Source of the DNA: Candidatus Bathyarchaeota archaeon RBG_13_60_20 | GTDB lineage: Archaea > Thermoproteota > Bathyarchaeia > TCS64 | Reading direction: 5' to 3' | Assembly: GCA_001775965.1 (NCBI GenBank) | Contig: MEZG01000068.1 | Coordinates: forward strand, 1 to 41,533 | Length of the DNA stretch: 41,533 nucleotides | Part shown: one piece after another, positions 1-41,533 of the stretch | Layout: every line of letters begins with the position of its first letter | Numbering within the stretch: position 1 is the stretch's first letter | Notes under the pieces: generated by a model | Told to the model about the DNA's origin: nothing | What the model saw: the letters and a program-made list of their open reading frames with translations, nothing else | Databases searched by the model: none | Program-made: the position numbers and the translations under genes

Positions 1-107
1 GTTAACATCGAGATATTGACGATGACACCGAAAATCATTGTTTACGGAGGATGATGGGTTAGCTCTATATATCACCGATCTATAATAGAAATCCAGTGTA
101 GAGACCC

Positions 108-353
108 ATGTCCACATTCTCAGAGGCTCTTCAGGAAAAGTTCGGGACAAAGGACTGCCCCTTCCTACACGACTGCGATGTACCCATAACCAAGGACTTC
201 TTCAGCAGGGTCTGCAAGGTCCCAGGGTACGTGAACTGCCACCACTTCGCCAAGAGGGTAGGCGAACTCAAGACGCCTCTGAGCTGGCTCCAGAAGATGG
301 CCGTGGACCAGGCCAAGATGATGACGGCGGACGTAGAGGCCACACAGACTTAA
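108..353 (+). CDS. Small hypothetical protein, 81 aa, with four Cys (C17-x5-C23-x12-C36-x7-C44-HH)
   Basis: ATG start; GC3-rich codon usage like its neighbours; TATA-like CTATATAT/CTATAAT upstream; no family recognised. Confidence 0.7.
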   Translation: MSTFSEALQEKFGTKDCPFLHDCDVPITKDFFSRVCKVPGYVNCHHFAKRVGELKTPLSWLQKMAVDQAKMMTADVEATQT

Positions 354-385
354 ATCAGCCCCAGGCTTCTCATCAACCGGTACCC

Positions 386-1075
386 TTGAGCGCCCCGCAG
401 CTGGACGAGGTTTTCCCCAACATCTTCAAGGTCAGGCAGGGCGGCGTCGAGTACCTCGCTACGAGGAACCTGACGCCTGGCCGGACCTTCTACGGTGAGC
501 CCACGTTCACAATCGACGGTCAGGAGTACCGGTCATGGAACCCCACCAGGAGCAAGCTCGCAGCCGCCATCATGAAGGGCGTGGCCCTGCAGCCGATAAA
601 GCCGGGCTCCAATGTGCTCTACCTGGGCGCCGCCTCCGGGACCACCGTGAGCCACGTCTCTGACATCGTGGGCGACAGTGGCCACGTCTGGGCCCTTGAC
701 TTCTCTGCCAGATCCCTGAGGGACCTGCTGGACAAGGTCTCCAGGTACAGGGTGAACGTCTCACCTATAATGGGGGACGCCAGGAGACCTGAGGAGTACG
801 CGGTGTTGGTGTCGAGGGTCGACGTGGTCTTCGCCGACGTCGCCCAGCCCAACCAGGCCGAGATCATGGTGAAGAACGCAAGCCTGTTCCTGAAGCGGGG
901 TGGCCACGCGATGCTGAGCATCAAGTCCAGGAGCATAGACGTGGTCGGGAGACCCTCTGAGATCTATAGGTCCCAGGTGGAGGTCCTGGAGGGCGCCGGC
1001 CTCAGGGTGAGCCAATTAATAAGCCTGGAACCCTACGAGAAGGACCACGCTATGGCGATAGCCGAGCTTGCCTGA
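386..1075 (+). CDS. flpA: Fibrillarin-like rRNA/tRNA 2'-O-methyltransferase
   Basis: EYRSWNPTRSKLAAAI, VLYLGAASGTTVSHVSDIVG, DVAQPNQAEI and LEPYEKDH motifs; TTG start. Confidence 0.97.
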   Translation: MSAPQLDEVFPNIFKVRQGGVEYLATRNLTPGRTFYGEPTFTIDGQEYRSWNPTRSKLAAAIMKGVALQPIKPGSNVLYLGAASGTTVSHVSDIVGDSGHVWALDFSARSLRDLLDKVSRYRVNVSPIMGDARRPEEYAVLVSRVDVVFADVAQPNQAEIMVKNASLFLKRGGHAMLSIKSRSIDVVGRPSEIYRSQVEVLEGAGLRVSQLISLEPYEKDHAMAIAELA

Positions 1076-1709
1076 GGGGGGCCAGGTACTTCTTCACGGG
1101 GGCCCACGACGCCCTCATGAAGGGCGGGCTCTCCCGGTTATCCCTGAACCAAGCCTCTATGAACTGTATGGTCCTGTGGTCGCCGCAGTAGCCTGACCCG
1201 AAGTCGCCGTGGGCCTCCCTCAGCTCGGCCACCACCTTGTCCCTCCTGACCTTGGCGAGTATGGAAGCCGCCGCGGTGGCAGGGTACAGGTTGTCGGCCT
1301 TCGGGACGCAGGTTATGTCCACGTTGAACGGGATCACTGACTGTATCTGCCTCCCGCACCGCATGTGGTCCACGTCGCAGGTGTCCACGTAGGCCGAGTC
1401 AGGTCTGAGCTCCCTCACTACTCTGGCCATCACCATGGTCTCGAGGTAGTTGAGGCGCCTGAGAGGCACGCTCCTGTTGACGACCTTGTCTATGGTCGCC
1501 GGTGGCAACTCCACTATCCTGTGGTCGAGGGCCATATCAATTATGGTCTCGTACAGGCGCCGCCTCATCCTGGGCGTGAGCTTCTTGGAGTCCTTCACGC
1601 CGGCCTCGATGAGCTTGGGGATGTCGCTTTGTTGGAAGAGGGCGCCGGCTATGACCAGGGGCCCGATGGCGCATCCTCTGCCCGCCTCGTCCACGCCTGC
1701 GACTCTCAC
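1050..1709 (-). CDS. rnhB: Ribonuclease HII
   Basis: AGVDEAGRG, GVKDSKKL, KAD...AAASILAKVRRD and GDFGSGY motifs. Confidence 0.97.
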   Translation of the reverse strand: MRVAGVDEAGRGCAIGPLVIAGALFQQSDIPKLIEAGVKDSKKLTPRMRRRLYETIIDMALDHRIVELPPATIDKVVNRSVPLRRLNYLETMVMARVVRELRPDSAYVDTCDVDHMRCGRQIQSVIPFNVDITCVPKADNLYPATAAASILAKVRRDKVVAELREAHGDFGSGYCGDHRTIQFIEAWFRDNRESPPFMRASWAPVKKYLAPLRQARLSP

Positions 1710-1745
1710 GTCTGGGCTAATGGCGGACCAGCGTAATAAGACTGG

Positions 1746-2855
1746 CTACCCTGCGGCCTCCTCGTAGGCTCTCAGGTACTGCCTGTAGTTCTTATCCACG
1801 TTGAACCTAGCGACGACGGTTTCACGTGCTTTGACGCCGAGGCTGGGTGAGCCCATCGCGTCCTCGAGGCACCGGGATAAGCATTTGATGTCCCCCGGCC
1901 TGAATAGACGCCCGTCTACGCCGTCAACCACCAGCTCCCTGCTGCTGCGGGTGTCCGCCGCCACGGTCGCGCATCCTGAGGCCATGGCCTCCTGCATTGA
2001 CACGCTGAGTCCCTCGCAGGTTGACGCCGTGGCGTGCACGTCACAAAGCCTGTGGAACTTGGGCGCGTCGTGGACTCTCCCCAGGAAACTGGTGCCTTGG
2101 AGCCCCAGCTTTGATGCGTAGTCCTTCAGGCGGGGTAGGTGTGAGCCATCTCCCCCGATTAGCAGCCGGGCGTCCACGCGTCTCTGTAGCATACGCATGG
2201 CGAGGAGTATCTCCTCGACGCGTTTGTCGGGCACCATCCGGCTGAGGACGCCCACTGTGGGTGGGGTTCTCCGCTTTCTCGGGGGCCTGAACCTCTCCGT
2301 GTCTACGCCGATGTAGATGGTCTCGGTCCTTTCCGGCTGGGCCCCGAGTCGCAGCGCCTGTTGCCGGACGGTCTCCGAGACCGCGACGACGCGGTCGGCT
2401 TTACGGAGGGCGTGCCTGACGGCTGGGGCGAGGCACCCGTTCCTCGATGGCTGGGCACAGTCGCTGCCGTGGCACGTGACCAGTTGCGGCGTACCCCTTG
2501 GGTTGTGCGCGGCAAGGACCCCCATGGGGATGGCCAGGTGGGTGTGCACCAGATGGTAGCTGTCCATCAGGGAGTGCAGGTACGCTGACGCCAGGTACGC
2601 TGGCAGCTGGACTAAGTGCCCCGGGGGGGCGTCCACCATGGTTCTCTCGGCCACGAGTTCGCAGCTACTCCACGGCAGGTAGGGGAACCTGCGAACAGGG
2701 TACGGCTCGGGAAACGGCCTCATCGTCCTGCTCCTGGGCGCGAGCACGGTCAGGTCCACATGCCTGGCGAGGCGGCTGCAGAGGGTCTGGATGAACGAGC
2801 CGTGGTAGTCCCCTGGGTACCTGGGGTAGCTGGGAGTGAAGACAAGGACTCTCAA
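1746..2855 (-). CDS. Glycosyltransferase family 4 (GT-B fold)
   Basis: Likely TTG start at 2855 (LRVLVFTPSYPR); TCHGSD, IYIGVDTERF and EGLSVSMQEAMASG motifs; the track's extension to 3065 overlaps the divergent gene. Confidence 0.88.
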   Translation of the reverse strand: MRVLVFTPSYPRYPGDYHGSFIQTLCSRLARHVDLTVLAPRSRTMRPFPEPYPVRRFPYLPWSSCELVAERTMVDAPPGHLVQLPAYLASAYLHSLMDSYHLVHTHLAIPMGVLAAHNPRGTPQLVTCHGSDCAQPSRNGCLAPAVRHALRKADRVVAVSETVRQQALRLGAQPERTETIYIGVDTERFRPPRKRRTPPTVGVLSRMVPDKRVEEILLAMRMLQRRVDARLLIGGDGSHLPRLKDYASKLGLQGTSFLGRVHDAPKFHRLCDVHATASTCEGLSVSMQEAMASGCATVAADTRSSRELVVDGVDGRLFRPGDIKCLSRCLEDAMGSPSLGVKARETVVARFNVDKNYRQYLRAYEEAAG

Positions 2856-2889
2856 ACATTTTATTTTAGTTGAAGTTGAATTTATCTCT

Positions 2890-3984
2890 ATGTCCCTTCG
2901 GGTCTGCCTCATCTCCCTAGAGATTTTCGCGTGGGGCCTGTACGGGGGGGTAGGAAAAGCGACGAGGGATATAGCTACAGGGTTGTCCCGGAGGGGTGTC
3001 GAGGTGGACGTGGTCACGCCTAAAGCTGGAGAGCAGGGCACCTTGGATGAGCTCGACGGGTTCACCGTCCACGGTCACAGCCTGTACGGGTACCCATTCA
3101 CAGGTCCTCTTTTCAGGAGGATAGGCGCGGACATCTACCACTCCCAGGAGCCTGGGTTAGGGACCTTGGTGGCCATAGGGGCGGTCCCCTCAGCCGCTCA
3201 TATGGTGACCTGCCATAACCCTCGTGGGAGGGACGACTGGGAGAGGGCCGGCCGCTTCTACGGTTACAGGAGGAAGTTATACAATAGCTACATGGAGCCC
3301 CATGTGAAGGAAGCTGTGAGGGGCGCGGACGCGGTTTTCTGCCAGTCGAGGCATATCCAGCAGAAGGCGAGGCTCCTATACGGCCTAGGCTCCGATCCGG
3401 GCTTCCTACCCAACCCCGTCGCTGTGCCGGAGGGTAGGCCAGTGAAGTCGAGCGAGCCCACGGTGTGCTTCCTGGGGAGGCTTGACCCTGAGAAGAACCC
3501 TGAGAGGCTTGTAGGTCTAGCTAGGAGTAATCCTGATGTGAGGTTCATCGTCGCTGGGAGGGCCCATAACGATGAAAGGGATGGGAAGGTTAGGGAGCTG
3601 CTCGGGGGCTGCAGAAACGTGGAGCTAATAGGCTTCGTAGATGGCCCCGAGAAGGAGAGGCTGCTGGACGAGTCGTGGGTGCTCGTGAACACGAGCCATG
3701 CGGAGTGCCTCCCCGTCTCTTTCCTGGAGGCCGCTGCCCACAGGTGTGCCGTCCTCAGCCGCCACGACCCCGACGGTTTCTCCTCTCGGTTCGGCTGCCG
3801 CGTGGACGGTGACGGCTACGAGGCGGGGCTCGCGTGGCTGCTGGACGGTGACCGGTGGAGGGAGAAGGGCGAGGCCGGACACAGGTACGTCTCGGAGGTA
3901 CACGAGGAGGGCCGGGTGATCGACCTCCACATGGAGACCTATGAGAATGTGCTGGCTGGGAAGGGGCTTACTCCTCGTCCATAG
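2890..3984 (+). CDS. Glycosyltransferase family 4 (GT-B fold)
   Basis: ATG 2890 (MSLRVCLISLE...YGGVG); FLGRLDPEKNP and ECLPVSFLEAAA motifs. Confidence 0.88.
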   Translation: MSLRVCLISLEIFAWGLYGGVGKATRDIATGLSRRGVEVDVVTPKAGEQGTLDELDGFTVHGHSLYGYPFTGPLFRRIGADIYHSQEPGLGTLVAIGAVPSAAHMVTCHNPRGRDDWERAGRFYGYRRKLYNSYMEPHVKEAVRGADAVFCQSRHIQQKARLLYGLGSDPGFLPNPVAVPEGRPVKSSEPTVCFLGRLDPEKNPERLVGLARSNPDVRFIVAGRAHNDERDGKVRELLGGCRNVELIGFVDGPEKERLLDESWVLVNTSHAECLPVSFLEAAAHRCAVLSRHDPDGFSSRFGCRVDGDGYEAGLAWLLDGDRWREKGEAGHRYVSEVHEEGRVIDLHMETYENVLAGKGLTPRP

Positions 3985-5470
3985 ACTTTAGCTCCGTGAT
4001 GCCTAGCATCTCAAAGTCCAGGGGGAAGATAGGCCGCCTGATGCGCTTGAACCCGAAGCCCGCTAGCCGTGGGCTGGTAAGGCCGGGTGTGTCCAACTCT
4101 ATGATCTCCTTAGCTATGGGCTCGTGGGCCGCCCTGAAGTGGACGCTGCTCTTCACGACTATGAACCTCTTGTCCGTGGGCTCGATGCCGAGGCTCCTGT
4201 AGAGGTTGAGGTCCAGGGGCTGCAGCCGCTTGGTGGTCACTATGACATCGTTTCCGGCGATGTCCAGCACCGCCGTGGCGCCCATATCGGACTCAGAGCC
4301 GGTGCCCATGGGGCCCTTGACGATATACTTGCCCTCTGAGATGGTCTTTACCCTGCCCTTGAGGTCGAGTGGCTTCCCATGGAGGTCGTCGGTGTGACCA
4401 CCAAGGCTCACTTTCACCTCGTTTCCCACGCCGGTCTTTGAAGCCCTAACCACTGCGGCTGGGTCCCATATGAGGGCCACGACGCCGCCCGTCAGCCCCT
4501 CCTCCAGGATGGCCTTCAGCACGATGGTGCCGTCCTCGGGGGTGCCCCCACCCGGGTTGTCGCCTATATCGGCCATCACGATGGGGCCTTCGCATGCCGC
4601 CTTCACGTGGCGGAGCGCCTCCCTTAGAGGTGTGGGCTTCACCAGGAAGTCCCTTCGCAGGCTCCAAGCTAGGTCGCTTAGCCCCTGGGCCAACCTGTCG
4701 GCCAAGGGTTTGTCGTCGTTGGTGTGGACTATGAAGCTCATCCCGGCCTCGGGTATGTCGCTCCACGGAAACCCGGCCGCCACCGTTATAGCCTCGACGC
4801 CGGGCAGAGCCTCCATAATATGGGCCTCCTCTATGAGCCTCTTCATGGGGTACCTGCCCGTGAACTGGACCTGGAGGGCTGGCAGCATGGACGGCTGGGT
4901 GAAGCCTGTGGCAGGCTTGAGCCTCCCCTCAAGAATCTTCCTCGTCAGGTTCACAGCCTCGACGCCCCTGTCGTACCCGTCCACGTGCGGGTAAGTATCG
5001 TAGCCTATGAGAAGGTCGGCGTTCTCCACCATCTCCCGCGTGTAGTTGGCGTGGAGGTCGAAGGTGGCCACTAGGGGCCGCTCGCCCATGAGCTTCCTGG
5101 CCTCCTTCAGTATCTTGCCCTCTATGTCCGGGTACTCCTCGCTCACACCGGCACCGTGCAGGTGAAGCACGGCAGCGTCCACCTTCGCCGCCTTCCTCAT
5201 GCCGCTCAGAAGGTCTCCGAGAAGCTCATTGAACGCCTCCTTGGTTATCGTGCCGGAGGGCGTTGCAGACGCGTGTACGGTGGGTATGACCTCGAAGCCG
5301 TTCTGCCTGCACCCCTCGATGATGCCCCCGGCCTCCGTCTTGGTGCCCTCGAAGTGCTGGAAAACCTCGTCGCCGTGGAACAGGTGGCGCTTCCTGAACT
5401 CCTCGATGTCGGTGCTTATATTGGAGAGCACGTTGGTCTCGTGGGATATGGTCCCTGTAACGATCCTCAT
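3968..5470 (-). CDS. M81 family metallopeptidase (MlrC-like)
   Basis: ISHETN, LHLHGA, DLHAN, TYPHVD, DIGDNPGGG and VVKSSVHFRA motifs typical of MlrC/M81. Confidence 0.92.
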   Translation of the reverse strand: MRIVTGTISHETNVLSNISTDIEEFRKRHLFHGDEVFQHFEGTKTEAGGIIEGCRQNGFEVIPTVHASATPSGTITKEAFNELLGDLLSGMRKAAKVDAAVLHLHGAGVSEEYPDIEGKILKEARKLMGERPLVATFDLHANYTREMVENADLLIGYDTYPHVDGYDRGVEAVNLTRKILEGRLKPATGFTQPSMLPALQVQFTGRYPMKRLIEEAHIMEALPGVEAITVAAGFPWSDIPEAGMSFIVHTNDDKPLADRLAQGLSDLAWSLRRDFLVKPTPLREALRHVKAACEGPIVMADIGDNPGGGTPEDGTIVLKAILEEGLTGGVVALIWDPAAVVRASKTGVGNEVKVSLGGHTDDLHGKPLDLKGRVKTISEGKYIVKGPMGTGSESDMGATAVLDIAGNDVIVTTKRLQPLDLNLYRSLGIEPTDKRFIVVKSSVHFRAAHEPIAKEIIELDTPGLTSPRLAGFGFKRIRRPIFPLDFEMLGITELKSMDEE

Positions 5471-5500
5471 GGGTGAGGATCGCCGCAGCCGGGAATAACG

Positions 5501-6058
5501 TTAACGGTTGTAGAAGAACCGGCCCAGGTCCAGCTCCTTCTCGGGCATACCTTCAACCCTAGGCAGGACGCCCTCCACGTTGAGGAGGAACCGCTTCATG
5601 TCCAAGCCTCCGCCGAAGCCCCCCAGCCCACCGTTGTTCCAGACCACCCTGTGGCAGGGAATGACTATGGATAGGGGGTTCTGGCCCACCGCGTTCCCCA
5701 CGGCGCGGGAGGCTTTAGGCCTCCCAATGGTCTTGGCGATGAGGCCGTAGGACGTCAGCTTCCCGTAAGGTATCTTGTATATCTCCTTCCAGACGCTCTT
5801 CTGGAATCCGGTCCCACGTAGGTCGAAGGGCTCGGCGTAAGTCGTCTTCTTACCTTCGAAATACCTGTCCAGCCAAGCGCTCAGGCCGTCCAGCTTGCCT
5901 GGCCTATACTCCGGCTCGGAGTCGATCTGTGTACCCAGCTCCTCCAGGAACCTTGCCTCGCTGCAGGGCAGGTTAAGCCTCAGAAGCCCCGTTCCGCTGG
6001 TGGCCGTCCACGCCTTGCCCATCGGCGTGTCTATATCGCAGTAGTATATCTTCTCCAT
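5501..6058 (-). CDS. ogt: Methylated-DNA--protein-cysteine S-methyltransferase
   Basis: GTGFQKSVW, IPYGKLTSYG, RAVGNAVGQNP and the active-site IPCHRV. Confidence 0.96.
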   Translation of the reverse strand: MEKIYYCDIDTPMGKAWTATSGTGLLRLNLPCSEARFLEELGTQIDSEPEYRPGKLDGLSAWLDRYFEGKKTTYAEPFDLRGTGFQKSVWKEIYKIPYGKLTSYGLIAKTIGRPKASRAVGNAVGQNPLSIVIPCHRVVWNNGGLGGFGGGLDMKRFLLNVEGVLPRVEGMPEKELDLGRFFYNR

Positions 6059-6094
6059 TAACCCACCACTGAGCCGGTAGCTGAGATATCAGAG

Positions 6095-6718
6095 TTGTCG
6101 CGTGAGTTAAAAATTGTTTTGGCGTCCTCATCGCCGCGTAGGATCGGGCTCCTCAGACAGATCGGCCTGGAGTTCACGGCCGTGGACCCTGGCGGGGACG
6201 AGTCAAGTGTCCATCCCGACCCTCGTAAGATGGTCATGGAGAATGCGTTGGCCAAGGCCCGCAATGTGGCCGCGAGTCACCGCGACGCCTTGGTCATCGG
6301 CGCTGACACGGTGGTATTCATCGACGGTGTGGTCCTGGGGAAGCCCGGCTCAAAGGAGGAGGCGGTTGAGATGCTGAGGCGCCTTTCGGGCAATGTGCAC
6401 AAGGTCTTCACGGGGTTGGCCGTGATCCATCCCTCAAAGGGCTCAGTTGTTAGGTACGAGGAGTCGCTGGTCCACATCAGGACGCTTTCGGAGGCTGAGA
6501 TCAGCCGCTACGTTGAGGGGGGCGAGCCCCTGGACAAGGCGGGTGCCTACGCCATTCAGGGGCAGGGGGCCGTCTTCGTGGACCGGGTGGTGGGGTGCTT
6601 CCACAACGTGATAGGTTTGCCGCTCTCCCTGCTGTGGAGCATGCTTATGGAGGTCGGCGTGGATCTCCTCGGGGATCCAATAAATAATAGACAATCAAAT
6701 CTAAATAGTCATATATAG
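6095..6718 (+). CDS. maf: Maf family nucleoside triphosphate pyrophosphatase (YhdE-like)
   Basis: VLASSSPRR, IGADTVV, LGKP, DKAGAYAIQG and NVIGLPL motifs. Confidence 0.95.
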   Translation: MSRELKIVLASSSPRRIGLLRQIGLEFTAVDPGGDESSVHPDPRKMVMENALAKARNVAASHRDALVIGADTVVFIDGVVLGKPGSKEEAVEMLRRLSGNVHKVFTGLAVIHPSKGSVVRYEESLVHIRTLSEAEISRYVEGGEPLDKAGAYAIQGQGAVFVDRVVGCFHNVIGLPLSLLWSMLMEVGVDLLGDPINNRQSNLNSHI

Positions 6719-6777
6719 TCTATATAACTTCTATAAATAATACTTTAATCTATAAAGGATAGGTACCTAGATAGAAG

Positions 6778-7857
6778 TTGGCCGAGAAATACAGGAACGC
6801 CATTGGGTCAATGATCTCAATATACTTCTTCATCTCAGCCATCATCCTGATCAAGTCATCAGCTAAGATAATGGGAGTAGCCCTGGCCGAGACGATAGTA
6901 CTCCTCATCAGAGACACCACAAGCGCTGTCTTCTCGGGTTGGATAATCACGGCCATGCTCCACAGCTCGGGAGCCTTCGACAGCATCGTCGTGGCCTTCA
7001 CGTCCAGCGGCGTGATGCCCCTGAACCTCGCCGTGGCGGCAATCATAGGAGCCGAGGTGGGCACCACGGTGACCCCTTTCCTGATCTCGGTTATTGAGCG
7101 AATGAAGGGTAACAGGGACAGCGAGGCCGGGTTCAACGTGGCCATTACTCACGTCCTCTACAACCTCATCACCCTCGCTATATTCTACCCTCTTGAGCTC
7201 TTCTTTGGGTTGTTCACCAACGTAGCCATGCAGGGCAGTAACATCTTCGTTAAGGCGCCCTGGCTCAGCGCAGTCCCCGACATCCTTGAAGTAATTACCC
7301 CTTGGGTTGGCCCTCTCCTTGAGCATATTCCGCCGTGGGCGGGTATTGTCCTGGGGGCCATAATACTTATCGTGGCCCTTGGCGCCGTGGAGAAGTACAT
7401 GACGGCTATATTCAGCATGCCGCGCAGTTGGAACCTATTAAGGTCCACGTTCATGAGGCCTAGAAGGGCCTTCGTCGCCGGGTTCCTGTTCACCGTGCTG
7501 GTGCCGAGCACCACGGTCATGGTGTCCCTGCTGGTCCCCCTGGCCACGAGCGGCGTGATCAGGGCCGAGTACTACATCCTTCCCTACATCCTCGGGGCCA
7601 ACATTGGGACCGTGTTTGACGTGATGGTGGCGGCCCTGGCCACAGGTGACCCTATCAGCATGGGCGTCTGGCTTGTCCACCTCTCCATCAACGTGATCGG
7701 GGCGTTAATCTTTATGCCTTTGTTAAAACCCTTTGCTGCACTCACCCGGAAAGTTGCACATTTCGTCTCAGCCTCGCCGAGGGTGACGATAACACTAACC
7801 GTGTTATTCCACATTATACCTGCAGCGATTATCCTGTTCTACTATATCAGCATGTGA
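6778..7857 (+). CDS. Na+/phosphate cotransporter family membrane protein (NptA/SLC34-like)
   Basis: Multi-pass hydrophobic protein with two repeats (TAMLHSS...IIGAEVGTTVT and VLVPSTT...ILGANIGTVFD); lies upstream of DUF47. Confidence 0.8.
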   Translation: MAEKYRNAIGSMISIYFFISAIILIKSSAKIMGVALAETIVLLIRDTTSAVFSGWIITAMLHSSGAFDSIVVAFTSSGVMPLNLAVAAIIGAEVGTTVTPFLISVIERMKGNRDSEAGFNVAITHVLYNLITLAIFYPLELFFGLFTNVAMQGSNIFVKAPWLSAVPDILEVITPWVGPLLEHIPPWAGIVLGAIILIVALGAVEKYMTAIFSMPRSWNLLRSTFMRPRRAFVAGFLFTVLVPSTTVMVSLLVPLATSGVIRAEYYILPYILGANIGTVFDVMVAALATGDPISMGVWLVHLSINVIGALIFMPLLKPFAALTRKVAHFVSASPRVTITLTVLFHIIPAAIILFYYISM

Positions 7858-7909
7858 AGCATCAAGGAAAGTATATAGAATAGCAACACGGAGTAAAGGG
7901 GGTAGCAAA

Positions 7910-8581
7910 ATGTCGAAGAAACTGTTCGGCTGGTTCGCACCGAAACGGGGTGAGAATGTCCTCCAGATGGTGGAGAAGCACCTGGAGCTGACCCTTAGAG
8001 CCGTCGAGAGCCTGAACAGCATGATAGAGGCCGCCTCGCTATGCGAGGTGCAGAAGTGCAAGAAGGCGTACATGGACGTCAGCAGCCTGGAGATGCAAGC
8101 AGACGACCTGCGACGGAAGATGGTGGAGGAGCTCACAATGAGCGAGATGTTCCCGGAGGAGAGGGATGACCTCATGGAGCTCGTCAGGGCTGTGGACTGG
8201 ATCGCCGACTGGAGCAAGGAGGCGGCTCGGATACTCAACGTCGTACCCTTCGAGAAGGCGCCCGAGGAGATCAAGGAGGCGACCCTCAACATGGTTAGAG
8301 CCGACGTTAACTGCGTCAAGGTGCTGACCAACTGCGTCAAGGTGCTGCCCAAGAGCCCCAAGGATGCGCTGAGCCTGGCGAACCAGGTGGAGATGATGGA
8401 GGAGAACATCGACGACCTGTACAGCACAGTTAGGAAGCACTTTGCGGTGATGGAGTTTCCCGGCTTCACTGTGGGGGCCCTGATACTGCTGAACGAGTTC
8501 TTCGACGCCCTGGAGACCATCGCCGACTGGTGCGAGAACACGGCCGACATAGTGCGCGCTGTCGCCGTACGTGAGCACTAG
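7910..8581 (+). CDS. DUF47 / PhoU-like phosphate transport regulator
   Basis: Helical repeats LEMQADDLRR...ERDDLMELVRAVDWIAD and EENIDDLY...LETIADWCENTADIVR. Confidence 0.9.
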   Translation: MSKKLFGWFAPKRGENVLQMVEKHLELTLRAVESLNSMIEAASLCEVQKCKKAYMDVSSLEMQADDLRRKMVEELTMSEMFPEERDDLMELVRAVDWIADWSKEAARILNVVPFEKAPEEIKEATLNMVRADVNCVKVLTNCVKVLPKSPKDALSLANQVEMMEENIDDLYSTVRKHFAVMEFPGFTVGALILLNEFFDALETIADWCENTADIVRAVAVREH

Positions 8582-8615
8582 ATAAAAGGGGATAAGCCTC
8601 GATTTCTAGAGGGGA

Positions 8616-8798
8616 TTAACCCTCAACAGTGATAGCCTGGTTGGGGCAGGCGTTGATGCACGCCATGCACATGATGCAGTCGTCGGCGCGGACGGGGTCG
8701 GCCTGGCCGTTAACCAACTCGTAGACGTTCATGGGGCAGATGTCGACGCATACCCCGTCTCCATCACACTTTGTCTTGTCAATTGTGACTGTGGGCAT
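8616..8798 (-). CDS. Small dicluster-type ferredoxin (60 aa)
   Basis: ATG at 8798; motifs CDGDGVCVDICP and CIMCMACINACP. Confidence 0.92.
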   Translation of the reverse strand: MPTVTIDKTKCDGDGVCVDICPMNVYELVNGQADPVRADDCIMCMACINACPNQAITVEG

Positions 8799-8860
8799 TC
8801 TTACACCACTCCCCATTACGTCTCCTAGAGTTTTTTAAACCTTTGCCGGGCATGGCGGGG

Positions 8861-9436
8861 TTAACGGATCGAGTCCTCGGGCCCCGTACCCCGCTTGGCC
8901 AGAGCAAGTAAGCCCGGTATCTCCTCGGGGCTCTGGAGTGTCCGCACCCCCTCCATGGCCTCAAGCTTCCTGACGTTGTCTGCGTCCTCCTTCCTGACCC
9001 TGAGCTTCAATGCCCGCCCGTTGGGCAGGGTGGTCATGGTGGTGCCCTCATGGTAGTCCACAGGCATGACGTAGACGGGGACGAAGCCCTTCAGGGCCTG
9101 GATCGCTGCGTTCGTCACGAGGGTGTCCGAGATGCCGTGGGCGATCTTGGCCACTGTGTTGCTGGTGGCTGGGGCCACAAGGACCGCGTCGAACTCGCCC
9201 AGCTGGAGCCTGCCCGCGACGAAAGGCGTGTTGGCGTCCACCTCGACCCAGTGCCTGTCGAAGCTCACCTGAAGCATCTCAGAAACCTTGTAGTACTTGG
9301 CCACCTGGGCGCCGGCCTTCGACATGAAGACCTCTACCTCCAGGCTCTCGCCGTGTCTCTCCTTCAGGCCCCTCATGACCTCGATGGTCTCCTTGAGTTT
9401 GTCCCCGCAACCGGTCACGCACCAGGCCACCTTCAA
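8861..9436 (-). CDS. afpA: Archaeoflavoprotein AfpA (HFCD flavoprotein family)
   Basis: VAWCVTGCGDKL, DANTPFVAGRLQLG, APATSNTVAKIAHGISDTLVTNA and LRVRKED motifs. Confidence 0.88.
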   Translation of the reverse strand: MKVAWCVTGCGDKLKETIEVMRGLKERHGESLEVEVFMSKAGAQVAKYYKVSEMLQVSFDRHWVEVDANTPFVAGRLQLGEFDAVLVAPATSNTVAKIAHGISDTLVTNAAIQALKGFVPVYVMPVDYHEGTTMTTLPNGRALKLRVRKEDADNVRKLEAMEGVRTLQSPEEIPGLLALAKRGTGPEDSIR

Positions 9437-10017
9437 GCCTTCTGCCGCTCCTTCAGGTACCTGTCGAGACGCTTCACGGTCTTGCGGAGGGCCTTGAGGC
9501 CCACCTCATCCATCTTTAGGCCTTCCAGGGAATCCTTGGACCATAGGGATGCTCCCAGGTTGGCCCCGAAGAAGCCTCCGCTCAGGGCCTGGGCCCCGTT
9601 CAGCGTGAGGAAGGCTATGATCTGCTGTATGGCCAGCTCCTGGCCCCCCGACCTGTCCCCGCCGACCGCGATGGCCACGCCGGGCTTGTCCCTGAAGGCG
9701 TCCCTGTTCCTGGCCAGCAGGGCCCTCGACCTGTCCATAACCGCCTTCAGCTGCGCGCTCACCCCGCCGTTGTACACAGGAGTCGCGAAGACGTAGGCCT
9801 CGGCCTCCTCAATGAGCGGGTAGAGCCCCTGGACGTCATCCTGGACGGCACAGCCCTCGCCTCCGAGGCAGAGGTCGCAGTGGGTGCAGAAGCCTATTCG
9901 TTTCCCCCTGACGCCCCAGAACACCGTCTCGTTACCCTCACCTAGCGCCCTCAAAGCCTCCCTGAGGGCGTGCTCCGTGGCCTGCTGCCTGGGGCTGCCG
10001 CAGACGCCCAGAATCAT
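9433..10017 (-). CDS. Iron-sulfur flavoprotein (Isf-like, multimeric flavodoxin family)
   Basis: ATG 10017 (MILGVCGSPR); compact Cys motif CTHCDLCLGGEGC; ATPVYNG and AVGGDRSGGQE. Confidence 0.9.
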   Translation of the reverse strand: MILGVCGSPRQQATEHALREALRALGEGNETVFWGVRGKRIGFCTHCDLCLGGEGCAVQDDVQGLYPLIEEAEAYVFATPVYNGGVSAQLKAVMDRSRALLARNRDAFRDKPGVAIAVGGDRSGGQELAIQQIIAFLTLNGAQALSGGFFGANLGASLWSKDSLEGLKMDEVGLKALRKTVKRLDRYLKERQKA

Positions 10018-10108
10018 GAGGCTGATCTGGGGGCCCGAAGCTTTAATGCTTGCCCCAGTCCTCATCAACTGTTTTAAACCATAATGCACCAATGCATATG
10101 ATTCGCGC

Positions 10109-11941
10109 TTGACCGTCAGGGTTCTTATCAACCCCACCAACAGGGAGCTTGAAGCCGAGGTAGGCGACATCCTTCTGGATAGGATGCGGGAGGAGGGGGT
10201 GCACATCGAGGCCCTGTGCGGGGGGAAGGGGTTCTGCGGTAAGTGTAGGGTTATCCTTGAGCGTGGGAGGGTGGAGAAGAGGTCTACGACCCCCGACAAG
10301 CTCCTGTCTGAGGAGGAGTTGTCAGCGGGGTACCACCTGGCCTGCATGGTGCGCCTAGTGGAGGACTGCGAATTCACCATACCGGCCGAGAGCAGGGTGG
10401 ACAGCCCCAAGATACTCATGAACGCATCGCTTGAGCTGCCCGAGAGGAGCCCTGCGGCTTCCAAGCACCTCCTCGCCTCGCCAGGTGGGCCGGCGGGGAG
10501 CCCCCTGCTCGCCTATAGACGGCTGAGTCTCAGGGACTACCAGGGGACGGCGCCCAGGGTGTCGGACCAGGTGTACGAGGCCCTGAACAGGATGAGGGAG
10601 GGCGAGGTCACGGTGACGGTGTCGAGGACCAGCGGCTACCCTGAGGTCATCATGGCTGAGCCGGGAGACGCTAGGAACCGCTGCGTCGGGCTGGCCATGG
10701 ACATAGGGACCACGACCATCGTATCCGTGCTGGCCGACCTAAGCACGGGCCGTGTGCTGGGCACAGCCTCCGGGATGAACAAACAGATCACCTACGGGGA
10801 GGACCTGGTGACCAGGGTGGCCGTGGCCAGGAACGAGGAGGGGCTGAGGAAGCTTCAGAGAGCTGCGGTCTCGGCTATCAACGAGGTGCTGGGCCGACTC
10901 TACAGCGACACTGGCCTTTCCCCGGGAGAGGTCGTGGACGTCGCTGTGGGGGGCAACACAGTCATGAACCACCTCTTCGCGGGGCTGGAGTCCGGCTACC
11001 TTGAGATCGCTAACGTAGAGGTTCCCCGCGAACCCATCATAGTGAAGGCGGGCGCCGTGGGACTCGACGTGAACCCCGAGGCGTACGTCTACTGCCTTCC
11101 CAACGTGAGCCGCTACCTAGGCGGCGACGCCGTGGGCGACGTAGTAGCCAGCGGAATGCACAGGTCCGGCGAGATGAGCCTCATGATCGACCTGGGCACC
11201 AACGGCGAGATAGTGTTCGGCAACGACAAGTGGCTTTTCAGTTGTAGCTGCGCCTCGGGTCCCGCCTTCGAGGGCGAGGGCGTCCGCCATGGCATGAGGG
11301 CCGCCGTCGGTGGCATCGACCACGTCTGGATCGACCCAGAGACGAAGGAGGCCCGCTTCTCCACCATAGGGGACGCGCCTGCCAAGGGCATATGTGGCTC
11401 GGGGCTCATCGACCTCGTGGCCGAGCTCTTCAGGGCGGGAGTCATGGACTTCAGTGGTAAGTTCGTGGCGTCAGCCCCGTATGTGAGGGAGGGTAAGTGG
11501 GGTATGGAGTACCTTGTTGTCCCGGCCGAGAGAACCTCCATAGGGAAGGATATCGTCCTGACCCAGGGCGACCTGGACTACGTCATAGACTCCAAGGCGG
11601 CTGCCTGCGGCGCCGTCACGGTGCTCATGAAGAAACTGAGGATCGGCATAAACGACGTGAGGCACGTCTACCTGGCTGGGGCCTTCGGCACCTACACGGA
11701 TATGAGGAACGCGACGACCCTGGGAATATTCCCAAAGTTCCCCAACGCCGAGTACCACCCCATAGGGAACGGCTCCCTGTCAGGCGCCTACGCGACGCTG
11801 GTGTCCGTGGAGAAGAGGAGGGAGGCGGCCGATGTGGCCCGGAAGATGGTTTACGTGGACCTGCTGGTGGACGTGGAGTTCATAGAGGAGTACAGCAAGG
11901 CGCTGTACGTGCCAGGCGCCAAGGAGTACTTCCCCGCCTAG
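10109..11941 (+). CDS. Corrinoid activation/regeneration ATPase (RACo/AcsV type; N-terminal 2Fe-2S domain + ASKHA/DUF4445)
   Basis: CGGKGFCGKC...LAC 2Fe-2S motif; DIGTTT, DLGTNGEI, SCASGPAFEG, GICGSG and LAGAFG motifs. Confidence 0.92.
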   Translation: MTVRVLINPTNRELEAEVGDILLDRMREEGVHIEALCGGKGFCGKCRVILERGRVEKRSTTPDKLLSEEELSAGYHLACMVRLVEDCEFTIPAESRVDSPKILMNASLELPERSPAASKHLLASPGGPAGSPLLAYRRLSLRDYQGTAPRVSDQVYEALNRMREGEVTVTVSRTSGYPEVIMAEPGDARNRCVGLAMDIGTTTIVSVLADLSTGRVLGTASGMNKQITYGEDLVTRVAVARNEEGLRKLQRAAVSAINEVLGRLYSDTGLSPGEVVDVAVGGNTVMNHLFAGLESGYLEIANVEVPREPIIVKAGAVGLDVNPEAYVYCLPNVSRYLGGDAVGDVVASGMHRSGEMSLMIDLGTNGEIVFGNDKWLFSCSCASGPAFEGEGVRHGMRAAVGGIDHVWIDPETKEARFSTIGDAPAKGICGSGLIDLVAELFRAGVMDFSGKFVASAPYVREGKWGMEYLVVPAERTSIGKDIVLTQGDLDYVIDSKAAACGAVTVLMKKLRIGINDVRHVYLAGAFGTYTDMRNATTLGIFPKFPNAEYHPIGNGSLSGAYATLVSVEKRREAADVARKMVYVDLLVDVEFIEEYSKALYVPGAKEYFPA

Positions 11942-11976
11942 GCTCGGGCGATCAACTTTAATGGGCTCCGTATGAT

Positions 11977-12786
11977 ATGATCCCCTATCACAGGGCAAGG
12001 GGAAACGTGTTGGTTGAGCACAGAGGAACCATCGTTGTGACTGGGAGGGGCGGAACGGGCAAGACCACGTTCACCGCGCTGATGGCCCGCTACCTCCACG
12101 AGAGGGGCGTAGAGCCGATGCTGCTGGTGGACTCCGACCCGGACGAGAGTCTAGCCGAGATGCTGGGCCTCGACCTGGAGGCCGAGGGGAAGCGGTCCAT
12201 AGCCGATGTCCTTTCCGAGATACTTGAGGAGCGCAAGATGACCAGGATGACTGGGATGACGCCCACGGACAAGATCGAGCCATTCCTGTTCCAGGAGTGC
12301 CTCTACGAGGGGCGGGGCTTTTTCGACTTCATAGGCGTGGGCACCAAGTGGATAGAAGGCTGCTACTGTCTGCCGGACCGGAGCCTGGGCCAGATCATGG
12401 AGATGTGGTCGAGCAACTACGTGTACGTCATCGTGGACAGCCCCGCCGGCGTGGAGCACCTGAACAGGAGGATAACCAAGAAGGTGAAGGATGTGTTCAA
12501 CATCCTAGACCCCAGCAAGAAGAGCTTCGACAACGCGGAGCGCAGCCACAAGATCATGAGGGACGTGGACATAGAGTTCGAGAACTACTACCTTGTGGGT
12601 GGGTACAGGTTCACTGCGACGCTGGAGGCTGAGGCCGCCAGGCAGCCCTACAGGTACCTGGGCAGGGTGGAGAGCGACGAAAGGATAGCCGAGTTCAACT
12701 TCCAGGGTAGGTCCCTGCTGGAGCTGCCGGATGGCTCCCCCGCTTACCAGTCCGTGAAGAGGATCATGGTAAAGGCGGGCTACTAG
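11977..12786 (+). CDS. CooC/AcsF-type nickel-insertion ATPase (true start may be a few codons downstream)
   Basis: GRGGTGKTT Walker A variant, DSDPD, EGCYC and DSPAGVEHLNR motifs. Confidence 0.85.
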   Translation: MIPYHRARGNVLVEHRGTIVVTGRGGTGKTTFTALMARYLHERGVEPMLLVDSDPDESLAEMLGLDLEAEGKRSIADVLSEILEERKMTRMTGMTPTDKIEPFLFQECLYEGRGFFDFIGVGTKWIEGCYCLPDRSLGQIMEMWSSNYVYVIVDSPAGVEHLNRRITKKVKDVFNILDPSKKSFDNAERSHKIMRDVDIEFENYYLVGGYRFTATLEAEAARQPYRYLGRVESDERIAEFNFQGRSLLELPDGSPAYQSVKRIMVKAGY

Positions 12787-12797
12787 GAGGCTGGGCT

Positions 12798-13595
12798 GTG
12801 AAGATAGCTGTAGCGGGGAAGGGCGGCGTTGGTAAGACCTTCGTCTCATCCACCCTGTCCAGGCTGCTGGCCAGGGACGGGTATAACGTGCTGGCCGTGG
12901 ATGCTGACCCCAACCTGAACCTGGCCATGGGCCTGGGGGTCCCCTCCGAGGTTGCCAACGGGATCGTGCCGCTCTCCGACAATGAGGCCCTGGTCAAGGA
13001 GAGGACCGGGGTGTCAGCAGAGGAGGCGTACGCGCCCATCTTCAACATGACCCCCAGAGTCAACGACATAGTGGACAGGTTCGGGGTCACTGCGCCCGAC
13101 GGCGTCAAGCTCCTCGTGATGGGAACCGTCAAGGGCGGGGGCACAGGCTGCATGTGCGGCGCAAACGCGCTTCTCCGCGTCCTGCTGCAGCATCTGCTCA
13201 TCCAGCGTGGAGAGGTCCTGGTCATGGACATGGTGGCCGGCTTGGAGCACCTGGGCAGGGGCACGGCCAGGAGGATGGACGCCATGCTGGTGGTCCTGGA
13301 GCCCCGCATGAAGTCGGTGGACACCATCAGGCGCATCATGAGGCTGGCCCAGGAGATAGAGGTCAAGGAGGTGCTCGCCGTAGGCAACAAGGTGGCTAGG
13401 CCCAAGGACAGGGAGTTCATCCAGAGGAACATGGACGAGCTGGATGTGCCCGTGGTGGCCTACATCCCCTACGACGAGGCGGTGACCGACGCCGACATGG
13501 CCGGGGCGCCCACACTGGACTACGCTCCTGACTCAGAGGCCGTCAAGGCTGTCAGCGGCCTCAAGGGCTACCTCCTAGATCGGTACAAGCCGTAG
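12798..13595 (+). CDS. cooC: CO dehydrogenase maturation ATPase CooC
   Basis: KIAVAGKGGVGKT, DADPNLNL, GCMC and DMVAGLEHLGRGTA motifs; GGAGG upstream of the GTG start. Confidence 0.92.
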   Translation: MKIAVAGKGGVGKTFVSSTLSRLLARDGYNVLAVDADPNLNLAMGLGVPSEVANGIVPLSDNEALVKERTGVSAEEAYAPIFNMTPRVNDIVDRFGVTAPDGVKLLVMGTVKGGGTGCMCGANALLRVLLQHLLIQRGEVLVMDMVAGLEHLGRGTARRMDAMLVVLEPRMKSVDTIRRIMRLAQEIEVKEVLAVGNKVARPKDREFIQRNMDELDVPVVAYIPYDEAVTDADMAGAPTLDYAPDSEAVKAVSGLKGYLLDRYKP

Positions 13596-13613
13596 CTGAG
13601 CGCCTGGTCCGCC

Positions 13614-14453
13614 GTGAAGGTCAAGGCAGTCGGCATCAGGACGCGTTACTGGAGACCAGGGACCGATTACGTGGCGGAGATCGTGGGCAGGGTCAAGGGC
13701 CGCGTGGAGGACGGTGATGTGCTCGCCGTCAGCGAGAAGGCGGTGTCCACAGCCTCCGGCCTCATCGTGGACGAGGCGACGACGGAGCCCGGCATGGTCG
13801 CGCGGATTCTCGCGGGCCCTTGGACCAGGAGGATATGGGGCGGGCCCCTTGGGAGGATCACATGCCTCAAGGGGCAGACCCTCCTGAACCTGCGCAATTA
13901 TCCACTCCGCGAGGGGGCCGCCCACAAAGAGGTGGCTCTGCGCATCGCGGGCCTCCTTCAGTCGCTGCGCCACTACTCCGAGGGAGGCATAGACGCCAGC
14001 AACCTCCCCTACTCATACGTGAGCCTACCGCTACCCAACGCCGGCGCGGTGGCTGAGAGGATCAGGGACGCGGTGAAGGCCCGCACGGGCAGGGACGTCA
14101 CAGTGGTCATCGTCGACGGCGACACGACCTTCTCATGGAGGGGCCTTCACCTGGCCCCCCGCAAGGTACAGACGCCCGGCCTGGTGCACCTGGGGGGCTT
14201 CCTGGTCTTCGTCATGGGCAGAGCCCTCGGCCTAAGGCAGCGCCAGACCCCTGTGGCCGTATCGGGCGAACCTATGCCCCCGGACACGGCTCTGTGGCTG
14301 GCCAGGCTTCACCACAGGCTTTGCGGCCGCGGGGCCGGCAGGACCGTGTGGAGCATGTCGGCCAGGCTGGAGACCTCGCTGACGGGCGTAACATGGGAGA
14401 TGCTGGAATCTGTGAGGCACTACCCCGTGACCCTCATACGGTTCGTGGACTAG
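13614..14453 (+). CDS. Coenzyme F420-0:gamma-glutamyl ligase (CofE)-like family protein; substrate uncertain
   Basis: DGDVLAVSEKAVS, GGIDASNLP and VTVVIVDGD motifs of the F420_ligase fold. Confidence 0.78.
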   Translation: MKVKAVGIRTRYWRPGTDYVAEIVGRVKGRVEDGDVLAVSEKAVSTASGLIVDEATTEPGMVARILAGPWTRRIWGGPLGRITCLKGQTLLNLRNYPLREGAAHKEVALRIAGLLQSLRHYSEGGIDASNLPYSYVSLPLPNAGAVAERIRDAVKARTGRDVTVVIVDGDTTFSWRGLHLAPRKVQTPGLVHLGGFLVFVMGRALGLRQRQTPVAVSGEPMPPDTALWLARLHHRLCGRGAGRTVWSMSARLETSLTGVTWEMLESVRHYPVTLIRFVD

Positions 14454-16012
14454 AACAGGTCCTCGTCCTGCATGTAGGACCGCCCCAGCCGTAGGGCCAG
14501 GGCAGCCTTCTCAAGCTCCCTGCCCAGGTAGGCAGCGTGGTCCAGCTTGGTTACGAGGTTAAGGCGGATGATGGTCTGGTACACCTCCCTGGCGTCCACG
14601 CCCTTGATGATTGTCCCGGGCGCGTCGCTCCCCTGGAGGTAGTGTAGGGCTACTATCTCCCCGGCCTCCCTGTCCACTTGGACCTTGAACCACCCCGCCT
14701 CGTCGGGCCTGAAAACATCCTCGCCGACGGCCTCCGCGACTCGGGCCGATCCATAGAGGCTCCCGTCGTACGCCTCCTCCGTCCACCTCTTCTCCTTGAG
14801 CAGCAGCAGGTCCACGCCCAGGTCCTTGGGCACCGTCCCCTTCGCCTCCGCCAGAAACATCATCTGGGAGGCTCGGACAGCCTCCCGGACGCTGCCCCTC
14901 GCCTTGACGCTGTGCTCCGGGACATGCAGCATGTTGGCCCCGGCCTCCCGGGCAAGAGCCGCCAGGGTGGCGTTGACACCCTGGGAGTCGGCGTCGATGA
15001 GCTCTGTGGCGTTGCCTATGCCGAAGAGGAGCGGCACCCCGGGGCGCAGCTCCTTGAAGCGCCTGTAGCTCTCTAGCGCCACCAGCAGCCCGGGACGCAG
15101 GAGAGGCTCCGCGACTAGGTCGCCTATGACCCTGGTGACGCCCAGCTCCCTGGCCCGCTTGATGTTCTCGTCCAGGGCTCGGACCCTCTCCTGGGGAGTG
15201 CTGGGGAGACGACCCCGATTCATGTCCGTGGGGAGGACCACCACTGCCTGTTCGGTCAAGAGGGGCGCCGTTTCCTCCAGGTTCCCCGCGTCCACGCTTA
15301 GGACCAGGTCCACGCCGGCCTCCGCCGCGGCGCCTATCTCGGCGGGGTCAAGGGTGTCGATGCTCACCGGGAGCCCCGCGGCATCCCTCACGGCGGAGAC
15401 CAGGGGCCCGACGGCTTCGGGCCTCGGATCGCCCGCCAACATCCCTATGTCGATGACGTGGGCGCCCTGCCCCTTGTAGTACTTGGCCCTGTCGGCCACC
15501 TCGGCCAGGCTGAGGAGGGGGGCGCTCACCACCTCGGCTATGACTCTCATGGGCAGCCCGTCGCTGACCGGCAGAACGCGCTCTCCTCCGCCCACCACGA
15601 TGCCACCCCTGGACCTGAATACGCTTTCCCAGTCCGCCTCGGCCCTCTCCAGCTCCCCTAAGGTTCTCCTAGCCGCCTGGTCCCTGATGAGGTCCGATGC
15701 CGGGAGGGTCCTGGACAGCTGGACGCCCGATGACAGGGCCAGGGGTATGTCGGCGAAGTGGACCGGGCCCTTGTAGGTGGGGACCCCCGTGGCCTCCTCC
15801 ACACGCGACACGTCGCCGCTCACCGTCCCAGGCATCAGGATCATGTCATAGCCGTCAAGGTTCATTCGGCTGAGTGCGCTGGCCGCGAAGCCGGGGGTTA
15901 TGAACGAGGCCACGGACACGGGCAGGGCCTTGACGTCCACGCCACCGAGTCCATCCACCGCCCTTCGGACCGCCGCCTCGGCGAGCCTCCCTGTGACGAC
16001 GAGGACCCTCAA
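14450..16012 (-). CDS. Dihydropteroate synthase-related protein (archaeal MJ0107-like) with C-terminal DUF4346
   Basis: RVLVVTGRLA, VIAEVVSAP, GAHVIDIG, PVSIDTLDP, GIGNATELIDADSQGVNA, PKDLGVDLLLLKEKR and HAAYLGRELEKA motifs. Confidence 0.9.
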   Translation of the reverse strand: MRVLVVTGRLAEAAVRRAVDGLGGVDVKALPVSVASFITPGFAASALSRMNLDGYDMILMPGTVSGDVSRVEEATGVPTYKGPVHFADIPLALSSGVQLSRTLPASDLIRDQAARRTLGELERAEADWESVFRSRGGIVVGGGERVLPVSDGLPMRVIAEVVSAPLLSLAEVADRAKYYKGQGAHVIDIGMLAGDPRPEAVGPLVSAVRDAAGLPVSIDTLDPAEIGAAAEAGVDLVLSVDAGNLEETAPLLTEQAVVVLPTDMNRGRLPSTPQERVRALDENIKRARELGVTRVIGDLVAEPLLRPGLLVALESYRRFKELRPGVPLLFGIGNATELIDADSQGVNATLAALAREAGANMLHVPEHSVKARGSVREAVRASQMMFLAEAKGTVPKDLGVDLLLLKEKRWTEEAYDGSLYGSARVAEAVGEDVFRPDEAGWFKVQVDREAGEIVALHYLQGSDAPGTIIKGVDAREVYQTIIRLNLVTKLDHAAYLGRELEKAALALRLGRSYMQDEDLF

Positions 16013-16018
16013 ACGTGA

Positions 16019-16972
16019 TCAACCCTCGCGGATGACTGCGCCCACGTTGTCGGCGGCCGCGACGAATGCTTCGCCCCGCCCGTCCTTGTTGAGGAACCGT
16101 TCGAGGGACGCTGCAAGCCTCCCCGCCTGGGCCCGTCCTTCGGCCAGCCCGTAGAGAGCCGGCCCCCATGAGCTCTGGCCAGCGCCAAGGGCCCCCTCCG
16201 CCAGGAGGTAGTTCACCCCCGCCTCGATCCCGGGGTGGCTGTAGACGCCCCCCTGGACCTTGGCCCAGTACGAGCCGAACATAGTGTCCAGCTTGGTCAT
16301 GGCGTCCCCGAACCTCTCTATGTCAGGCTCTATGATGGACGGGATCATCTGGAGGAGCACCAGCCTAGCGACGTCGGCGACGACCTCGGCCGGCGGCGGC
16401 TCCAAGGCCCTGAATGCGGCCTTCTCCTGCTCGCCGCTGACCCCCCTCTTGATGTCCGGGATGCCTATAACGAACAGCCAGTCGTCAGGCACCCTGTGCC
16501 TGAAGACCAGTGGCGGCACGGCATCCCTGCGCGTCAAGGCGTGGCCACCGTCTACAATAAAGCCTCCCCCAAGGAAGGCGTGGACCCCTACCCCTGAGAC
16601 TCTGCTGCGGCCGAAGCGGACGGCGATCTCCTCCGGCTCTAGGCTCAGGTCGTGTAATCGTGCCAGGGCGGTGCCCAGGGCCATGACCAGCTGGGTGCCT
16701 GAGCCGAAGCCCGTGTGCTCGGGTATGTCCTCCACGATCTCCACGTCCACGCCAGAATCGACGCCGCCGTCCCTCAGGAGGGTCTCGACGATGTTCGCGG
16801 CCCTGTCCGACCTGGCGCCCCTGATCCTCGTCTCGCCGCTGTCACTGACCTTCACTGTGAGCCGCGGCCGATCCACGGCGACCCCCACGCTCCCGTGGAT
16901 CCTGCCCAGGTCGCCCCTCATGTCCACTATACCGAACTGCAGCCTCGACGGGGTGGTTATGCTGATCTCTAC
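16019..16972 (-). CDS. mptG: Beta-ribofuranosylaminobenzene 5'-phosphate (RFAP) synthase, GHMP superfamily; start codon uncertain
   Basis: TPSRLQFG, PEHTGFGSGTQL, SGVGVHAFLGGGFIVDGGH and GQSSWGP motifs; H4MPT gene context. Confidence 0.9.
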   Translation of the reverse strand, partial: VEISITTPSRLQFGIVDMRGDLGRIHGSVGVAVDRPRLTVKVSDSGETRIRGARSDRAANIVETLLRDGGVDSGVDVEIVEDIPEHTGFGSGTQLVMALGTALARLHDLSLEPEEIAVRFGRSRVSGVGVHAFLGGGFIVDGGHALTRRDAVPPLVFRHRVPDDWLFVIGIPDIKRGVSGEQEKAAFRALEPPPAEVVADVARLVLLQMIPSIIEPDIERFGDAMTKLDTMFGSYWAKVQGGVYSHPGIEAGVNYLLAEGALGAGQSSWGPALYGLAEGRAQAGRLAASLERFLNKDGRGEAFVAAADNVGAVIREG

Positions 16973-17616
16973 GCCGTTACCCTCCAGCTTGGTATCATGT
17001 CTTCTAGCTTGTCCACTACCGCGTGCTCGGGGGAGCCCTGTGGCGATACCCGCCTCACGGTCGCCGTGCACTCATCTATCTTCCGGATCAGCGCCTCGGC
17101 TTCCCCTCTCCGCCCCTGCTCGCTGAACGCCTTGACTCTCGTCGCGTGTATCACCGCCTCAACGGCCTGGTTCCTCCCCCTGCTGAAGACCGTGGGGTAC
17201 GCCTCGCCCACCGTTATCTTGACTGGCGTGGCGGTGAATAAACCCCTTTCGCCGAGTGTGGATGACTCCTGTTTCACCTCGACGATGATCGTTGAATCCG
17301 CCCCCATCAGCCTCATGTCGGGCTCCACGTGCGGCTGGTCCTCGATCTCGTCCTTAAAGGCCGTGGCTAGGAAGAGCAGGGGATCGAGGGTGGTGTTGAT
17401 GGAAGCCCTGCCTCCTCTCATCAGGTTCGCGTAGGTGGCGCTGGTCCTGTAGGGGCTCAGTCCGAGGTGCCGCCCCATCAGTCTGACGCCCATGGGCGCG
17501 GCGTTGAACGAGCCGTCGCTGTTCACCGTGACCAGTATTGTCTCCACTACGGCGCCCTGGGTGAAGCCCATCTTCGCAAGCGTCCCGATCAGATCAGACA
17601 TATCTGTGGAGGCCAA
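16969..17616 (-). CDS. DUF447 family protein (H4MPT-linked; FMN split-barrel-like)
   Basis: ETILVTVNSDGSFNAAPMGV, TSATYANL and RGRNQAVEAVIHATRV motifs; start could be ATG 17601. Confidence 0.85.
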   Translation of the reverse strand: MASTDMSDLIGTLAKMGFTQGAVVETILVTVNSDGSFNAAPMGVRLMGRHLGLSPYRTSATYANLMRGGRASINTTLDPLLFLATAFKDEIEDQPHVEPDMRLMGADSTIIVEVKQESSTLGERGLFTATPVKITVGEAYPTVFSRGRNQAVEAVIHATRVKAFSEQGRRGEAEALIRKIDECTATVRRVSPQGSPEHAVVDKLEDMIPSWRVTA

Positions 17617-17655
17617 AGGTGTATACAGTAAAGGCTATGCGGGTTTACTAAAAAA

Positions 17656-18660
17656 TTATGGGGGTTCTAGGGGGATCATGTAGTCGCGGGCTCCACCTAG
17701 AACGACTCTGAGGCGACCATCCGGGCCCCTGACCTTCTCCAGTGTACCCCGTATCTCCACCCTCTCCCCCGCCAAGGCCTGCTCAGTGAACTTGCCCCTG
17801 TAGCTCACGGCCTCGCTCACCTGCCCCAGCCCCTCGGGTTCAACGGGTTCAAGCATGCCTAACTGGTAGCTGCAAGGCGTGAATATGGAGCACGAGGAGT
17901 CCGTGACTCTGGCTCTGAAGACGGCCTCGCCGACGGGGGCTGAGGGGGCGGCATCGGGCTCAGGCCTCAGGAGCCGTATGAAGTAGTCTCTGCCGTCGAC
18001 CCTGCCGTGCAGCACCTTCCTGACCTCTACCTCCGCCAGGGCGTCCAGATCGACGCCCGCCTTGCCCCATCTGCGTAACAGGACCTCCTTGACCGTCTCA
18101 GCGTCGTACGGCTGAACCCAGCCCTTCCTGCTTCTCAGCAGCCTCAGCGCCTTGTAGACTGAGCGGCCTTCGTCCGCCCCGTACACGTTGAGGTCCACGT
18201 CGGAGCCTTCCCGGTTGAGGCCAATGAGAAGCGACCCCGATACGCCGAAGCTCCTTGTGGGCACGCCGCTTCCATTGCTTAGGGCCTCGACCAGCCTCTT
18301 GACCGTCGCCTCAAGGCCGGGCTGAGGCTTCTGGAGAACATGCCCAAGCCTCTCCCTGGGGTCGTACATCCTCTCGATGCGTTTAAGGGGCACGGTCTGC
18401 AGGGTGAGGCCGAGCATAGGCACGTGGTTCAGGTATTGGGGGTGGCGGAGCCTCAGGTACTCGGTGGTCTCGTCGGGGTCGCTCACCCTCCTGTACCTGA
18501 CGCCGTCGAGGACCCTATCGCCCTCCTCATCTGGGATGTAGCGGAGGTAGGCGATGACCATGCTGTCTGGGTGTCTGCTCCCCTTCACAGCGAAGAAGAG
18601 GCCCTCGGCGGTCCTGATGTAGTCGCCCTCGTTGTACTCCTGGAAGCTGATCATACCCAA
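17656..18660 (-). CDS. Predicted nucleotidyltransferase (Pol-beta superfamily, COG1665-like), paralog 1
   Basis: FGVSGSLLIG...SDVDLNVYG (GS...DxD) motif; N-terminal EGLFFAVKGSRHP...AYLRY; C-terminal OB-like GERVEIRGTLEKV. Confidence 0.82.
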   Translation of the reverse strand: MGMISFQEYNEGDYIRTAEGLFFAVKGSRHPDSMVIAYLRYIPDEEGDRVLDGVRYRRVSDPDETTEYLRLRHPQYLNHVPMLGLTLQTVPLKRIERMYDPRERLGHVLQKPQPGLEATVKRLVEALSNGSGVPTRSFGVSGSLLIGLNREGSDVDLNVYGADEGRSVYKALRLLRSRKGWVQPYDAETVKEVLLRRWGKAGVDLDALAEVEVRKVLHGRVDGRDYFIRLLRPEPDAAPSAPVGEAVFRARVTDSSCSIFTPCSYQLGMLEPVEPEGLGQVSEAVSYRGKFTEQALAGERVEIRGTLEKVRGPDGRLRVVLGGARDYMIPLEPP

Positions 18661-18692
18661 GTATTAACTTGTGACTGGCGGGCCCTATATAT

Positions 18693-19655
18693 TTGAGCAG
18701 CGTGGTGCAGCCATTGGGCGGTGTAGGCAGCTTGGTGGGTGGGTGCGCGTCCCTTGCGGCCCTCCTGGAGGTGTCGGCGTACCCTAAGCCTGGGAACGTG
18801 CACCGCCTTAGGGACTTCGATGGGACGCGCTACGAGCACTTCCTCGCGGGAGGAGTCTCCCTGGCCCCGTGGATGGCCGCGCTCGCCGACGAAGGCGCCC
18901 GCGTCAAGGCACAGGGCGGCGGCTGGGAAGGCATCCGACTCGGAGAGCACATACTTGGGGCGGTGGAAGACATGACGCGGTGGCAGAAGGGCGGGAACAC
19001 CCACCTGGGCGTCATCCTTCTCTTCGCGCCCGTGGCCGCTGCGGCAGGCGCCTCGCTGGAGAACGGCAGAGCGGATCCCAAGAGGCTCAGGGAGAACCTG
19101 TTGGACGCCGTGGCCGCCGCGACGCCCGGCGACGCAGCCGACATCTACAGGGCCATAGGCGCGGCTATGACCAGGGAGAACTTGGGCTCCGTTGAAAGGC
19201 TCGACGTCTCGGACTCCTCGTCCATAGACTACATACTGAGGCGGGGTGTCACGCCCCTTGAGATATTCCAGGAATGCTCGGGGCGGGACGCGATATGCGG
19301 AGAGTGGGCCACGGGCTTCAGTGTGACGTTCGAGGAGGGGTACACCTACCTGGCGGATCGGCTGCTTTCCGGCTCTGTTAACGACTCTGTAGTGGACACG
19401 TTCCTGCGCATCCTCTCAAGGCACCCTGACTCGCTGATACGGAGGAAGAGGGGGGAGGAGGCCGCGAGAGCTGTGAGCGAGAAGGCCCAGAGGGTTCTGG
19501 ACAGCGGGGGCGCCTCAAGCGACGAGGGGCGAAGGCTGCTGCTCGAATTGGACGACGAGCTTCAGGCTGGAGGGGGGGAGCTGAACCCTGGCACCTCCGC
19601 CGACCTTACGGCGTCCTCACTGTTCGTGAACCTGCTAGGCGGGTGGAGGCCCTAG
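18693..19655 (+). CDS. Triphosphoribosyl-dephospho-CoA synthase (CitG) family protein, archaeal H4MPT-linked type
   Basis: LLEVSAYPKPGNVHR, GNTHLGVILLFAP, PDSLIRRKRG and LNPGTSADLTA motifs. Confidence 0.9.
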   Translation: MSSVVQPLGGVGSLVGGCASLAALLEVSAYPKPGNVHRLRDFDGTRYEHFLAGGVSLAPWMAALADEGARVKAQGGGWEGIRLGEHILGAVEDMTRWQKGGNTHLGVILLFAPVAAAAGASLENGRADPKRLRENLLDAVAAATPGDAADIYRAIGAAMTRENLGSVERLDVSDSSSIDYILRRGVTPLEIFQECSGRDAICGEWATGFSVTFEEGYTYLADRLLSGSVNDSVVDTFLRILSRHPDSLIRRKRGEEAARAVSEKAQRVLDSGGASSDEGRRLLLELDDELQAGGGELNPGTSADLTASSLFVNLLGGWRP

Positions 19656-20083
19656 GACGAGTACTGGCGCAGGTAGTGGGGGTACGTCTCGCAGAACTCC
19701 CTGATGCCCTCCTCGGTCACAAGGCCCCTCACGGTCCTGTGCTCCTGGACCCCGAGGCAGCCGATGCCGTACTTCCTCATCACGCCTAGGGCGTCGTTCA
19801 GGGGCGTGTCTATGTCCACAGTGATGAGGGGCACCGATACCAGGTCCTTCACGAGGAGGCTGGCCTTGTCCTCGGTCTCGATGAGCCACCTCATGATGTC
19901 CTTGTTCGTTATTAGGCCGATGGGGTCCTGGTCCTCGTAGACGATGAGCGCCTCGTAGTCCTCCCCCATGAGCTTGCGGGTCACCTCGATGAGCCTATCC
20001 TCGGCCCTTGCCATTGGGGGAGCCTTGTTCATGAGGACCCTGCAGGGGAGGCCGCAGAACTCGGAGTTAAGCTGGATGCCCAT
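19652..20083 (-). CDS. CBS domain pair protein
   Basis: PIGLITNKDI, VKDLVSVPLITVDIDTPLNDALGVM and GLVTEEGI motifs. Confidence 0.85.
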   Translation of the reverse strand: MGIQLNSEFCGLPCRVLMNKAPPMARAEDRLIEVTRKLMGEDYEALIVYEDQDPIGLITNKDIMRWLIETEDKASLLVKDLVSVPLITVDIDTPLNDALGVMRKYGIGCLGVQEHRTVRGLVTEEGIREFCETYPHYLRQYSS

Positions 20084-20227
20084 ACCTTCCTCAGCAAATA
20101 CTATACTTACACGTGTTTATTTAGTTTTCAATCATGAAAACCCGTCAAATTCTCGCAAGCTGAATTTGATGTCAGGCTCACCTGAAAAAAGTTATAGCCT
20201 CAGATCCCTCACCTCTACTGATGGCTA

Positions 20228-20734
20228 TTGGACTCAGGTAGCGGCATCATGTTCGTGGGAAAGAAGACGAAGCCAAACGCGGTCTACGAGGCGATAAGGG
20301 CACATCTACCGGCTGACAGCGGCAAGGTGGTCATAGCCAGCCACAAGGGGAAGTCGGCGCTGAAGCTGGCCGAGACCCTCGGGAAGCAGGCCCAAGTGGT
20401 GAGCGTCACCGAGTTCACCTACGACGACGACACCAAGAAGGAGATGAAGAAGCTGAACGTCGTCCCCGTGGAGAAGGCCGAGCTGCCCGTACAGGACGAC
20501 AGGGGGATGAGGGAGACCCTGCTCATGTTCGGGTCGGGTGTGAAGGCAGCCCTGGAGGTGGCCACAGTCGCGTCGGGGAAGAAGCTGGTGAAAGGCGAGT
20601 TCATAGTCGTCGCGGGGGAGAAGGAGGGCTTCGACACCGTGCTGCTCCTGGACACGGAGCACCCCCAGAAGGAGCAGATATCTGACCCGCTGAAGCACAT
20701 CAAGGTGAAGAGGTTCATCGCTCTCCCTGAGTAG
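20228..20734 (+). CDS. Pyruvate kinase C-terminal-like stand-alone protein (COG1751/DUF1867-like)
   Basis: KVVIASHKGKSALKLAE, ETLLMFGSGVKAALEVA and GFDTVLLL pattern; GAAAAAAGTTATA promoter-like element ~30 bp upstream. Confidence 0.7.
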   Translation: MDSGSGIMFVGKKTKPNAVYEAIRAHLPADSGKVVIASHKGKSALKLAETLGKQAQVVSVTEFTYDDDTKKEMKKLNVVPVEKAELPVQDDRGMRETLLMFGSGVKAALEVATVASGKKLVKGEFIVVAGEKEGFDTVLLLDTEHPQKEQISDPLKHIKVKRFIALPE

Positions 20735-20820
20735 CCGCAAGGCGCAGATGTTTTATCGGCTCTCTTCAGTTGTATAGTTGGCTTATCTTGTCAGACGTAA
20801 GCAAAACCGTTTCAGGCTCC

Positions 20821-21081
20821 ATGGAGGAGACCAAGGAGAGGCACAGGAGGTACCTTAGGGCCATCAATAGCCCCGTCAGGAGGGGAATCCTACGCGCGCT
20901 GAAGGAGGGACACGCAACGGCGGAGGCTCTGGTAAAGGCTACTGGCCTGGACGGCAAGACCCTGGGCTGGCACATGAAGCTCCTCGAGTACGGGTACTGC
21001 GTCGAGGCTAGGAGCACCGCCGAGGGAGAGGTCTACGTCTTGACCAGGGAGGGTGAAGTCGTGGACTTCATGGACAGGTAG
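20821..21081 (+). CDS. Small winged helix-turn-helix (ArsR-like) transcriptional regulator
   Basis: HRRYLRAINSPVRRGILRALKEG...TGLDGKTLGWHMKLLE...YVLTREG; ATG 20821 (alternative TTG 20770). Confidence 0.85.
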   Translation: MEETKERHRRYLRAINSPVRRGILRALKEGHATAEALVKATGLDGKTLGWHMKLLEYGYCVEARSTAEGEVYVLTREGEVVDFMDR

Positions 21082-21109
21082 TCACCGAGTAGCGAGCCTC
21101 AGACTGATT

Positions 21110-21193
21110 ACATAACACGCATTATGTGCTACAATTAACATAAAATCTGCTACTTATGACACCGCAGATGTTTTTAGGTGCGGTAAAGCATCT
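21110..21193. promoter_or_regulatory. Putative operator/promoter region of the mch-fwd operon with inverted repeats
   Basis: ACATAA-N6-TTATGT (21110-21127), CATAA-N10-TTATG (21139-21158) and ACCGCA-N12-TGCGGT (21161-21184) enclosing TTTTTA; AT-rich relative to the coding DNA. Confidence 0.5.
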
Positions 21194-21211
21194 CTGATAG
21201 GTGTCCTAATC

Positions 21212-22159
21212 GTGCTGAGCGTCAACAGGCTGGCATACGAGCTTGTGTCGGAACTTGTCAAGAGGAAGGAGTACTACAGGGTAGAGGTCGATAAGCTGCC
21301 GTCGGGGGCCACCGTGGTAGACACGGGGGTGGAGGCCCACGGCGGATACGAGGCGGGCCTCATGGTCACCCGCATAGCCATGGGAGGGGCCGGGAGCGCG
21401 CACCTCTCGTATGCAGACTACGGCGGGGTCGGGCTGCCCTCGGTGGTGGTCTCCACGGACTGCCCGGCTGTAGCTCTCTTCGGGGCCCAGCTTGCTGGGT
21501 GGAAGATAAAGCCTGAGGGGTACTCGGCGGACAGCTCGGGCCCGGCCCGCGCGCTGGCCCTGAAGCCCAAGGAGGTGTACCAGAAGATAGGCTACAGGGA
21601 CGAGTCGGACGTGGCCGTCATCCTGCTGGAGACCGAGGAGAAGCCCCCGGACTCGGCGGCCCACTACATAGCCGAGAGGTGCAACGTGAAGCCCGAGAAC
21701 GTGTACATGGTCCTCACCTCCACCAGGTCCATGGCGGGGATGGTGCAGATATCGGGCAGGATAGTCGAGACAGGGCTCTTCAGGCTCGACGTGCTAGGCC
21801 TGGACCCCAAGAAGGTGCTTTACGGGGCGGGGTACGCGCCTATCATGCCGGTCCACGTAGACGCGGGGAAGGCCATGGGCAGGGCCGAGGATGCCCTGAC
21901 TTACGGTGGGGTCACCACGTACTTGGTGGATGAGGCCGAGGACAAGCTCAGGGAGGTCGCCGAGAAGGCGCCCAGCAGCAACTGCAAGGACTACGGCAAG
22001 ACCAGCTACGAAATCTACAAGGCCGTGGACTTCGACTTCACCAGGATCGACCCGGCCCTCTTCGCCCCCGCGGCCATATCCCTGACCTCTGCCCAGACCG
22101 GGGCGACCTTCACCTACGGCAAGGTCAACGACCGTATAATCTTACATTCATTGAAGTAG
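21212..22159 (+). CDS. mch: Methenyltetrahydromethanopterin cyclohydrolase
   Basis: LSVNRLA, GAQLAGW, SGPARALALKPKE, VQISGRIVETG, SSNCKDYGK and DFTRIDPALFAPA motifs. Confidence 0.96.
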   Translation: MLSVNRLAYELVSELVKRKEYYRVEVDKLPSGATVVDTGVEAHGGYEAGLMVTRIAMGGAGSAHLSYADYGGVGLPSVVVSTDCPAVALFGAQLAGWKIKPEGYSADSSGPARALALKPKEVYQKIGYRDESDVAVILLETEEKPPDSAAHYIAERCNVKPENVYMVLTSTRSMAGMVQISGRIVETGLFRLDVLGLDPKKVLYGAGYAPIMPVHVDAGKAMGRAEDALTYGGVTTYLVDEAEDKLREVAEKAPSSNCKDYGKTSYEIYKAVDFDFTRIDPALFAPAAISLTSAQTGATFTYGKVNDRIILHSLK

Positions 22160-22163
22160 ATCG

Positions 22164-22571
22164 GTGTCTGAGATGAACGGGATCGAGGTTACACTGATTT
22201 CGGGGAGGACGGCGAGGCAGGGCATAGGCCTGGAAGAGGGCAAGACGTCCCAGGGCTACATCAAGAGCGTTAATGAGGTTAGCCTGTGCCCAGAGGACGC
22301 AGCGAGCCTGGGCCTCAGCGGGGACGAACCTGTGACGGTGGCCACGGAGCACGGCAGCGTGGTGGCGCACTGGAGGGTGGACAAAGGGCTGGCCCGGGGA
22401 ACCGCGTTCTTCCCCTACGGGCCGTGGGCCAACCAGGTGTACGCGTCGTCCACGGACGGCACCGGCATGCCCCAGTTCAAGGGGATAAGGGCCACCCTAT
22501 CCCCAGCCGCGGGCGGCAAGGTGCCGTCACTCCAGGAGATCGTGGAGTCCATGAGGAGAGCGGAGCATTGA
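22164..22571 (+). CDS. fwdD: Formylmethanofuran dehydrogenase subunit D (molybdopterin dinucleotide binding)
   Basis: LISGRTARQG, FFPYGPWAN and TDGTGMPQFKGI motifs. Confidence 0.93.
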   Translation: MSEMNGIEVTLISGRTARQGIGLEEGKTSQGYIKSVNEVSLCPEDAASLGLSGDEPVTVATEHGSVVAHWRVDKGLARGTAFFPYGPWANQVYASSTDGTGMPQFKGIRATLSPAAGGKVPSLQEIVESMRRAEH

Positions 22572-23854
22572 AGCACGAGGACGTGGTCTGCCCCTTCTGC
22601 GGGTGCCTGTGCGACGACCTGGAGGTGACCGTGGAGGACGGCCACATCGTGGGCGTCAAGAACGCGTGCGGCATATCCCGGTCCAAGTTCATGAGCCACG
22701 GCCTCAACCGGGTCTCCGCCCCCACAGTGGAGGGGAAGGAGGCCTCGCTCGAAGAGGCCGTGAGGGAGTCGGTGGGTATACTCTCAGGAGCCAGGAGGCC
22801 CCTGGTTTACGGCCTCAGCTCCACGGAGTGCGGCGCCATCAGCAAGGCGGTCGAGCTGGCGGAGGCCACGGGCGGCGTCCTGGACAACACCTCGTCCGTG
22901 TGCCATGGCCCCACGATACTGGCCCTCCAGCAGGTGGGCGAGAGCAAGGCGACCCTGGGCGAGATCAGGAACAGGGCCGACCTCATCATCTTCTGGGGGA
23001 GCAACCCCACGGAGGCCCACCTGCGCCACATCACAAGGTACAGCGGGACGGCTAAGGGCATGTACGTGCCTGAGGGCAGGAAGGGCCGCAGGATCATAGT
23101 GGTCGACGTCAGGGAGACGGGCACCTCGAAGATGGCCGATCAGTTCATCAAGGTGGAGCCCAACGGGGACTTCGAGTTGCTCGAGGCGCTGAGGGCTACG
23201 GTTAGGGGCGTGGCGCTGCGGGCGGAGGCCGTGGCGGGGGTGCCCATGGACCAGGTCAGGGCGCTGGCCGAGGTCATGAAGGGGGCCAGGTTCGGGGTCG
23301 TGTTCTTCGGGCTGGGGCTCACCCAGAGCGAGGGCAGGCACATGAACATAGACGCGGCCGTCGGCCTGGTGGCCGAGCTGAACAGGCACACCAAGTTCCT
23401 GCTCACCCCCATGAGGGGCCACTACAACGTGGCGGGGGCCAATGCGGTGACCACCTGGCAGACGGGGTACCCCTACGCGGTGGATTTTAGCCGTGGCTAC
23501 CCCAGGTACAACCCGGGGGAGTACACCTCGGTGGACATGCTGGCCAGGGGCGAGGCCGACGCGGCCCTGGTGCTGGCCTCGGACCCGGCGTCCACGTTCC
23601 CCGTGGACGCTGCCAGGGGCTTGGCCAAGATACCGGTGATCACCCTTGAGCAGAAGATCACTCCCACATCCATGCTGAGCAGGGTGGTGATACCGGTGGC
23701 CACCGCGGGCATAGAGGCCGAGGGAACGGCCTACAGGATGGACGGGGTCCCCATAAGGCTGAGGAAGCTGGTGGAGCCCACTGAGGGGGTCCACTCGGAC
23801 GAGGAGGTGCTCGGGATGATCCTTGAGGGGCTTAAGGGAGGCGCCGAGAAGTGA
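22568..23854 (+). CDS. fwdB: Formylmethanofuran dehydrogenase subunit B (W/Mo-pterin, Cys-ligated)
   Basis: TTG 22568 overlaps the fwdD stop (TTGA); CPFCGCLCDD, SSVCHGP, TLGEIRNRAD, PMRGHYNVAG and GTAYRMDGVP motifs. Confidence 0.96.
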   Translation: MKHEDVVCPFCGCLCDDLEVTVEDGHIVGVKNACGISRSKFMSHGLNRVSAPTVEGKEASLEEAVRESVGILSGARRPLVYGLSSTECGAISKAVELAEATGGVLDNTSSVCHGPTILALQQVGESKATLGEIRNRADLIIFWGSNPTEAHLRHITRYSGTAKGMYVPEGRKGRRIIVVDVRETGTSKMADQFIKVEPNGDFELLEALRATVRGVALRAEAVAGVPMDQVRALAEVMKGARFGVVFFGLGLTQSEGRHMNIDAAVGLVAELNRHTKFLLTPMRGHYNVAGANAVTTWQTGYPYAVDFSRGYPRYNPGEYTSVDMLARGEADAALVLASDPASTFPVDAARGLAKIPVITLEQKITPTSMLSRVVIPVATAGIEAEGTAYRMDGVPIRLRKLVEPTEGVHSDEEVLGMILEGLKGGAEK

Positions 23855-25554
23855 AGGAGCTTGCGATCAGGAACGGCTACGTCTTCGACCCTCTGAACGG
23901 CGTCGACGGCGAGAAGATGGACATCCTCCTCAGCGGGGGCAGGGTCGTTGAGAAGGTGAAGCGCGGCGCCGAGGAGATTGACGCCTCGGGGATGGCGGTG
24001 ATGCCCGGCGGCGTGGACCTCCACAGCCACATCGCGGGCAGCAAGATCAACATCGGGCGCCTCATGAGACCCGAGGACCACAGGAGGGACCAGGTGCCCA
24101 AGGGCAGGGTCACCCGGAGCGGCGTGGGCTACAGCTGCCCCAGCACCTTCGTCACCGGGTACAGGTACGCACAGATGGGTTACACAACGGTCATGGAGGC
24201 GGCCATGCCGCCCATAACAGCCAGGCACGTCCACGAGGAGCTGGCCGACACCCCCATCATAGACAAGGGCGCCTTCACCCTCATGGGCAACAACTACTTC
24301 ACCCTCAAGTACGTCCGCGACGGCGACATGGAGAAGCTGAAGGCCTTTGTCGCCTGGCTGCTCCGGGCCACCCGCGGCTACGCCGTCAAGATTGTGAACC
24401 CGGGCGGCGTGGAGAACTGGAAGTGGGGCCGCAACGTCCACGGCCTGGACGGCAACGTGGAGGACTACGGCATCACGCCTAGGCAGATCATATCCAGCCT
24501 GGCAAGGGTGAACGAGGAGCTGGGCCTGCCCCACACCATCCACCTCCACTGCAACAACCTGGGGGTGCCCGGCAATTACCAGACCACCATCGACACCATG
24601 GACGTGGCCAAGACGATTAAACCCAGGGACGAGAGGAAGACGACCATACACGTCGTCCACTGCCAGTTCAACGCCCTGGCGGGCAACAACTGGATGAACG
24701 TCAGGTCGGGAGCCCCCAAGATAGCCAGGTACGTGAATGGGAACCCCCACGTGACCTTGGACCTGGGCCAGGTCATCTTCGGGGACACCACAACAATGAC
24801 TGGGGACGGCCCCTGGCAGTTCAACCTCTGGAACATGACGGGCAACAAGTGGGTCAACAGCGACGTGGAGATGGAGGCGGGGGCCGGCGTAGTCCCCTAC
24901 ACGTTCAAACCAAACAACCCGGCCAACAGCGTCCAGTGGGGCATAGGCATCGAGCTGGCCCTCCTGGTGAAGGACCCATGGAGGGTCTATATGACCACAG
25001 ACCACCCCAACGGGGGTCCCTTCACCCACTACCCCGAGGTCATCGCGTGGCTGATGAGCAGGAAGGCCAGGACCGACGCAATGAACGCCATGAACAAGGC
25101 GGTGATGAAGCGCACCGGCCTCATAGACAATTACAGGGAGTACACGTTCAGCGAGATGGCCATAGCCACCAGGGCCGGCACGGCAAGGGCGCTTGGCCTG
25201 GAGGGCAAGGGCCACCTGGGGCAGGGGGCCGACGCGGACGCCGCCGTTTACAGGGTCAACCCCACCCAATGGCGCCCCAGCCAGTATAAGGAGCTGGAGA
25301 AGGCTTTCAGCAGGGCGGCCTACACAGTCAAGGCTGGCGAGGTCGTGGTCAAGGACGGCGAGGTCGTGGCGACCCCCACGGGGGCCACCCACTGGGTGAA
25401 CGCCAAGGTACCCGAGGACCTCGAGAAAGAGTTCATAAAGGACTTCGAGGCCGATTTCCGGAAGTACTACTCCGTCAGCCTGCGCAACTACCCAGTGGAG
25501 GACGCGTACCTGCCGGCTCAGAGGGTCCACGCGGCGGGAGGTGCCTCGCCGTGA
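23851..25554 (+). CDS. fwdA: Formylmethanofuran dehydrogenase subunit A (amidohydrolase)
   Basis: VDLHSHIAG, RPEDH, GYRYAQMGYTT, VKIVNPGG, HLHCNNLG and TTDHPNGGPF motifs. Confidence 0.97.
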   Translation: MKELAIRNGYVFDPLNGVDGEKMDILLSGGRVVEKVKRGAEEIDASGMAVMPGGVDLHSHIAGSKINIGRLMRPEDHRRDQVPKGRVTRSGVGYSCPSTFVTGYRYAQMGYTTVMEAAMPPITARHVHEELADTPIIDKGAFTLMGNNYFTLKYVRDGDMEKLKAFVAWLLRATRGYAVKIVNPGGVENWKWGRNVHGLDGNVEDYGITPRQIISSLARVNEELGLPHTIHLHCNNLGVPGNYQTTIDTMDVAKTIKPRDERKTTIHVVHCQFNALAGNNWMNVRSGAPKIARYVNGNPHVTLDLGQVIFGDTTTMTGDGPWQFNLWNMTGNKWVNSDVEMEAGAGVVPYTFKPNNPANSVQWGIGIELALLVKDPWRVYMTTDHPNGGPFTHYPEVIAWLMSRKARTDAMNAMNKAVMKRTGLIDNYREYTFSEMAIATRAGTARALGLEGKGHLGQGADADAAVYRVNPTQWRPSQYKELEKAFSRAAYTVKAGEVVVKDGEVVATPTGATHWVNAKVPEDLEKEFIKDFEADFRKYYSVSLRNYPVEDAYLPAQRVHAAGGASP

Positions 25555-26477
25555 GCTTCAAGCACAACGGGGTGGACGTCGAGGACACCTTCGCGGAGGG
25601 CTTCGGCATGTGGGGTAGCCGCATCATCATAACGGCCGCGTCCGAGAGGTGGGCCACCACAGCCGCCGGCTCTATGACGGGGTTCGCCACCAGTGTCATC
25701 GCATGCGACTGCGAGGCCGGCGTGGAGTCTTCGGTAGCGCCGGACAGTACCCCCGATGGGCGCCCCGGCGTCGCCGTCATGGTTTACGGGTTCAGCAAGG
25801 GCAAGCTGTCCGAGAGCATGTTGAGCCGGATGGGCCAGTGTGTCCTCACATGCCCCAGCACGGCCGTGTTCAATGGACTGCCGGAGGAGGAGGCCGACGA
25901 GATGCTAGACATCGGGAAGAGCCTCAGGTTCTTCGGGGACGGGTACCAGGTCAAGATGAGGATGGGGGACGGCTGGCACCAGAGGCGCCGCTTCTGGAGG
26001 ATACCCGTCATGGAGGGCGAGTTCCTGGTGGAGGAGAAGATGGGGGCCAAGAAAGCGGTGGCCGGGGGCAACTTCCTGGTGATGGGAGAGACACAGGACG
26101 CGGTCCTGAGGGCAGCTGAGGCGTCCATAGACGCCATCCACACGGTGCCCGGCGTGGTAACGCCGTTCCCCGGCGGCCTCTGCAGGAGCGGCAGCAAGGT
26201 GGGCTCCACATACAAGTTCCTGAAGGCGGCCACCAACACGCCCTTCTGCCCTACCATAAAGAACAGTGTCAAGGGCAGCAAGGTGCCGTCGGGCGCCAAC
26301 TCGGTCATCGAGGTGGTGATCAACGGTCTCAACGAGGCGTCTGTGAAGCGGGCCATGGGGGTGGGCGTGGACGCCGCCACCAGGGTTCCGGGTGTCACAT
26401 GGATCACGGCGGTCAACTTCGACGGCAAGCTGGGGAAGTTCAAGATGGGGCTGAGGGACAGCCTGGAGGCGATCTGA
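25551..26477 (+). CDS. ftr: Formylmethanofuran--tetrahydromethanopterin N-formyltransferase
   Basis: EDTFAEGF, TGFATSVIACDCEAG, TPDGRPG, GQCVLTCPSTA, FFGDG, RIPVMEGEF and RSGSKVGS motifs. Confidence 0.97.
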   Translation: MSFKHNGVDVEDTFAEGFGMWGSRIIITAASERWATTAAGSMTGFATSVIACDCEAGVESSVAPDSTPDGRPGVAVMVYGFSKGKLSESMLSRMGQCVLTCPSTAVFNGLPEEEADEMLDIGKSLRFFGDGYQVKMRMGDGWHQRRRFWRIPVMEGEFLVEEKMGAKKAVAGGNFLVMGETQDAVLRAAEASIDAIHTVPGVVTPFPGGLCRSGSKVGSTYKFLKAATNTPFCPTIKNSVKGSKVPSGANSVIEVVINGLNEASVKRAMGVGVDAATRVPGVTWITAVNFDGKLGKFKMGLRDSLEAI

Positions 26478-26478
26478 T

Positions 26479-27327
26479 ATGGATAAGCTGGTGCTAACGC
26501 CTAGGGGATTCAGCAGAGTACCCTTGGAGGCGGAGGTGATAACGCCAGACGCCTTCGCCGGCAAGTCCGTAAAGGAGATTAGGGCCCTGAGGGTCCACTA
26601 CGGCAACAGGGAGGTGGAGATGAGCGAGTATATCCATGTCCAGGGTAAGGTGGCCGACGCCCCGGTCGACCAGCTCATCGTCGTCGACGGGGACGCAAGG
26701 CACATCAAGTATATCGGCAGGGGGATGACCGCGGGTCGAATAGTGGTCCAGGGCGACGCCGGTATGCACACGGGCTCCCAGATGAGCGGCGGGGACATAA
26801 CTGTGGCGGGAGACGCAGGCGACTGGACCGGCGCCGAGATGAGGGGCGGCCTCCTCAGGGTGCTGGGCGACGCCGGGAACCTCCTAGGCGCCGCGTACAG
26901 GGGCAGCAGCGAGGGCATGACCGGCGGATGCATAATTGTCAACGGCAGCGCCGGTTCCGAGGTCGGCAGCTTCATGAGGAGAGGCATGATGGTGGTTGAG
27001 GGCGCCACTGGTCCCTTCACAGGCGTACATATGAACGGCGGCGAGATATTCGTCTTCGGCCCCCTGGGCAGGCGCGCCGGGGCCCAGGCCAAGGGCAACG
27101 GCGGCTTCATAGCGGCCCTCGGCGGCGCCCGGGAGGTGTTACCCACCTACGTCTACGAGGCCACCTACGCCCCCGGCTTCATGACGCTCTACATGAGGCA
27201 GCTGGCAGAGAACCTGGGCGTCAAACACGCCGCCAGGTACATCGGGGAGCCCCTCAGGAGGTACAGGGGCGACATGGCCATCGGCGGTAGCGCCGAGATA
27301 CTGGTCGCCGAGAAGGGGGCCCCTTGA
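26479..27327 (+). CDS. fwdC: Formylmethanofuran dehydrogenase subunit C (beta-helix)
   Basis: PLEAEVITPD, repeated GxxMxGG motifs and LGAAYRGSSEGMTGG. Confidence 0.95.
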   Translation: MDKLVLTPRGFSRVPLEAEVITPDAFAGKSVKEIRALRVHYGNREVEMSEYIHVQGKVADAPVDQLIVVDGDARHIKYIGRGMTAGRIVVQGDAGMHTGSQMSGGDITVAGDAGDWTGAEMRGGLLRVLGDAGNLLGAAYRGSSEGMTGGCIIVNGSAGSEVGSFMRRGMMVVEGATGPFTGVHMNGGEIFVFGPLGRRAGAQAKGNGGFIAALGGAREVLPTYVYEATYAPGFMTLYMRQLAENLGVKHAARYIGEPLRRYRGDMAIGGSAEILVAEKGAP

Positions 27328-28196
27328 GGGTAGGCATCATCGCCTCCGACCGCAGGGAGTGGCACGTGGGCCTGCTCTTAAGGGAGCTCAGGGCGAGGGG
27401 AGCCGAGGCTTACCTCCTCCCTGTCACCAGCTTCCGCGCATCCGTAGGCCGCGAGCCGAGGCTCACGGTGAAGGGCTACGGCGTGGACGACTACGACGCG
27501 GTCATCGTGCGCCGAGTACCAGGCGGCTCCGCCGAGCAGGTGTTCTACAGGATGGACGCCCTCCACAGGCTGGAGGACACGGGGGTCCTGGTGGTGAACC
27601 CTGCCCTGAGCATCGAGAGGGCCGTGGACAAGTACTACACCTCGGCGCTGCTTGAGGACGCCGGGATCAGGACGCCCCGCACCGTGGTCACCGAGAGCTT
27701 CGCAGAGGCCATGGTGGCCTACGAGGAGCTGGGAGGCGACGTGGTGGTTAAGCCCCTCTTCGGCAGCCTCGGCATGGGGATAACCAGGGTCTCCGACCCC
27801 GACCTTGCCCACAGGGTGTTCAGGGCCCTGGAGATGACCAGAAGCGTCTACTACGTCCAGGAGTTCATCAGGCACCCCGGCGTCGACCACAGGGTATTCG
27901 TCATCGGGGGCTCTATCGCGGCGTCCATGCGCCGCGTGGCCAGGGGCTGGAAGACCAACATCTCGGGTGGCGGCAGAGCCGAGCCCTATACGCCCAGCGA
28001 AGAGGTCGCCGAGGCGAGCCTCAGGGCCACCGAGAAGCTGGGCCTCATCTACTCAGGCGTCGACATCATAGTCTCGGAGGAGGGGGAGGCGTACGTCGTT
28101 GAGCTCAACAGCACTCCGGGATGGGAGGGCCTTCAATCTGTTACGGAAGTGGACATCGCGGTGCGCCTCGTCGACCACGTGCTGTCACTGATGTGA
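27324..28196 (+). CDS. RimK-family ATP-grasp glutamate ligase (MptN / Orf5-like)
   Basis: GGSAEQVFYRMDALH, ERAVDKY, VVKPLFGSLGMG, YVQEFI, WKTNISGGG and ELNSTPGW motifs. Confidence 0.9.
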   Translation: MRVGIIASDRREWHVGLLLRELRARGAEAYLLPVTSFRASVGREPRLTVKGYGVDDYDAVIVRRVPGGSAEQVFYRMDALHRLEDTGVLVVNPALSIERAVDKYYTSALLEDAGIRTPRTVVTESFAEAMVAYEELGGDVVVKPLFGSLGMGITRVSDPDLAHRVFRALEMTRSVYYVQEFIRHPGVDHRVFVIGGSIAASMRRVARGWKTNISGGGRAEPYTPSEEVAEASLRATEKLGLIYSGVDIIVSEEGEAYVVELNSTPGWEGLQSVTEVDIAVRLVDHVLSLM

Positions 28197-28202
28197 GGGA
28201 CC

Positions 28203-29219
28203 GTGTTGAAGCCGAAGGACAGGGACTTCGTGGAGACCGTCGAGGGGCACCTGTTCTGCGTGGTGGGGTACCTGCACCCCCCGGAAGGCTATACGGCGTA
28301 CCTCAAGTACGTGCCGGCCCCGGTGGGGAAGTGGGGCCGAGGCGAGGCCAGGTACACCAGGACCCTTCCCTTCTACCACGTCTCCCAGGTGGAGAACACG
28401 TACAGTTACCTCAGGGAGAACTACCCCAAGTACCTGATCGACTGTCCCGTACGCGGCTTCACGGTCTCCTATGTGCCCAGGCCCAGCGTCAGGAGGTACT
28501 ACAGGCCCCGGAAGGTACTCAGGGAGATCATGGCTAGGGGCGCAGTGGACCCCCTGGAGGAGAAGCTGCTGAGGCTGGCGGGGCTTCTCACGGATGAGTC
28601 GGGCGTAAGGGGCCTAGGCGTGACGGGCTCCATATTGACTGGCATCCACAACCCCGACTTCTCCGACATTGACCTCACAGTCTACGGTGCCGGCCCGTCT
28701 AGGAGGCTCAAGGACGCCGTGCTGAGGTTGAGGAACGAAGGCGACAGGGTGCAGCCTCCAACGCGTCAAGAGATAGAGTCGTGGTGCCGCGAGAGGATCA
28801 GCAAGTTCCCCCTGACTGTGGATGAGCTGAGACGGGTCGCCGAGACGAGGTGGAACTACGGGTTCTACACGGGCACCTACTTCTCGGTGCACCCCACCAG
28901 GGCGGACAGGGAGATCACCGAGGCGTACGGGGATAACACGTACCGCAGGGTCGGAGAGGTCAGCGGCTCGGCGACGGTGGCCGATGCCTCCGAGTCCATG
29001 TTCCTGCCCGCGTTCTACCGTGTCGAGGACGCCGCGCTGCCCGGCGGCGTCGAGGCGGAGCGCCTGGTCTCCTACGAGGGGCTCTACGGCGGCGTATTCG
29101 CTGAGGGGGATCGGGTAGAGTTCAGAGGCGCCTTGGAAAAGGTGGAGGGAAAGAACCCGGGCCACCAGGTTGTGGTCGGGGGGGCCGGCTCCCCAGCCGG
29201 CTACATAAGGTGGGCCTAG
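28203..29219 (+). CDS. Predicted nucleotidyltransferase (Pol-beta superfamily, COG1665-like), paralog 2
   Basis: LGVTGSILTG...SDIDLTVYG motif; N-terminal DRDFVETVEGHLFCVVGYLHPP...AYLKY; C-terminal GDRVEFRGALEKV. Confidence 0.82.
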   Translation: MLKPKDRDFVETVEGHLFCVVGYLHPPEGYTAYLKYVPAPVGKWGRGEARYTRTLPFYHVSQVENTYSYLRENYPKYLIDCPVRGFTVSYVPRPSVRRYYRPRKVLREIMARGAVDPLEEKLLRLAGLLTDESGVRGLGVTGSILTGIHNPDFSDIDLTVYGAGPSRRLKDAVLRLRNEGDRVQPPTRQEIESWCRERISKFPLTVDELRRVAETRWNYGFYTGTYFSVHPTRADREITEAYGDNTYRRVGEVSGSATVADASESMFLPAFYRVEDAALPGGVEAERLVSYEGLYGGVFAEGDRVEFRGALEKVEGKNPGHQVVVGGAGSPAGYIRWA

Positions 29220-30631
29220 CCCTCGGGGTACGGCTTCCACTTGTCGGACACGTAGGACGCGATCCCGGACGAGTCCATGGGGCCCACGGCGACGTTCCAC
29301 CCGGACAGCTCCTGTATCTCGCCGCTGAGCCTGGCCGCCCTGCCGGGGATGATGAGGCTGCGGTGCTTCACCTTCTCAGACACCTTGCTGTTGGTTATGG
29401 CCTCCGCCACGGTCTCGGCGGTCATCTTCCTGCCCGCCACGGCGCTCTCGACGCTCATGCCCTCGCTGTCCACCACCAGCAGGTAGCTGTCCACCTTGGC
29501 GCCCTCGATGTCAGAGGCCACCGTGTAGTAGGTGAGGGCGAAGTTGGTGGTGAGGAGCACGGGCGAATCCTCGGTCGGGTTCCCTATGGGCATGAGGCCG
29601 GCCTCCACCGAGACGGGCTTCCTGGGGTCCGTGTAGAGGTTGCTCCGCAGGAACACCTGGGGGAGCAGGGCCCACCCGCTGATGCCGTGGACCACTATTA
29701 TGTCGGTGAATCTGGTGATGAGGGCCGCGGCCAGCTGGGCCTCGCTCCACTCGTGGAGCACCGGGTCCTCGGCCGGGGCCGTCCAGGCCGCTATTGGTGC
29801 GCCCATGAGGGGGTAGCCCAGTCCCTCCTCCTCGCCGTTGATGGCGTCCCACCTCAGGATGGTGAAGGTATCCAGGTTGGCTCCCATGTACTCGGTGGGC
29901 GCGGTCCCTGGGTCCAGGACGATGTCCTTTATGCCGTACGCCTCCAGCGTGAGGGCCAGGCTCTTTAGGCCGTCCAGGTCCATGGGCGAGGAGGCGACCA
30001 GCGGGCAGCTGTGCTTCAGGGCCAGCTCGGCCATCTTCTGCCAGTTGTCCCTCGTCGCGGCGTAGATGAGGGGCCTCCTGTCCGCCGCGGCGTCCAGCCC
30101 TGCCTCCATGACAGCCGGGTCCAGGGCGCAGAGCATCAGAGGCTTGCGGGTAAGCTCGGCGGCCTTCTTAACGGCCTCCCCGAACTTGGAGGGGTCGCCG
30201 CTGGTGGACCTCACGGCCAGCATGTCCAGCGAGAGCTTCATGCCTATGTAGTCGTAGCTGAAGTCGTTGAGGACGTGGACCCTGGTCTCGAACTCCTCGT
30301 CGCCCATCTCGTCGCCCACGTCCACTGCCATGGCCGGCTGATGAAAGTAGGTGAACTCGTGCCTGTAGAGGACATACTCTCCGCCCAGGATCAACTTGTT
30401 GTCGCCCACTCCCACCTCCACGGCCTTGACCGCGGGCTTCAGCAGGGCCCACAGCTTGTTGTAGCTCTCGGCCTTCCCCGGGTCCAGGAGGGGCTTGCAC
30501 TCCTCCAAGGTTGCCTCCCTGTTCACCAGCTTGGCTGCGAAGGCCATGCAGTTGGCCTCGCCGCAGTCCTTACAGTTGGTACCGGGCAGGCCCCTGTAGA
30601 TCTCTATGGGGCTAAGTTCTTTCGCGGGCAT
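29216..30631 (-). CDS. cdhE: ACDS complex gamma subunit (corrinoid Fe-S protein large subunit)
   Basis: LPGTNCKDCGEANCMAFA...C, LYRHE, NLYTDPRKP, TTNFALTY and GPMDSS motifs. Confidence 0.97.
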   Translation of the reverse strand: MPAKELSPIEIYRGLPGTNCKDCGEANCMAFAAKLVNREATLEECKPLLDPGKAESYNKLWALLKPAVKAVEVGVGDNKLILGGEYVLYRHEFTYFHQPAMAVDVGDEMGDEEFETRVHVLNDFSYDYIGMKLSLDMLAVRSTSGDPSKFGEAVKKAAELTRKPLMLCALDPAVMEAGLDAAADRRPLIYAATRDNWQKMAELALKHSCPLVASSPMDLDGLKSLALTLEAYGIKDIVLDPGTAPTEYMGANLDTFTILRWDAINGEEEGLGYPLMGAPIAAWTAPAEDPVLHEWSEAQLAAALITRFTDIIVVHGISGWALLPQVFLRSNLYTDPRKPVSVEAGLMPIGNPTEDSPVLLTTNFALTYYTVASDIEGAKVDSYLLVVDSEGMSVESAVAGRKMTAETVAEAITNSKVSEKVKHRSLIIPGRAARLSGEIQELSGWNVAVGPMDSSGIASYVSDKWKPYPEG

Positions 30632-30635
30632 AGCT

Positions 30636-31964
30636 TCAGCCTCCCACCTTCAGAGTGACCCAGTCGGCCGGGTCCGCTGGCCTCTCCCCCTTCATGAGGC
30701 CGTCGATCATGGTCTTGAGGGCGTTGACCGCGGCTGGGTGCATCATCATGAAGTAGTCCACACCAGCTAGGAGCATCGTCTGGCCTGTGATGGTCTCCCA
30801 TATGGGGCCGCGCAACTCCCTGGGGCTGAACTCGGGGCCCATCTTCATCCAGGACTCGCGGGCCGCCCATGCGTTGGTGGTGCCCGAGGAAAGGGGGTGG
30901 TTGAGCTCGGGGTCGCCCTTGAGGGCCGCCAGGCGGCACCTCTCCATAACCGTGAACGCGTAGTCCAGGCCGTAGCCCAGGGCCGCGGTGGTGGTGTCCA
31001 TGATTATCTGCTCCTTTGGGACGAAGTCGTAGAGCTTCCTGTTGAGCTCCCGGGCCTTGTTAACGTCCATGCTGGTGAAGGCGATGACGCAGTTGTCGTG
31101 GTCCTTGATGAGTCTGGCCGACTTCTCTATGTCCATGTCCAGGGTCACCGAGTTGATGAGAAGCCTTTCCCCCTCGATCTTCTCGCTGATGGCCGTGAAG
31201 ACCTCCAAGTCCTTCTTGGGGTCCCCGCAGCCGCCTATACTGATGGGCACGTCCACGGCCTGGAGAACCTCCTCCACCTTCTTGACCGCCGCGCTGGGCG
31301 GCGCGTTATCGATAAGGGGGTCTATGGTGAGCAGGTGCAGGTTAACCATCTCGGCGCCGTACTTTTCGACGCACACCCTGGCCCACTCGCCGGTGTCGTG
31401 GAGCACCTCCTCGAAGTGCATCTTCACGGCCTTGCTGAGCCTGACCTCGGGCCAGTCGAAGACATCCAGCGCGATTATGGGCTTGTGGGGCGGCGGCGAC
31501 TGGAAGTTGTAGAAGGCTGGCGCCCTCTCCCCGCCAATGACGTAGCTGGCGGACCGTGTGCCCCCCTCGGCCTTGGTGGCCCCCAGCTTCACCTCGACGA
31601 CGCTGCCGACGTAGTCTCCCTTGGGGATTGTGACCTTGGCCGGGATGAGAGCCGTAGGCCTGGCCGGGGCGGCCGGCTGAGGGGCCAGCGCCTGCGGCGC
31701 CATGGCCTGCAAGGGCGCGTAGCCCGCCGGGAAGCCGCCGCCCAGTAGCTGAGCCATCCTGCTGGCCGAGTCCCTGATGAGGGCGAACTCGAAGGCCATC
31801 CTGCTGAGGAGGGCCGGGTTGGCTCCGCCCTGGCTCTGCCCAATGTCCAGCTCGACCTCGCCCAGATCCATCTCAACGTCCTGGAGCTCCACCTCCTGGA
31901 ACCGTGCTAGGCGCTCCAGTAGGTCGCGGCTGAGGGGCAGGGTGAGCTTGTCTGGCTTGGTCAT
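30636..31964 (-). CDS. cdhD: ACDS complex delta subunit (corrinoid Fe-S protein small subunit)
   Basis: ATG 31964; EVKLGATKAEGGTR, IGGCGDPKKD, TTAALGYGLDYA, RLAALKGD, NAWAARE and MMMHP motifs. Confidence 0.96.
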   Translation of the reverse strand: MTKPDKLTLPLSRDLLERLARFQEVELQDVEMDLGEVELDIGQSQGGANPALLSRMAFEFALIRDSASRMAQLLGGGFPAGYAPLQAMAPQALAPQPAAPARPTALIPAKVTIPKGDYVGSVVEVKLGATKAEGGTRSASYVIGGERAPAFYNFQSPPPHKPIIALDVFDWPEVRLSKAVKMHFEEVLHDTGEWARVCVEKYGAEMVNLHLLTIDPLIDNAPPSAAVKKVEEVLQAVDVPISIGGCGDPKKDLEVFTAISEKIEGERLLINSVTLDMDIEKSARLIKDHDNCVIAFTSMDVNKARELNRKLYDFVPKEQIIMDTTTAALGYGLDYAFTVMERCRLAALKGDPELNHPLSSGTTNAWAARESWMKMGPEFSPRELRGPIWETITGQTMLLAGVDYFMMMHPAAVNALKTMIDGLMKGERPADPADWVTLKVGG

Positions 31965-31969
31965 GCGGG

Positions 31970-33412
31970 TCACTCCTTCTCTGCCCTGATGATTACCCTC
32001 TCGGCCCTGATCTTGGCGTTCTTCAGTATGATCTTCAGGGTGACTCCCTGGGGGAGCCCCTGCAGCATGGCCGCGGGCAGGGCCCCGGCGGGCAGCTCCA
32101 TGGTTGGCACCGTGAAGCCCGCCATGGGGAACTGCTGAGCCTGCTGCTGCGCCGGCTGGGGCGCCGCTGCCTCCTTGGGCTTCTCCTCCTCGGCCTTCCA
32201 CCGGCCCACTATGGGGTGGCTCTTCTCCCGGAGCCACTTCTTGAGGCCGTCGAGGTCCTGGACACTCTCCTCGGTGGCTATCTTGGGCACGATCTCGGGG
32301 GGCATGTACTCCTTGATCCTGTCCATGATGTCCTTGGGCATCCAGACGACGCGGTCCCAGCCTCCGTCGGCCTGCAGGAACTTGGGGCTCCTCATGTACT
32401 CTATGCTGAGGCCGTGGAACCCGTCCACCTGCCTGCCGCCGGCCGTCAGGTCGCTGATGGTGACGAAGTCGAGGCCGTTCACCGTCTTGCTCTTGTAGTT
32501 GCGGTGGACGACGCCGTAGCCGTCCACCTCGGGTATGTAGAAGGCGCAGCCCTCGAAGCATCCGCAGCTCGTGTGAGGGTATCCAAAGGCCGTGTAGAGC
32601 TGGACTCGCTCTATCTCACCCAGACTCTTGTCTCTGATGACCTTGTTCACCTGCTCGTACTCGCCCTTCACGGGGTCGATGAGGGCACCCTTGGGTATCT
32701 CGAAAACGGGTCCCTTGGGGTCCACCTTGGCGGTGGCCCTGCCGTCGAACCAGCTGATGGCGCCGCAGTTGGCGTACCTCTGGGGCGTGATGACGCATAG
32801 GTGGGTTGGGGCGAAGCTCTGGCAGAGGCTGCACCCGTAGAATACGTCCACCTCGTCGTCGCTCATGCCTCGAGCCCTGGCGTCCCTGGCCTCGTAGAGG
32901 CCCATGGCCCTGGGGTACCACTCCTCGACCTTGGCCGGTTCGGTGATGAAGGTGATCTGCATCTTCTCGATGAAGGGCATCTCGCTCTTGTAGAGCCTGA
33001 GAAGCACGGTGCCCAAGTGGTTGAAGCTGTTGAAGCCCTTCTGGTAGCTCTTCTTGCTGAGCCTCATCTGTATGTCGTAGCGCTGGTTCAGGTGCATGAA
33101 GCCCTCGATGAAGTTGACATACTCGTGTAGACGCCGCTCTATTACGCCCTCCAGGTCCTTCTCTATCTCGGCTCCGGCCACATCGATGATCATGCCGAAG
33201 GGCGTGTTGGTGCCCTCGGGGAGCTCCTTTATGTCCTTGCCCACGATGGTCATCTTGCCGTCCTCGACCTCGTCCATCGGCTTGGCCTGGACCAGCTCGA
33301 ACTTGTAGGTCTCCCTGGGGCCACCCAGCTCCAACTGCATGTCGCGGCCCCTGATCCTTTCACCCTCGTAGATGATGCCCACATCCACGGGGATGTCCTC
33401 AAACATCGACAC
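31970..33412 (-). CDS. cdhC: ACDS complex beta subunit (acetyl-CoA synthase)
   Basis: YEGERIR, FYGCSLCQSFAPTH, CGAISW, HTSCGCFE and FLQADGGWDRVVWMP motifs; A-cluster Cys intact. Confidence 0.97.
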   Translation of the reverse strand: MSMFEDIPVDVGIIYEGERIRGRDMQLELGGPRETYKFELVQAKPMDEVEDGKMTIVGKDIKELPEGTNTPFGMIIDVAGAEIEKDLEGVIERRLHEYVNFIEGFMHLNQRYDIQMRLSKKSYQKGFNSFNHLGTVLLRLYKSEMPFIEKMQITFITEPAKVEEWYPRAMGLYEARDARARGMSDDEVDVFYGCSLCQSFAPTHLCVITPQRYANCGAISWFDGRATAKVDPKGPVFEIPKGALIDPVKGEYEQVNKVIRDKSLGEIERVQLYTAFGYPHTSCGCFEGCAFYIPEVDGYGVVHRNYKSKTVNGLDFVTISDLTAGGRQVDGFHGLSIEYMRSPKFLQADGGWDRVVWMPKDIMDRIKEYMPPEIVPKIATEESVQDLDGLKKWLREKSHPIVGRWKAEEEKPKEAAAPQPAQQQAQQFPMAGFTVPTMELPAGALPAAMLQGLPQGVTLKIILKNAKIRAERVIIRAEKE

Positions 33413-33413
33413 T

Positions 33414-33959
33414 CTACTTTCCCTCCTCTAAGCGTGATACTATCTTATCTACTGTGTCCTTCCAGTCGGGCTCCGGCATCCAGCCGAGGCTCCACTCGGC
33501 GTTGGGCTGGTAGCTCCTCTCCAGGCTTATGGTCCTGAGGCTGCTGAAGTTCTTGAGCCCGGACTCCACGAGCCACTCCATGTAGTAGGGGAACCCTGCG
33601 AAGACCACGGCGTCGTATGAGCCCAGGCCGTCGAAGCCCCTCCAGTCGGGGTCGCTCAGGTGCTTGCCCAGCACGAAGATGCCCATGCTGTACGCCTTAG
33701 TGACGCCCCTGCGCCTGAACTCTCCCACCAGGTGGCCGGTTGCCACTACCGTGATCTTCTCGTTCCTCATGACCCTGATTGCGGTGTCAACCAGGTCCCC
33801 GTCTTTGGTCTTCACAGCCGTCGATTCAGACCCTATGACGAGTAGGGGCCTCTTAGCCCTGGATATGAGTTTGGCGGCCACATCGGGGTTGGGGACGACG
33901 TTGGCCTTCTTGGGGCCGGCTATCTCGGCCGTCTGCCCCGTGTTCATCTTTGCGGCCAC
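33414..33959 (-). CDS. cdhB: ACDS complex epsilon subunit
   Basis: ISRAKRPLLVIG, DPDWRGFDGLGSYD, LKNFS and YQPNAEWS motifs; lies between cdhA and cdhC. Confidence 0.94.
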   Translation of the reverse strand: MAAKMNTGQTAEIAGPKKANVVPNPDVAAKLISRAKRPLLVIGSESTAVKTKDGDLVDTAIRVMRNEKITVVATGHLVGEFRRRGVTKAYSMGIFVLGKHLSDPDWRGFDGLGSYDAVVFAGFPYYMEWLVESGLKNFSSLRTISLERSYQPNAEWSLGWMPEPDWKDTVDKIVSRLEEGK

Positions 33960-36304
33960 TATTCCCGCCTCCTCACCATCCTGTCGAGGAGGGTCGGATC
34001 CGGTGAGGCTATCCTGTCCTCAACCCAGCCCTTGGCCTCAAGTATCTTCATTATCTCGTCCTTCATGGTGAAGGGCACGTCCTGTCCGCGGCGGACGAAG
34101 AGGTGCAGGTCGTCGGGCATGGCCCCGTAGTGCTTCTTGTGCAGGTCTATGTAGTGGCTGAGCTTGACTGCGCGGCCCTTGCTGGTGTCGTTGGGCCTCA
34201 TGGCCAGCTTGGCGATCATGACCATGGCCTCCTCCAGGGTCTCGGCGGCGTAGAACAGATGCTCAGGGGCGGGGCCCACGTAGACCTCCTGGCCGTCCCT
34301 GGCGTTGAACACCTTCCAGTCCTCCTCCTTGCCCTGGTCTCCCAGAAGCATCCTGCGGTACTTGGAGCCGTGGGGACCAACCACAACAGGTATCCCCAGC
34401 CTCCAGCAGCCCGCCGCGATGGAGGCCGCTTTCTGGCTCATGGCGCCCCACGCGACGCCCACGGCGCCTACGCGGTTGTATATGTAGTCGGCTATCTCCT
34501 CGTAGTTGGCCCTAAGGGGCCGCTTGGCGAAGATGTTGGCGATCTTGATGGCGGCCCCCGTGATGTGGCCGTTGGAGACGCAGCTGCCAACGTTAACCAG
34601 GCCTCCGGCGTCGAAGTTGCCCGGGTACTTCTCGTAGAGGTTCTGGCCCTCCTCGTCCCTGGTCATGGCTATGTTCATGGCGGAGCAACCCGAGGTCACG
34701 ACGATGAACCGCCTCTTGAGGAACTCCTCGGCTATGGCGGCCACGTCGCCTCCCCCAGCCGGGTAGTTGGCGCAGCCCACCAGGGCCACGACCCCCGGAA
34801 TCTCTCCGAAGACTATTGGGCTGCCCACCTCCCTGATCTCCACGTCCTGGATGGCGCCCCTGCCCACCCTTATGGGGTACTTCTCGTTGACCAGCTGGTC
34901 CTTGGACGCCTGGGTTATCATGGTCAGTATGGGCAGGTCGGCGGGGCAGGCGCTCTCGCAGCGGCCGCACCCGACGCACAAGTCGTTGAGCTCTGCTAGG
35001 GGCCCGTAGTCGCCCTCCTTGGCGGCCGTCATGGCGTCCATGATGGGCAGGGTGTTGGGGCAGGCCCTTATGCACTCCATGCAGGTCCGACACTTGGACG
35101 CGATCTCCTTGAGGTCGCCCAGGTCCACCAGCTTCTTTTCGCCCCGCCGCTTTCTGACGGCCATGGCCGTCTTCACGGCGATCTCGCCCACCTTCCTGGG
35201 CTCCGTGACTAGGGCGCCCGGCGACCTACCCGAGATGAGGTCGTTCACCACGGCCTCGGCAGGGTCGTGGGTCCTGTCAGGTAGCCCCAGGCAGCTCTTC
35301 TCGCTGGTGGCGAGGACGGGGACGCCGATTAGCTTCGCCTGGTCCATGACGTCCGTGCGGATGCACTGCTCGTCCACGACGATGAGGTCGGGTATCCCGG
35401 ACTTGATGAACTTGAGCTGCCACGAGATGGGGCCCACGATCTTGGATCGCTTGTTGTACCTGCTCATGTCGTGGGCGGTGCAGCAGAGTCCGCCCACCTC
35501 CACCTGGTCGAAGAGGTCGTGGTCCATGAGGTAGTCGATGATGTCCACGCTGGGCAACACGTTATGGCCAATGCACATGATGACCGGCTTATCGGGGTTG
35601 ATCGTGCCGTAGCCCAGTTCAGCCAGCGGCGCCTCTGGGTCGCCTTTTGGTAGGCCGAGCGTCGCGATCTGCATGAGGTCGGCCACCTCCAGGGCGACGT
35701 GGTCCAGCATCCCCGCGTGGAAGGCCTTGGACTCGAAGTCGATGTTGTCACCCTCCTGGCCAGTGTGGGCCGCGGCCACCAACTGCACTATCTGGGTCTC
35801 CACGTAGTCCAGCGCCTCCTCCAGGTCCCCGATGGTCTGGGGCTTTATGCCGCAGACGAGCCTGACGTGAGGCGCCTCGACATTGGTGTTCAGCGCAGCC
35901 ACCAGGGGCGTGTCCTTCCCGAACTCCTGTATGAGGTGGTTGAGCATGTGGCGGCCGTGAGCGGCGTGGGTCGCCGCGCCTATACAGCAGGCCAACAACA
36001 CGATCCTGGACTGCTGCGCGGGCATGCTGATGCCGCAGGCGCCCTTCTTGTCGCCCGTGAGGTCGCACTTGCCATAGGTGCACAGGCAGCACAGATCGCA
36101 GAAGGGCATGTAGAAGGGCTTGTACCTGTTTAGGAGCTTCCTGTCCCAGCTTCTCAGCGTGCTCACGGAGGGCATGGGTGTGGGCCCCATGGGTTCCTCC
36201 CACTCCTCGTCCATGATCCGGCCGATCTGGATCTCCAGGCCCTTGAAGGTGCCGAGGGTGGATGAGAGTTCATCGAACTTGAGCTTTACGTTCCTGTTCG
36301 CCAT
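33959..36304 (-). CDS. cdhA: ACDS complex alpha subunit (archaeal Ni-CO dehydrogenase)
   Basis: PMGPTPMP, CDLCCLCTYGKC, IGHNV, GLCCT, DEQC, two extra CxxCxxCxxxCP motifs, VGC, SGC and GSCVSN. Confidence 0.98.
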   Translation of the reverse strand: MANRNVKLKFDELSSTLGTFKGLEIQIGRIMDEEWEEPMGPTPMPSVSTLRSWDRKLLNRYKPFYMPFCDLCCLCTYGKCDLTGDKKGACGISMPAQQSRIVLLACCIGAATHAAHGRHMLNHLIQEFGKDTPLVAALNTNVEAPHVRLVCGIKPQTIGDLEEALDYVETQIVQLVAAAHTGQEGDNIDFESKAFHAGMLDHVALEVADLMQIATLGLPKGDPEAPLAELGYGTINPDKPVIMCIGHNVLPSVDIIDYLMDHDLFDQVEVGGLCCTAHDMSRYNKRSKIVGPISWQLKFIKSGIPDLIVVDEQCIRTDVMDQAKLIGVPVLATSEKSCLGLPDRTHDPAEAVVNDLISGRSPGALVTEPRKVGEIAVKTAMAVRKRRGEKKLVDLGDLKEIASKCRTCMECIRACPNTLPIMDAMTAAKEGDYGPLAELNDLCVGCGRCESACPADLPILTMITQASKDQLVNEKYPIRVGRGAIQDVEIREVGSPIVFGEIPGVVALVGCANYPAGGGDVAAIAEEFLKRRFIVVTSGCSAMNIAMTRDEEGQNLYEKYPGNFDAGGLVNVGSCVSNGHITGAAIKIANIFAKRPLRANYEEIADYIYNRVGAVGVAWGAMSQKAASIAAGCWRLGIPVVVGPHGSKYRRMLLGDQGKEEDWKVFNARDGQEVYVGPAPEHLFYAAETLEEAMVMIAKLAMRPNDTSKGRAVKLSHYIDLHKKHYGAMPDDLHLFVRRGQDVPFTMKDEIMKILEAKGWVEDRIASPDPTLLDRMVRRRE

Positions 36305-36457
36305 ATGGGTTTTCTCTCCTTGAATCTTATATCATGTTGCATCGTAGTATATTATTTATAGCATTTACAGAAAGTAGCAAGTTTAGCTAGATTTACTAGC
36401 ACTTGATGCAAAATTCTAAAAACCACGCAGCATAATATGTTAAAAGGAGGATTAAAC
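36305..36457. promoter_or_regulatory. AT-rich divergent promoter region cdhA / metF
   Basis: TATA-like TATATTATTTATA (36348-36360); AGGAGG (36445-36450) before TTG 36458; inverted pair TTGCATC (36337-36343) / GATGCAA (36405-36411). Confidence 0.55.
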
Positions 36458-37381
36458 TTGACAAATCGACCAGCATACAGCCAGCTAGTCAAGGACCTTA
36501 GGTCGGGGAAGTTCGTCCTGACCGGCGAGCTGGAGCCCGAGAAGGTAACCAGCCTGGACGAGATAATCATCAGCGCAAAGGCCATGAAGCCCTACGTCGT
36601 GGCGGCCAATGTGACCGACAACCCCCTGGCCTTCGCCTACATGAATAGCCTAGTCCCCTCCTGGGTGATACAGAAGGAGGTGGGCCTGGAGGCCGTCTAC
36701 CAGATGACCATCAGGGACAGGAACAGGCTTGCCATAGTCTCCGACGTCCTAGCGGCGTCCTACCTGGGGATAAAGAACATACTGGCCATATCCGGGGACC
36801 ACACGGTCCTCGGCGACAACCGGGGCGCCCTGAGCGTGTACGACCTCGACAGCGCCCAGTTCGTCTACCTGCTCCACAAGATGATAGACGAGGGCGTGGA
36901 CCTGGCCGGGAACGAGATCCACGGCAAGGTGGGGATCAACGTGGGAATAGCGGCCAACCCAAACGCCGACCCGCTGATGCCGGAGGTGCTGAAGATCGGG
37001 CGCAAGACCAAGATCGGCGCCGACTTCATCCAGACCCAGACTATGTTCGACATCGACAAGACCAAGACGTTCCTCAAGGAGGTGGAGAAGTACAACTGCC
37101 CGGTGCTGGTGGGGGTGTTCCCTCTGAAGAGCTTCGGCATAGCCGACTTCTTCGACAAGAACATTCCCGGCGTGAAGGTGCCGCCGGAGCTGCTGGCTTC
37201 CATGGCTAAGGCCAAGGAGGAGCCAGACAAGGAGAGGAGGAGCGCCCTCTACGACGAGGTGAACTTGGAGTTCTTCGTGCCCTTCATCAAGGAGATCAGG
37301 AAGACCACCAAGGCCTCGGGCATCCACATCATGGCTGTGCTCTACGAGCGCATCTTTGGGCCGCTGCTGGAGAACTTCTGA
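36458..37381 (+). CDS. metF: Methylenetetrahydrofolate reductase family, MetF
   Basis: GELEP, NVTDNP, QMTIRDRNRLAI, ISGDH, VYDLDS and GADFIQTQ motifs; TTG start after AGGAGG (alternative ATG 36437). Confidence 0.92.
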   Translation: MTNRPAYSQLVKDLRSGKFVLTGELEPEKVTSLDEIIISAKAMKPYVVAANVTDNPLAFAYMNSLVPSWVIQKEVGLEAVYQMTIRDRNRLAIVSDVLAASYLGIKNILAISGDHTVLGDNRGALSVYDLDSAQFVYLLHKMIDEGVDLAGNEIHGKVGINVGIAANPNADPLMPEVLKIGRKTKIGADFIQTQTMFDIDKTKTFLKEVEKYNCPVLVGVFPLKSFGIADFFDKNIPGVKVPPELLASMAKAKEEPDKERRSALYDEVNLEFFVPFIKEIRKTTKASGIHIMAVLYERIFGPLLENF

Positions 37382-37392
37382 GGTGAGATGAG

Positions 37393-38028
37393 ATGATAAT
37401 AACGAAGGCGAAACCCGAGGAAGAACTGAACGAGATGCTGAAGCCCTACGAGAAGCTGTTCGTGGTGGGCTGCGGAACATGCTCCACGAGCTGCATGACG
37501 GGCGGCGAGGAGCAGGTGGCCGAGATGGTGAAGAAGCTGGGCGACCGGGCCATAGGCTCTGCCGTCGTGGAGGACCCCTGCGACCTGAGGATAGCCCGAA
37601 AGGAGCTGAAGGAGTTCAAGGCCAAGGTCCAGGGGGCTGACGCGGTGCTCGTCATGAGCTGCGGCGCCGGTGTCCAGACCGTCGGCGACTACTCCAAGAA
37701 GATAGTGCTGCCAGCCCTGGACACCCTGTTCATAGGCCAGACGGAGCGCCTGGGGAAGTTCCACGACGTCTGCAAGGCGTGCGGCGAGTGCATCCTGGAC
37801 GAGACGGGGGGCGTCTGCCCTGTCACCCGCTGCGCCAAGGGGCTGCTCAACGGGCCCTGCGGCGGCCAGGTGAAGGGCAAGTGCGAGGTGGGCAAATACG
37901 AGAACGACTGCGCCTGGGTGCTCATATACGACAGGCTCAAGGAGCAGGGCCGACCCGAGCTCTTCGAGTTGTTCAGGCCGCCCAGGGATAACAGCAAGAA
38001 GGTGCTCACCCAGCATCACGTCTTCTAG
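37393..38028 (+). CDS. metV: MetV, Fe-S subunit of methylene-tetrahydropterin reductase (MTHFR C-terminal domain family)
   Basis: GCGTCSTSCMTGG, SCGAGVQ and CKACGEC...CPVTRCAKGLLNGPCGG...CEV...CAW motifs; directly follows metF. Confidence 0.92.
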   Translation: MIITKAKPEEELNEMLKPYEKLFVVGCGTCSTSCMTGGEEQVAEMVKKLGDRAIGSAVVEDPCDLRIARKELKEFKAKVQGADAVLVMSCGAGVQTVGDYSKKIVLPALDTLFIGQTERLGKFHDVCKACGECILDETGGVCPVTRCAKGLLNGPCGGQVKGKCEVGKYENDCAWVLIYDRLKEQGRPELFELFRPPRDNSKKVLTQHHVF

Positions 38029-38104
38029 CCTTTTCCCCGGCTTCACCATACCTTCATATGCACTGGCTCCCCACTCAGACTTGTTCAAGGTTCGGTGAAG
38101 CTTA

Positions 38105-39847
38105 TTGAAGTGCAAGGGTTTGAGGGACGACACTGTGTCAGTCGTCATTGGGGGCGAGGCGGGGCAGGGCATCAGCAGGAGCGGGGAGCTCTTGGGGAAG
38201 GCGCTGATGCGCTGTGGGTTCCACTGTTACGGGACCATGGACTACCCTAGCCTCATACGGGGTGGCCATAACTTCTACCAGCTGAGGGCGTCCTCCAGGC
38301 CCGTGTACAGCCAGACGCCCTACGCCGATGTCCTCATAGCCCTCAACAGGGAGTCGGTGGGGCTCCATCTAGGAAGCATGAACGCGGGCGGGGGCGTCAT
38401 CCACGACGAGCGCGACGCGCTGGAGGAGGGGCTGGGCAGGGACCGGGGAATCAACCTCTACCCGGTGCCCCTCACGGACATCGTGAAGGAGCTGGGGGGC
38501 CCGGATATCATGAGGAACACGGTGGCCCTGGGCGCAGCCTCGGCCCTCATCGGCCTCGACGCGGGCACGCTCAAGCAGGTGGTGGCCGAGACCTTCGAGG
38601 GGCGGGAGAAGATCATCAAGATGAACGAGGACGCCATCCAGAGGGGATACACGTACGTGGCCGGGCAAGACTACGGGTTCGGGTGCTGCTTGGAGTCAGG
38701 GGAGCGCCCCCGAGGGCAGTGGCTCACCGGGAACGACGCGATTGCCCTGGGCGCTATGGCCGCCGGATGCAAGTTCTACTCTGCTTACCCCATGACCCCC
38801 GCGAGCCCCCTCCTTCACTACTTCGCGAGCCACGACAAGGCGGGGGGCACGGTGGCTATCCAGACAGAGTCCGAGATAGCGGCCGCCATGATGGCCATAG
38901 GCGCCTCCTACGCTGGGATACGCAGCATGACGGGGACCAGTGGTGGCGGCTTCAGCCTCATGACGGAGAGTCTGAGCCTGGCCGCCATGTCCGAGACGCC
39001 CCTGGTGGTCATGCTGGGGCAGAGACCGGGGCCCAGCACAGGCCTCGCCACCTACTCGGCCCAGGGGGACCTCCTCTTCGCCGTGTACGGAGCCCACGGA
39101 GAGTTCCAGAGGATCGTCGTGGCGCCTGGGGACGTGGATGAGTGCTTCTACCTGGCAGCCGAGGCGTTCAACCTAGCCGAGCGGTTCCAGATACCTGTCA
39201 TCCTGCTGACGGACAAGACTCTAGTGGAGAGTAACCAGACCACTGACGCCTTCGACCTGTCCAGGGTCAGCATAGACAGGGGTAAGCTGGTTGAGTCTTG
39301 GGAGGGGCCCGGAGAGTACCTGAGGTACAGGGACGATGAGGACGGCGTTTCCCCCCGGGCTTTCCCGGGCGCCGAGGGCATACTGGTCCCCGCGAACAGC
39401 AACGAGCATCTGGAGAACGGGTTAAGCACCTCCAGCTCCGAGGCCGTGGCTAAGATGGTGGACAAGCGCTTCAGGAAGGCACAGCATATAAGGGCCGCCG
39501 TGGAGGGGCTCCAGCCAATCAGGGTCTACGGGGATAAGAGACCCAGGGTCACCCTGGTGGGGTGGGGCGGGACAAAGGGGCCCGCCCTGGAGGCCCTCGG
39601 GATGCTCAGGGACGACGGCGTGAAGGCGAGGTTCGTGCAGGTGGTGTTCATGGAGCCGTTCCCCGGCGGCCTGGAGAAGTACCTAAAGGGCACCTGCGTC
39701 CTCTTCGAGGACAACAGGTCGGCTCAGCTGGGGACCCTCATCAGGCTCAACACCGGGTATGCCTTCAAGCACGTGGGGCTCCGCTACGACGGCCGCCCAT
39801 TCAACCCGGGTGAGATCAGGGACAGGGTGCTGGAGGTGCTCGGATGA
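38105..39847 (+). CDS. 2-oxoacid:ferredoxin oxidoreductase alpha subunit (gamma-alpha fusion, KorA-type)
   Basis: GGEAGQG, YPSLIRGGHN, AYPMTPAS, ESEIAA, TSGGGFSLM and QRPGPSTG motifs. Confidence 0.95.
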   Translation: MKCKGLRDDTVSVVIGGEAGQGISRSGELLGKALMRCGFHCYGTMDYPSLIRGGHNFYQLRASSRPVYSQTPYADVLIALNRESVGLHLGSMNAGGGVIHDERDALEEGLGRDRGINLYPVPLTDIVKELGGPDIMRNTVALGAASALIGLDAGTLKQVVAETFEGREKIIKMNEDAIQRGYTYVAGQDYGFGCCLESGERPRGQWLTGNDAIALGAMAAGCKFYSAYPMTPASPLLHYFASHDKAGGTVAIQTESEIAAAMMAIGASYAGIRSMTGTSGGGFSLMTESLSLAAMSETPLVVMLGQRPGPSTGLATYSAQGDLLFAVYGAHGEFQRIVVAPGDVDECFYLAAEAFNLAERFQIPVILLTDKTLVESNQTTDAFDLSRVSIDRGKLVESWEGPGEYLRYRDDEDGVSPRAFPGAEGILVPANSNEHLENGLSTSSSEAVAKMVDKRFRKAQHIRAAVEGLQPIRVYGDKRPRVTLVGWGGTKGPALEALGMLRDDGVKARFVQVVFMEPFPGGLEKYLKGTCVLFEDNRSAQLGTLIRLNTGYAFKHVGLRYDGRPFNPGEIRDRVLEVLG

Positions 39848-40701
39848 GCCTCACCATGAAGGATCTGGACACGGGCGCCACCAACACCTGGTGCCCTGGA
39901 TGCGGCAATTTCGCTATCCTCATGACCGTGAAACAGGCCCTCATCCAGCTGGGCCTCAACCCCAGCCAGGTGGTGGCCGTCTCCGGGATCGGGTGCCACG
40001 GCAAGACCACGGACTACCTCAAGGTGAACACCTTCCACGTGATCCACGGCCGCGTGCTGCCCGCGGCCACGGCCATAAAGCTGGCCAACCACGGGCTCAC
40101 AGTGCTGGGCTTCGCAGGGGACGGCGACGCCTTCAACATAGGGATGGGCCACTTCCCCCACGCGGCCCGCCGCAACGTGAACATGGCTTACATAGTGCAC
40201 GACAACCTCATCTACGGGCTCACCACGGGCCAGGCCAGCCCCACCAGCAGGCAGGGCCTCGTCACCAAGACCACGCCCAGGGGCAGCGCGGAGCCCGGCG
40301 TCAACCCCCTCACCCAGAGCCTCACCGGGGGCGCCACCTTCGTGGCCCGCACCTTCGCGGGCGAGGCAAAGCACATGACCGAGGTGCTGAAGCGGGCAAT
40401 AACCCACAGGGGATTCGCCGTGGTGGACGTGCTCCAGCCCTGCGTCACCTTCAACAGGGTGAACACCTACGAGTTCTACAAGCAGCGCGTCCGCAAGCTG
40501 GAGGAGGAGGGCCACGACGAGGGCGACTTCGAGGCCGCGTACAGGCGGGCCCAGGAGTGGGGCGACGTCATACCCATCGGCGTCTTCTACGTGGAGGAGC
40601 GGCCCACCTATGAGGATGGCTTCCCCGCCCTAGCCGGGGGTCCCCTGGTCGGTCAGCCCCTCAGCAGGGACCTTTCCGGGCTCATGGCCGAGTTCAAGTA
40701 G
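39844..40701 (+). CDS. 2-oxoacid:ferredoxin oxidoreductase beta subunit (TPP-binding, KorB-type)
   Basis: WCPGCGNF, SGIGC, HGR, GDGD, YGLTTGQASPT and VLQPCVTFN motifs. Confidence 0.95.
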   Translation: MSLTMKDLDTGATNTWCPGCGNFAILMTVKQALIQLGLNPSQVVAVSGIGCHGKTTDYLKVNTFHVIHGRVLPAATAIKLANHGLTVLGFAGDGDAFNIGMGHFPHAARRNVNMAYIVHDNLIYGLTTGQASPTSRQGLVTKTTPRGSAEPGVNPLTQSLTGGATFVARTFAGEAKHMTEVLKRAITHRGFAVVDVLQPCVTFNRVNTYEFYKQRVRKLEEEGHDEGDFEAAYRRAQEWGDVIPIGVFYVEERPTYEDGFPALAGGPLVGQPLSRDLSGLMAEFK

Positions 40702-40743
40702 CCGCCGCGTCCTCCCCAAGAGGTCCACAGAGGACTGTTGTGT

Positions 40744-41533
40744 TCACGCGAGCTCCGGGAACAGAGGTGGGGGCCTCCTGTGCCCTGTCGCCTGCTCGTA
40801 GGCGTAGGCAAAGCCGAGGAGCGTGGGCTCGCTGAACAGGGGGCCCACGAGCTGGAGGCCTGCGGGGAGGCCGCCGCCTGTGTACCCCATGGGGACGCTG
40901 AGGCCCGGCATGCCCGTGTGCGGGGGTATCCTCTGGCTGTTGTCCCCGTGGGGGCTGTCAAGGTCGCCGACGAGGCGGGGAGGGTTGCTCCACGTTGGGT
41001 ATGCGAGGGCGTCAACCCCTGCGCCCCTCATGGCCCCGGCCACCGTCTCCCTCAGCCTGATGTTCCTGGGCTCCGTGTACACATCCCCACAGCCGGGCTC
41101 ACACACCTCGAGCATCTGTCTGAGCCTGTCAGCTATGTAGTCGCTGTAGAGGCCGCTGTCCACGATGCTCCTCAGCGTCCTGTGGGGTGGGTCGGGCAGG
41201 GTGGCGAGGTACGCCTCCAGGTCCCTCTTGAACGTTCGGCACCAGATGTCTGAGGTCAGCTCCTCGAAATCCGGGACGACTAGGGGGTCCACCAGCTCCG
41301 CTCCACAACTCTCCAGGTCGGCCAGGGCGTGCTCGAATACCCTCAGCACATCGGGGTCGGTGGAGGGCTGGTCTGTGCAGAGCCTGAACACGCCGACACA
41401 TGCCCCCTCCAGGGCGTCGTCTATCAGGGAGCCCGTGTAGCTGCCCGGCACCCTGCCTATGCTCAGAGCCGTCACCGGGTCGGTTGGATCGTACCCGGCG
41501 ACCGCCTCCAGGACCCGGGCCGCGTCCTCCACG
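40744..41533 (-). CDS. Amidase signature family protein, C-terminal part (5' end lies beyond the window)
   Basis: VEDAARVLEAVAGYDPTDP and PGLSVPMGYTGGGLPAGLQLVGPLFSEPTLLGFAYAYEQAT motifs. Confidence 0.88.
   Translation of the reverse strand, partial: VEDAARVLEAVAGYDPTDPVTALSIGRVPGSYTGSLIDDALEGACVGVFRLCTDQPSTDPDVLRVFEHALADLESCGAELVDPLVVPDFEELTSDIWCRTFKRDLEAYLATLPDPPHRTLRSIVDSGLYSDYIADRLRQMLEVCEPGCGDVYTEPRNIRLRETVAGAMRGAGVDALAYPTWSNPPRLVGDLDSPHGDNSQRIPPHTGMPGLSVPMGYTGGGLPAGLQLVGPLFSEPTLLGFAYAYEQATGHRRPPPLFPELA

Follow-up and report, generated by a model that had tools for sequence, protein, structure and literature searches.

In model methanogens the C1 functions considered here are mostly scattered over the chromosome; acetogenic bacteria carry acs/Wood-Ljungdahl (WL) clusters that combine CODH/ACS with cooC, acsV/RACo, metFV, folD and fhs. 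An H4MPT-type WL pathway in non-methanogenic Bathyarchaeia was reportedly described by He et al. in 2016. In the sections on this pathway, two papers describe the H4MPT form for most Bathyarchaeia orders, with Fwd, Ftr, Mch, Mtd, Mer and CODH/ACS as common enzymes and no Mcr, and report a folate methyl branch in some orders too; those sections treat gene presence, whereas our subject is gene arrangement (PMC10321748, PMC7886697). A related arrangement exists in the 'archaeal-like' H4MPT/methylofuran islands of methylotrophic bacteria, which, in the portions of the papers used here, run mch-orf5-orf7-fae-orf17, orf19-orf20-afpA-orf21-orf22 and fhcCDAB. These islands list AfpA, CitG-like and MptN-like proteins, combine mch, a homologue of CitG (orf7) and orf5/MyfB, an alpha-L-glutamate ligase, include afpA and mptG as members and, like the locus described below, place pathway genes next to cofactor-biosynthesis genes (PMC3615186, PMC8141765, PMC11533326).

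The locus is a block of about 32 kb (positions 8616-40701 of the window, the whole analysed stretch of 41,533 nucleotides) from a Bathyarchaeia MAG that is 64% complete. The pathway is already known in Bathyarchaeia, and what the block does is flag a few uncharacterised enzymes. Overall, it is very probably a vertically inherited, non-autonomous supercluster of a non-methanogenic Bathyarchaeia lineage, joining WL enzymes, their maturation and carrier supply. Compared with the methylotroph islands, it adds CODH/ACS, CooC, RACo, MetFV and the nucleotidyltransferase (NTase) and CofE-like families, its Fwd appears redox-competent rather than Fhc, and no homologue of MfnB (orf22) was found. As in the acetogen clusters as they are generally known, catalysis, Ni-insertion ATPases, a corrinoid reactivator and MetFV share one block; unlike in those clusters, the carriers are archaeal (H4MPT/MFR), Cdh is of the five-subunit archaeal type, folD-fhs lies outside and cofactor-biosynthesis genes lie inside.

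Extent and content of the block

Pfam and NCBIfam scans bore out the C1-metabolism supercluster proposed by the initial annotation, assigning families across 32 packed genes in 32.1 kb, and the proposed limits coincide with gene ends, namely the ferredoxin stop at 8616 and the stop of the oxidoreductase beta subunit at 40701. Neighbouring genes overlap by up to 103 bp or are separated by up to 144 bp, coding sequence takes up about 97% of the block, and the alternating gene directions suggest about eight compact putative transcription units; scans of the cluster returned neither a tRNA nor an Rfam match. Sixteen genes belong to WL catalysis and maturation (FwdD/B/A/C, Ftr, Mch, CdhA-E, MetF, MetV, RACo and two CooC-like ATPases), four to recognised cofactor-biosynthesis families (beta-RFAP synthase MptG, DHPS-like TIGR00284, a RimK/MptN-like ligase and AfpA), two to electron carriers (a 2x[4Fe-4S] ferredoxin and an Isf-type FMN_red protein) and two to a 2-oxoacid:ferredoxin oxidoreductase (OFOR). 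The other eight are uncharacterised (CofE-like, DUF447, CitG-like, two NTases, CBS, a PK_C-like 168-aa protein and an ArsR-type HTH).

In the organisation that we propose, Fwd, Ftr and Mch would catalyse the part of the tetrahydromethanopterin (H4MPT) methyl branch that runs from CO2 to the methenyl level, and a five-subunit CODH/acetyl-CoA synthase would be helped by RACo, as reactivator of the corrinoid protein, and by a pair of CooC-type ATPases for Ni insertion; MetFV and the electron-carrier flavoproteins are encoded in the same block. MptG, the DHPS-like, DUF447 and CitG-like proteins, the two NTases and the MptN-like and CofE-like ligases would build or tailor the C1 carriers. Mtd, Mer and Fhs-FolD are encoded outside the block. 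Such a module could interconvert CO2 and acetyl-CoA reversibly, whether in acetogenesis or in acetyl-CoA oxidation, and its clustering may mean that the enzymes, the assembly of their metallocentres and the supply of carriers are regulated and inherited together.

Cofactor genes and embedded uncharacterised genes

Judged by sequence family, the candidate methanopterin-biosynthesis genes of the block are MptG, DHPS-like, DUF447, CitG-like and AfpA; orf19 and orf20 of the methylotroph islands we take to be DUF447 and the DHPS-like gene, respectively. The DHPS-like protein of MptH type (14450..16012, minus strand; DUF6513, Pterin_bind and DUF4346) scores 372.4 bits against TIGR00284 (cut-off 256.65). 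The beta-RFAP synthase family protein MptG (16019..17071, minus strand) reaches 182.6 bits with TIGR00144 (cut-off 113.5) and 207.7 with NF040726 (cut-off 328), and, given that 103 bp of its ORF are shared with DUF447, translation probably begins further inside. The DUF447 protein itself (16969..17616, minus strand; PF04289, E 1.7e-21) resembles the structural-genomics entries 2iml and 2ptf (E about 1e-11), and the RimK-family, MptN/MyfB-like alpha-L-glutamate ligase (27324..28196, plus strand) scores 196.1 bits against TIGR00768 (cut-off 143.4) and 265.1 against the MptN model (cut-off 350).

The two NTases are real paralogues, as first suggested (33% identity, E 2e-41): NTase1 of subfamily A (17656..18660, minus strand), which retains the GS...DxD motif, and NTase2 of subfamily B (28203..29219, plus strand), with an N-terminal beta domain, a Pol-beta NTase domain and an OB fold. 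In the predicted structure of NTase2 (pLDDT 93.9), residues 114-237 align with Pol X and TUTases (VIA-align Z 7.5-8.0) and residues 247-338 with SSB/RPA OB folds (Z 8.0-8.5). NTase1 diverges, across a gap of 32 bp, from the gene of the CitG-like protein (18693..19655, plus strand; PF01874, E 1.1e-71), a pairing of a CitG-family protein with a nucleotidyltransferase-fold partner that recalls CitG/CitX and MdcB/MdcG. It differs from these in that the block has no ACP or lyase genes, that the CitG-like protein stays below the CitG/MdcB equivalog cut-offs (55-64 bits against 272-282) and that, according to the model, the NTase has additional N-terminal and OB domains; the Pfam matches listed for the two NTases, which extend to E 1, include neither the CitX nor the MdcG family.

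It is conceivable, though we think it unlikely, that the embedded genes are hitch-hikers with unrelated roles; the NTase-OB protein would then act on RNA or DNA, and neither CBS nor HTH nor PK_C-like genes would have anything to do with the pathway. A Pol-beta NTase joined to an OB fold is typical of proteins that act on nucleic acids, and a structure search with the predicted model found no whole-chain relative; yet both copies lie inside the cluster, with none outside, in 5/5 genomes, and the subfamilies retain CitG-like or MptN-like/fwd neighbours across orders, the NTase1 clade including copies that adjoin CitG-like genes (support 100/99). Across the class, NTase is absent from 11 of the 100 Mch-positive genomes, but 89 genomes have both genes and 13 have lost both (eight have NTase without Mch); of the 79 genomes in which both are placed, 33 have them on one contig, and in 30 of these NTase is no more than 15 kb from mch. 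Moreover, one same-genus genome that is 96% complete (G008) jointly lacks Mch, NTase, the CofE-like gene and CdhA. The occurrence of the uncharacterised genes is not independent of that of the WL genes. For the CBS, HTH and PK_C-like genes, conservation was observed within the family only, in keeping with the hitch-hiker explanation, whereas in 39/65 testable loci the CofE-like gene comes after CooC2 and shares its strand.

A shared role with the WL enzymes thus remains our preferred reading, and the proposal that clustering marks the unknown genes as guilt-by-association candidates holds in part: the NTases and the CofE-like ligase stand as leads, while the argument for AfpA, CitG-like and MptN-like is not new, papers on the methylotroph islands having listed them before; DUF447 would join them if it corresponds to orf19. 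One lead is a three-domain NTase family that, throughout the class, is associated with mch, fwd and CitG-like genes. Another is the CofE-like ligase (13614..14453, plus strand; PF01996, E 5e-18) closing cdhABCDE-cooC operons, which terminate with this gene in several lineages. Its identification as F420 CofE was rejected, since it scores 47.9 bits against TIGR01916 (cut-off 180.65) and a true CofE lies outside the cluster in 4/4 relatives.

Among the small genes, the CBS-pair gene (19652..20083, minus strand; PF00571, E 3.5e-16) holds an equivalent position in 7/7 genus genomes. The 168-aa PK_C-like protein, initially labelled COG1751 (20228..20734, plus strand), matches PK_C weakly (E 0.0029), as it does PDB 1t57 (E 0.002); its gene is on the plus strand in 7/7 genus genomes and is retained in permuted clusters. 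A 12-mer, CGCAGATGTTTT, lies upstream of both mch and the gene of the ArsR-type HTH regulator (20770..21081, plus strand; HTH_20, E 2.6e-6; NF033788, E 4e-7).

Catalysis, metallocentre assembly and electron carriers

At the left end, the 66-aa 2x[4Fe-4S] ferredoxin (8616..8816, minus strand; Fer4 families, E 2.7e-13) aligns with residues 143-195 of TIGR02700, the model for DmrX (E 1.6e-7), with generic ferredoxin models scoring higher, and the archaeoflavoprotein AfpA (8861..9436, minus strand; TIGR02699, 248.6 bits, cut-off 192.45) matches only positions 1-142 of the same model (151 bits, cut-off 251). The Isf-type iron-sulfur flavoprotein (9433..10017, minus strand, start trimmed manually from ORF 9433-10464; FMN_red, E 8e-30) shows a compact N-terminal Cys cluster in translation. 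The RACo/AcsV-like reductive activator of corrinoid protein (10109..11941, plus strand; Fer2, Raco_middle and RACo_C_ter, E down to 3e-89) scores 472 bits against the AcsV model (cut-off 800). It is followed by two CooC-like Ni-insertion ATPases, the first divergent (11977..12786, plus strand; E 2.2e-13 to CooC, PDB 3kje) and the second closer (12798..13595, plus strand; E 2.7e-42), both of which keep the P-loop and CxC motif when aligned to 3kje.

The H4MPT branch, all on the plus strand, comprises Mch (21212..22159; TIGR03120, 352.4 bits, cut-off 228.8), FwdD (22164..22571; Molydop_binding, E 1.7e-15; FwdD model, E 7e-20), Cys-type FwdB (22580..23854, start trimmed manually from ORF 22286-23854; TIGR03129, 563.9 bits, cut-off 327.8), FwdA (23851..25554; TIGR03121, 829 bits, cut-off 392.75), Ftr (25551..26477; NF002554, 427.2 bits, cut-off 297) and FwdC (26479..27327; TIGR03122, 259.9 bits, cut-off 130.65). 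The position of ftr between fwdA and fwdC is reminiscent of fhcD in fhcCDAB, as given in the part of that report drawn on here (PMC3615186), and the Pfam Molybdopterin match is weak (E 1.7e-5). However, it is very improbable that these genes encode a formate-releasing formyltransferase/hydrolase complex of the bacterial, methylotroph type (Fhc) instead of a redox-active dehydrogenase: among solved structures, FwdB hits the B subunits of Fwd/Fmd at E 1e-134 to 1e-139 but that of Fhc (6s6y_B) only at E 1.3e-15, it keeps the active-site Cys-His and the N-terminal Fe-S Cys motif in alignment to 5t5i_B, and FwdD is present.

The cdh genes lie on the minus strand and encode CdhE (gamma, corrinoid Fe-S subunit; 29216..30631; NF003195, 577.8 bits, cut-off 306), CdhD (delta; 30636..31925, start trimmed manually from ORF 30636-32561; NF003375, 527.3 bits, cut-off 488), CdhC (beta, A-cluster; 31970..33412; NF003379, 689 bits, cut-off 372), CdhB (epsilon; 33414..33959; TIGR00315, 117.2 bits, cut-off 101.2) and CdhA (alpha, CODH; 33959..36304; TIGR00314, 1183.2 bits, cut-off 781.3). 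On the plus strand follow a MetF-like reductase for methylene-H4F, or possibly H4MPT (36437..37381; PF02219, E 3.9e-27), and MetV (DUF5981; 37393..38028; PF12225, E 3.8e-34). MetFV may serve the folate branch rather than H4MPT, as Fhs-FolD is present; metF follows cdhA in 5/6 testable genus genomes, and metFV is no fixed member. Neither is OFOR, with its alpha/gamma fusion (38105..39847, plus strand; TIGR03710, 618.5 bits, cut-off 482.75) and beta subunit (39844..40701, plus strand; NF008820, 406.8 bits, cut-off 402), found at the equivalent position in just 2/4 testable genus genomes.

Functions outside the block and its inheritance

The reading as a non-methanogenic WL module gains support from the absence of McrA and MtrA. 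The window holds no mcr or mtr, and McrA and MtrH had no matches in the own genome; as this is 64% complete, the failure to find mcr, mtr, mer or Mfn genes there is weak evidence by itself, and the argument relies on relatives. A methanogenic or alkane-oxidising pathway whose mcr/mtr were missed in the incomplete MAG is highly improbable: McrA occurs in one of 16 other relatives sampled (G037, class-level, which also clusters mch-fwd-ftr), but in 0/24 genomes of the genus itself, many of which reach 90-97% completeness, and MtrA in 0/5 genomes; the intact FwdB motifs and the CdhA-E scores above cut-off agree with the non-methanogenic module.

The claim that this module is self-contained is not supported. 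In the own genome, mtd and a folD-fhs operon are on a separate contig (C86), and mer was not recovered; a true mer, above cut-off, is on other contigs in 4/4 near-complete relatives. The canonical methanofuran genes MfnB (0/13 genus genomes) and MfnA (0/5 genomes above cut-off) were not found, which leaves the cofactor supply of Fwd/Ftr unexplained and makes the missing methanofuran genes of the genus a further lead. ADP-forming acetyl-CoA synthetase-like genes are present in 5/5 genomes.

Synteny across relatives, which the initial annotation named as a check, is conserved. Among same-genus Bathyarchaeia genomes with sufficiently long contigs, the block is colinear and in the same orientation in 7/7 (protein identity 41-92%). 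Another genus of the family keeps the right half (HTH-mch-fwd-ftr-fwdC-mptN-NTase2-cdhEDCBA-metFV), in G133 the left half is located after metFV, a permuted block order, and sub-blocks are conserved up to order and class level. That the block arrived by recent transfer as a genomic island, or is a chimera of assembly, is scarcely credible: the cluster is slightly richer in GC than the genome on average (0.634 against 0.608) and block order varies between genera, but there is no GC break and no tRNA in the block, the Pfam hits include no integrase, sub-blocks persist to order and class level, and mis-assembly is unlikely because seven independent assemblies agree on an identical order. The flanking NaPi-PhoU, Ogt and Maf genes are syntenic too in G018.

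Arrangement and synteny of the supercluster

The value of this locus lies in its arrangement, which brings catalysis, nickel-cluster and corrinoid maintenance and carrier biosynthesis together in one conserved block. Because a single conserved block unites these functions, it offers an unusually clean genomic context for families of no known reaction. As a metabolic inference it adds little, since the pathway is textbook knowledge and earlier work has described it in Bathyarchaeia; the grounds for follow-up are the degree of integration, the nucleotidyltransferase (NTase) family, the CofE-like family and the Mfn genes that are missing.

Six-frame open reading frames of the window were scanned with Pfam and NCBIfam, and 32 genes were counted from 8616 to 40701, in about eight units of alternating strand. 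The block opens with ferredoxin, AfpA and the iron-sulfur flavoprotein Isf (-), followed by RACo, CooC1, CooC2 and a CofE-like ligase (+), then by a DHPS-like protein, MptG, DUF447 and NTase1 (-). A CitG-like gene (+) and a CBS gene (-) form units of their own. They precede the series PK_C-like, HTH, Mch, FwdD, FwdB, FwdA, Ftr, FwdC, MptN-like and NTase2 (+), after which come CdhA, B, C, D and E (-) and lastly MetF, MetV and the alpha/gamma and beta genes of a 2-oxoacid:ferredoxin oxidoreductase (OFOR) (+). Intergenic gaps within the block run from -103 to 144 bp, with a 4-bp overlap at three convergent unit ends. The part of the window before 8.6 kb is taken up by genes of ordinary housekeeping functions: fibrillarin, RNase HII, glycosyltransferases, an M81 peptidase, Ogt, Maf and a Na/Pi transporter with PhoU.

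Synteny was studied over 20 kb either side of mch in 20 relatives, onto which 42 window proteins were mapped by tblastn. From RACo/CooC to NTase2, order and orientation are identical in all seven same-genus genomes compared (G002, G003, G005, G007, G011, G018 and G019). The genes cdhEDCBA come next in 6/6 of those whose contig continues, metFV next in 5/6 and OFOR next in 2/4, while AfpA-Isf lies upstream in 4/5, having moved behind metV in G005. Loci centred on the CofE-like gene extend this to at least two additional species (L077, L084), in which the same left half runs into mch-fwd. A genome of another genus in the same family (G133) carries permuted blocks over about 45 kb, starting mch ... 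fwd-ftr-fwdC-mptN-NTase2 and continuing ... cdhEDCBA-metFV-RACo-CooC1-CooC2-CofE-like-DHPS-like-MptG-DUF447-NTase1-CitG-like-AfpA-Isf-PK_C-like. Four further loci share this type of order (L083, L101, L106, L110), and only sub-blocks are retained in other genera and orders. Within the genus the CBS, HTH and PK_C-like genes hold conserved positions, and the last of them (20228..20734, +) is retained in permuted clusters too. Conserved synteny, a check proposed in the initial annotation, is borne out by seven colinear same-genus genomes and by the same blocks in permuted order in G133. Judged from these comparisons, the supercluster is real, ancestral at about family level and built from older modules.

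A genomic island or an assembly chimera can be dismissed on account of this synteny, of a tRNA search and Rfam scan that found no tRNA and no Rfam family in the window, and of a GC content of 0.634 in the block vs 0.608 in the genome. The assembly itself is a 1.22-Mb MAG in 86 contigs, 64% complete; its contig C68 (46.8 kb; 46,835 bases) begins with the 41.5 kb of the window and runs on for 5.3 kb past the window end (L060). Bathyarchaeota or Bathyarchaeia names are borne by the nearest homologues and by the syntenic records. A search for RNA data covering window 20200-30199 listed no data set. As a side observation, the 12-mer CGCAGATGTTTT occurs in exactly two copies in the window (20743-20754 and 21163-21174; 0.03 expected), one upstream of the HTH gene and one upstream of mch. 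Of the relatives, only the closest has an 11-base core of it upstream of its mch (L004, 979-989); the element may be an operator or promoter.

Wood-Ljungdahl enzymes and the wider C1 gene set

Curated NCBIfam cut-offs are exceeded by FwdA, FwdB and FwdC, Ftr (427.2 bits vs 297), Mch (352.4 bits vs 228.8), AfpA, the DHPS-like protein and the MptG family, as well as by all of CdhABCDE, which amounts to a five-subunit CODH/ACS. In alignments to CooC (3kje), each of the two CooC-like proteins shows the P-loop and the CxC metal motif. RACo and the MptN-like, CitG-like and CofE-like proteins fall below their equivalog cut-offs and are assigned by family membership only. An alternative reading of the fwd genes, as a formyltransferase/hydrolase complex (Fhc) of the methylotroph kind with an FhcB-type subunit lacking the redox metal site, fails on the catalytic subunit. 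Aligned to 5t5i_B, FwdB retains the metal-ligand Cys-His along with the Fe-S Cys motif at its N terminus. Its E values are 1e-134 to 1e-139 against solved B subunits of Fwd/Fmd and 1.3e-15 against the methylotroph Fhc B subunit (6s6y_B). The fwd genes are therefore read as a dehydrogenase and not as an Fhc-type hydrolase. In family f9 (G042, G064, G069, G083, G088), the open frames that hold the Mch matches reach about 600 aa, double what is usual, which suggests a fusion of Mch to another domain.

The initial annotation took the block for a self-contained, non-methanogenic module. Its account of the block and of its non-methanogenic character held up: McrA was found neither in the own genome nor in any of 24 same-genus genomes, many of them 90-97% complete, with control genomes matched; MtrA was found in 0/5 genomes, and MtrH was not found in the own genome. 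A non-methanogenic lineage is thus well supported; McrA occurs in 1/16 other relatives. Self-containment had to be given up, as mtd and folD-fhs lie outside the block, and so do mer and a true CofE in relatives. In the own genome, Mtd (330 bits) is encoded on contig C86 with a folD-fhs operon 1.9 kb away (10189-15405; L059), so that folate-branch and H4MPT-branch genes absent from the supercluster are grouped elsewhere. The best Mer score in the own 64%-complete MAG is 95.5 bits vs a cut-off of 348.7, and true Mer (402-416 bits) sits on other contigs in 4/4 near-complete relatives. For the folate methyl branch, Fhs was found in 5/5 genomes, FolD adjoins Fhs on C86, and MetF and MetV are in the window. 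With Mtd, Mer and Fhs-FolD found outside the block, the genus appears to encode a full H4MPT (tetrahydromethanopterin) methyl branch together with the folate branch (Fhs, FolD, MetFV), although MetFV may serve either carrier.

Acetate formation is possible, given ADP-forming acetyl-CoA synthetase-like genes in 5/5 genomes. The direction of flux, acetogenesis or oxidation, is beyond what sequence can tell, and a passage of PMC7886697 gives the same caution. Two minor observations belong here. In G002 (contig C25, 15031-18377) a true Mer, whose match contains one TAG, lies 1.6 kb from a true CofE. Another genome of the genus (G008, 96% complete) is without Mch, the NTase family, CofE-like and CdhA all at once, as if a single species had lost the entire module.

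Families that travel with the pathway

NTase1 (17656..18660, -) and NTase2 (28203..29219, +) are paralogues, both with a GS...DxD motif. The predicted structure (pLDDT 93.9) comprises an N-terminal beta domain, a Pol-beta NTase domain and a C-terminal OB fold. A Foldseek search of this model against the PDB gave no match at E <= 0.001, PDB sequence searches with the NTases returned nothing useful, and the VIA-align matches, at Z ~8 and in the range of common folds, were confined to the NTase and OB domains, with no whole-chain PDB relative. In each of five genus genomes examined there are exactly two copies, both within the cluster. Across the class sample of 121 genomes the family is present in 97 and Mch in 100; both occur in 89 genomes, NTase alone in 8, Mch alone in 11 and neither in 13, counts on which kinship inflates any test and for which unlisted negatives were inferred by comparing tables. 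Both genes were placed in 79 genomes; of 33 in which the two share a contig, 30 have an NTase no more than 15 kb from mch. In a tree of 28 copies, four subfamilies are resolved that predate the orders; NTase1 groups with copies adjacent to CitG-like genes, and NTase2 with those that follow MptN-like/fwd genes.

The CofE-like gene (13614..14453, +) was considered as CofE of F420 synthesis and rejected: it scores 47.9 bits vs a cut-off of 180.65, and a separate true CofE (306-311 bits) exists elsewhere in 4/4 relatives. It is single-copy in 91/121 class genomes. In 80 loci from GTDB species, at least one Wood-Ljungdahl or cofactor gene accompanies it in 65; by a separate count, 65 loci had sufficient sequence to show the immediate upstream neighbour, which is CooC2 on the same strand in 39 of them and CdhE in a further 2. 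Three genera of the own family have cdhABCDE-cooC-cooC-CofE-like operons, and in two other families the gene follows cdhABCDE by 0.6-1.2 kb on the same strand, separated from it by a single CooC or by none. Where the locus carries a Baldrarchaeota or Methanomethylicia label, its neighbours are instead ftr, NTase and fwd genes. In G037, G053, G058 and G078 the distance between MfnB and the CofE-like gene is 1.2-1.9 kb, a link that counts as a single observation because all four belong to one lineage (f9).

Carrier biosynthesis and possible roles

Of the canonical methanofuran genes, MfnB (4-HFC-P synthase, PF04476) was found in 0/5 genus genomes and in 0/10 genus genomes of the class sample, 13 distinct genomes in all, and MfnA (tyrosine decarboxylase) rose above its cut-off in 0/5 genus genomes, with controls matched in both searches. 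Class-wide, MfnB is present in 29/121 genomes, and 73/100 Mch-positive genomes are without it. Among the papers listed by a full-text literature search, none joined methanofuran biosynthesis or MfnB with Bathyarchae* terms. An apparent lack of MfnA and MfnB beside a catalytically intact Fwd and Ftr raises the question of which formyl carrier is used in these abundant sediment archaea.

Several genes of the block bear on carrier synthesis. AfpA scores 248.6 bits against its equivalog cut-off of 192.45, and 151 bits vs 251 against DmrX (dihydromethanopterin reductase, MJ0208 type), covering model positions 1-142. The adjoining ferredoxin matches DmrX positions 143-195, with generic ferredoxin models scoring higher, and the two genes (8616-9436) could possibly be a split form of the DmrX-type reductase, in which a flavoprotein domain is fused to a ferredoxin domain. 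MptG lies above the family cut-off (TIGR00144, 182.6 bits vs 113.5) and below the stricter NF040726 (207.7 vs 328). The MptN-like protein scores 265.1 bits vs 350 for the MptN (H4MPT:alpha-L-glutamate ligase) equivalog and 196.1 vs 143.4 for the RimK family. As a bacterial MptN homologue, Orf5/MyfB, glutamylates methylofuran according to a passage of PMC8141765, the MptN-like gene after fwdC may serve either carrier.

CitG-like, MptN-like and AfpA genes are also listed as members of methylotroph H4MPT islands in a part of PMC3615186, and an excerpt of PMC11533326 gives the order mch, alpha-L-glutamate ligase, 'triphosphoribosyl-dephospho-CoA synthase'. The CitG-like protein of the block (18693..19655, +) carries the Pfam domain (E 1e-71) and scores 55-64 bits vs 272-282 for the CitG/MdcB equivalogs, whose partners, ACP and lyase genes, were not found by Pfam scan in the cluster. 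We take orf19 to be DUF447 and orf20 to be DHPS-like; if so, DUF447 would also be a methylotroph island member.

To our knowledge, several side-chain steps of methanopterin synthesis have no assigned enzyme, and a passage of PMC8141765 describes the enzymes adding further glutamates to methanofuran as unassigned. It is conceivable, though rather unlikely, that the uncharacterised genes supply the missing tailoring enzymes of C1 carriers, for the H4MPT tail, for glutamylation in the service of CODH/ACS and for the formyl carrier. The CitG-like protein would move a 5-triphospho-alpha-ribosyl unit from ATP to the ribitol of an H4MPT precursor, and the NTase paralogues would then couple the alpha-phosphate of that unit to hydroxyglutarate with release of PPi, a CitG/CitX-style chemistry that would supply the unassigned tail steps. 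Methylotrophs, whose dH4MPT is made without the phosphate-hydroxyglutarate tail, would on this model be without the family. The CofE-like ligase, whose gene closes cdhABCDE-cooC operons in a number of archaeal lineages, would attach glutamate to the pterin (or furan) carrier for use by CODH/ACS. Without MfnA and MfnB, these archaea would rely on scavenged methanofuran or else synthesise a non-canonical formyl carrier. Concrete candidates for expression and assay are the NTase, CitG-like and CofE-like proteins. Separately, one NTase match (G091, contig C77, 1877-2830) lies inside a 773-aa open frame and one CofE-like match (G047, contig C35, 8450-9295) inside a 617-aa open frame; both may be fusion proteins and could hint at partners.

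What the first reader, a model, noticed from the sequence alone, without database searches (positions are those of the whole stretch)
17656..29219. Two paralogous uncharacterised nucleotidyltransferases embedded in the methanopterin/methanofuran module: candidates for missing cofactor-biosynthesis steps
Seen: 17656-18660(-) and 28203-29219(+) are similar-sized (334 and 338 aa) diverged homologs. Both have an N-terminal EGxxFxVxGxxHP...AYL[RK]Y segment, an intact G[VS]xGS...SD[VI]DLxVYG catalytic motif and a C-terminal SYxG...G[ED]RVExRGxLEKV segment. One lies upstream of, and co-oriented with, DUF447-mptG-DHPS-like and is divergent from citG; the other ends the mch-fwd-ftr-rimK operon. Established: the proposed late methanopterin route includes ATP activation of the terminal ribose-phosphate before phosphodiester formation with 2-hydroxyglutarate, and I know of no assigned gene for it. 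Inference: one or both paralogs, perhaps as a heterodimer, perform this or a related side-chain step, possibly giving a new pterin variant.
Basis: partly seen in the sequence, partly recalled or inferred. Interest (0 to 1): 0.8.

Follow-up and report, generated by a model that had tools for sequence, protein, structure and literature searches.

The report
Paired nucleotidyltransferases tied to methanopterin synthesis
Two diverged copies of an unstudied archaeal enzyme sit among the genes that build the methanopterin-type one-carbon cofactor, and they are good candidates for a late biosynthetic step that has no known gene.

Summary
ORFs 17656-18660(-) (NT1) and 28203-29219(+) (NT2) are paralogues (33% identity, E 2e-41). 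Both have three domains: an N-terminal beta-rich domain, a Pol-beta nucleotidyltransferase core with an intact GxxGS...SDxD motif, and an acidic C-terminal OB fold. No curated family or solved structure describes them.

Several lines tie the family to methanopterin-type (modified folate) biosynthesis:
- Operons with DUF447, MptG and a DHPS-like gene.
- A CitG-like gene next to the family in at least seven families of Thermoproteota, including a Sulfolobus acidocaldarius-like operon.
- A natural HPPK-NT1 fusion.
- An NT1 gene inside a complete pterin operon.
- Co-occurrence with CitG in 251 Thermoproteota genomes: both 114, NT only 7, CitG only 5, neither 125.

A methanofuran role is unlikely, because 62 of 121 NT-bearing genomes lack Ftr. 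The family is also not obligatory for the pathway: 80 Thermococci-type genomes carry CitG and MptG without it.

My best mechanism (about 0.4) is a CitX/MdcG-like transfer. The CitG-like enzyme would make a 5-triphospho-alpha-ribosyl intermediate from ATP. NT1/NT2 would then join an alcohol such as 2-hydroxyglutarate to its alpha-phosphate and release PPi.

Three things remain untested: presence in classical methanogens, the proposed heterodimer, and any enzyme activity.

The parts
17656..18660 (-). NT1: 334-aa (332 aa from the ATG at 18654) three-domain nucleotidyltransferase, first gene of the NT1-DUF447-mptG-DHPS-like operon
   Evidence: PF01909 19.7 bits, below the cut-off of 21; AF2 pLDDT 90.5; NTase core Z 7.0-7.5, OB fold Z about 8; motif kept
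28203..29219 (+). NT2: 338-aa paralogue, last gene of the mch-fwdDBA-ftr-fwdC-rimK operon
   Evidence: PF01909 24.5 bits, cut-off 21; AF2 pLDDT 91.7
18693..19655 (+). CitG-like gene (ATP:dephospho-CoA triphosphoribosyl transferase family), divergent from NT1; proposed maker of the triphosphoribosyl intermediate
   Evidence: PF01874 E 1.1e-71, 242 bits; only 55-64 bits against the CitG/MdcB equivalog models, so not a canonical CitG or MdcB
18686..18694 (.). TATATAT element in the roughly 50-bp divergent NT1/CitG intergenic region; possibly a shared archaeal TATA box (inference only)
   Evidence: sequence read directly
16969..17616 (-). DUF447 protein, second gene of the NT1 operon
   Evidence: PF04289 E 1.7e-21
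16019..17071 (-). MptG, beta-ribofuranosylaminobenzene 5'-phosphate synthase
   Evidence: NF040726 207.7 bits; TIGR00144 182.6 bits, cut-off 113.5
14450..16012 (-). Dihydropteroate-synthase-like protein (DUF6513 + Pterin_bind + DUF4346)
   Evidence: TIGR00284 372 bits, cut-off 256.65
13614..14453 (+). CofE-like (F420-0:gamma-glutamyl ligase family) gene, convergent on the DHPS-like gene; kept beside it in many related loci
27324..28196 (+). RimK-family ligase closest to MptN (tetrahydromethanopterin:alpha-L-glutamate ligase), immediately upstream of NT2
   Evidence: NF040720 265 bits, below its cut-off of 350; TIGR00768 196 bits
21212..27327 (+). mch, fwdD, fwdB, fwdA, ftr, fwdC: H4MPT/methanofuran C1 genes in the same operon as rimK and NT2
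   Evidence: MCH E 1.2e-109; FwdB TIGR03129 564 bits; FTR E 7.8e-57

Best explanation
NT1 and NT2 are enzymes of the side-chain branch of methanopterin-type (modified folate) cofactor biosynthesis. They act after, and depend on, the CitG-like enzyme.

Proposed mechanism (inferred, not shown):
1. By analogy with CitG/MdcB, the CitG-like enzyme uses ATP as ribosyl donor. It puts a 5-triphospho-alpha-D-ribosyl group on the 5-OH of the aminophenyl-deoxyribitol-pterin intermediate and releases adenine.
2. NT1/NT2 then carry out the nucleotidyltransferase-type reaction that CitX and MdcG perform in citrate lyase and malonate decarboxylase. A hydroxyl (the 2-OH of 2-hydroxyglutarate in methanopterin) attacks the alpha-phosphate. 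PPi leaves and the phosphodiester of the mature side chain forms.
3. The MptN-like ligase encoded just upstream of NT2 would then add glutamate.

The two paralogues keep the same catalytic motif but differ in conserved charged residues. They are adjacent in many genomes, so they probably work as a pair, either as a heteromer or in two consecutive transfers.

I put about 0.8 on the general claim (a step in methanopterin-type cofactor biosynthesis) and about 0.4 on the specific mechanism.
For: Gene context
- Among the 80 best genome loci, a CitG-like gene lies within 1.5 kb of an NT gene in 40, two NT paralogues are adjacent in 20, and at least one H4MPT/MFR gene is present in 60.
- Co-directional CitG-NT neighbours about 30-60 bp apart occur in f4, f23, f26, f29, f30, f32 and f40. 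Examples: G239 NT 22250-23230 with CitG 23273-24217; G016 NT 4232-5227 with CitG 5264-6208.
- A Sulfolobus acidocaldarius-like genome has the operon DUF1464-NT-CitG-phosphoesterase, although it lacks Mch and Ftr.

Fusion and operon
- P0354 is HPPK (PF01288, E 3e-40) fused to an NT1-type domain (38% identity to NT1, E 1e-63).
- In L056, NT1 lies inside fwd-ftr-mch-rimK-NT1-[HPPK+GTP cyclohydrolase]-PTPS-flavoprotein-DHPS-like-DUF447-mptG.

Phylogenetic profile
- 251 Thermoproteota: NT and CitG both 114, NT only 7, CitG only 5, neither 125 (phi 0.90). Against MptG the counts are 91/30/4/126.
- Neither gene was found in f12 (0 of 36), f17 (0 of 22) or f20 (0 of 19).
- 101 Asgard genomes: NT with CitG in 65 of the 70 NT-bearing genomes; NT and Mch 63/7/8/23.
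- The family is therefore nested inside CitG-bearing genomes, as expected for a step that uses the CitG product.

Chemistry
- The GxxGS...SDxD motif is kept in 139 to 142 of 142 family members at each position.
- The model core matches Pol-beta NTases (Z 7.0-7.5).
- An archaeal MdcG encoded next to an MdcB (L114) aligns over exactly this motif: GVWGS..SDLDL against GVsGS..SDIDL (hhalign E 0.0038, probability 8.8%).
- The OB domains are acidic (pI 4.75-4.93) and the family's median pI is 5.5-5.8, which does not suit nucleic-acid binding.

CitG link to the pathway
- In lineages without Mch, the CitG-like gene still sits with DUF447, MptG, GCHY-1 and MptE (L109, L104).
Against: - No activity was measured and no substrate is known.
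- The family is not needed wherever CitG and MptG occur. In the Thermococci-type phylum sample, CitG is in 78 of 81 genomes and MptG in 66 of 81, but NT in 1 of 81. Seventeen Asgard genomes have CitG without NT. This fits an optional tail only if those cofactors lack the phosphodiester, which I could not verify.
- Classical methanogens, whose methanopterin does carry the hydroxyglutaryl phosphate, could not be searched. None appears among the 80 best genome loci or among named hits.
- There is no detectable homology to E. coli CitX (hhalign probability 0.13%). The MdcG similarity is weak and limited to the motif.
- Structural Z scores of 7-8 are in the range the tool calls common.
- Why two paralogues, and up to 5-6 copies in some genomes, are needed for one phosphodiester is unexplained.
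- A third catalytic carboxylate is not conserved between NT1 and NT2 (position 225).
- The published pathway, recalled and not read here, uses PRPP plus a separate ATP-dependent step.
- Related genomes are not independent samples, so the co-occurrence counts overstate the statistical weight.
Confidence: 0.4

Rival explanations
1. The same pathway but an early step. The enzymes adenylylate the phenolic OH of 4-(beta-D-ribofuranosyl)hydroxybenzene 5'-phosphate (the MptG product made from 4-hydroxybenzoate). Aspartate can then displace the activated group, and PurB then yields the aniline (the 'phenol to aniline' route).
For: NT1 heads the operon that holds MptG, and it co-occurs with MptG (91 both, 126 neither, of 251). 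By recall, Pol-beta NTases such as GlnE and MntA adenylylate tyrosine phenol groups. The ATP-dependent amination step has no gene that I know of. A passage in PMC3261824 confirms that M. jannaschii PurB converts beta-RFSA-P to beta-RFA-P. PurB and PurA genes lie 3-5 kb from the NT pair in one lineage (L100). Patchy absence, as in Thermococci, would be explained by direct use of pABA.
Against: The most constant neighbour across distant families is CitG, not MptG. In the Sulfolobus-like operon NT sits with CitG while MptG is elsewhere. NT2 follows the MptN-like tail ligase. Thirty NT-bearing genomes show no strong MptG match. The PurB proximity is seen in one lineage only.
Confidence: 0.12
2. 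The terminal ribose 5-phosphate, installed from PRPP, is activated by adenylylation to give an ADP-ribosyl-type pyrophosphate. 2-Hydroxyglutarate then displaces AMP. One paralogue activates and the other transfers.
For: It has the same context and profile evidence as the best explanation. It also matches the recalled cell-extract scheme (a PRPP step, then an ATP-dependent hydroxyglutarate step). Two paralogues with different conserved residues would suit an activate-then-transfer pair.
Against: It leaves the tightly linked CitG-like gene without a role. By recall, Pol-beta NTases normally transfer NMP to hydroxyl groups rather than to phosphates. The known CitG partners, CitX and MdcG, work by PPi release from a triphosphate.
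Confidence: 0.12
3. The proteins catalyse some other step of the pathway, or a lineage-specific decoration of the modified folate. For example, they might attach a different head group or nucleotidylylate a hydroxyl elsewhere in the side chain. This would be unrelated to the hydroxyglutarate phosphodiester.
For: The context, fusion and profile evidence establishes the pathway but not the step. Extra paralogues are fused to, or sit next to, M20 peptidases (L103, L106), and there are up to 5-6 copies per genome. This suggests several related reactions on cofactor tails.
Against: There is no positive evidence for any particular alternative step, and the CitG linkage still needs explaining.
Confidence: 0.2
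4. The canonical CitG/CitX logic applies. The CitG-like enzyme makes triphosphoribosyl-dephospho-CoA, and NT1/NT2 attach it as a prosthetic group to a carrier protein.
For: A CitG-family gene is adjacent. True MdcB-MdcG-ACP operons do exist in archaea (L114).
Against: No ACP-like (CitD or MdcC) gene lies near NT1/NT2 in any locus examined. The window's CitG-like protein scores far below the CitG and MdcB equivalog cut-offs. The CitG-like gene clusters with DUF447, MptG, MptA and MptE.
Confidence: 0.04
5. The proteins are RNA- or DNA-directed nucleotidyltransferases (tailing, repair or tRNA modification) that sit near cofactor genes by chance.
For: The C-terminal OB fold resembles SSB, RPA, MCM-N and aaRS anticodon-binding domains (Z about 8). 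The NTase core resembles TdT, Pol X, Trf4 and TUTases (Z 7.0-7.5).
Against: The OB domains are acidic (pI 4.75-4.93). The operon, fusion and profile links to pterin genes hold across phyla. The family was not found in all 36, 22 and 19 sampled genomes of f12, f17 and f20, which does not suit a housekeeping RNA enzyme. The tool states that the Z values are in the range of common arrangements.
Confidence: 0.04

Closest known systems
CitX (apo-citrate lyase phosphoribosyl-dephospho-CoA transferase, PF03802) working with CitG
   Same: It is the proposed functional analogue. Its gene is the partner of a CitG-family gene, and its reaction is a nucleotidyltransferase-type attack of a hydroxyl on the alpha-phosphate of a 5-triphosphoribosyl compound with release of PPi (reaction recalled). 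The E. coli citX-citG adjacency was seen.
   Different: No sequence relation was detectable (no Pfam hit; hhalign probability 0.13%). CitX is 183 aa with one domain and its acceptor is a protein serine. NT1/NT2 are about 335 aa with three domains, and the proposed acceptor is a small hydroxy acid.
MdcG (malonate decarboxylase phosphoribosyl-dephospho-CoA transferase, PF10620) working with MdcB
   Same: It is the partner of a CitG-family (MdcB) gene, also in archaea (L114). It shares the GxxGS...SDxDL core motif in register (hhalign E 0.0038, 32% identity over 65 columns).
   Different: The probability is only 8.8% and there is no Pfam match. MdcG lacks the N-terminal beta domain and the OB fold, its acceptor is an ACP, and it sits in an operon of decarboxylase subunits rather than pterin genes.
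Pol-beta-type nucleotidyltransferase superfamily (PF01909 NTP_transf_2; TdT, Pol X, Trf4, CutA, TUT7 as structural neighbours)
   Same: The catalytic core fold and the G[GS]...DxD signature match.
   Different: The matches are weak (19.7 and 24.5 bits; Z 7.0-7.5). The domain architecture (N-terminal beta domain + NTase + acidic OB) matched no solved chain as a whole. The gene context is cofactor biosynthesis, not nucleic-acid metabolism.
CofC/CofD logic of coenzyme F420 (activation and transfer of a phospho-hydroxy acid) - recalled, not tested
   Same: This is another archaeal cofactor whose tail is joined through a phosphodiester to a 2-hydroxy acid by nucleotide-activated chemistry.
   Different: By recall, CofC has a different (MobA-like) fold, and there the hydroxy acid is what gets activated. 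No homology was tested here.

Membership tests
Pol-beta-like nucleotidyltransferase superfamily (PF01909) | hG[GS] helix-turn motif followed by the [DE]x[DE] metal-binding pair | tested here: met
   GVSGS...SDVDL in NT1 and GVTGS...SDIDL in NT2. Across 142 family members: G142 142/142, S143 141/142, D154 142/142, D156 141/142.
Pol-beta-like nucleotidyltransferase superfamily (PF01909) | Pfam score over the gathering threshold (21 bits) | tested here: inconclusive
   NT2 scores 24.5 bits (over the threshold); NT1 scores 19.7 bits (under it).
Pol-beta-like nucleotidyltransferase superfamily (PF01909) | Core alpha/beta fold superposable on solved members | tested here: met
   NT1 model residues about 110-232 align to TdT 6go3_A (Z 7.5, 89 residues), Trf4 3nyb_A (7.3), Pol X 3au2_A (7.3), CutA 6ywn_A (7.3) and TUT7 8oef_A (7.3). 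The tool warns that Z under 8 can be a common arrangement.
Pol-beta-like nucleotidyltransferase superfamily (PF01909) | Third catalytic carboxylate on the neighbouring strand | tested here: inconclusive
   Position 225 is D/E in 74 of 91 NT1-core members but variable in NT2 (E7, P6, R5...). Model coordinates could not be inspected.
CitX family (PF03802) | Sequence or profile similarity to CitX | tested here: not met
   No Pfam hit at E <= 0.1; hhalign of A3 against E. coli CitX gives probability 0.13%.
MdcG family (PF10620) | Sequence or profile similarity to MdcG | tested here: inconclusive
   No Pfam hit. hhalign against an archaeal MdcG gives E 0.0038 and probability 8.8%, limited to the GxxGS..SDxDL motif.
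CitG-partnered phosphoribosyl transferases (CitX/MdcG as a functional class) | Gene adjacent to, and co-occurring with, a CitG-family gene | tested here: met
   CitG lies within 1.5 kb in 40 of 80 loci. Co-directional neighbours occur in f4, f23, f26, f29, f30, f32 and f40. Both genes are present in 114 and both absent in 125 of 251 Thermoproteota. Exceptions: CitG without NT in 77 of 80 further genomes of the Thermococci-type phylum and in 17 of 101 Asgard genomes.
CitG-partnered phosphoribosyl transferases (CitX/MdcG as a functional class) | Transfers a 5-phosphoribosyl compound from its 5-triphosphate to a hydroxyl, with PPi release | not testable with these tools
   Needs an enzyme assay.
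Methanopterin-type cofactor biosynthesis genes | Conserved operon or gene island with MptG, DHPS-like, DUF447, pterin genes or MptN | tested here: met
   Window; 60 of 80 loci hold at least one H4MPT/MFR gene; the L056 pterin operon; L109.
Methanopterin-type cofactor biosynthesis genes | Domain fusion with a pathway enzyme | tested here: met
   P0354 is HPPK + an NT1-type domain. HPPK lies next to NT1 in G436 and G437.
Methanopterin-type cofactor biosynthesis genes | Present in organisms known to make hydroxyglutaryl-phosphate methanopterin (classical methanogens, Archaeoglobus) | not testable with these tools
   No handle to such genomes was available for an alignment query. None was seen among named hits, but those lists are truncated.
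SSB/RPA-like nucleic-acid-binding OB folds | OB-fold topology | tested here: met
   Residues about 240-334 align to 4me3_A (Z 8.5), 3e0e_A (8.1), 3ulp_A (8.1) and 1kaw_A (7.8). The best Foldseek hit is SSB 3lgj_B at E 6.9e-3.
SSB/RPA-like nucleic-acid-binding OB folds | Basic, nucleic-acid-binding character | tested here: not met
   The OB domains have pI 4.93 (NT1) and 4.75 (NT2). The median pI of 32 NT1-group and 32 NT2-group proteins is 5.48 and 5.82.

The most novel reading that the evidence does not exclude
The CitG-like enzyme plus the NT1/NT2 pair are the long-missing late enzymes of methanopterin biosynthesis. On this reading, the alpha-ribosyl 5-phosphate of the side chain comes from ATP (as a 5-triphosphoribosyl group) rather than from PRPP. 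The hydroxyglutarate phosphodiester forms by PPi release on a new three-domain Pol-beta nucleotidyltransferase that works as an ancient heteromeric pair. By extension, Bathyarchaeia, Asgard archaea and Sulfolobales all make phosphodiester-tailed modified folates, while Thermococci and methylotrophic bacteria stop at the ribose.
Probability: 0.3. Interest if true: 0.8.

Novelty: new variant of a known kind. Interest (0 to 1): 0.7.

Why it matters
Methanopterin-type cofactors carry the one-carbon units of methanogenesis, anaerobic methane oxidation, the archaeal Wood-Ljungdahl pathway and bacterial methylotrophy. Yet several side-chain steps still lack genes. Passages of Kaster et al. 2011 (PMC3087415) list three known proteins 'and estimated 7 unknown proteins'.

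This family is large: 1689 representative clusters at E <= 1e-3. It is annotated only as 'nucleotidyltransferase' or 'hypothetical'. It is tied to the pathway by operons, a fusion and co-occurrence in two archaeal phyla. That yields a concrete pair of candidate enzymes (CitG-like and NT), a concrete reaction to assay, and a genetically tractable host (Sulfolobus acidocaldarius) that carries a single copy in an operon with CitG.

If confirmed, the finding would complete a textbook cofactor pathway and revise the source of its ribose phosphate. It would also give a marker for which uncultured archaea make which kind of modified folate.

Tried and rejected
Not run or unavailable
One search gave no usable answer. 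No result exists.
- Classical methanogens and methylotrophic bacteria could not be searched with the family profile.

Family and structure searches that gave nothing useful
- NCBIfam: no family for either protein.
- PDB by sequence: nothing meaningful. The profile search returned only chance rows at E >= 0.55.
- Foldseek against PDB: no match at E <= 0.001.
- ESM Atlas: only 'hypothetical protein' archaeal clusters. The N-terminal domain alone gave no usable hit, so its fold is unassigned.
- The listing of cluster members on 10 representatives gave no informative names.

Hypotheses tested and rejected
- CitX homology.
- A relation between the 156-aa N-terminal extension of f19 CitG and the NT family.
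- A link of Sulfolobus DUF1464 and neighbouring genes to NCBIfam models: none found.
- A methanofuran role. NT occurs in 62 of 121 NT-bearing Thermoproteota genomes that lack Ftr, and in 64 that lack Mch.

Expression
- No RNA holder was listed for window 14450-20083.

Literature
- Ten searches found no paper that names this family or assigns a gene to the hydroxyglutarate step. The last two were uninformative.
- Four look-ups were not held: Kalyuzhnaya 2005 by DOI and by PMC id, Zhou & White 1992, and Maden 2000.
- Supplements were not consulted.

Rows dropped before counting
- In the co-occurrence counts I dropped four genomes whose only NT match had E 9e-5 to 7e-4 (G006, G038, G093, G139).
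- I counted MptG only at E <= 1e-15.

Full report
**What is in the window**

The two ORFs exist as described. NT1 is at 17656-18660(-), 334 aa. NT2 is at 28203-29219(+), 338 aa. They are clear paralogues: 33% identity over 326 aligned positions, E 2e-41.

NT1 is the first gene of a co-directional set:
- NT1
- DUF447
- MptG (TIGR00144, 182.6 bits against a cut-off of 113.5)
- a DHPS-like protein (TIGR00284, 372 bits)

A CitG-family gene (PF01874, E 1.1e-71) is transcribed divergently from NT1, across about 50 bp that contain a TATATAT element.

NT2 starts 7 nt after an MptN-like RimK ligase, at the end of mch-fwdD-fwdB-fwdA-ftr-fwdC-rimK. The rest of the window holds an archaeal-type CODH/ACS (cdhA-E), RACo, two CooC genes, an MTHFR-like gene and POR. 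The best relatives carry Bathyarchaeia names. The window's own assembly, 64% complete, has just these two copies.

**What the proteins are**

No curated family describes them. Pfam gives only weak NTP_transf_2 hits (19.7 and 24.5 bits, cut-off 21). NCBIfam gives nothing. No solved structure is related by sequence. Source names are 'nucleotidyltransferase domain-containing protein', 'predicted nucleotidyltransferase' or 'hypothetical protein'.

The AlphaFold2 models are confident: pLDDT 91.7 for NT2 and 90.5 for NT1. They show three domains:
- A beta-rich N-terminal domain (about 1-100) with no assigned fold.
- A Pol-beta nucleotidyltransferase core (about 110-232). It matches TdT, Pol X, Trf4, CutA and TUT7 at Z 7.0-7.5.
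- A C-terminal OB fold (about 240-334). It matches MCM-N, RPA and SSB at Z about 8.

Foldseek found nothing at E <= 0.001. The tool itself warns that such Z values can reflect a common arrangement.

The GxxGS...SDxD signature is kept in 139-142 of 142 family members at each position, in every subgroup. NT1-type proteins conserve R197, E212, K215, D/E225, R229, R288, K/R290 and E293. These positions differ in NT2-type proteins. Both types therefore look catalytically competent but specialised.

The OB domains are acidic (pI 4.75-4.93), and the two groups have median pI 5.5 and 5.8. This does not suit nucleic-acid binding.

**Size and history of the family**

A profile search of 1.84 billion representatives found 1689 clusters at E <= 1e-3 and 538 at E <= 1e-30. 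The GTDB genome scan confirmed 416 of 487 pattern matches. Named hosts are Bathyarchaeia, Hecatellales, Nezhaarchaeales, Methanomethylicia, Hadarchaeota, several Asgard groups and Sulfolobaceae, plus a few MAGs with bacterial labels.

Trees separate an NT1 clade from an NT2 clade:
- FastTree, 142 sequences: the split has support 99.
- IQ-TREE quick, 101 rows after removing 41 rows at least 62% identical to a kept row: the NT1 core of 56 rows has SH-aLRT 98, and the smallest well-supported set that holds NT2 has 45 rows, also 98.

Asgard groups appear in both clades. The duplication is therefore old, or the two genes travelled together. The Sulfolobales single copy falls on the NT2 side, on a long branch. 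Further long-branch paralogues exist, with up to 5-6 matches per genome.

**Evidence for a link to methanopterin-type cofactor synthesis**

*Neighbourhood.* In the 80 best loci:
- A CitG-like gene lies within 1.5 kb of an NT gene in 40.
- Two NT paralogues are adjacent in 20.
- At least one H4MPT/MFR gene is present in 60.
- Ten loci have none of these, and four of those ten are contigs under 7 kb.

Many of the 80 are close relatives, so I also looked across GTDB families. Co-directional CitG-NT neighbours 30-60 bp apart occur in f4, f23, f26, f29, f30, f32 and f40. Family f26 is Sulfolobaceae: the query from G085 is 97% identical to a Sulfolobus acidocaldarius protein. There the operon is DUF1464-NT-CitG-phosphoesterase.

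*Fusion.* P0354 is a 505-aa natural fusion of HPPK (PF01288, E 3e-40) with an NT1-type domain (38% identity to NT1, E 1e-63). In two Anaerolineae-labelled MAGs an HPPK gene directly follows NT1.

*A full operon.* L056 reads fwdDBA-ftr-fwdC-mch-rimK-NT1-[HPPK+GTP cyclohydrolase]-PTPS-flavoprotein-DHPS-like-DUF447-mptG.

*CitG itself belongs to the pathway.* In a family without Mch, CitG-DUF447 lie with MptG, GCHY-1 and MptE (L109).

**Phylogenetic profiles**

| Sample | Comparison | Both | NT only | Other only | Neither |
|---|---|---|---|---|---|
| 251 Thermoproteota | NT vs CitG | 114 | 7 | 5 | 125 |
| 251 Thermoproteota | NT vs MptG | 91 | 30 | 4 | 126 |
| 251 Thermoproteota | NT vs Mch | 57 | 64 | 5 | 125 |
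| 251 Thermoproteota | NT vs Ftr | 59 | 62 | 6 | 124 |
| 101 Asgard | NT vs CitG | 65 | 5 | 17 | 14 |
| 101 Asgard | NT vs Mch | 63 | 7 | 8 | 23 |

For the Thermoproteota set (completeness at least 80%), I counted NT at E <= 1e-8 (121 genomes; four weaker hits dropped). CitG was taken as listed (119 genomes), MptG at E <= 1e-15 (95), Mch as listed (62) and Ftr as listed (65).

Whole families agree:
- f12 0 of 36, f17 0 of 22 and f20 0 of 19 for both NT and CitG.
- f13 11 of 11, f19 10 of 10 and f26 9 of 9 for both.

In the Asgard sample NT is in 70 genomes, CitG in 82 and Mch in 71.

In the phylum reached through a Thermococci-labelled MAG (81 genomes), CitG is in 78 and MptG in 66. NT and Mch are found only in that one MAG.

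The pattern is nested: NT is almost always found with CitG, but CitG and MptG can occur without NT. Related genomes are not independent, so these counts describe the pattern rather than test it.

**Reading**

The family is not tied to methanofuran or to the C1 enzymes themselves, since half of its hosts lack Ftr and Mch. It is tied to the RFAP-type modified folate pathway, and most closely to the CitG-like enzyme.

CitG and MdcB make 5-triphosphoribosyl compounds from ATP. Their partners CitX and MdcG then transfer the phosphoribosyl compound to a hydroxyl with PPi release, which is a nucleotidyltransferase-type reaction (recalled biochemistry). I saw true citX-citG and mdcG-mdcB neighbours. 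An archaeal MdcG aligns to the family over exactly the GxxGS..SDxDL motif, though weakly (hhalign E 0.0038, probability 8.8%). E. coli CitX shows no relation.

The methanopterin side chain (recalled structure) ends in an alpha-linked ribose 5-phosphate esterified to 2-hydroxyglutarate. Sarcinapterin adds a glutamate through MptN. The simplest mechanism is therefore:
1. The CitG-like enzyme installs a 5-triphospho-alpha-ribosyl group.
2. NT1/NT2 join the hydroxy acid to it with PPi release.
3. The MptN-like ligase next to NT2 extends the tail.

The nested distribution would mean that lineages with CitG but no NT stop at the ribose or decorate it differently. I could not verify those cofactor structures: the papers were not held.

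**Alternatives and weak points**

An attractive rival is activation of the phenolic OH of the MptG product for amination by aspartate. The PurB half of that route is mentioned in PMC3261824 (passage). It would explain the MptG operon and the known taste of Pol-beta NTases for phenol groups (recalled). However, CitG is the more constant neighbour.

A canonical prosthetic-group role lacks any ACP gene nearby. An RNA role rests only on generic fold matches.

The main gaps are these:
- There is no biochemistry.
- Classical methanogens were not searched.
- The reason for two or more paralogues is unexplained.
- The heteromer was not tested, because the complex tool never accepted the job.
- No RNA run holds the locus.

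**Literature**

Ten full-text searches found no paper that names this family or assigns a gene to the hydroxyglutarate step. Passages of Kaster et al. 2011 list 'estimated 7 unknown proteins' for methanopterin. Passages of Matsen et al. 2013 list the methylotroph islands with orf5, orf7, orf19-22 and mptG. That orf7 is the CitG homologue, and that methylotrophs make a dephospho form lacking the hydroxyglutaryl phosphate, is my recall. The key older papers (White 1996; Kalyuzhnaya 2005; Zhou & White 1992; Maden 2000) were not readable here. Supplements were closed.

**Verdict**

The specific reaction is a reasoned proposal (about 0.4) and can be tested directly. The family is an uncharacterised three-domain variant of the Pol-beta nucleotidyltransferases, and it probably does for a cofactor what CitX and MdcG do for carrier proteins.

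Noticed in passing
The genome search handles, e.g. G012, G130, G144, G201 (f3), G016/G024/G032 (f23), G040/G048/G056 (f18): Thirty of 121 NT-bearing Thermoproteota genomes, most of them with Mch, Ftr and CitG, have no TIGR00144 (MptG) match better than about 1e-4, although several are 95-100% complete. They may have a divergent or replaced RFAP synthase, or the search's first-look filter may have missed it.
   Followed up: no
L103:1850-4159 (+) and L106:2518-3876 (-) next to L106:3945-4991: In Bathyarchaeia family f6, an NT2-type domain is fused to an M20 peptidase (769 aa). In a relative, the M20 gene sits beside the NT gene, within clusters of three NT paralogues. M20 enzymes include glutamate-releasing carboxypeptidases (recalled), which hints at work on cofactor tails.
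   Followed up: partly
L099:10999-12711, L100:10195-11706, L101:7405-8988, L092:10981-12591, L102:6708-8819: In the Mch-less families f19, f24 and f34, the tandem NT1-NT2 pair is always flanked by a 500-700-aa ORF. That ORF has a Kdo/APH kinase-like C-terminal part, and in one case a weak Pol-beta NTase N-terminus. A PmbA/TldD gene follows.
   Followed up: partly
L096:7659-8132 and L093:10074-10688: Calcineurin-like phosphoesterase genes directly follow CitG in the Sulfolobus-like operon and directly follow the NT gene in f13. They are candidates for the dephosphorylation step of the side chain.
   Followed up: no
L114:6400-13930 and L115: Some genomes of the Thermococci-type phylum carry a complete malonate decarboxylase operon: MdcA, biotin carboxylase, ACP, carboxyltransferases, MdcG and MdcB. 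Their 'CitG' hits (E about 1e-74) are therefore true MdcB, not the methanopterin-linked type.
   Followed up: partly
L104:2453-3769 and L105:3537-4901: The CitG-like proteins of family f19 carry a 156-173-aa N-terminal extension. It has no Pfam match and no similarity to the NT family.
   Followed up: partly
L056, L064 (Anaerolineae labels); L005, L012, L023 (Desulfaltia, Krumholzibacteriaceae, Patescibacteria labels): MAGs with bacterial names hold the family together with archaeal-type H4MPT genes. G436 and G437 hold both NT types. Whether this reflects mis-binning or real transfer to bacteria was not resolved.
   Followed up: partly
L056:11026-12585: A 519-aa fusion of bacterial-type HPPK with a GCHY-1 (folE2/MptA-type) GTP cyclohydrolase, followed by PTPS and a flavoprotein, lies inside the methanopterin operon.
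   Followed up: no
G251 (genome of L051): This is the only genome of 81 in its Thermococci-type phylum sample that has Mch and the NT family. It also lacks a strong MptG match. It is either an unusual lineage or a mixed bin.
   Followed up: no
window 29216-36304, 10109-13595, 36437-37381: The window holds a complete archaeal-type CODH/ACS (cdhD, cdhG, cdhC, cdhB, cdhA), a RACo activase, two CooC-like ATPases and an MTHFR-like gene. Together with the methyl-branch genes these make up a Wood-Ljungdahl island.
   Followed up: no
window 13614-14453 and related loci: A CofE-like (F420-0:gamma-glutamyl ligase family) gene is kept convergent on the DHPS-like gene in many Bathyarchaeia loci. In L055 and L059 it lies between rimK and NT1. 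It scores far below the CofE cut-offs, so it may glutamylate a different cofactor.
   Followed up: no

What the first reader, a model, noticed from the sequence alone, without database searches (positions are those of the whole stretch)
18693..19655. CitG-like protein without citrate lyase or malonate decarboxylase: probable phosphoribosyl-transferring step of methanopterin synthesis
Seen: an intact CitG-family gene with no citDEF/citX or mdc genes nearby, 32 bp head-to-head with NTase paralog 1. Established: CitG makes a ribosyl glycosidic bond from ATP; homologs (orf7) sit in methylotroph H4MPT clusters; methanopterin contains an alpha-ribofuranosyl-phosphate on ribitol. Inference: CitG adds the (tri)phosphoribosyl group and the neighbouring NTase uses that product. 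This would parallel the CitG/CitX logic, in which an NTase-fold enzyme transfers the triphosphoribosyl product to a hydroxyl with PPi release; here the acceptor could be 2-hydroxyglutarate.
Basis: inference. Interest (0 to 1): 0.7.

Follow-up and report, generated by a model that had tools for sequence, protein, structure and literature searches.

The report
CitG-like gene in methanopterin cluster
An uncultured archaeon carries an intact relative of the enzyme CitG that sits among, and travels with, genes for the one-carbon cofactor methanopterin, so it is a testable candidate for a side-chain step of that cofactor's synthesis for which I found no enzyme assigned.

Summary
An intact CitG-family gene (Pfam E 1e-71) lies divergent from an uncharacterised nucleotidyltransferase (NT1) in a Bathyarchaeia genome. 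No citrate-lyase or malonate-decarboxylase genes are in the window. CitX, MdcG and the ACP were not found in the own genome (64% complete) or in 4 complete relatives. The likely start is 18714, so the spacer is 59 bp, not 32.

It is not a CitG/MdcB equivalog (28-64 bits against cut-offs of 272-477). It belongs with bacterial Orf7 and A. fulgidus 3h9p. Eighty related loci and three bacterial or haloarchaeal plasmids place it beside methanopterin genes (mptG, DUF447, DHPS-like, mch, RimK-like ligase). In 301 genomes of the phylum it co-occurs with RFAP synthase (111 of 145) and more tightly with the NT family (138 of 145). Among the 14 control genomes it tracks the pterin genes, not the methanofuran genes.

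Pathway assignment: about 0.85. The specific step, ATP-derived alpha-(tri)phosphoribosyl transfer onto the ribitol, is inferred from family chemistry at about 0.5. NTase coupling to hydroxyglutarate is about 0.3: NT1 shows no detectable likeness to CitX, has 2-5 paralogs per genome, and has relatives on Streptomyces plasmids.

No biochemistry exists. This scan noted the same module in at least 11 other genomes.

The parts
18714..19655 (+). CitG-like gene (Orf7 type); open frame from 18693, likely start TTG 18714, 313 aa
   Evidence: Pfam PF01874 E 1.1e-71. Start taken from P0004 and P0005. AlphaFold model pLDDT 95.2, matching A. fulgidus 3h9p at target-normalised TM 0.88-0.90.
17656..18654 (-). 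NT1: three-domain Pol-beta-type nucleotidyltransferase of an undescribed family (open frame to 18660, likely ATG 18654)
   Evidence: No Pfam or NCBIfam family over cut-off. GS...DxD motif invariant in 25 relatives. Model pLDDT 91.8 with a Pol-beta palm (Z 7.2-7.8) and a C-terminal OB fold (Z about 8).
18655..18713 (.). Divergent spacer with TATATAT at 18686-18692, about 25 nt before the TTG at 18714
   Evidence: Read from the sequence. That it acts as an archaeal TATA box for a leaderless transcript is inference only.
16969..17616 (-). DUF447 (flavin-binding split-barrel-like) gene
   Evidence: PF04289 E 1.7e-21. Lies directly after CitG-like genes in Natrinema and in locus L110.
16019..17071 (-). 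beta-RFAP synthase family gene (mptG type)
   Evidence: TIGR00144 182.6 bits against a cut-off of 113.5.
14450..16012 (-). Dihydropteroate-synthase-like protein (DUF6513 + Pterin_bind + DUF4346)
   Evidence: TIGR00284 372 bits against a cut-off of 257.
13614..14453 (+). CofE-like (F420_ligase family) paralog, far below the CofE equivalog cut-offs
   Evidence: PF01996 E 5e-18; TIGR01916 48 bits against 181. Convergent directly after CitG-like in 10 of 80 loci.
19652..20083 (-). CBS-pair protein, convergent with the CitG-like gene with a 4-nt overlap
   Evidence: PF00571 E 3.5e-16. Kept in 16 of 80 loci.
21212..27327 (+). mch, fwdD, fwdB, fwdA, ftr, fwdC: enzymes that use H4MPT and methanofuran
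   Evidence: Pfam MCH, Molydop_binding, Molybdopterin, Amidohydro_3, FTR, GXGXG.
27324..28196 (+). RimK/MptN-like ATP-grasp glutamate ligase
   Evidence: NF040720 MptN 265 bits (below its cut-off of 350); TIGR00768 196 bits against 143.
28203..29219 (+). NT2, paralog of NT1
   Evidence: 33% identity to NT1, E 2e-41; PF01909 24.5 bits.

Best explanation
The gene encodes an Orf7-type member of the CitG family that works in building the side chain of a methanopterin-type pterin, not in making a citrate-lyase or malonate-decarboxylase prosthetic group. The most likely step keeps the only chemistry known for this family. The enzyme takes ATP, displaces adenine at C1' and transfers the 5-triphosphoribosyl group, with inversion to an alpha-glycoside, onto a hydroxyl. 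Here that hydroxyl would be the terminal hydroxyl of the 1-(4-aminophenyl)-1-deoxyribitol part of the pterin intermediate. This would install the alpha-ribofuranosyl unit of methanopterin. Shown: family membership, lack of the canonical partners, conserved linkage to methanopterin genes and to the NT family. Inferred: donor, acceptor and product. The confidence given is for the specific step; that the gene acts somewhere in this pathway I put at about 0.85.
For: Family and fold. Pfam CitG E 1.1e-71. hhalign of the subfamily profile against E. coli CitG gives probability 98.3%, E 1.5e-14 over 263 columns. The four conserved motifs are kept: PKPG-V-R, (G)NT-xG, D-x(4,5)-R-xG and PG-(S/T)-ADL. 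The model has pLDDT 95.2, and its only solved relative is A. fulgidus 3h9p.

Not canonical. The CitG and MdcB equivalog models give 28-64 bits against cut-offs of 272-477, whereas E. coli CitG gives 363-649 bits on the two CitG models. ACP, CitX and MdcG were found in 0 of 5 genomes searched.

Same subfamily as bacterial Orf7. Azospirillum Orf7 against the archaeal profile gives probability 99.9%, E 1.2e-35, 36% identity.

Neighbourhood. The window itself carries the DHPS-like gene, mptG, DUF447, NT1, CitG-like, mch, fwd, ftr, a RimK-like ligase and NT2. Of 80 related loci, 44 hold at least one H4MPT or methanofuran marker and 53 hold an NT gene within 10 kb. The order mch, RimK-like, CitG-like recurs in 5 archaeal loci of 4 lineages. 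It also recurs on Azospirillum and Phyllobacterium plasmids and in the Methylomonas and Methylosinus gene listings (PMC11533326 and PMC3615186, passages). CitG-like followed by DUF447 as an operon is seen in Natrinema and in L110.

Co-occurrence. In 301 genomes of the phylum, CitG family and RFAP synthase split as 111 both, 34 CitG only, 5 RFAP only, 151 neither. I examined 20 of the 34 CitG-only genomes: 17 have NT genes within 10 kb and 10 have fwd, mch or ftr.

Controls. Among the tool's 14 control genomes, CitG, RFAP synthase and DUF447 ring in the same four archaea (M. jannaschii, M. acetivorans, H. volcanii, S. acidocaldarius). FTR and the methanofuran enzyme MfnB ring only in the two methanogens. 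This ties the gene to the pterin rather than to methanofuran.

Chemistry. M. extorquens makes dephospho-H4MPT, which lacks only the phosphate and hydroxyglutarate (PMC8141765, passage). Bacteria with H4MPT islands keep Orf7. That fits a role at the ribose. An inverting transfer from beta-ATP gives the alpha linkage, as in the CitG product (recalled, not seen in any call).
Against: No experiment bears on this. The pathway worked out in cell extracts (White 1996, recalled, not seen here) names PRPP, not ATP, as donor of this ribose. RFAP synthase was not detected at E <= 1e-15 in 34 of 145 CitG-positive genomes. Many genomes carry a second RFAP-synthase paralog that could be a PRPP-dependent transferase. 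Three genes of the bacterial island (orf5, orfY, orf17) turned out to serve methylofuran (PMC8141765), of which orf17 had earlier been suggested for H4MPT synthesis, so linkage within the island does not fix the cofactor. Related genomes are not independent, and about 60 of the 80 loci are Bathyarchaeia. The acceptor-binding residues of CitG are unknown, so a change of acceptor could not be read from the sequence.
Confidence: 0.5

Rival explanations
1. It acts in methanopterin side-chain synthesis but at another step or with another donor. Examples are a PRPP-dependent transfer, a phosphoryl or pyrophosphoryl transfer, or a ribosyl transfer to a different hydroxyl. The alpha-ribosylation would then be done by another enzyme, such as an RFAP-synthase paralog.
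For: All the linkage evidence fits any step of the pathway. Several genomes carry two strong RFAP-synthase-family matches, for example G239, G295, G226 and G202. PRPP is the donor in the published extract work (recalled, not seen).
Against: All four CitG motifs are kept against E. coli CitG, which suggests the same nucleotide handling. An inverting transfer from alpha-PRPP would give a beta linkage, whereas methanopterin's is alpha (recalled). The own genome shows only one RFAP-synthase-family gene, though it is 64% complete.
Confidence: 0.27
2. The CitG-like enzyme and the NT paralogs serve something other than methanopterin: methanofuran, another cofactor, or a ribosyl or nucleotidyl modification of RNA.
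For: Three genes of the bacterial island were shown to serve methylofuran (PMC8141765, passages). NT1 carries a C-terminal OB fold like those of SSB, RPA and tRNA-synthetase anticodon domains. NT relatives exist on 22 Streptomyces plasmids outside any H4MPT context.
Against: Among the control genomes the CitG family follows RFAP synthase and DUF447 into H. volcanii and S. acidocaldarius, where FTR and MfnB do not ring. I recall no ribose in known methanofurans (not checked in any call). The CitG-like gene lies next to mch even in genomes without NT genes.
Confidence: 0.1
3. It is a true triphosphoribosyl-dephospho-CoA synthase that serves an unrecognised acyl carrier protein.
For: The Pfam family and the automatic names given in databases.
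Against: Equivalog scores are 28-64 bits against cut-offs of 272-477. ACP, CitX and MdcG were found in 0 of 5 genomes, four of them 100% complete. Among the controls, ACP and CitX ring only in E. coli, although four archaea carry the CitG family.
Confidence: 0.03

Closest known systems
CitG / MdcB (ATP:dephospho-CoA 5''-triphosphoribosyl transferase, EC 2.4.2.52) with CitX / MdcG
   Same: Same Pfam family, and homologous over the full length to E. coli CitG with the four motifs kept. The proposed logic is also the same: an ATP-derived triphosphoribosyl group is placed on a hydroxyl, and a second enzyme may then use the triphosphate.
   Different: Below every equivalog cut-off. No ACP, CitX, MdcG, citDEF or mdc genes were found. 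The neighbouring transferase is a different, undescribed three-domain NTase with no detectable likeness to CitX. The acceptor is presumed to be a pterin-arylamine ribitol rather than dephospho-CoA.
Orf7 of the bacterial 'archaeal-like' H4MPT gene islands (Methylorubrum, Methylosinus, Methylomonas, Azospirillum, Phyllobacterium)
   Same: Same subfamily: E 1.2e-35 and 36% identity to the archaeal profile. Equally low scores on the CitG/MdcB equivalog models. The same neighbours mch and a RimK-like ligase. All genes of the M. extorquens cluster are reported as essential for growth on methanol (PMC8141765, passage).
   Different: The bacterial islands seen here have no NT-family gene on the same replicon: 0 of 2 bacterial plasmid records, with only those replicons searched. 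Those bacteria make dephospho-H4MPT. Here the gene is paired with NT1.
PDB 3h9p, putative triphosphoribosyl-dephospho-CoA synthase of Archaeoglobus fulgidus (structural genomics)
   Same: The only solved relative: sequence E 1.8e-20 for the protein and 4e-51 for the profile, target-normalised TM 0.88-0.90. It comes from an archaeon I recall as using H4MPT.
   Different: Shorter (249 residues, aligned to residues 38-319 of the query). I saw no functional data with the entry.

Membership tests
Pfam CitG (PF01874) | HMM score above the gathering cut-off over the whole domain | tested here: met
   242.3 bits against 27, positions 3-283 of 284.
CitG / MdcB equivalogs (TIGR03125, NF007503, NF002315, TIGR03132) | Score at or above the curated equivalog cut-off | tested here: not met
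   58.9 against 272.3, 27.7 against 477, 64.3 against 280, 54.9 against 282.35; only the C-terminal third (about 80-115 residues) matches. E. coli CitG gives 363 and 649 bits on the two CitG models.
CitG / MdcB system | A cognate ACP (PF06857) and a CitX or MdcG transferase in the same genome | tested here: not met
   Found in 0 of 5 genomes searched: the own genome at 64% completeness and four 100%-complete relatives that carry the CitG-like gene. None in the window.
CitG / MdcB system | Catalyses ATP + 3'-dephospho-CoA to 2'-(5''-triphosphoribosyl)-3'-dephospho-CoA + adenine | not testable with these tools
   Needs an enzyme assay.
Orf7-type, H4MPT-linked CitG-like subfamily | Closer to bacterial Orf7 than to true CitG | tested here: met
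   Archaeal profile against Azospirillum Orf7: E 1.2e-35, 36% identity. Against E. coli CitG: E 1.5e-14, 25% identity.
Orf7-type, H4MPT-linked CitG-like subfamily | Gene neighbourhood of methanopterin synthesis or use genes | tested here: met
   The window itself. 44 of 80 related loci have a marker within 10 kb. Bacterial and haloarchaeal plasmid loci agree.
Orf7-type, H4MPT-linked CitG-like subfamily | Genome-wide co-occurrence with RFAP synthase | tested here: met
   111 both, 34 CitG only, 5 RFAP only, 151 neither in 301 genomes. The threshold E <= 1e-15 is my own choice, set in the gap between 4.9e-9 and 3.5e-16. In 10 of the 20 exceptions examined, fwd, mch or ftr still lies beside the CitG-like gene.
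Pol-beta-type nucleotidyltransferase superfamily (for NT1 and NT2) | G-[GS] ... D-x-D catalytic motif on a Pol-beta palm | tested here: met
   G142, S143, D154 and D156 are invariant in 25 sequences. Residues 111-233 align to Pol beta, Pol X, TdT and TUTases at Z 7.2-7.8, a middling score. PF01909 gives 19.7 and 24.5 bits against a cut-off of 21.
CitX (PF03802) / MdcG (PF10620) (for NT1 and NT2) | Match to the family model, or detectable homology to E. coli CitX | tested here: not met
   No such Pfam hit at E <= 5. hhalign of the NT profile against E. coli CitX gives probability 0.3%. A likeness of fold alone was not settled.

The most novel reading that the evidence does not exclude
The CitG-like enzyme and the NT paralogs together build the whole ribose-5-phospho-(2-hydroxyglutarate) tail by CitG/CitX logic. 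ATP, not PRPP, donates the ribose as a 5-triphosphate. A Pol-beta-type NTase, unrelated to CitX, then lets the hydroxyl of 2-hydroxyglutarate attack the alpha-phosphate and release pyrophosphate. This would fill two unassigned steps and revise the textbook donor.
Probability: 0.3. Interest if true: 0.8.

Novelty: new member of a known kind. Interest (0 to 1): 0.55.

Why it matters
Tetrahydromethanopterin carries one-carbon units in methanogenesis, anaerobic methane oxidation, the archaeal Wood-Ljungdahl pathway and bacterial formaldehyde oxidation. The early steps of its synthesis have enzymes assigned. For the steps that attach the second ribose and the phospho-hydroxyglutarate I found no assigned enzyme in the papers I could search. 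A CitG-type reaction would explain the alpha linkage and would supply an activated 5-triphosphate for the next step. The candidates are small soluble proteins, and a solved ortholog exists (3h9p), so the question can be tested directly in vitro. Assignment would complete a cofactor pathway that is of interest as a methane-mitigation target and for heterologous C1 engineering. This window adds one more instance rather than a new kind. The CitG homolog of H4MPT islands has long carried the name Orf7, and this scan noted the same module in at least 11 other genomes.

Tried and rejected
Fused forms. A search for longer proteins (561-2000 aa) related to the CitG-like protein found none, which is weak evidence. 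Long open frames around CitG-like matches in L110 and L111 show only a CitG domain, and the extra N-terminal part has no Pfam match. One NT homolog is fused to an M20 peptidase domain in L109; I did not follow this up.

Locus scans. A single-protein scan of genome contigs found nothing. A 42-sequence alignment had no stretch conserved enough to search with. A 12-sequence alignment worked.

Expression. No RNA holder was listed for 16000-20100, and no reads were laid.

Structure searches. Foldseek with the NT1 model gave no match at E <= 0.001 and only OB-fold hits. With VIA-align no whole-protein match appeared; CitX or MdcG did not appear in the list, which excludes nothing. Weak ARH3 (ADP-ribosylhydrolase) rows for the CitG-like model (probability 0.10-0.18) I treat as noise.

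Tree. A 25-row tree puts E. coli CitG on a very long branch and the two bacterial Orf7 as sister to the archaeal rows. With a single true CitG it says nothing about monophyly.

Literature. Kalyuzhnaya et al. 2005 (PMC1151760) is not held. One search was wasted on oncometabolite papers.

NT family in whole methylotroph genomes. I could not reach such genomes, so only three plasmid records were searched.

Earlier scan notes near this place: none.

Full report
OBSERVATION. The frame 18693..19655 (+) is open and is a full-length CitG-family protein: PF01874, E 1.1e-71, model positions 3-283 of 284. The protein on record has 313 aa and starts at the TTG at 18714. An 89% identical ortholog starts at the same place. 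The upstream gene on the other strand, NT1, aligns with its relatives from the ATG at 18654. The two genes are therefore divergent across about 59 bp. The spacer holds TATATAT at 18686-18692, about 25 nt before 18714. That this is a TATA box is my inference. No citrate-lyase or malonate-decarboxylase gene is among the 45 large ORFs scanned in the window.

ORGANISM AND SETTING. The closest homologs carry Bathyarchaeia names. The window also encodes fibrillarin, CODH/ACS subunits, an MTHFR-like protein and pyruvate:ferredoxin oxidoreductase. The genome held is a 1.22-Mb assembly in 86 contigs and is 64% complete. The genes around the finding, in order, are:
- a CofE-like gene;
- a DHPS-like gene (TIGR00284, 372 bits);
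- an RFAP-synthase-family gene;
- DUF447;
- NT1;
- the CitG-like gene;
- a CBS protein;
- mch, fwdDBA, ftr and fwdC;
- a RimK/MptN-like ligase;
- NT2.
NT1 and NT2 are paralogs: 33% identity, E 2e-41.

WHAT THE PROTEIN IS. It is homologous to E. coli CitG over its whole length (hhalign probability 98.3%, E 1.5e-14, 25% identity). The four motifs shared by the family are kept. It fails every CitG and MdcB equivalog model, with 28-64 bits against cut-offs of 272-477. The Orf7 proteins of Azospirillum and Phyllobacterium and a Natrinema CitG-domain protein fail them in the same way, at 20-44 bits. The archaeal profile matches Azospirillum Orf7 far better than E. coli CitG (E 1.2e-35, 36% identity). 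The AlphaFold model is confident (pLDDT 95.2). Its only solved relative, by sequence or by fold, is the uncharacterised A. fulgidus protein 3h9p. The gene therefore belongs to the Orf7-type branch of the family.

CANONICAL PARTNERS. CitX, MdcG and the ACP (PF06857) were found in 0 of 5 genomes searched. These were the own genome and four 100%-complete relatives of the same class that carry the CitG-like gene. Among the tool's 14 control genomes the CitG family rings in E. coli and four archaea, whereas ACP and CitX ring in E. coli only.

NEIGHBOURHOOD ELSEWHERE. A scan with a 12-sequence alignment returned 80 loci. About 60 are Bathyarchaeia. The rest are Asgard lineages, Methanomethylicia, Thermofilaceae, Hydrothermarchaeota, and three contigs binned as bacteria. 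I searched their open frames with the window's proteins. The results were:
- an NT gene within 10 kb in 53 of 80 loci, within 2.5 kb in 43, and adjacent and divergent in 32;
- any H4MPT or methanofuran marker in 44 of 80;
- a RimK-like ligase directly upstream on the same strand in 5 loci (Thermofilaceae, Odin, Methanomethylicia and two Baldr loci);
- a CofE-like gene convergent directly downstream in 10.
Many loci are short contigs and close kin, so these counts are not independent. Twenty-seven loci show no NT gene in the DNA held. On plasmids, Azospirillum brasilense and Phyllobacterium zundukense carry classic H4MPT islands in the order mch, RimK-like ligase, CitG-like, fae. The same order is listed for Methylosinus and Methylomonas (PMC3615186 and PMC11533326, passages read). 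In Natrinema, and in one family of the window's phylum, the CitG-like gene is followed by DUF447 with overlapping ends.

CO-OCCURRENCE. In a sample of 301 genomes of the phylum (at least 80% complete), 145 have the CitG family. RFAP synthase at E <= 1e-15 is in 116. That threshold is mine; weaker hits are other GHMP kinases. The split is 111 both, 34 CitG only, 5 RFAP only and 151 neither. I looked at 20 of the 34 exceptions. Seventeen have NT genes within 10 kb and 10 have fwd, mch or ftr beside the CitG-like gene. These organisms still use the cofactors. The missing RFAP synthase is unexplained. With the NT family (profile of 25 sequences, E <= 1e-10) the split is tighter: 138 both, 7 CitG only, 9 NT only, 147 neither. 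Two of the seven CitG-only genomes still have the gene next to mch. Handles were copied by hand into the scripts, and the totals match the tools' tallies.

PTERIN OR FURAN. Hemmann et al. 2021 (PMC8141765, passages read) showed that orf5, orfY and orf17 of the bacterial island serve methylofuran. They report that Orf22, Orf21 and Orf9 are MfnB, MfnE and MfnF homologs. They also state that M. extorquens makes dephospho-H4MPT, lacking the phosphate and hydroxyglutarate. Orf7 is not mentioned in that paper. Among the control genomes, CitG, RFAP synthase and DUF447 ring in M. jannaschii, M. acetivorans, H. volcanii and S. acidocaldarius. FTR and MfnB ring only in the two methanogens. The gene therefore follows the arylamine-pterin genes and not methanofuran.

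THE NTASE. NT1 has no Pfam or NCBIfam family over cut-off. Its model (pLDDT 91.8) has three parts: an N-terminal beta-rich domain, a Pol-beta palm (residues about 111-233, Z 7.2-7.8) and a C-terminal OB fold (Z about 8). The G-S and D-x-D residues are invariant in 25 relatives. It shows no likeness to E. coli CitX (probability 0.3%). Genomes carry one to six matches. The family was not found on the Azospirillum, Phyllobacterium or Natrinema plasmid records, while a positive control rang. Only those replicons were searched. Full-length relatives (E 9e-35 against the profile) sit on 22 Streptomyces plasmids after an APH-family kinase gene. The family is therefore wider than methanopterin.

MECHANISM. 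Shown: family, fold, missing canonical partners, and linkage to the pterin genes and to the NT family. Inferred: the enzyme keeps CitG chemistry, in which ATP is attacked at C1', adenine is lost and a 5-triphosphoribosyl alpha-glycoside forms (recalled from Dimroth's work, not seen here). It would apply that chemistry to the terminal hydroxyl of the aminophenyl-deoxyribitol. This fits three points. The linkage in methanopterin is alpha (recalled). Bacteria that stop at dephospho-H4MPT keep Orf7. A triphosphate product would let a nucleotidyltransferase-type enzyme form the phosphodiester to hydroxyglutarate. Against it stands my recollection that extract work named PRPP as the donor. The NTases could equally serve the archaeal phenol-to-aniline conversion; that route is cited in PMC3261824, where PurB is shown to act in it, and I recall no enzyme assigned to its activation step.

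PRIOR KNOWLEDGE. Searches for 'citg' with 'methanopterin' gave 0 papers, both by word start and anywhere in a word. 'Triphosphoribosyl-dephospho-CoA' with 'tetrahydromethanopterin' gave 2 papers, both mere gene listings. A six-term search gave nothing relevant. The library lacks most subscription journals, and Kalyuzhnaya 2005 could not be read. I therefore cannot say the idea is unpublished. No supplements were consulted. This scan's own notes hold 11 findings of the same module in at least 11 other genomes (eight shown). They agree with this reading but are not independent evidence.

VERDICT. This is an ordinary member of a long-known but biochemically unassigned family, in a very clear genomic context. 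It is a good candidate for an open step of the pathway, with no proof of the chemistry.

Noticed in passing
L115:6980-8008 (Streptomyces sp. SAT1 plasmid) and 21 further Streptomyces plasmids: Full-length relatives of the archaeal three-domain NTase (about 30% identity; hhalign E 9e-35) lie after a gene of no known family and an APH-family phosphotransferase gene. In one record a SAM methyltransferase gene follows. There is no CitG-like or methanopterin gene nearby.
   Followed up: partly
L109:1850-4159 (G123:C77): An NT-family domain is fused to an M20 peptidase/amidohydrolase domain in one 769-aa frame. The genome has NT genes but no CitG-family match.
   Followed up: partly
window 13614-14453: A CofE-like (F420_ligase) paralog scores far below the CofE equivalog cut-offs. 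It travels with the CitG-like gene (25 of 80 loci; convergent directly after it in 10). It is a further unassigned candidate of the same pathway.
   Followed up: partly
window 20228-20734: A 168-aa ORF with no Pfam or NCBIfam family is kept in 18 of 80 related loci, next to the CBS gene.
   Followed up: no
phylum sample, e.g. G012, G130, G137, G243 (loci L085-L088): Thirty-four of 145 genomes with the CitG-like gene show no RFAP-synthase-family match at E <= 1e-15, although many carry fwd, mch and ftr. How they make the arylamine part is unexplained.
   Followed up: partly
window 18686-18692: A palindromic TATATAT lies in the 59-bp divergent spacer, about 25 nt before the likely TTG start of the CitG-like gene. 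It may be a shared archaeal promoter element with a leaderless transcript.
   Followed up: no
window 36437-37381: An MTHFR-like gene sits beside the CODH/ACS operon (29216-36304), and two CooC-type ATPases and a RACo-like activator lie at 10109-13595. The window is thus one large island for the H4MPT-type Wood-Ljungdahl pathway.
   Followed up: no
L014, L021, L082: Three contigs with Bathyarchaeia-like CitG-like genes (42-56% identity to the query, best tblastn segment) are filed under bacterial bins (Krumholzibacteriaceae, Patescibacteria, Deferrimicrobium). They are probably mis-binned.
   Followed up: no

Follow-up and report, generated by a model that had tools for sequence, protein, structure and literature searches.

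A MetF-MetV pair divergent from cdhABCDE in a Bathyarchaeota genome: a candidate F420-independent methylene-pterin reductase within an H4MPT gene cluster

Archaeal Mer is the F420-dependent methylene-H4MPT reductase. For uncultured archaea without Mer, among them ANME-1, Syntrophoarchaeum and numerous lineages of Bathyarchaeia and Asgard archaea, the corresponding enzyme is a long-standing gap, and how electrons are balanced in archaeal acetogenesis and in the anaerobic oxidation of methane and alkanes depends on its identity. This question is raised by the stretch of DNA analysed here (the window), 41,533 nt of Candidatus Bathyarchaeota archaeon RBG_13_60_20 (GCA_001775965.1 MEZG01000068.1:1-41533). 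The source genome, labelled G000, is a MAG and is 64% complete, and therefore all gene absences in G000 are provisional. Genes were identified by Pfam and NCBIfam scans of the 41 window ORFs, with the following features.

14450-16012: H4MPT-type DHPS-like protein (Pterin_bind match)
21212-28196, plus strand: H4MPT methyl-branch genes mch, fwdD, fwdB, fwdA, ftr, fwdC and mptN (profile matches)
22164-22571, plus strand: fwdD, within the preceding group (profile match)
29216-30631, minus strand: cdhE (PF03599 with PF04060)
about 30636-32000, minus strand: cdhD (PF03599 with TIGR00381), its start placed from a 455-aa match in a relative
31970-33412, minus strand: cdhC (PF03598 with PF19436)
33414-33959, minus strand: cdhB/epsilon (PF02552)
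33959-36304, minus strand: cdhA, archaeal-type CODH/ACS alpha subunit (TIGR00314, 1183 bits, cut-off 781)
36305-36457, no strand: cdhA-metF intergenic region with two AT-rich TATA-like blocks
36437/36458-37381, plus strand: metF, predicted MTHFR-family TIM-barrel catalytic subunit (PF02219, 95.8 bits, cut-off 24)
37393-38028, plus strand: metV, predicted iron-sulfur subunit, 211 aa (PF12225, 116.7 bits, cut-off 23)
38105-39847, plus strand: 2-oxoacid:ferredoxin oxidoreductase alpha (TIGR03710, 618 bits for the oxidoreductase pair; also PF12367 and PF02775)
39844-40701, plus strand: 2-oxoacid:ferredoxin oxidoreductase beta (same pair and matches)

A beta-RFAP synthase gene is also present, and the profile scans bore out the original prediction that the other C1-carrier genes of the window are all of the methanofuran/H4MPT type. 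The divergent arrangement of metF-metV and cdhABCDE, said to be about 150 bp apart, was likewise recovered, with a spacer of 132-153 bp depending on the metF start. No member of the Mer, Mtd, Fhs or FolD families was matched among the 41 ORFs (Pfam and NCBIfam), nor was hdr or mvhD (Pfam). The earlier statement that mer, mtd, fhs and folD are absent thus holds for the window but not for the genome, where fhs (766 bits), folD (153 bits) and an F420-dependent mtd are found on contig C86.

Counted from the cdhA ATG to the longer metF ORF, the spacer measures 132 bp (36305-36436), and on inspection it is AT-rich. From sequence comparison, the true start of metF is likely to be the TTG at 36458, just after AAGGAGGA, giving a protein of 307 aa: in the two closest relatives a GTG start stands at the corresponding position, and alignments with homologues extend over 97-98% of the longer ORF. 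With this start the spacer becomes 153 bp, in agreement with the distance first proposed. Homologues at 83-93% identity carry Bathyarchaeota names. The PF02219 match spans residues 21-305, and the NCBIfam equivalog models of NAD(P)H-type MetF scored far under their cut-offs, so that the window MetF is not of the classical subtype. Its AlphaFold model (pLDDT 86.3, pTM 0.87) has the beta8-alpha8 barrel of solved MTHFRs, and the top Foldseek PDB matches are all MTHFRs (TM 0.73-0.78, 17-20% identity, E about 1e-15). The ISGD and QTQ motifs align with LRGD and ITQ of the yeast and human enzymes, and all of 11 clade members compared have D121, Q199 and Q201; going by the literature on the E. coli enzyme, the acid of the GD motif and the glutamine of the TQ motif are presumably catalytic. 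The classical single-subunit MTHFRs (E. coli, Thermus and eukaryotic MetF) therefore have the fold and these aligned residues in common with the window MetF, but differ in sequence (best E-value 3e-8) and in that the window protein has a MetV partner.

The metV gene begins 11 bp after metF, and the two genes are neighbours in 75 of the 79 related loci. Twelve cysteines (C27, 30, 63, 90, 127, 130, 133, 142, 147, 156, 164 and 173) are invariant in 11 MetV sequences, and a search for solved structures among MetV relatives found none. By analogy with the acetogen MetFV cited in the excerpts of PMC9012536, MetF and MetV may form a physical complex. In the spacer, the blocks TATATTATTTATAGCATTTA and AAAATTCTAAAAAC are common to the two closest relatives, the second being partly kept in further relatives, and this region is a putative divergent promoter shared with cdhA. 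The oxidoreductase pair lies 77 bp 3' of metV in the same direction, an order that recurs in G107, G095 and L040, and we count these ferredoxin-reducing enzymes in favour of a ferredoxin-linked function of MetFV.

The arrangement of metF and cdhA is not due to chance. Among the 13 other same-order MetF genomes of the class sample, metF is divergent from cdhA in 10 (G107, G119, G098, G074, G077, G083, G095, G101, G068 and G006), the exceptions being G039, where the two are not divergent, and G086 and G018, where they are split over contigs. Elsewhere in the order, in sister lineages, the place 5' of cdhA that metFV holds here is taken by mer: it is directly 5' of cdhA and co-directional in G012, G044, G058, G034, G062 and G080, and 1.6 kb away in G029, as judged from coordinates with a Pfam check on G012 and G058. 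Inside one order, mer and metFV therefore alternate at this spot. Mer (TIGR03555) catalyses the reaction proposed for MetFV, but belongs to an unrelated luciferase-like family, uses F420H2 and has no iron-sulfur subunit. The basal member of the window's clade, G006 (94% complete), has the same cdhA-metFV arrangement together with Mtd and CofD, and no Mer, Fhs or FolD was found in it.

Has MetFV then taken the place of Mer in G000? Canonical Mer was not found in this genome: the best TIGR03555 match scores 95.5 bits (cut-off 348.7), compared with 423.7 bits for the control Mer of G098, and the three weak matches are F420-dependent LLM oxidoreductases of the TIGR03560 type. It might be that mer lies in the unassembled 36% of a genome that is 64% complete, and that MetFV is auxiliary, perhaps as a bypass coupled to ferredoxin or Hdr for other redox conditions. 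Such auxiliary use would have parallels, since canonical Mer and MetFV occur together in 7 of the 12 other same-genus genomes of the class sample, and Ca. Alkanophaga is described in the excerpts of PMC10322722 as encoding and transcribing both mer and metF. We nevertheless consider an unassembled mer improbable. The closest relative, G107, whose MetF is 92% identical and whose genome is 95% complete, has no Mer, and the two flanking genes of the mer locus of G098 and G039 are found inside contigs C10 and C18 of G000, where over 2 kb of other genes occupy the expected position of mer. For both these reasons mer is probably truly missing in G000.

The wider class does not support a simple replacement. 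The original prediction had asked for an anticorrelation of mer and metFV across Bathyarchaeia, and none appeared: of 121 genomes, 15 have both genes, 20 Mer only, 32 MetF only and 54 neither, an odds ratio of 1.27 (Fisher p 0.68) when the genomes are treated as independent and phylogeny is ignored. Six same-genus genomes carry canonical Mer together with an identical cdh-linked metFV arrangement, and Mer accompanies MetFV in 15 of the 47 MetF-bearing genomes. That the two genes co-occur, often as neighbours, indicates that MetFV is no simple Mer replacement, and it may do something that Mer does not. Neither gene is present in 29 of the 89 CdhA-bearing genomes, so cdh requires neither Mer nor MetF.

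We compared the 79 best loci in species-representative genomes. These come from Bathyarchaeia, Asgard groups, Syntrophoarchaeum, and MAGs of Methanosarcinales and Methanobacteriota, with bacterial labels on four. The order is metF-metV in 13 and metV-metF in 62 of the 75 loci showing both genes. In a MetF tree built without a bacterial outgroup or an ANME-1 sequence, the window MetF falls in a monophyletic clade of metF-metV order (18 rows, SH-aLRT 99) nested among archaeal sequences of metV-metF order. The label "bacterial-acetogen-type" given to this MetFV is thus apt for its two-subunit architecture and not for its nearest relatives, which in this search and tree are archaeal. Within about 6 kb of the 79 loci are H4MPT genes (mch, fwd, ftr, mtd, mtdB) in 16, cdh in 14, hdrA/mvh in 13 and mer in 11, while fhs or folD was found near none. 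Operons such as fwdD-B-A-ftr-mch-fwdC-mtdB-metV-metF in G013, fwdDBAC-mch-polyferredoxin::MvhD-metV-metF in G004 and mvhD-G-A-metV-metF in G027 illustrate this. In the window's own clade no hdr/mvh gene adjoins metFV, except for one match beside the G101 locus. Read from gene neighbourhoods, these contexts favour an H4MPT-type substrate for MetFV.

The folate genes of G000 suggest another possibility. A canonical mer with a full H4folate pathway elsewhere in the genome had been named as evidence against the original prediction; half of this was found, fhs, folD and mtd being present and mer not. With fhs and folD, G000 encodes a route from formate to methylene-H4F, for which MetFV, the only MTHFR-family gene in the assembly, is the sole recognisable reductase. 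Perhaps MetFV is an ordinary methylene-H4F reductase, and a Fhs-FolD-MetFV folate branch runs beside the H4MPT branch, feeding methionine and methyl-group biosynthesis or, via an unrecognised methyltransferase, ACS. We regard this as a serious though somewhat unlikely alternative. It is consistent with fhs-folD in G000 and across the sampled genomes of its family, all 26 of which have Fhs, with the six Mer-bearing congeners, which fit two enzymes for two carriers, and with the bacterial-type Wood-Ljungdahl enzymes reported for Bathy-3, -8 and -17 in the excerpts of PMC7886697 and PMC8407382. It also agrees with G104 and G110, which lack MetFV and each carry a classical MTHFR of roughly 290 aa, in G110 within an MTHFR-MetE-MetE operon, suggesting that a single folate-type need might be served by one type or the other. 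However, G127 has both MTHFR types, so the two are not strictly alternatives. In addition, metFV is linked to cdh and not to fhs or folD, and 27 of the 47 MetF-bearing genomes (of the 121 sampled) lack both Fhs and FolD; 19 of the 47 have CdhA and none of Mer, Fhs and FolD.

The enzymes expected to make folate or to use methyl-H4F also speak against an ordinary H4F reductase. In G000 we found no pterin-binding protein of the AcsE, MetH or FolP type and no MetE, and the MTHFR-MetE cassette is missing from the syntenic site on contig C17. Exactly one Pterin_bind protein is present in 15 of 16 genus genomes, in 12 of these 15 in a frame of 521-547 aa like the H4MPT-type DHPS-like protein of the window, and in G124 and G128 in shorter frames of 286-290 aa. 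Apart from G126, with a differing match (270-aa frame, 84 bits), AcsE, MetH and FolP were not found in the genus sample, and the genus seems to be without any folate-type pterin-binding enzyme.

Two further readings take both sets of genes into account. In one, MetFV takes methylene-H4F as well as methylene-H4MPT, and two C1 branches that run in parallel, from formate via Fhs and FolD and from CO2 via Fwd, Ftr, Mch and Mtd, would both end in it. To our knowledge dual carrier specificity is rare among such enzymes, and methyl-H4F would still have no known consumer in G000. We find this reading very improbable, even though both upstream branches are encoded with one methylene reductase found and the MtdA of methylotrophs, as cited in the excerpts of PMC9012536, offers a precedent. 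In the other, which we think doubtful, the lineage makes a single pterin carrier of H4MPT type, used by Fhs, FolD and MetFV as well as by Ftr, Mch, Mtd and CdhDE, so that the formate and CO2 routes would meet at the methylene-pterin. MetFV would then be a ferredoxin- or Hdr-coupled reductase that replaces F420-dependent Mer or, in congeners, stands beside it. If true, this would explain why FolP, AcsE and MetH were not found in the genus, the wiring of metFV to cdh, and the coexistence of Mer and MetFV.

The interpretation that we prefer, with moderate confidence and from sequence-based evidence, is that MetFV is a two-subunit F420-independent methylene-pterin reductase that supplies CODH/ACS, acting most likely on methylene-H4MPT or the lineage's own H4MPT-type pterin. 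MetF would be the flavin-containing TIM-barrel catalytic subunit, into which MetV would bring electrons via iron-sulfur clusters at its conserved cysteines. The donor might be reduced ferredoxin, directly or via an HdrA::MvhD-type module encoded elsewhere in G000, where HdrA2-like::MvhD genes are found on C1, C10 and C25, NfnB-like genes are present, and MvhAG is on C73. Ferredoxin is reportedly the hypothesised donor for clostridial MetVF. The methyl group formed would pass to the archaeal CODH/ACS, whose genes lie on the other side of the putative shared promoter; running in reverse, MetFV would oxidise the methyl group. The characterised MTHFR-family enzymes known to us all act on H4F. In keeping with the original statement, we found in the literature no biochemical proof of methylene-H4MPT reduction by MetFV, nor any published assay of an MTHFR-family enzyme on H4MPT.

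The comparison sharpens the Mer/MetFV question without settling it, in that MetFV is no mere stand-in for a lost Mer and is tied by gene context to those for cdh, H4MPT and Hdr/Mvh functions. Because G000 also carries fhs and folD, operons of the G006 and G013 type are cleaner cases.

The architecture of an MTHFR subunit with a cysteine-rich MetV (PF12225) is common to the acetogen MetFV, both of the Moorella thermoacetica type (the MetFV-HdrABC-MvhD complex cited in the excerpts of PMC9012536) and of the clostridial MetVF type, and a Wood-Ljungdahl methyl-branch role next to CODH/ACS genes may be alike. The likeness is one of architecture. Unlike the Moorella type, the window has no clustered hdrABC-mvhD (hdr/mvh genes are near metFV in 13 of the 79 relatives), and the partner ACS is archaeal CdhABCDE, with no AcsE found. 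The MetF-MetV of Methanosarcinaceae and ANME-2 is likewise a pair in an H4MPT-using archaeon, but is described in the excerpts of PMC9012536 as H4F-specific, of a different MetF clade and part of a folP-folD-glyA-purN anabolic cluster, whereas the window type has no fhs or folD neighbours among the 79 loci and no folP was found.

The closest known system is the "ANME-1-type" MetF/MetV clade, which according to the excerpts of PMC9012536 comprises ANME-1, Ca. Syntrophoarchaeum, Bathyarchaeota, Verstraetearchaeota and Asgard MAGs. The Syntrophoarchaeum MetF is 56% identical to that of the window and is, with Asgard and Bathyarchaeia sequences, among its nearest relatives. A switch from Mer to MetF on H4MPT is already in print for the archaeal clade (excerpts of PMC9012536), and an H4MPT-adapted MetF with Hdr/MvhD coupling is discussed for ANME-1, Syntrophoarchaeum, Bathyarchaeota and Asgard MAGs (excerpts of PMC9012536, PMC5244752 and PMC10322722). 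The idea is therefore not new, and the window MetFV belongs to a group already proposed as a Mer stand-in, with the two-gene unit and the published hypothesis in common. It differs in that G000 has fhs and folD, which ANME-1 lacks according to the same excerpts of PMC9012536, and in that its genes are in the order metF-metV, not metV-metF, and stand divergent beside cdhABCDE.

Annotation of the window with Pfam and NCBIfam scans (41 ORFs) placed metF and metV, which encode the MTHFR-family (PF02219) and iron-sulfur (PF12225) proteins of MetFV, divergently from the cdh operon.

Features annotated in the window
36304 down to 29216, minus strand: cdhA-cdhB-cdhC-cdhD-cdhE
36437-37381 (ORF limits), plus strand: metF
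37393-38028, plus strand: metV
38105-40701: 2-oxoacid:ferredoxin oxidoreductase alpha/beta pair, 3' of metV
Upstream C1 genes: mch, fwdD, fwdB, fwdA, ftr, fwdC, mptN
H4MPT-biosynthesis genes: beta-RFAP synthase, DHPS-like protein, DUF447, CitG-like protein
Further genes: RACo, two CooC-like ATPases, AfpA

The spacer between cdhA and metF is 132 bp by ORF limits and 153 bp when counted from a TTG at 36458, which bears out the divergent arrangement with a spacer of about 150 bp that had been read from the DNA. This arrangement is real and conserved. Judging from the alignment, the TTG, preceded by AAGGAGGA, is the more likely true start of metF, because it lines up with the GTG start in the two closest relatives and homologues span 97-98% of the longer ORF.

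The genes fwdD-fwdB-fwdA-ftr-fwdC-mptN (22164-28196) all run in one direction as a single cluster in which ftr is placed between fwdA and fwdC, an order that presumably resembles the formyltransferase/hydrolase (Fhc) layout of methylotrophs. Another co-directional block (10109-14453), 15 kb away from the cdh operon, comprises RACo (corrinoid activase), two CooC/AcsF-like ATPases and a CofE-like protein whose match to the 'F420 ligase' family is weak (65.8 bits). Two paralogues of 334-338 aa, at 17656-18660 (minus strand) and 28203-29219 (plus strand), show a faint match only to the nucleotidyltransferase family PF01909, and adjoin the H4MPT-biosynthesis genes and cdhE/mptN. The cdhE-side copy is kept in relatives, with three tandem copies by mptN in the sampled genome G006 (locus L020, 10007-12983), and these proteins possibly have a role in cofactor biosynthesis.

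No match to Mer, Mtd, Fhs or FolD was found among the 41 window ORFs with Pfam and NCBIfam. The source genome (G000), of which the window is contig C68, is a 1.22-Mb MAG split over 86 contigs, with 64% completeness and 0.5% contamination, and the original prediction that mtd, fhs and folD are missing is true of the window only, since all three are on its contig C86. There fhs (766 bits) and folD are adjacent and co-directional, and an F420-dependent mtd lies about 2 kb from them (330 bits; 323.7 with NF002162 against a cut-off of 297). Contamination was ruled out as the origin of fhs-folD by the matching GC content of C86 and by the finding of Fhs in each of the 26 genomes sampled from the window's family, with or without MetFV. 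MetF is the sole MTHFR-family gene of G000, and its one Pterin_bind protein is the H4MPT-type DHPS-like protein of the window. The hdr and mvh genes proposed for a genome search are present, as HdrA2-like::MvhD genes on contigs C1, C10 and C25, NfnB-like genes, and mvhAG on C73. McrA, CofH and CofD were not found in a search of this 64% complete genome. CofD was not found either in three genomes of the same genus that are 90-96% complete (G107, G098 and G119), and is present in G101 and G006. All four genomes in which it was not found carry F420-dependent Mtd and F420-type LLM oxidoreductases, and G098 and G119 also canonical Mer; the genus either scavenges F420 or has an unrecognised biosynthesis route.

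Canonical mer was not found in G000, where the top match, at 95.5 bits, stayed below the cut-off of 348.7. The three weak matches to the Mer model are TIGR03560-type F420 LLM oxidoreductases, and a divergent Mer was ruled out because the same paralogues occur beside true Mer in congeners. Canonical Mer is found in 7 of the 12 other same-genus genomes of the class sample, which makes the incompleteness of G000 a genuine concern. However, no Mer was found in G107, the closest relative, whose genome is 95% complete and whose MetF is 92% identical, and the neighbours of mer in G098 and G039 fall within contigs C10 (1403-1849) and C18 (4529-4807) of G000, where over 2 kb of other genes occupy the expected place of mer. 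These two results point to a true absence of Mer, and we regard it as unlikely, independently of which carrier is used, that mer is merely unassembled.

The distribution of both enzymes was compared in 121 Bathyarchaeia genomes (120 at 85% completeness or more, and G000). Canonical Mer is present in 35 and window-type MetF in 47, a count that leaves out G089, G104, G110 and G116, whose sole matches are 25-30% identical, and that includes six MetF that are fragments or have stops (G018, G021, G022, G023, G096 and G115). CdhA was found in 89, FolD in 51 and Fhs in 32. Both Mer and MetF occur in 15 genomes, Mer only in 20, MetF only in 32 and neither in 54; within the 89 CdhA-bearing genomes the numbers are 14, 18, 28 and 29. 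The anticorrelation of mer and metFV that had been proposed gives no sign of itself here (odds ratio 1.27, Fisher p 0.68, with related genomes treated as independent). Window-type MetF is present in all seven Mer-bearing genomes of the genus, and in six of them (G074, G077, G083, G095, G098 and G119) metFV is divergent from cdhA as in the window. A precedent for co-occurrence is Ca. Alkanophaga, in which mer and metF are both encoded and transcribed, according to passages of PMC10322722. Neither Fhs nor FolD was found in 27 of the 47 MetF-bearing genomes, and 19 of the 47 carry CdhA without Mer, Fhs or FolD; one genome, G006 (94% complete), has the window's arrangement with Mtd and CofD, and Mer, Fhs and FolD were not found in it.

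The best 120 homologues of the window's MetF are 83-93% identical, and the named ones are Bathyarchaeota. Together with fibrillarin, these names assign the source organism to Bathyarchaeia. A profile scan with one genome per species gave 79 related loci from Bathyarchaeia, Asgard archaea (Thor-, Prometh-, Jord-, Atabey-, Borr-, Baldr- and Hodarchaeota), Ca. Syntrophoarchaeum (56% identity), and MAGs of Methanosarcinales and Methanobacteriota. Four of the 79 have bacterial labels (L039, Krumholzibacteriaceae; L048, Patescibacteria; L053, Pirellulales; L102, Nanopelagicaceae); their MetF is of the archaeal clade type, L039 also has the cdhA-metFV context, and they are likely mislabelled or mis-binned MAGs. 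In a quick maximum-likelihood tree of 90 rows (usable MetF from 95 of 96 loci, six duplicates dropped), unrooted, drawn from the midpoint and not including MetF of bacterial acetogens, Methanosarcina or ANME-1, the window's MetF belongs to a monophyletic 18-row clade with the order metF-metV (SH-aLRT 99). Nested within metV-metF-order sequences, this clade has G006 as its basal member. Our placement agrees with the part of PMC9012536 that presents a tree of an 'ANME-1-type' MetF clade, and the archaeal assignment is based on this published tree together with the scan and our unrooted tree. The term 'bacterial-acetogen-type' in the original prediction therefore fits the architecture of MetFV, but not its ancestry.

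The predicted model of MetF is an MTHFR-like barrel with 17-20% identity to solved MTHFRs, and a PDB sequence search found no relative of MetV with a solved structure. MetV has 12 invariant cysteines, and by analogy MetF and MetV would be in physical contact. Residues 121-134 of the MetF model (window about 36797-36838), a loop directly after the conserved GD motif, DHTVLGDNRGALSV, are the one internal part of the model where pLDDT falls below 50. The window's clade and the metV-metF-order clade differ in the sequence of this loop, which, going by the model, is a candidate for contact with the substrate or a partner. Frames of 540-550 aa around the MetF match (G033:C230, G038:C11, G043:C75, G063:C85 and G094:C55) may be MetV-MetF fusion proteins.

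Within about 6 kb of metFV in the 79 loci, H4MPT genes occur in at least 16, cdh in at least 14, hdrA/mvh in at least 13, mer in at least 11, FrhB-like genes in at least 6 and NfnB-like genes in at least 5; many contigs are short, so these counts are minima. With the same short contigs, fhs or folD was seen near metFV in none of the 79. Pfam annotation of ten class loci gave a view of whole operons.

Operons with metVF in other Bathyarchaeia genomes (Pfam)
G013 (L028 309-9048): fwdD-B-A-ftr-mch-fwdC-mtdB-metV-metF
G004 (L022 466-8705): fwdDBAC-mch-polyferredoxin::MvhD-metV-metF
G079: fwdDBAC-mch-(pyridine-nucleotide disulfide oxidoreductase)-metV-metF
G027 (L025 9218-13458): mvhD-G-A-metV-metF, mer convergent
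G010 (L027 7516-11341): metV-metF-mvhG-A
G102 and G025: HdrA::MvhD divergent from metVF, with FrhB-like genes

Sister lineages within the order (f3, f4 and f1-g3) have mer immediately 5' of cdhA and in the same direction (G012:C9, G044:C27, G058:C39, G034:C42, G062:C103 and G080:C217; in G029 at 1.6 kb), whereas in the window's lineage metFV takes this position divergently. The site beside cdhA is thus held by either mer or metFV within the order.

On the folate side, exactly one Pterin_bind protein was found in 15 of the 16 genomes of the genus sample, in 12 of these 15 with a frame of 521-547 aa like the H4MPT-type DHPS-like protein. The frames are shorter in G124 and G128, and the match in G126 differs (270-aa frame, 84 bits). 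FolP, AcsE and MetH were not seen in this sample, G126 left aside. Eight of the 16 have MetFV as their only MTHFR-family protein, five have none, and two (G104 and G110) have a classical enzyme of about 290 aa only; strict mutual exclusion within the genus was ruled out by G127, which has both types. In G110 an MTHFR-MetE-MetE operon holds the classical gene, and the gene 5' of cdhA encodes a GFO/IDH/MocA oxidoreductase. On contig C84 of G110 (L115 2561-5510), MTHFR and the two MetE-like (Meth_synt_1/2) genes are flanked by deoxyhypusine synthase on one side and a CBS-HTH regulator on the other. The cassette is absent at the syntenic site on C17 of G000, which instead holds a PLP-dependent enzyme and two ORFs with no assigned function, and MetE was not found in G000. 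The fhs-folD pair of G000 keeps a plain folate role alive, and action of MetFV on H4F only is possible, if somewhat doubtful.

Overall, the evidence favours a role for MetFV in an H4MPT/ACS context with electron entry through iron-sulfur clusters. Electrons would enter via the clusters of MetV, for which the 12 cysteines could serve, with ferredoxin or HdrA::MvhD as donor. We consider the chances evenly balanced that the carrier is of the H4MPT type, and the use of both carriers seems quite improbable. The question touched by the window's metFV is important, although G000 is not the cleanest case for answering it. In line with the original statement, full-text literature searches found no biochemical test of an archaeal MetFV on H4MPT.

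None of the consulted passages of the cited papers mentions divergent metFV-cdhA or mer/metFV alternation at that site. Gene tables in the supplements of PMC10321748 and PMC7886697 may already give MetF and Mer for each order of Bathyarchaeia. In the parts of the published work that bear on this subject, some Bathyarchaeia have bacterial-type WL enzymes (PMC7886697, PMC8407382), and an 'unknown complex' stands in place of Mer in some families (PMC8407382). A Mer/MetF switch, a possible adaptation of MetF to H4MPT and a possible coupling to Hdr/MvhD are already in print, in passages of PMC9012536, PMC5244752 and PMC10322722.
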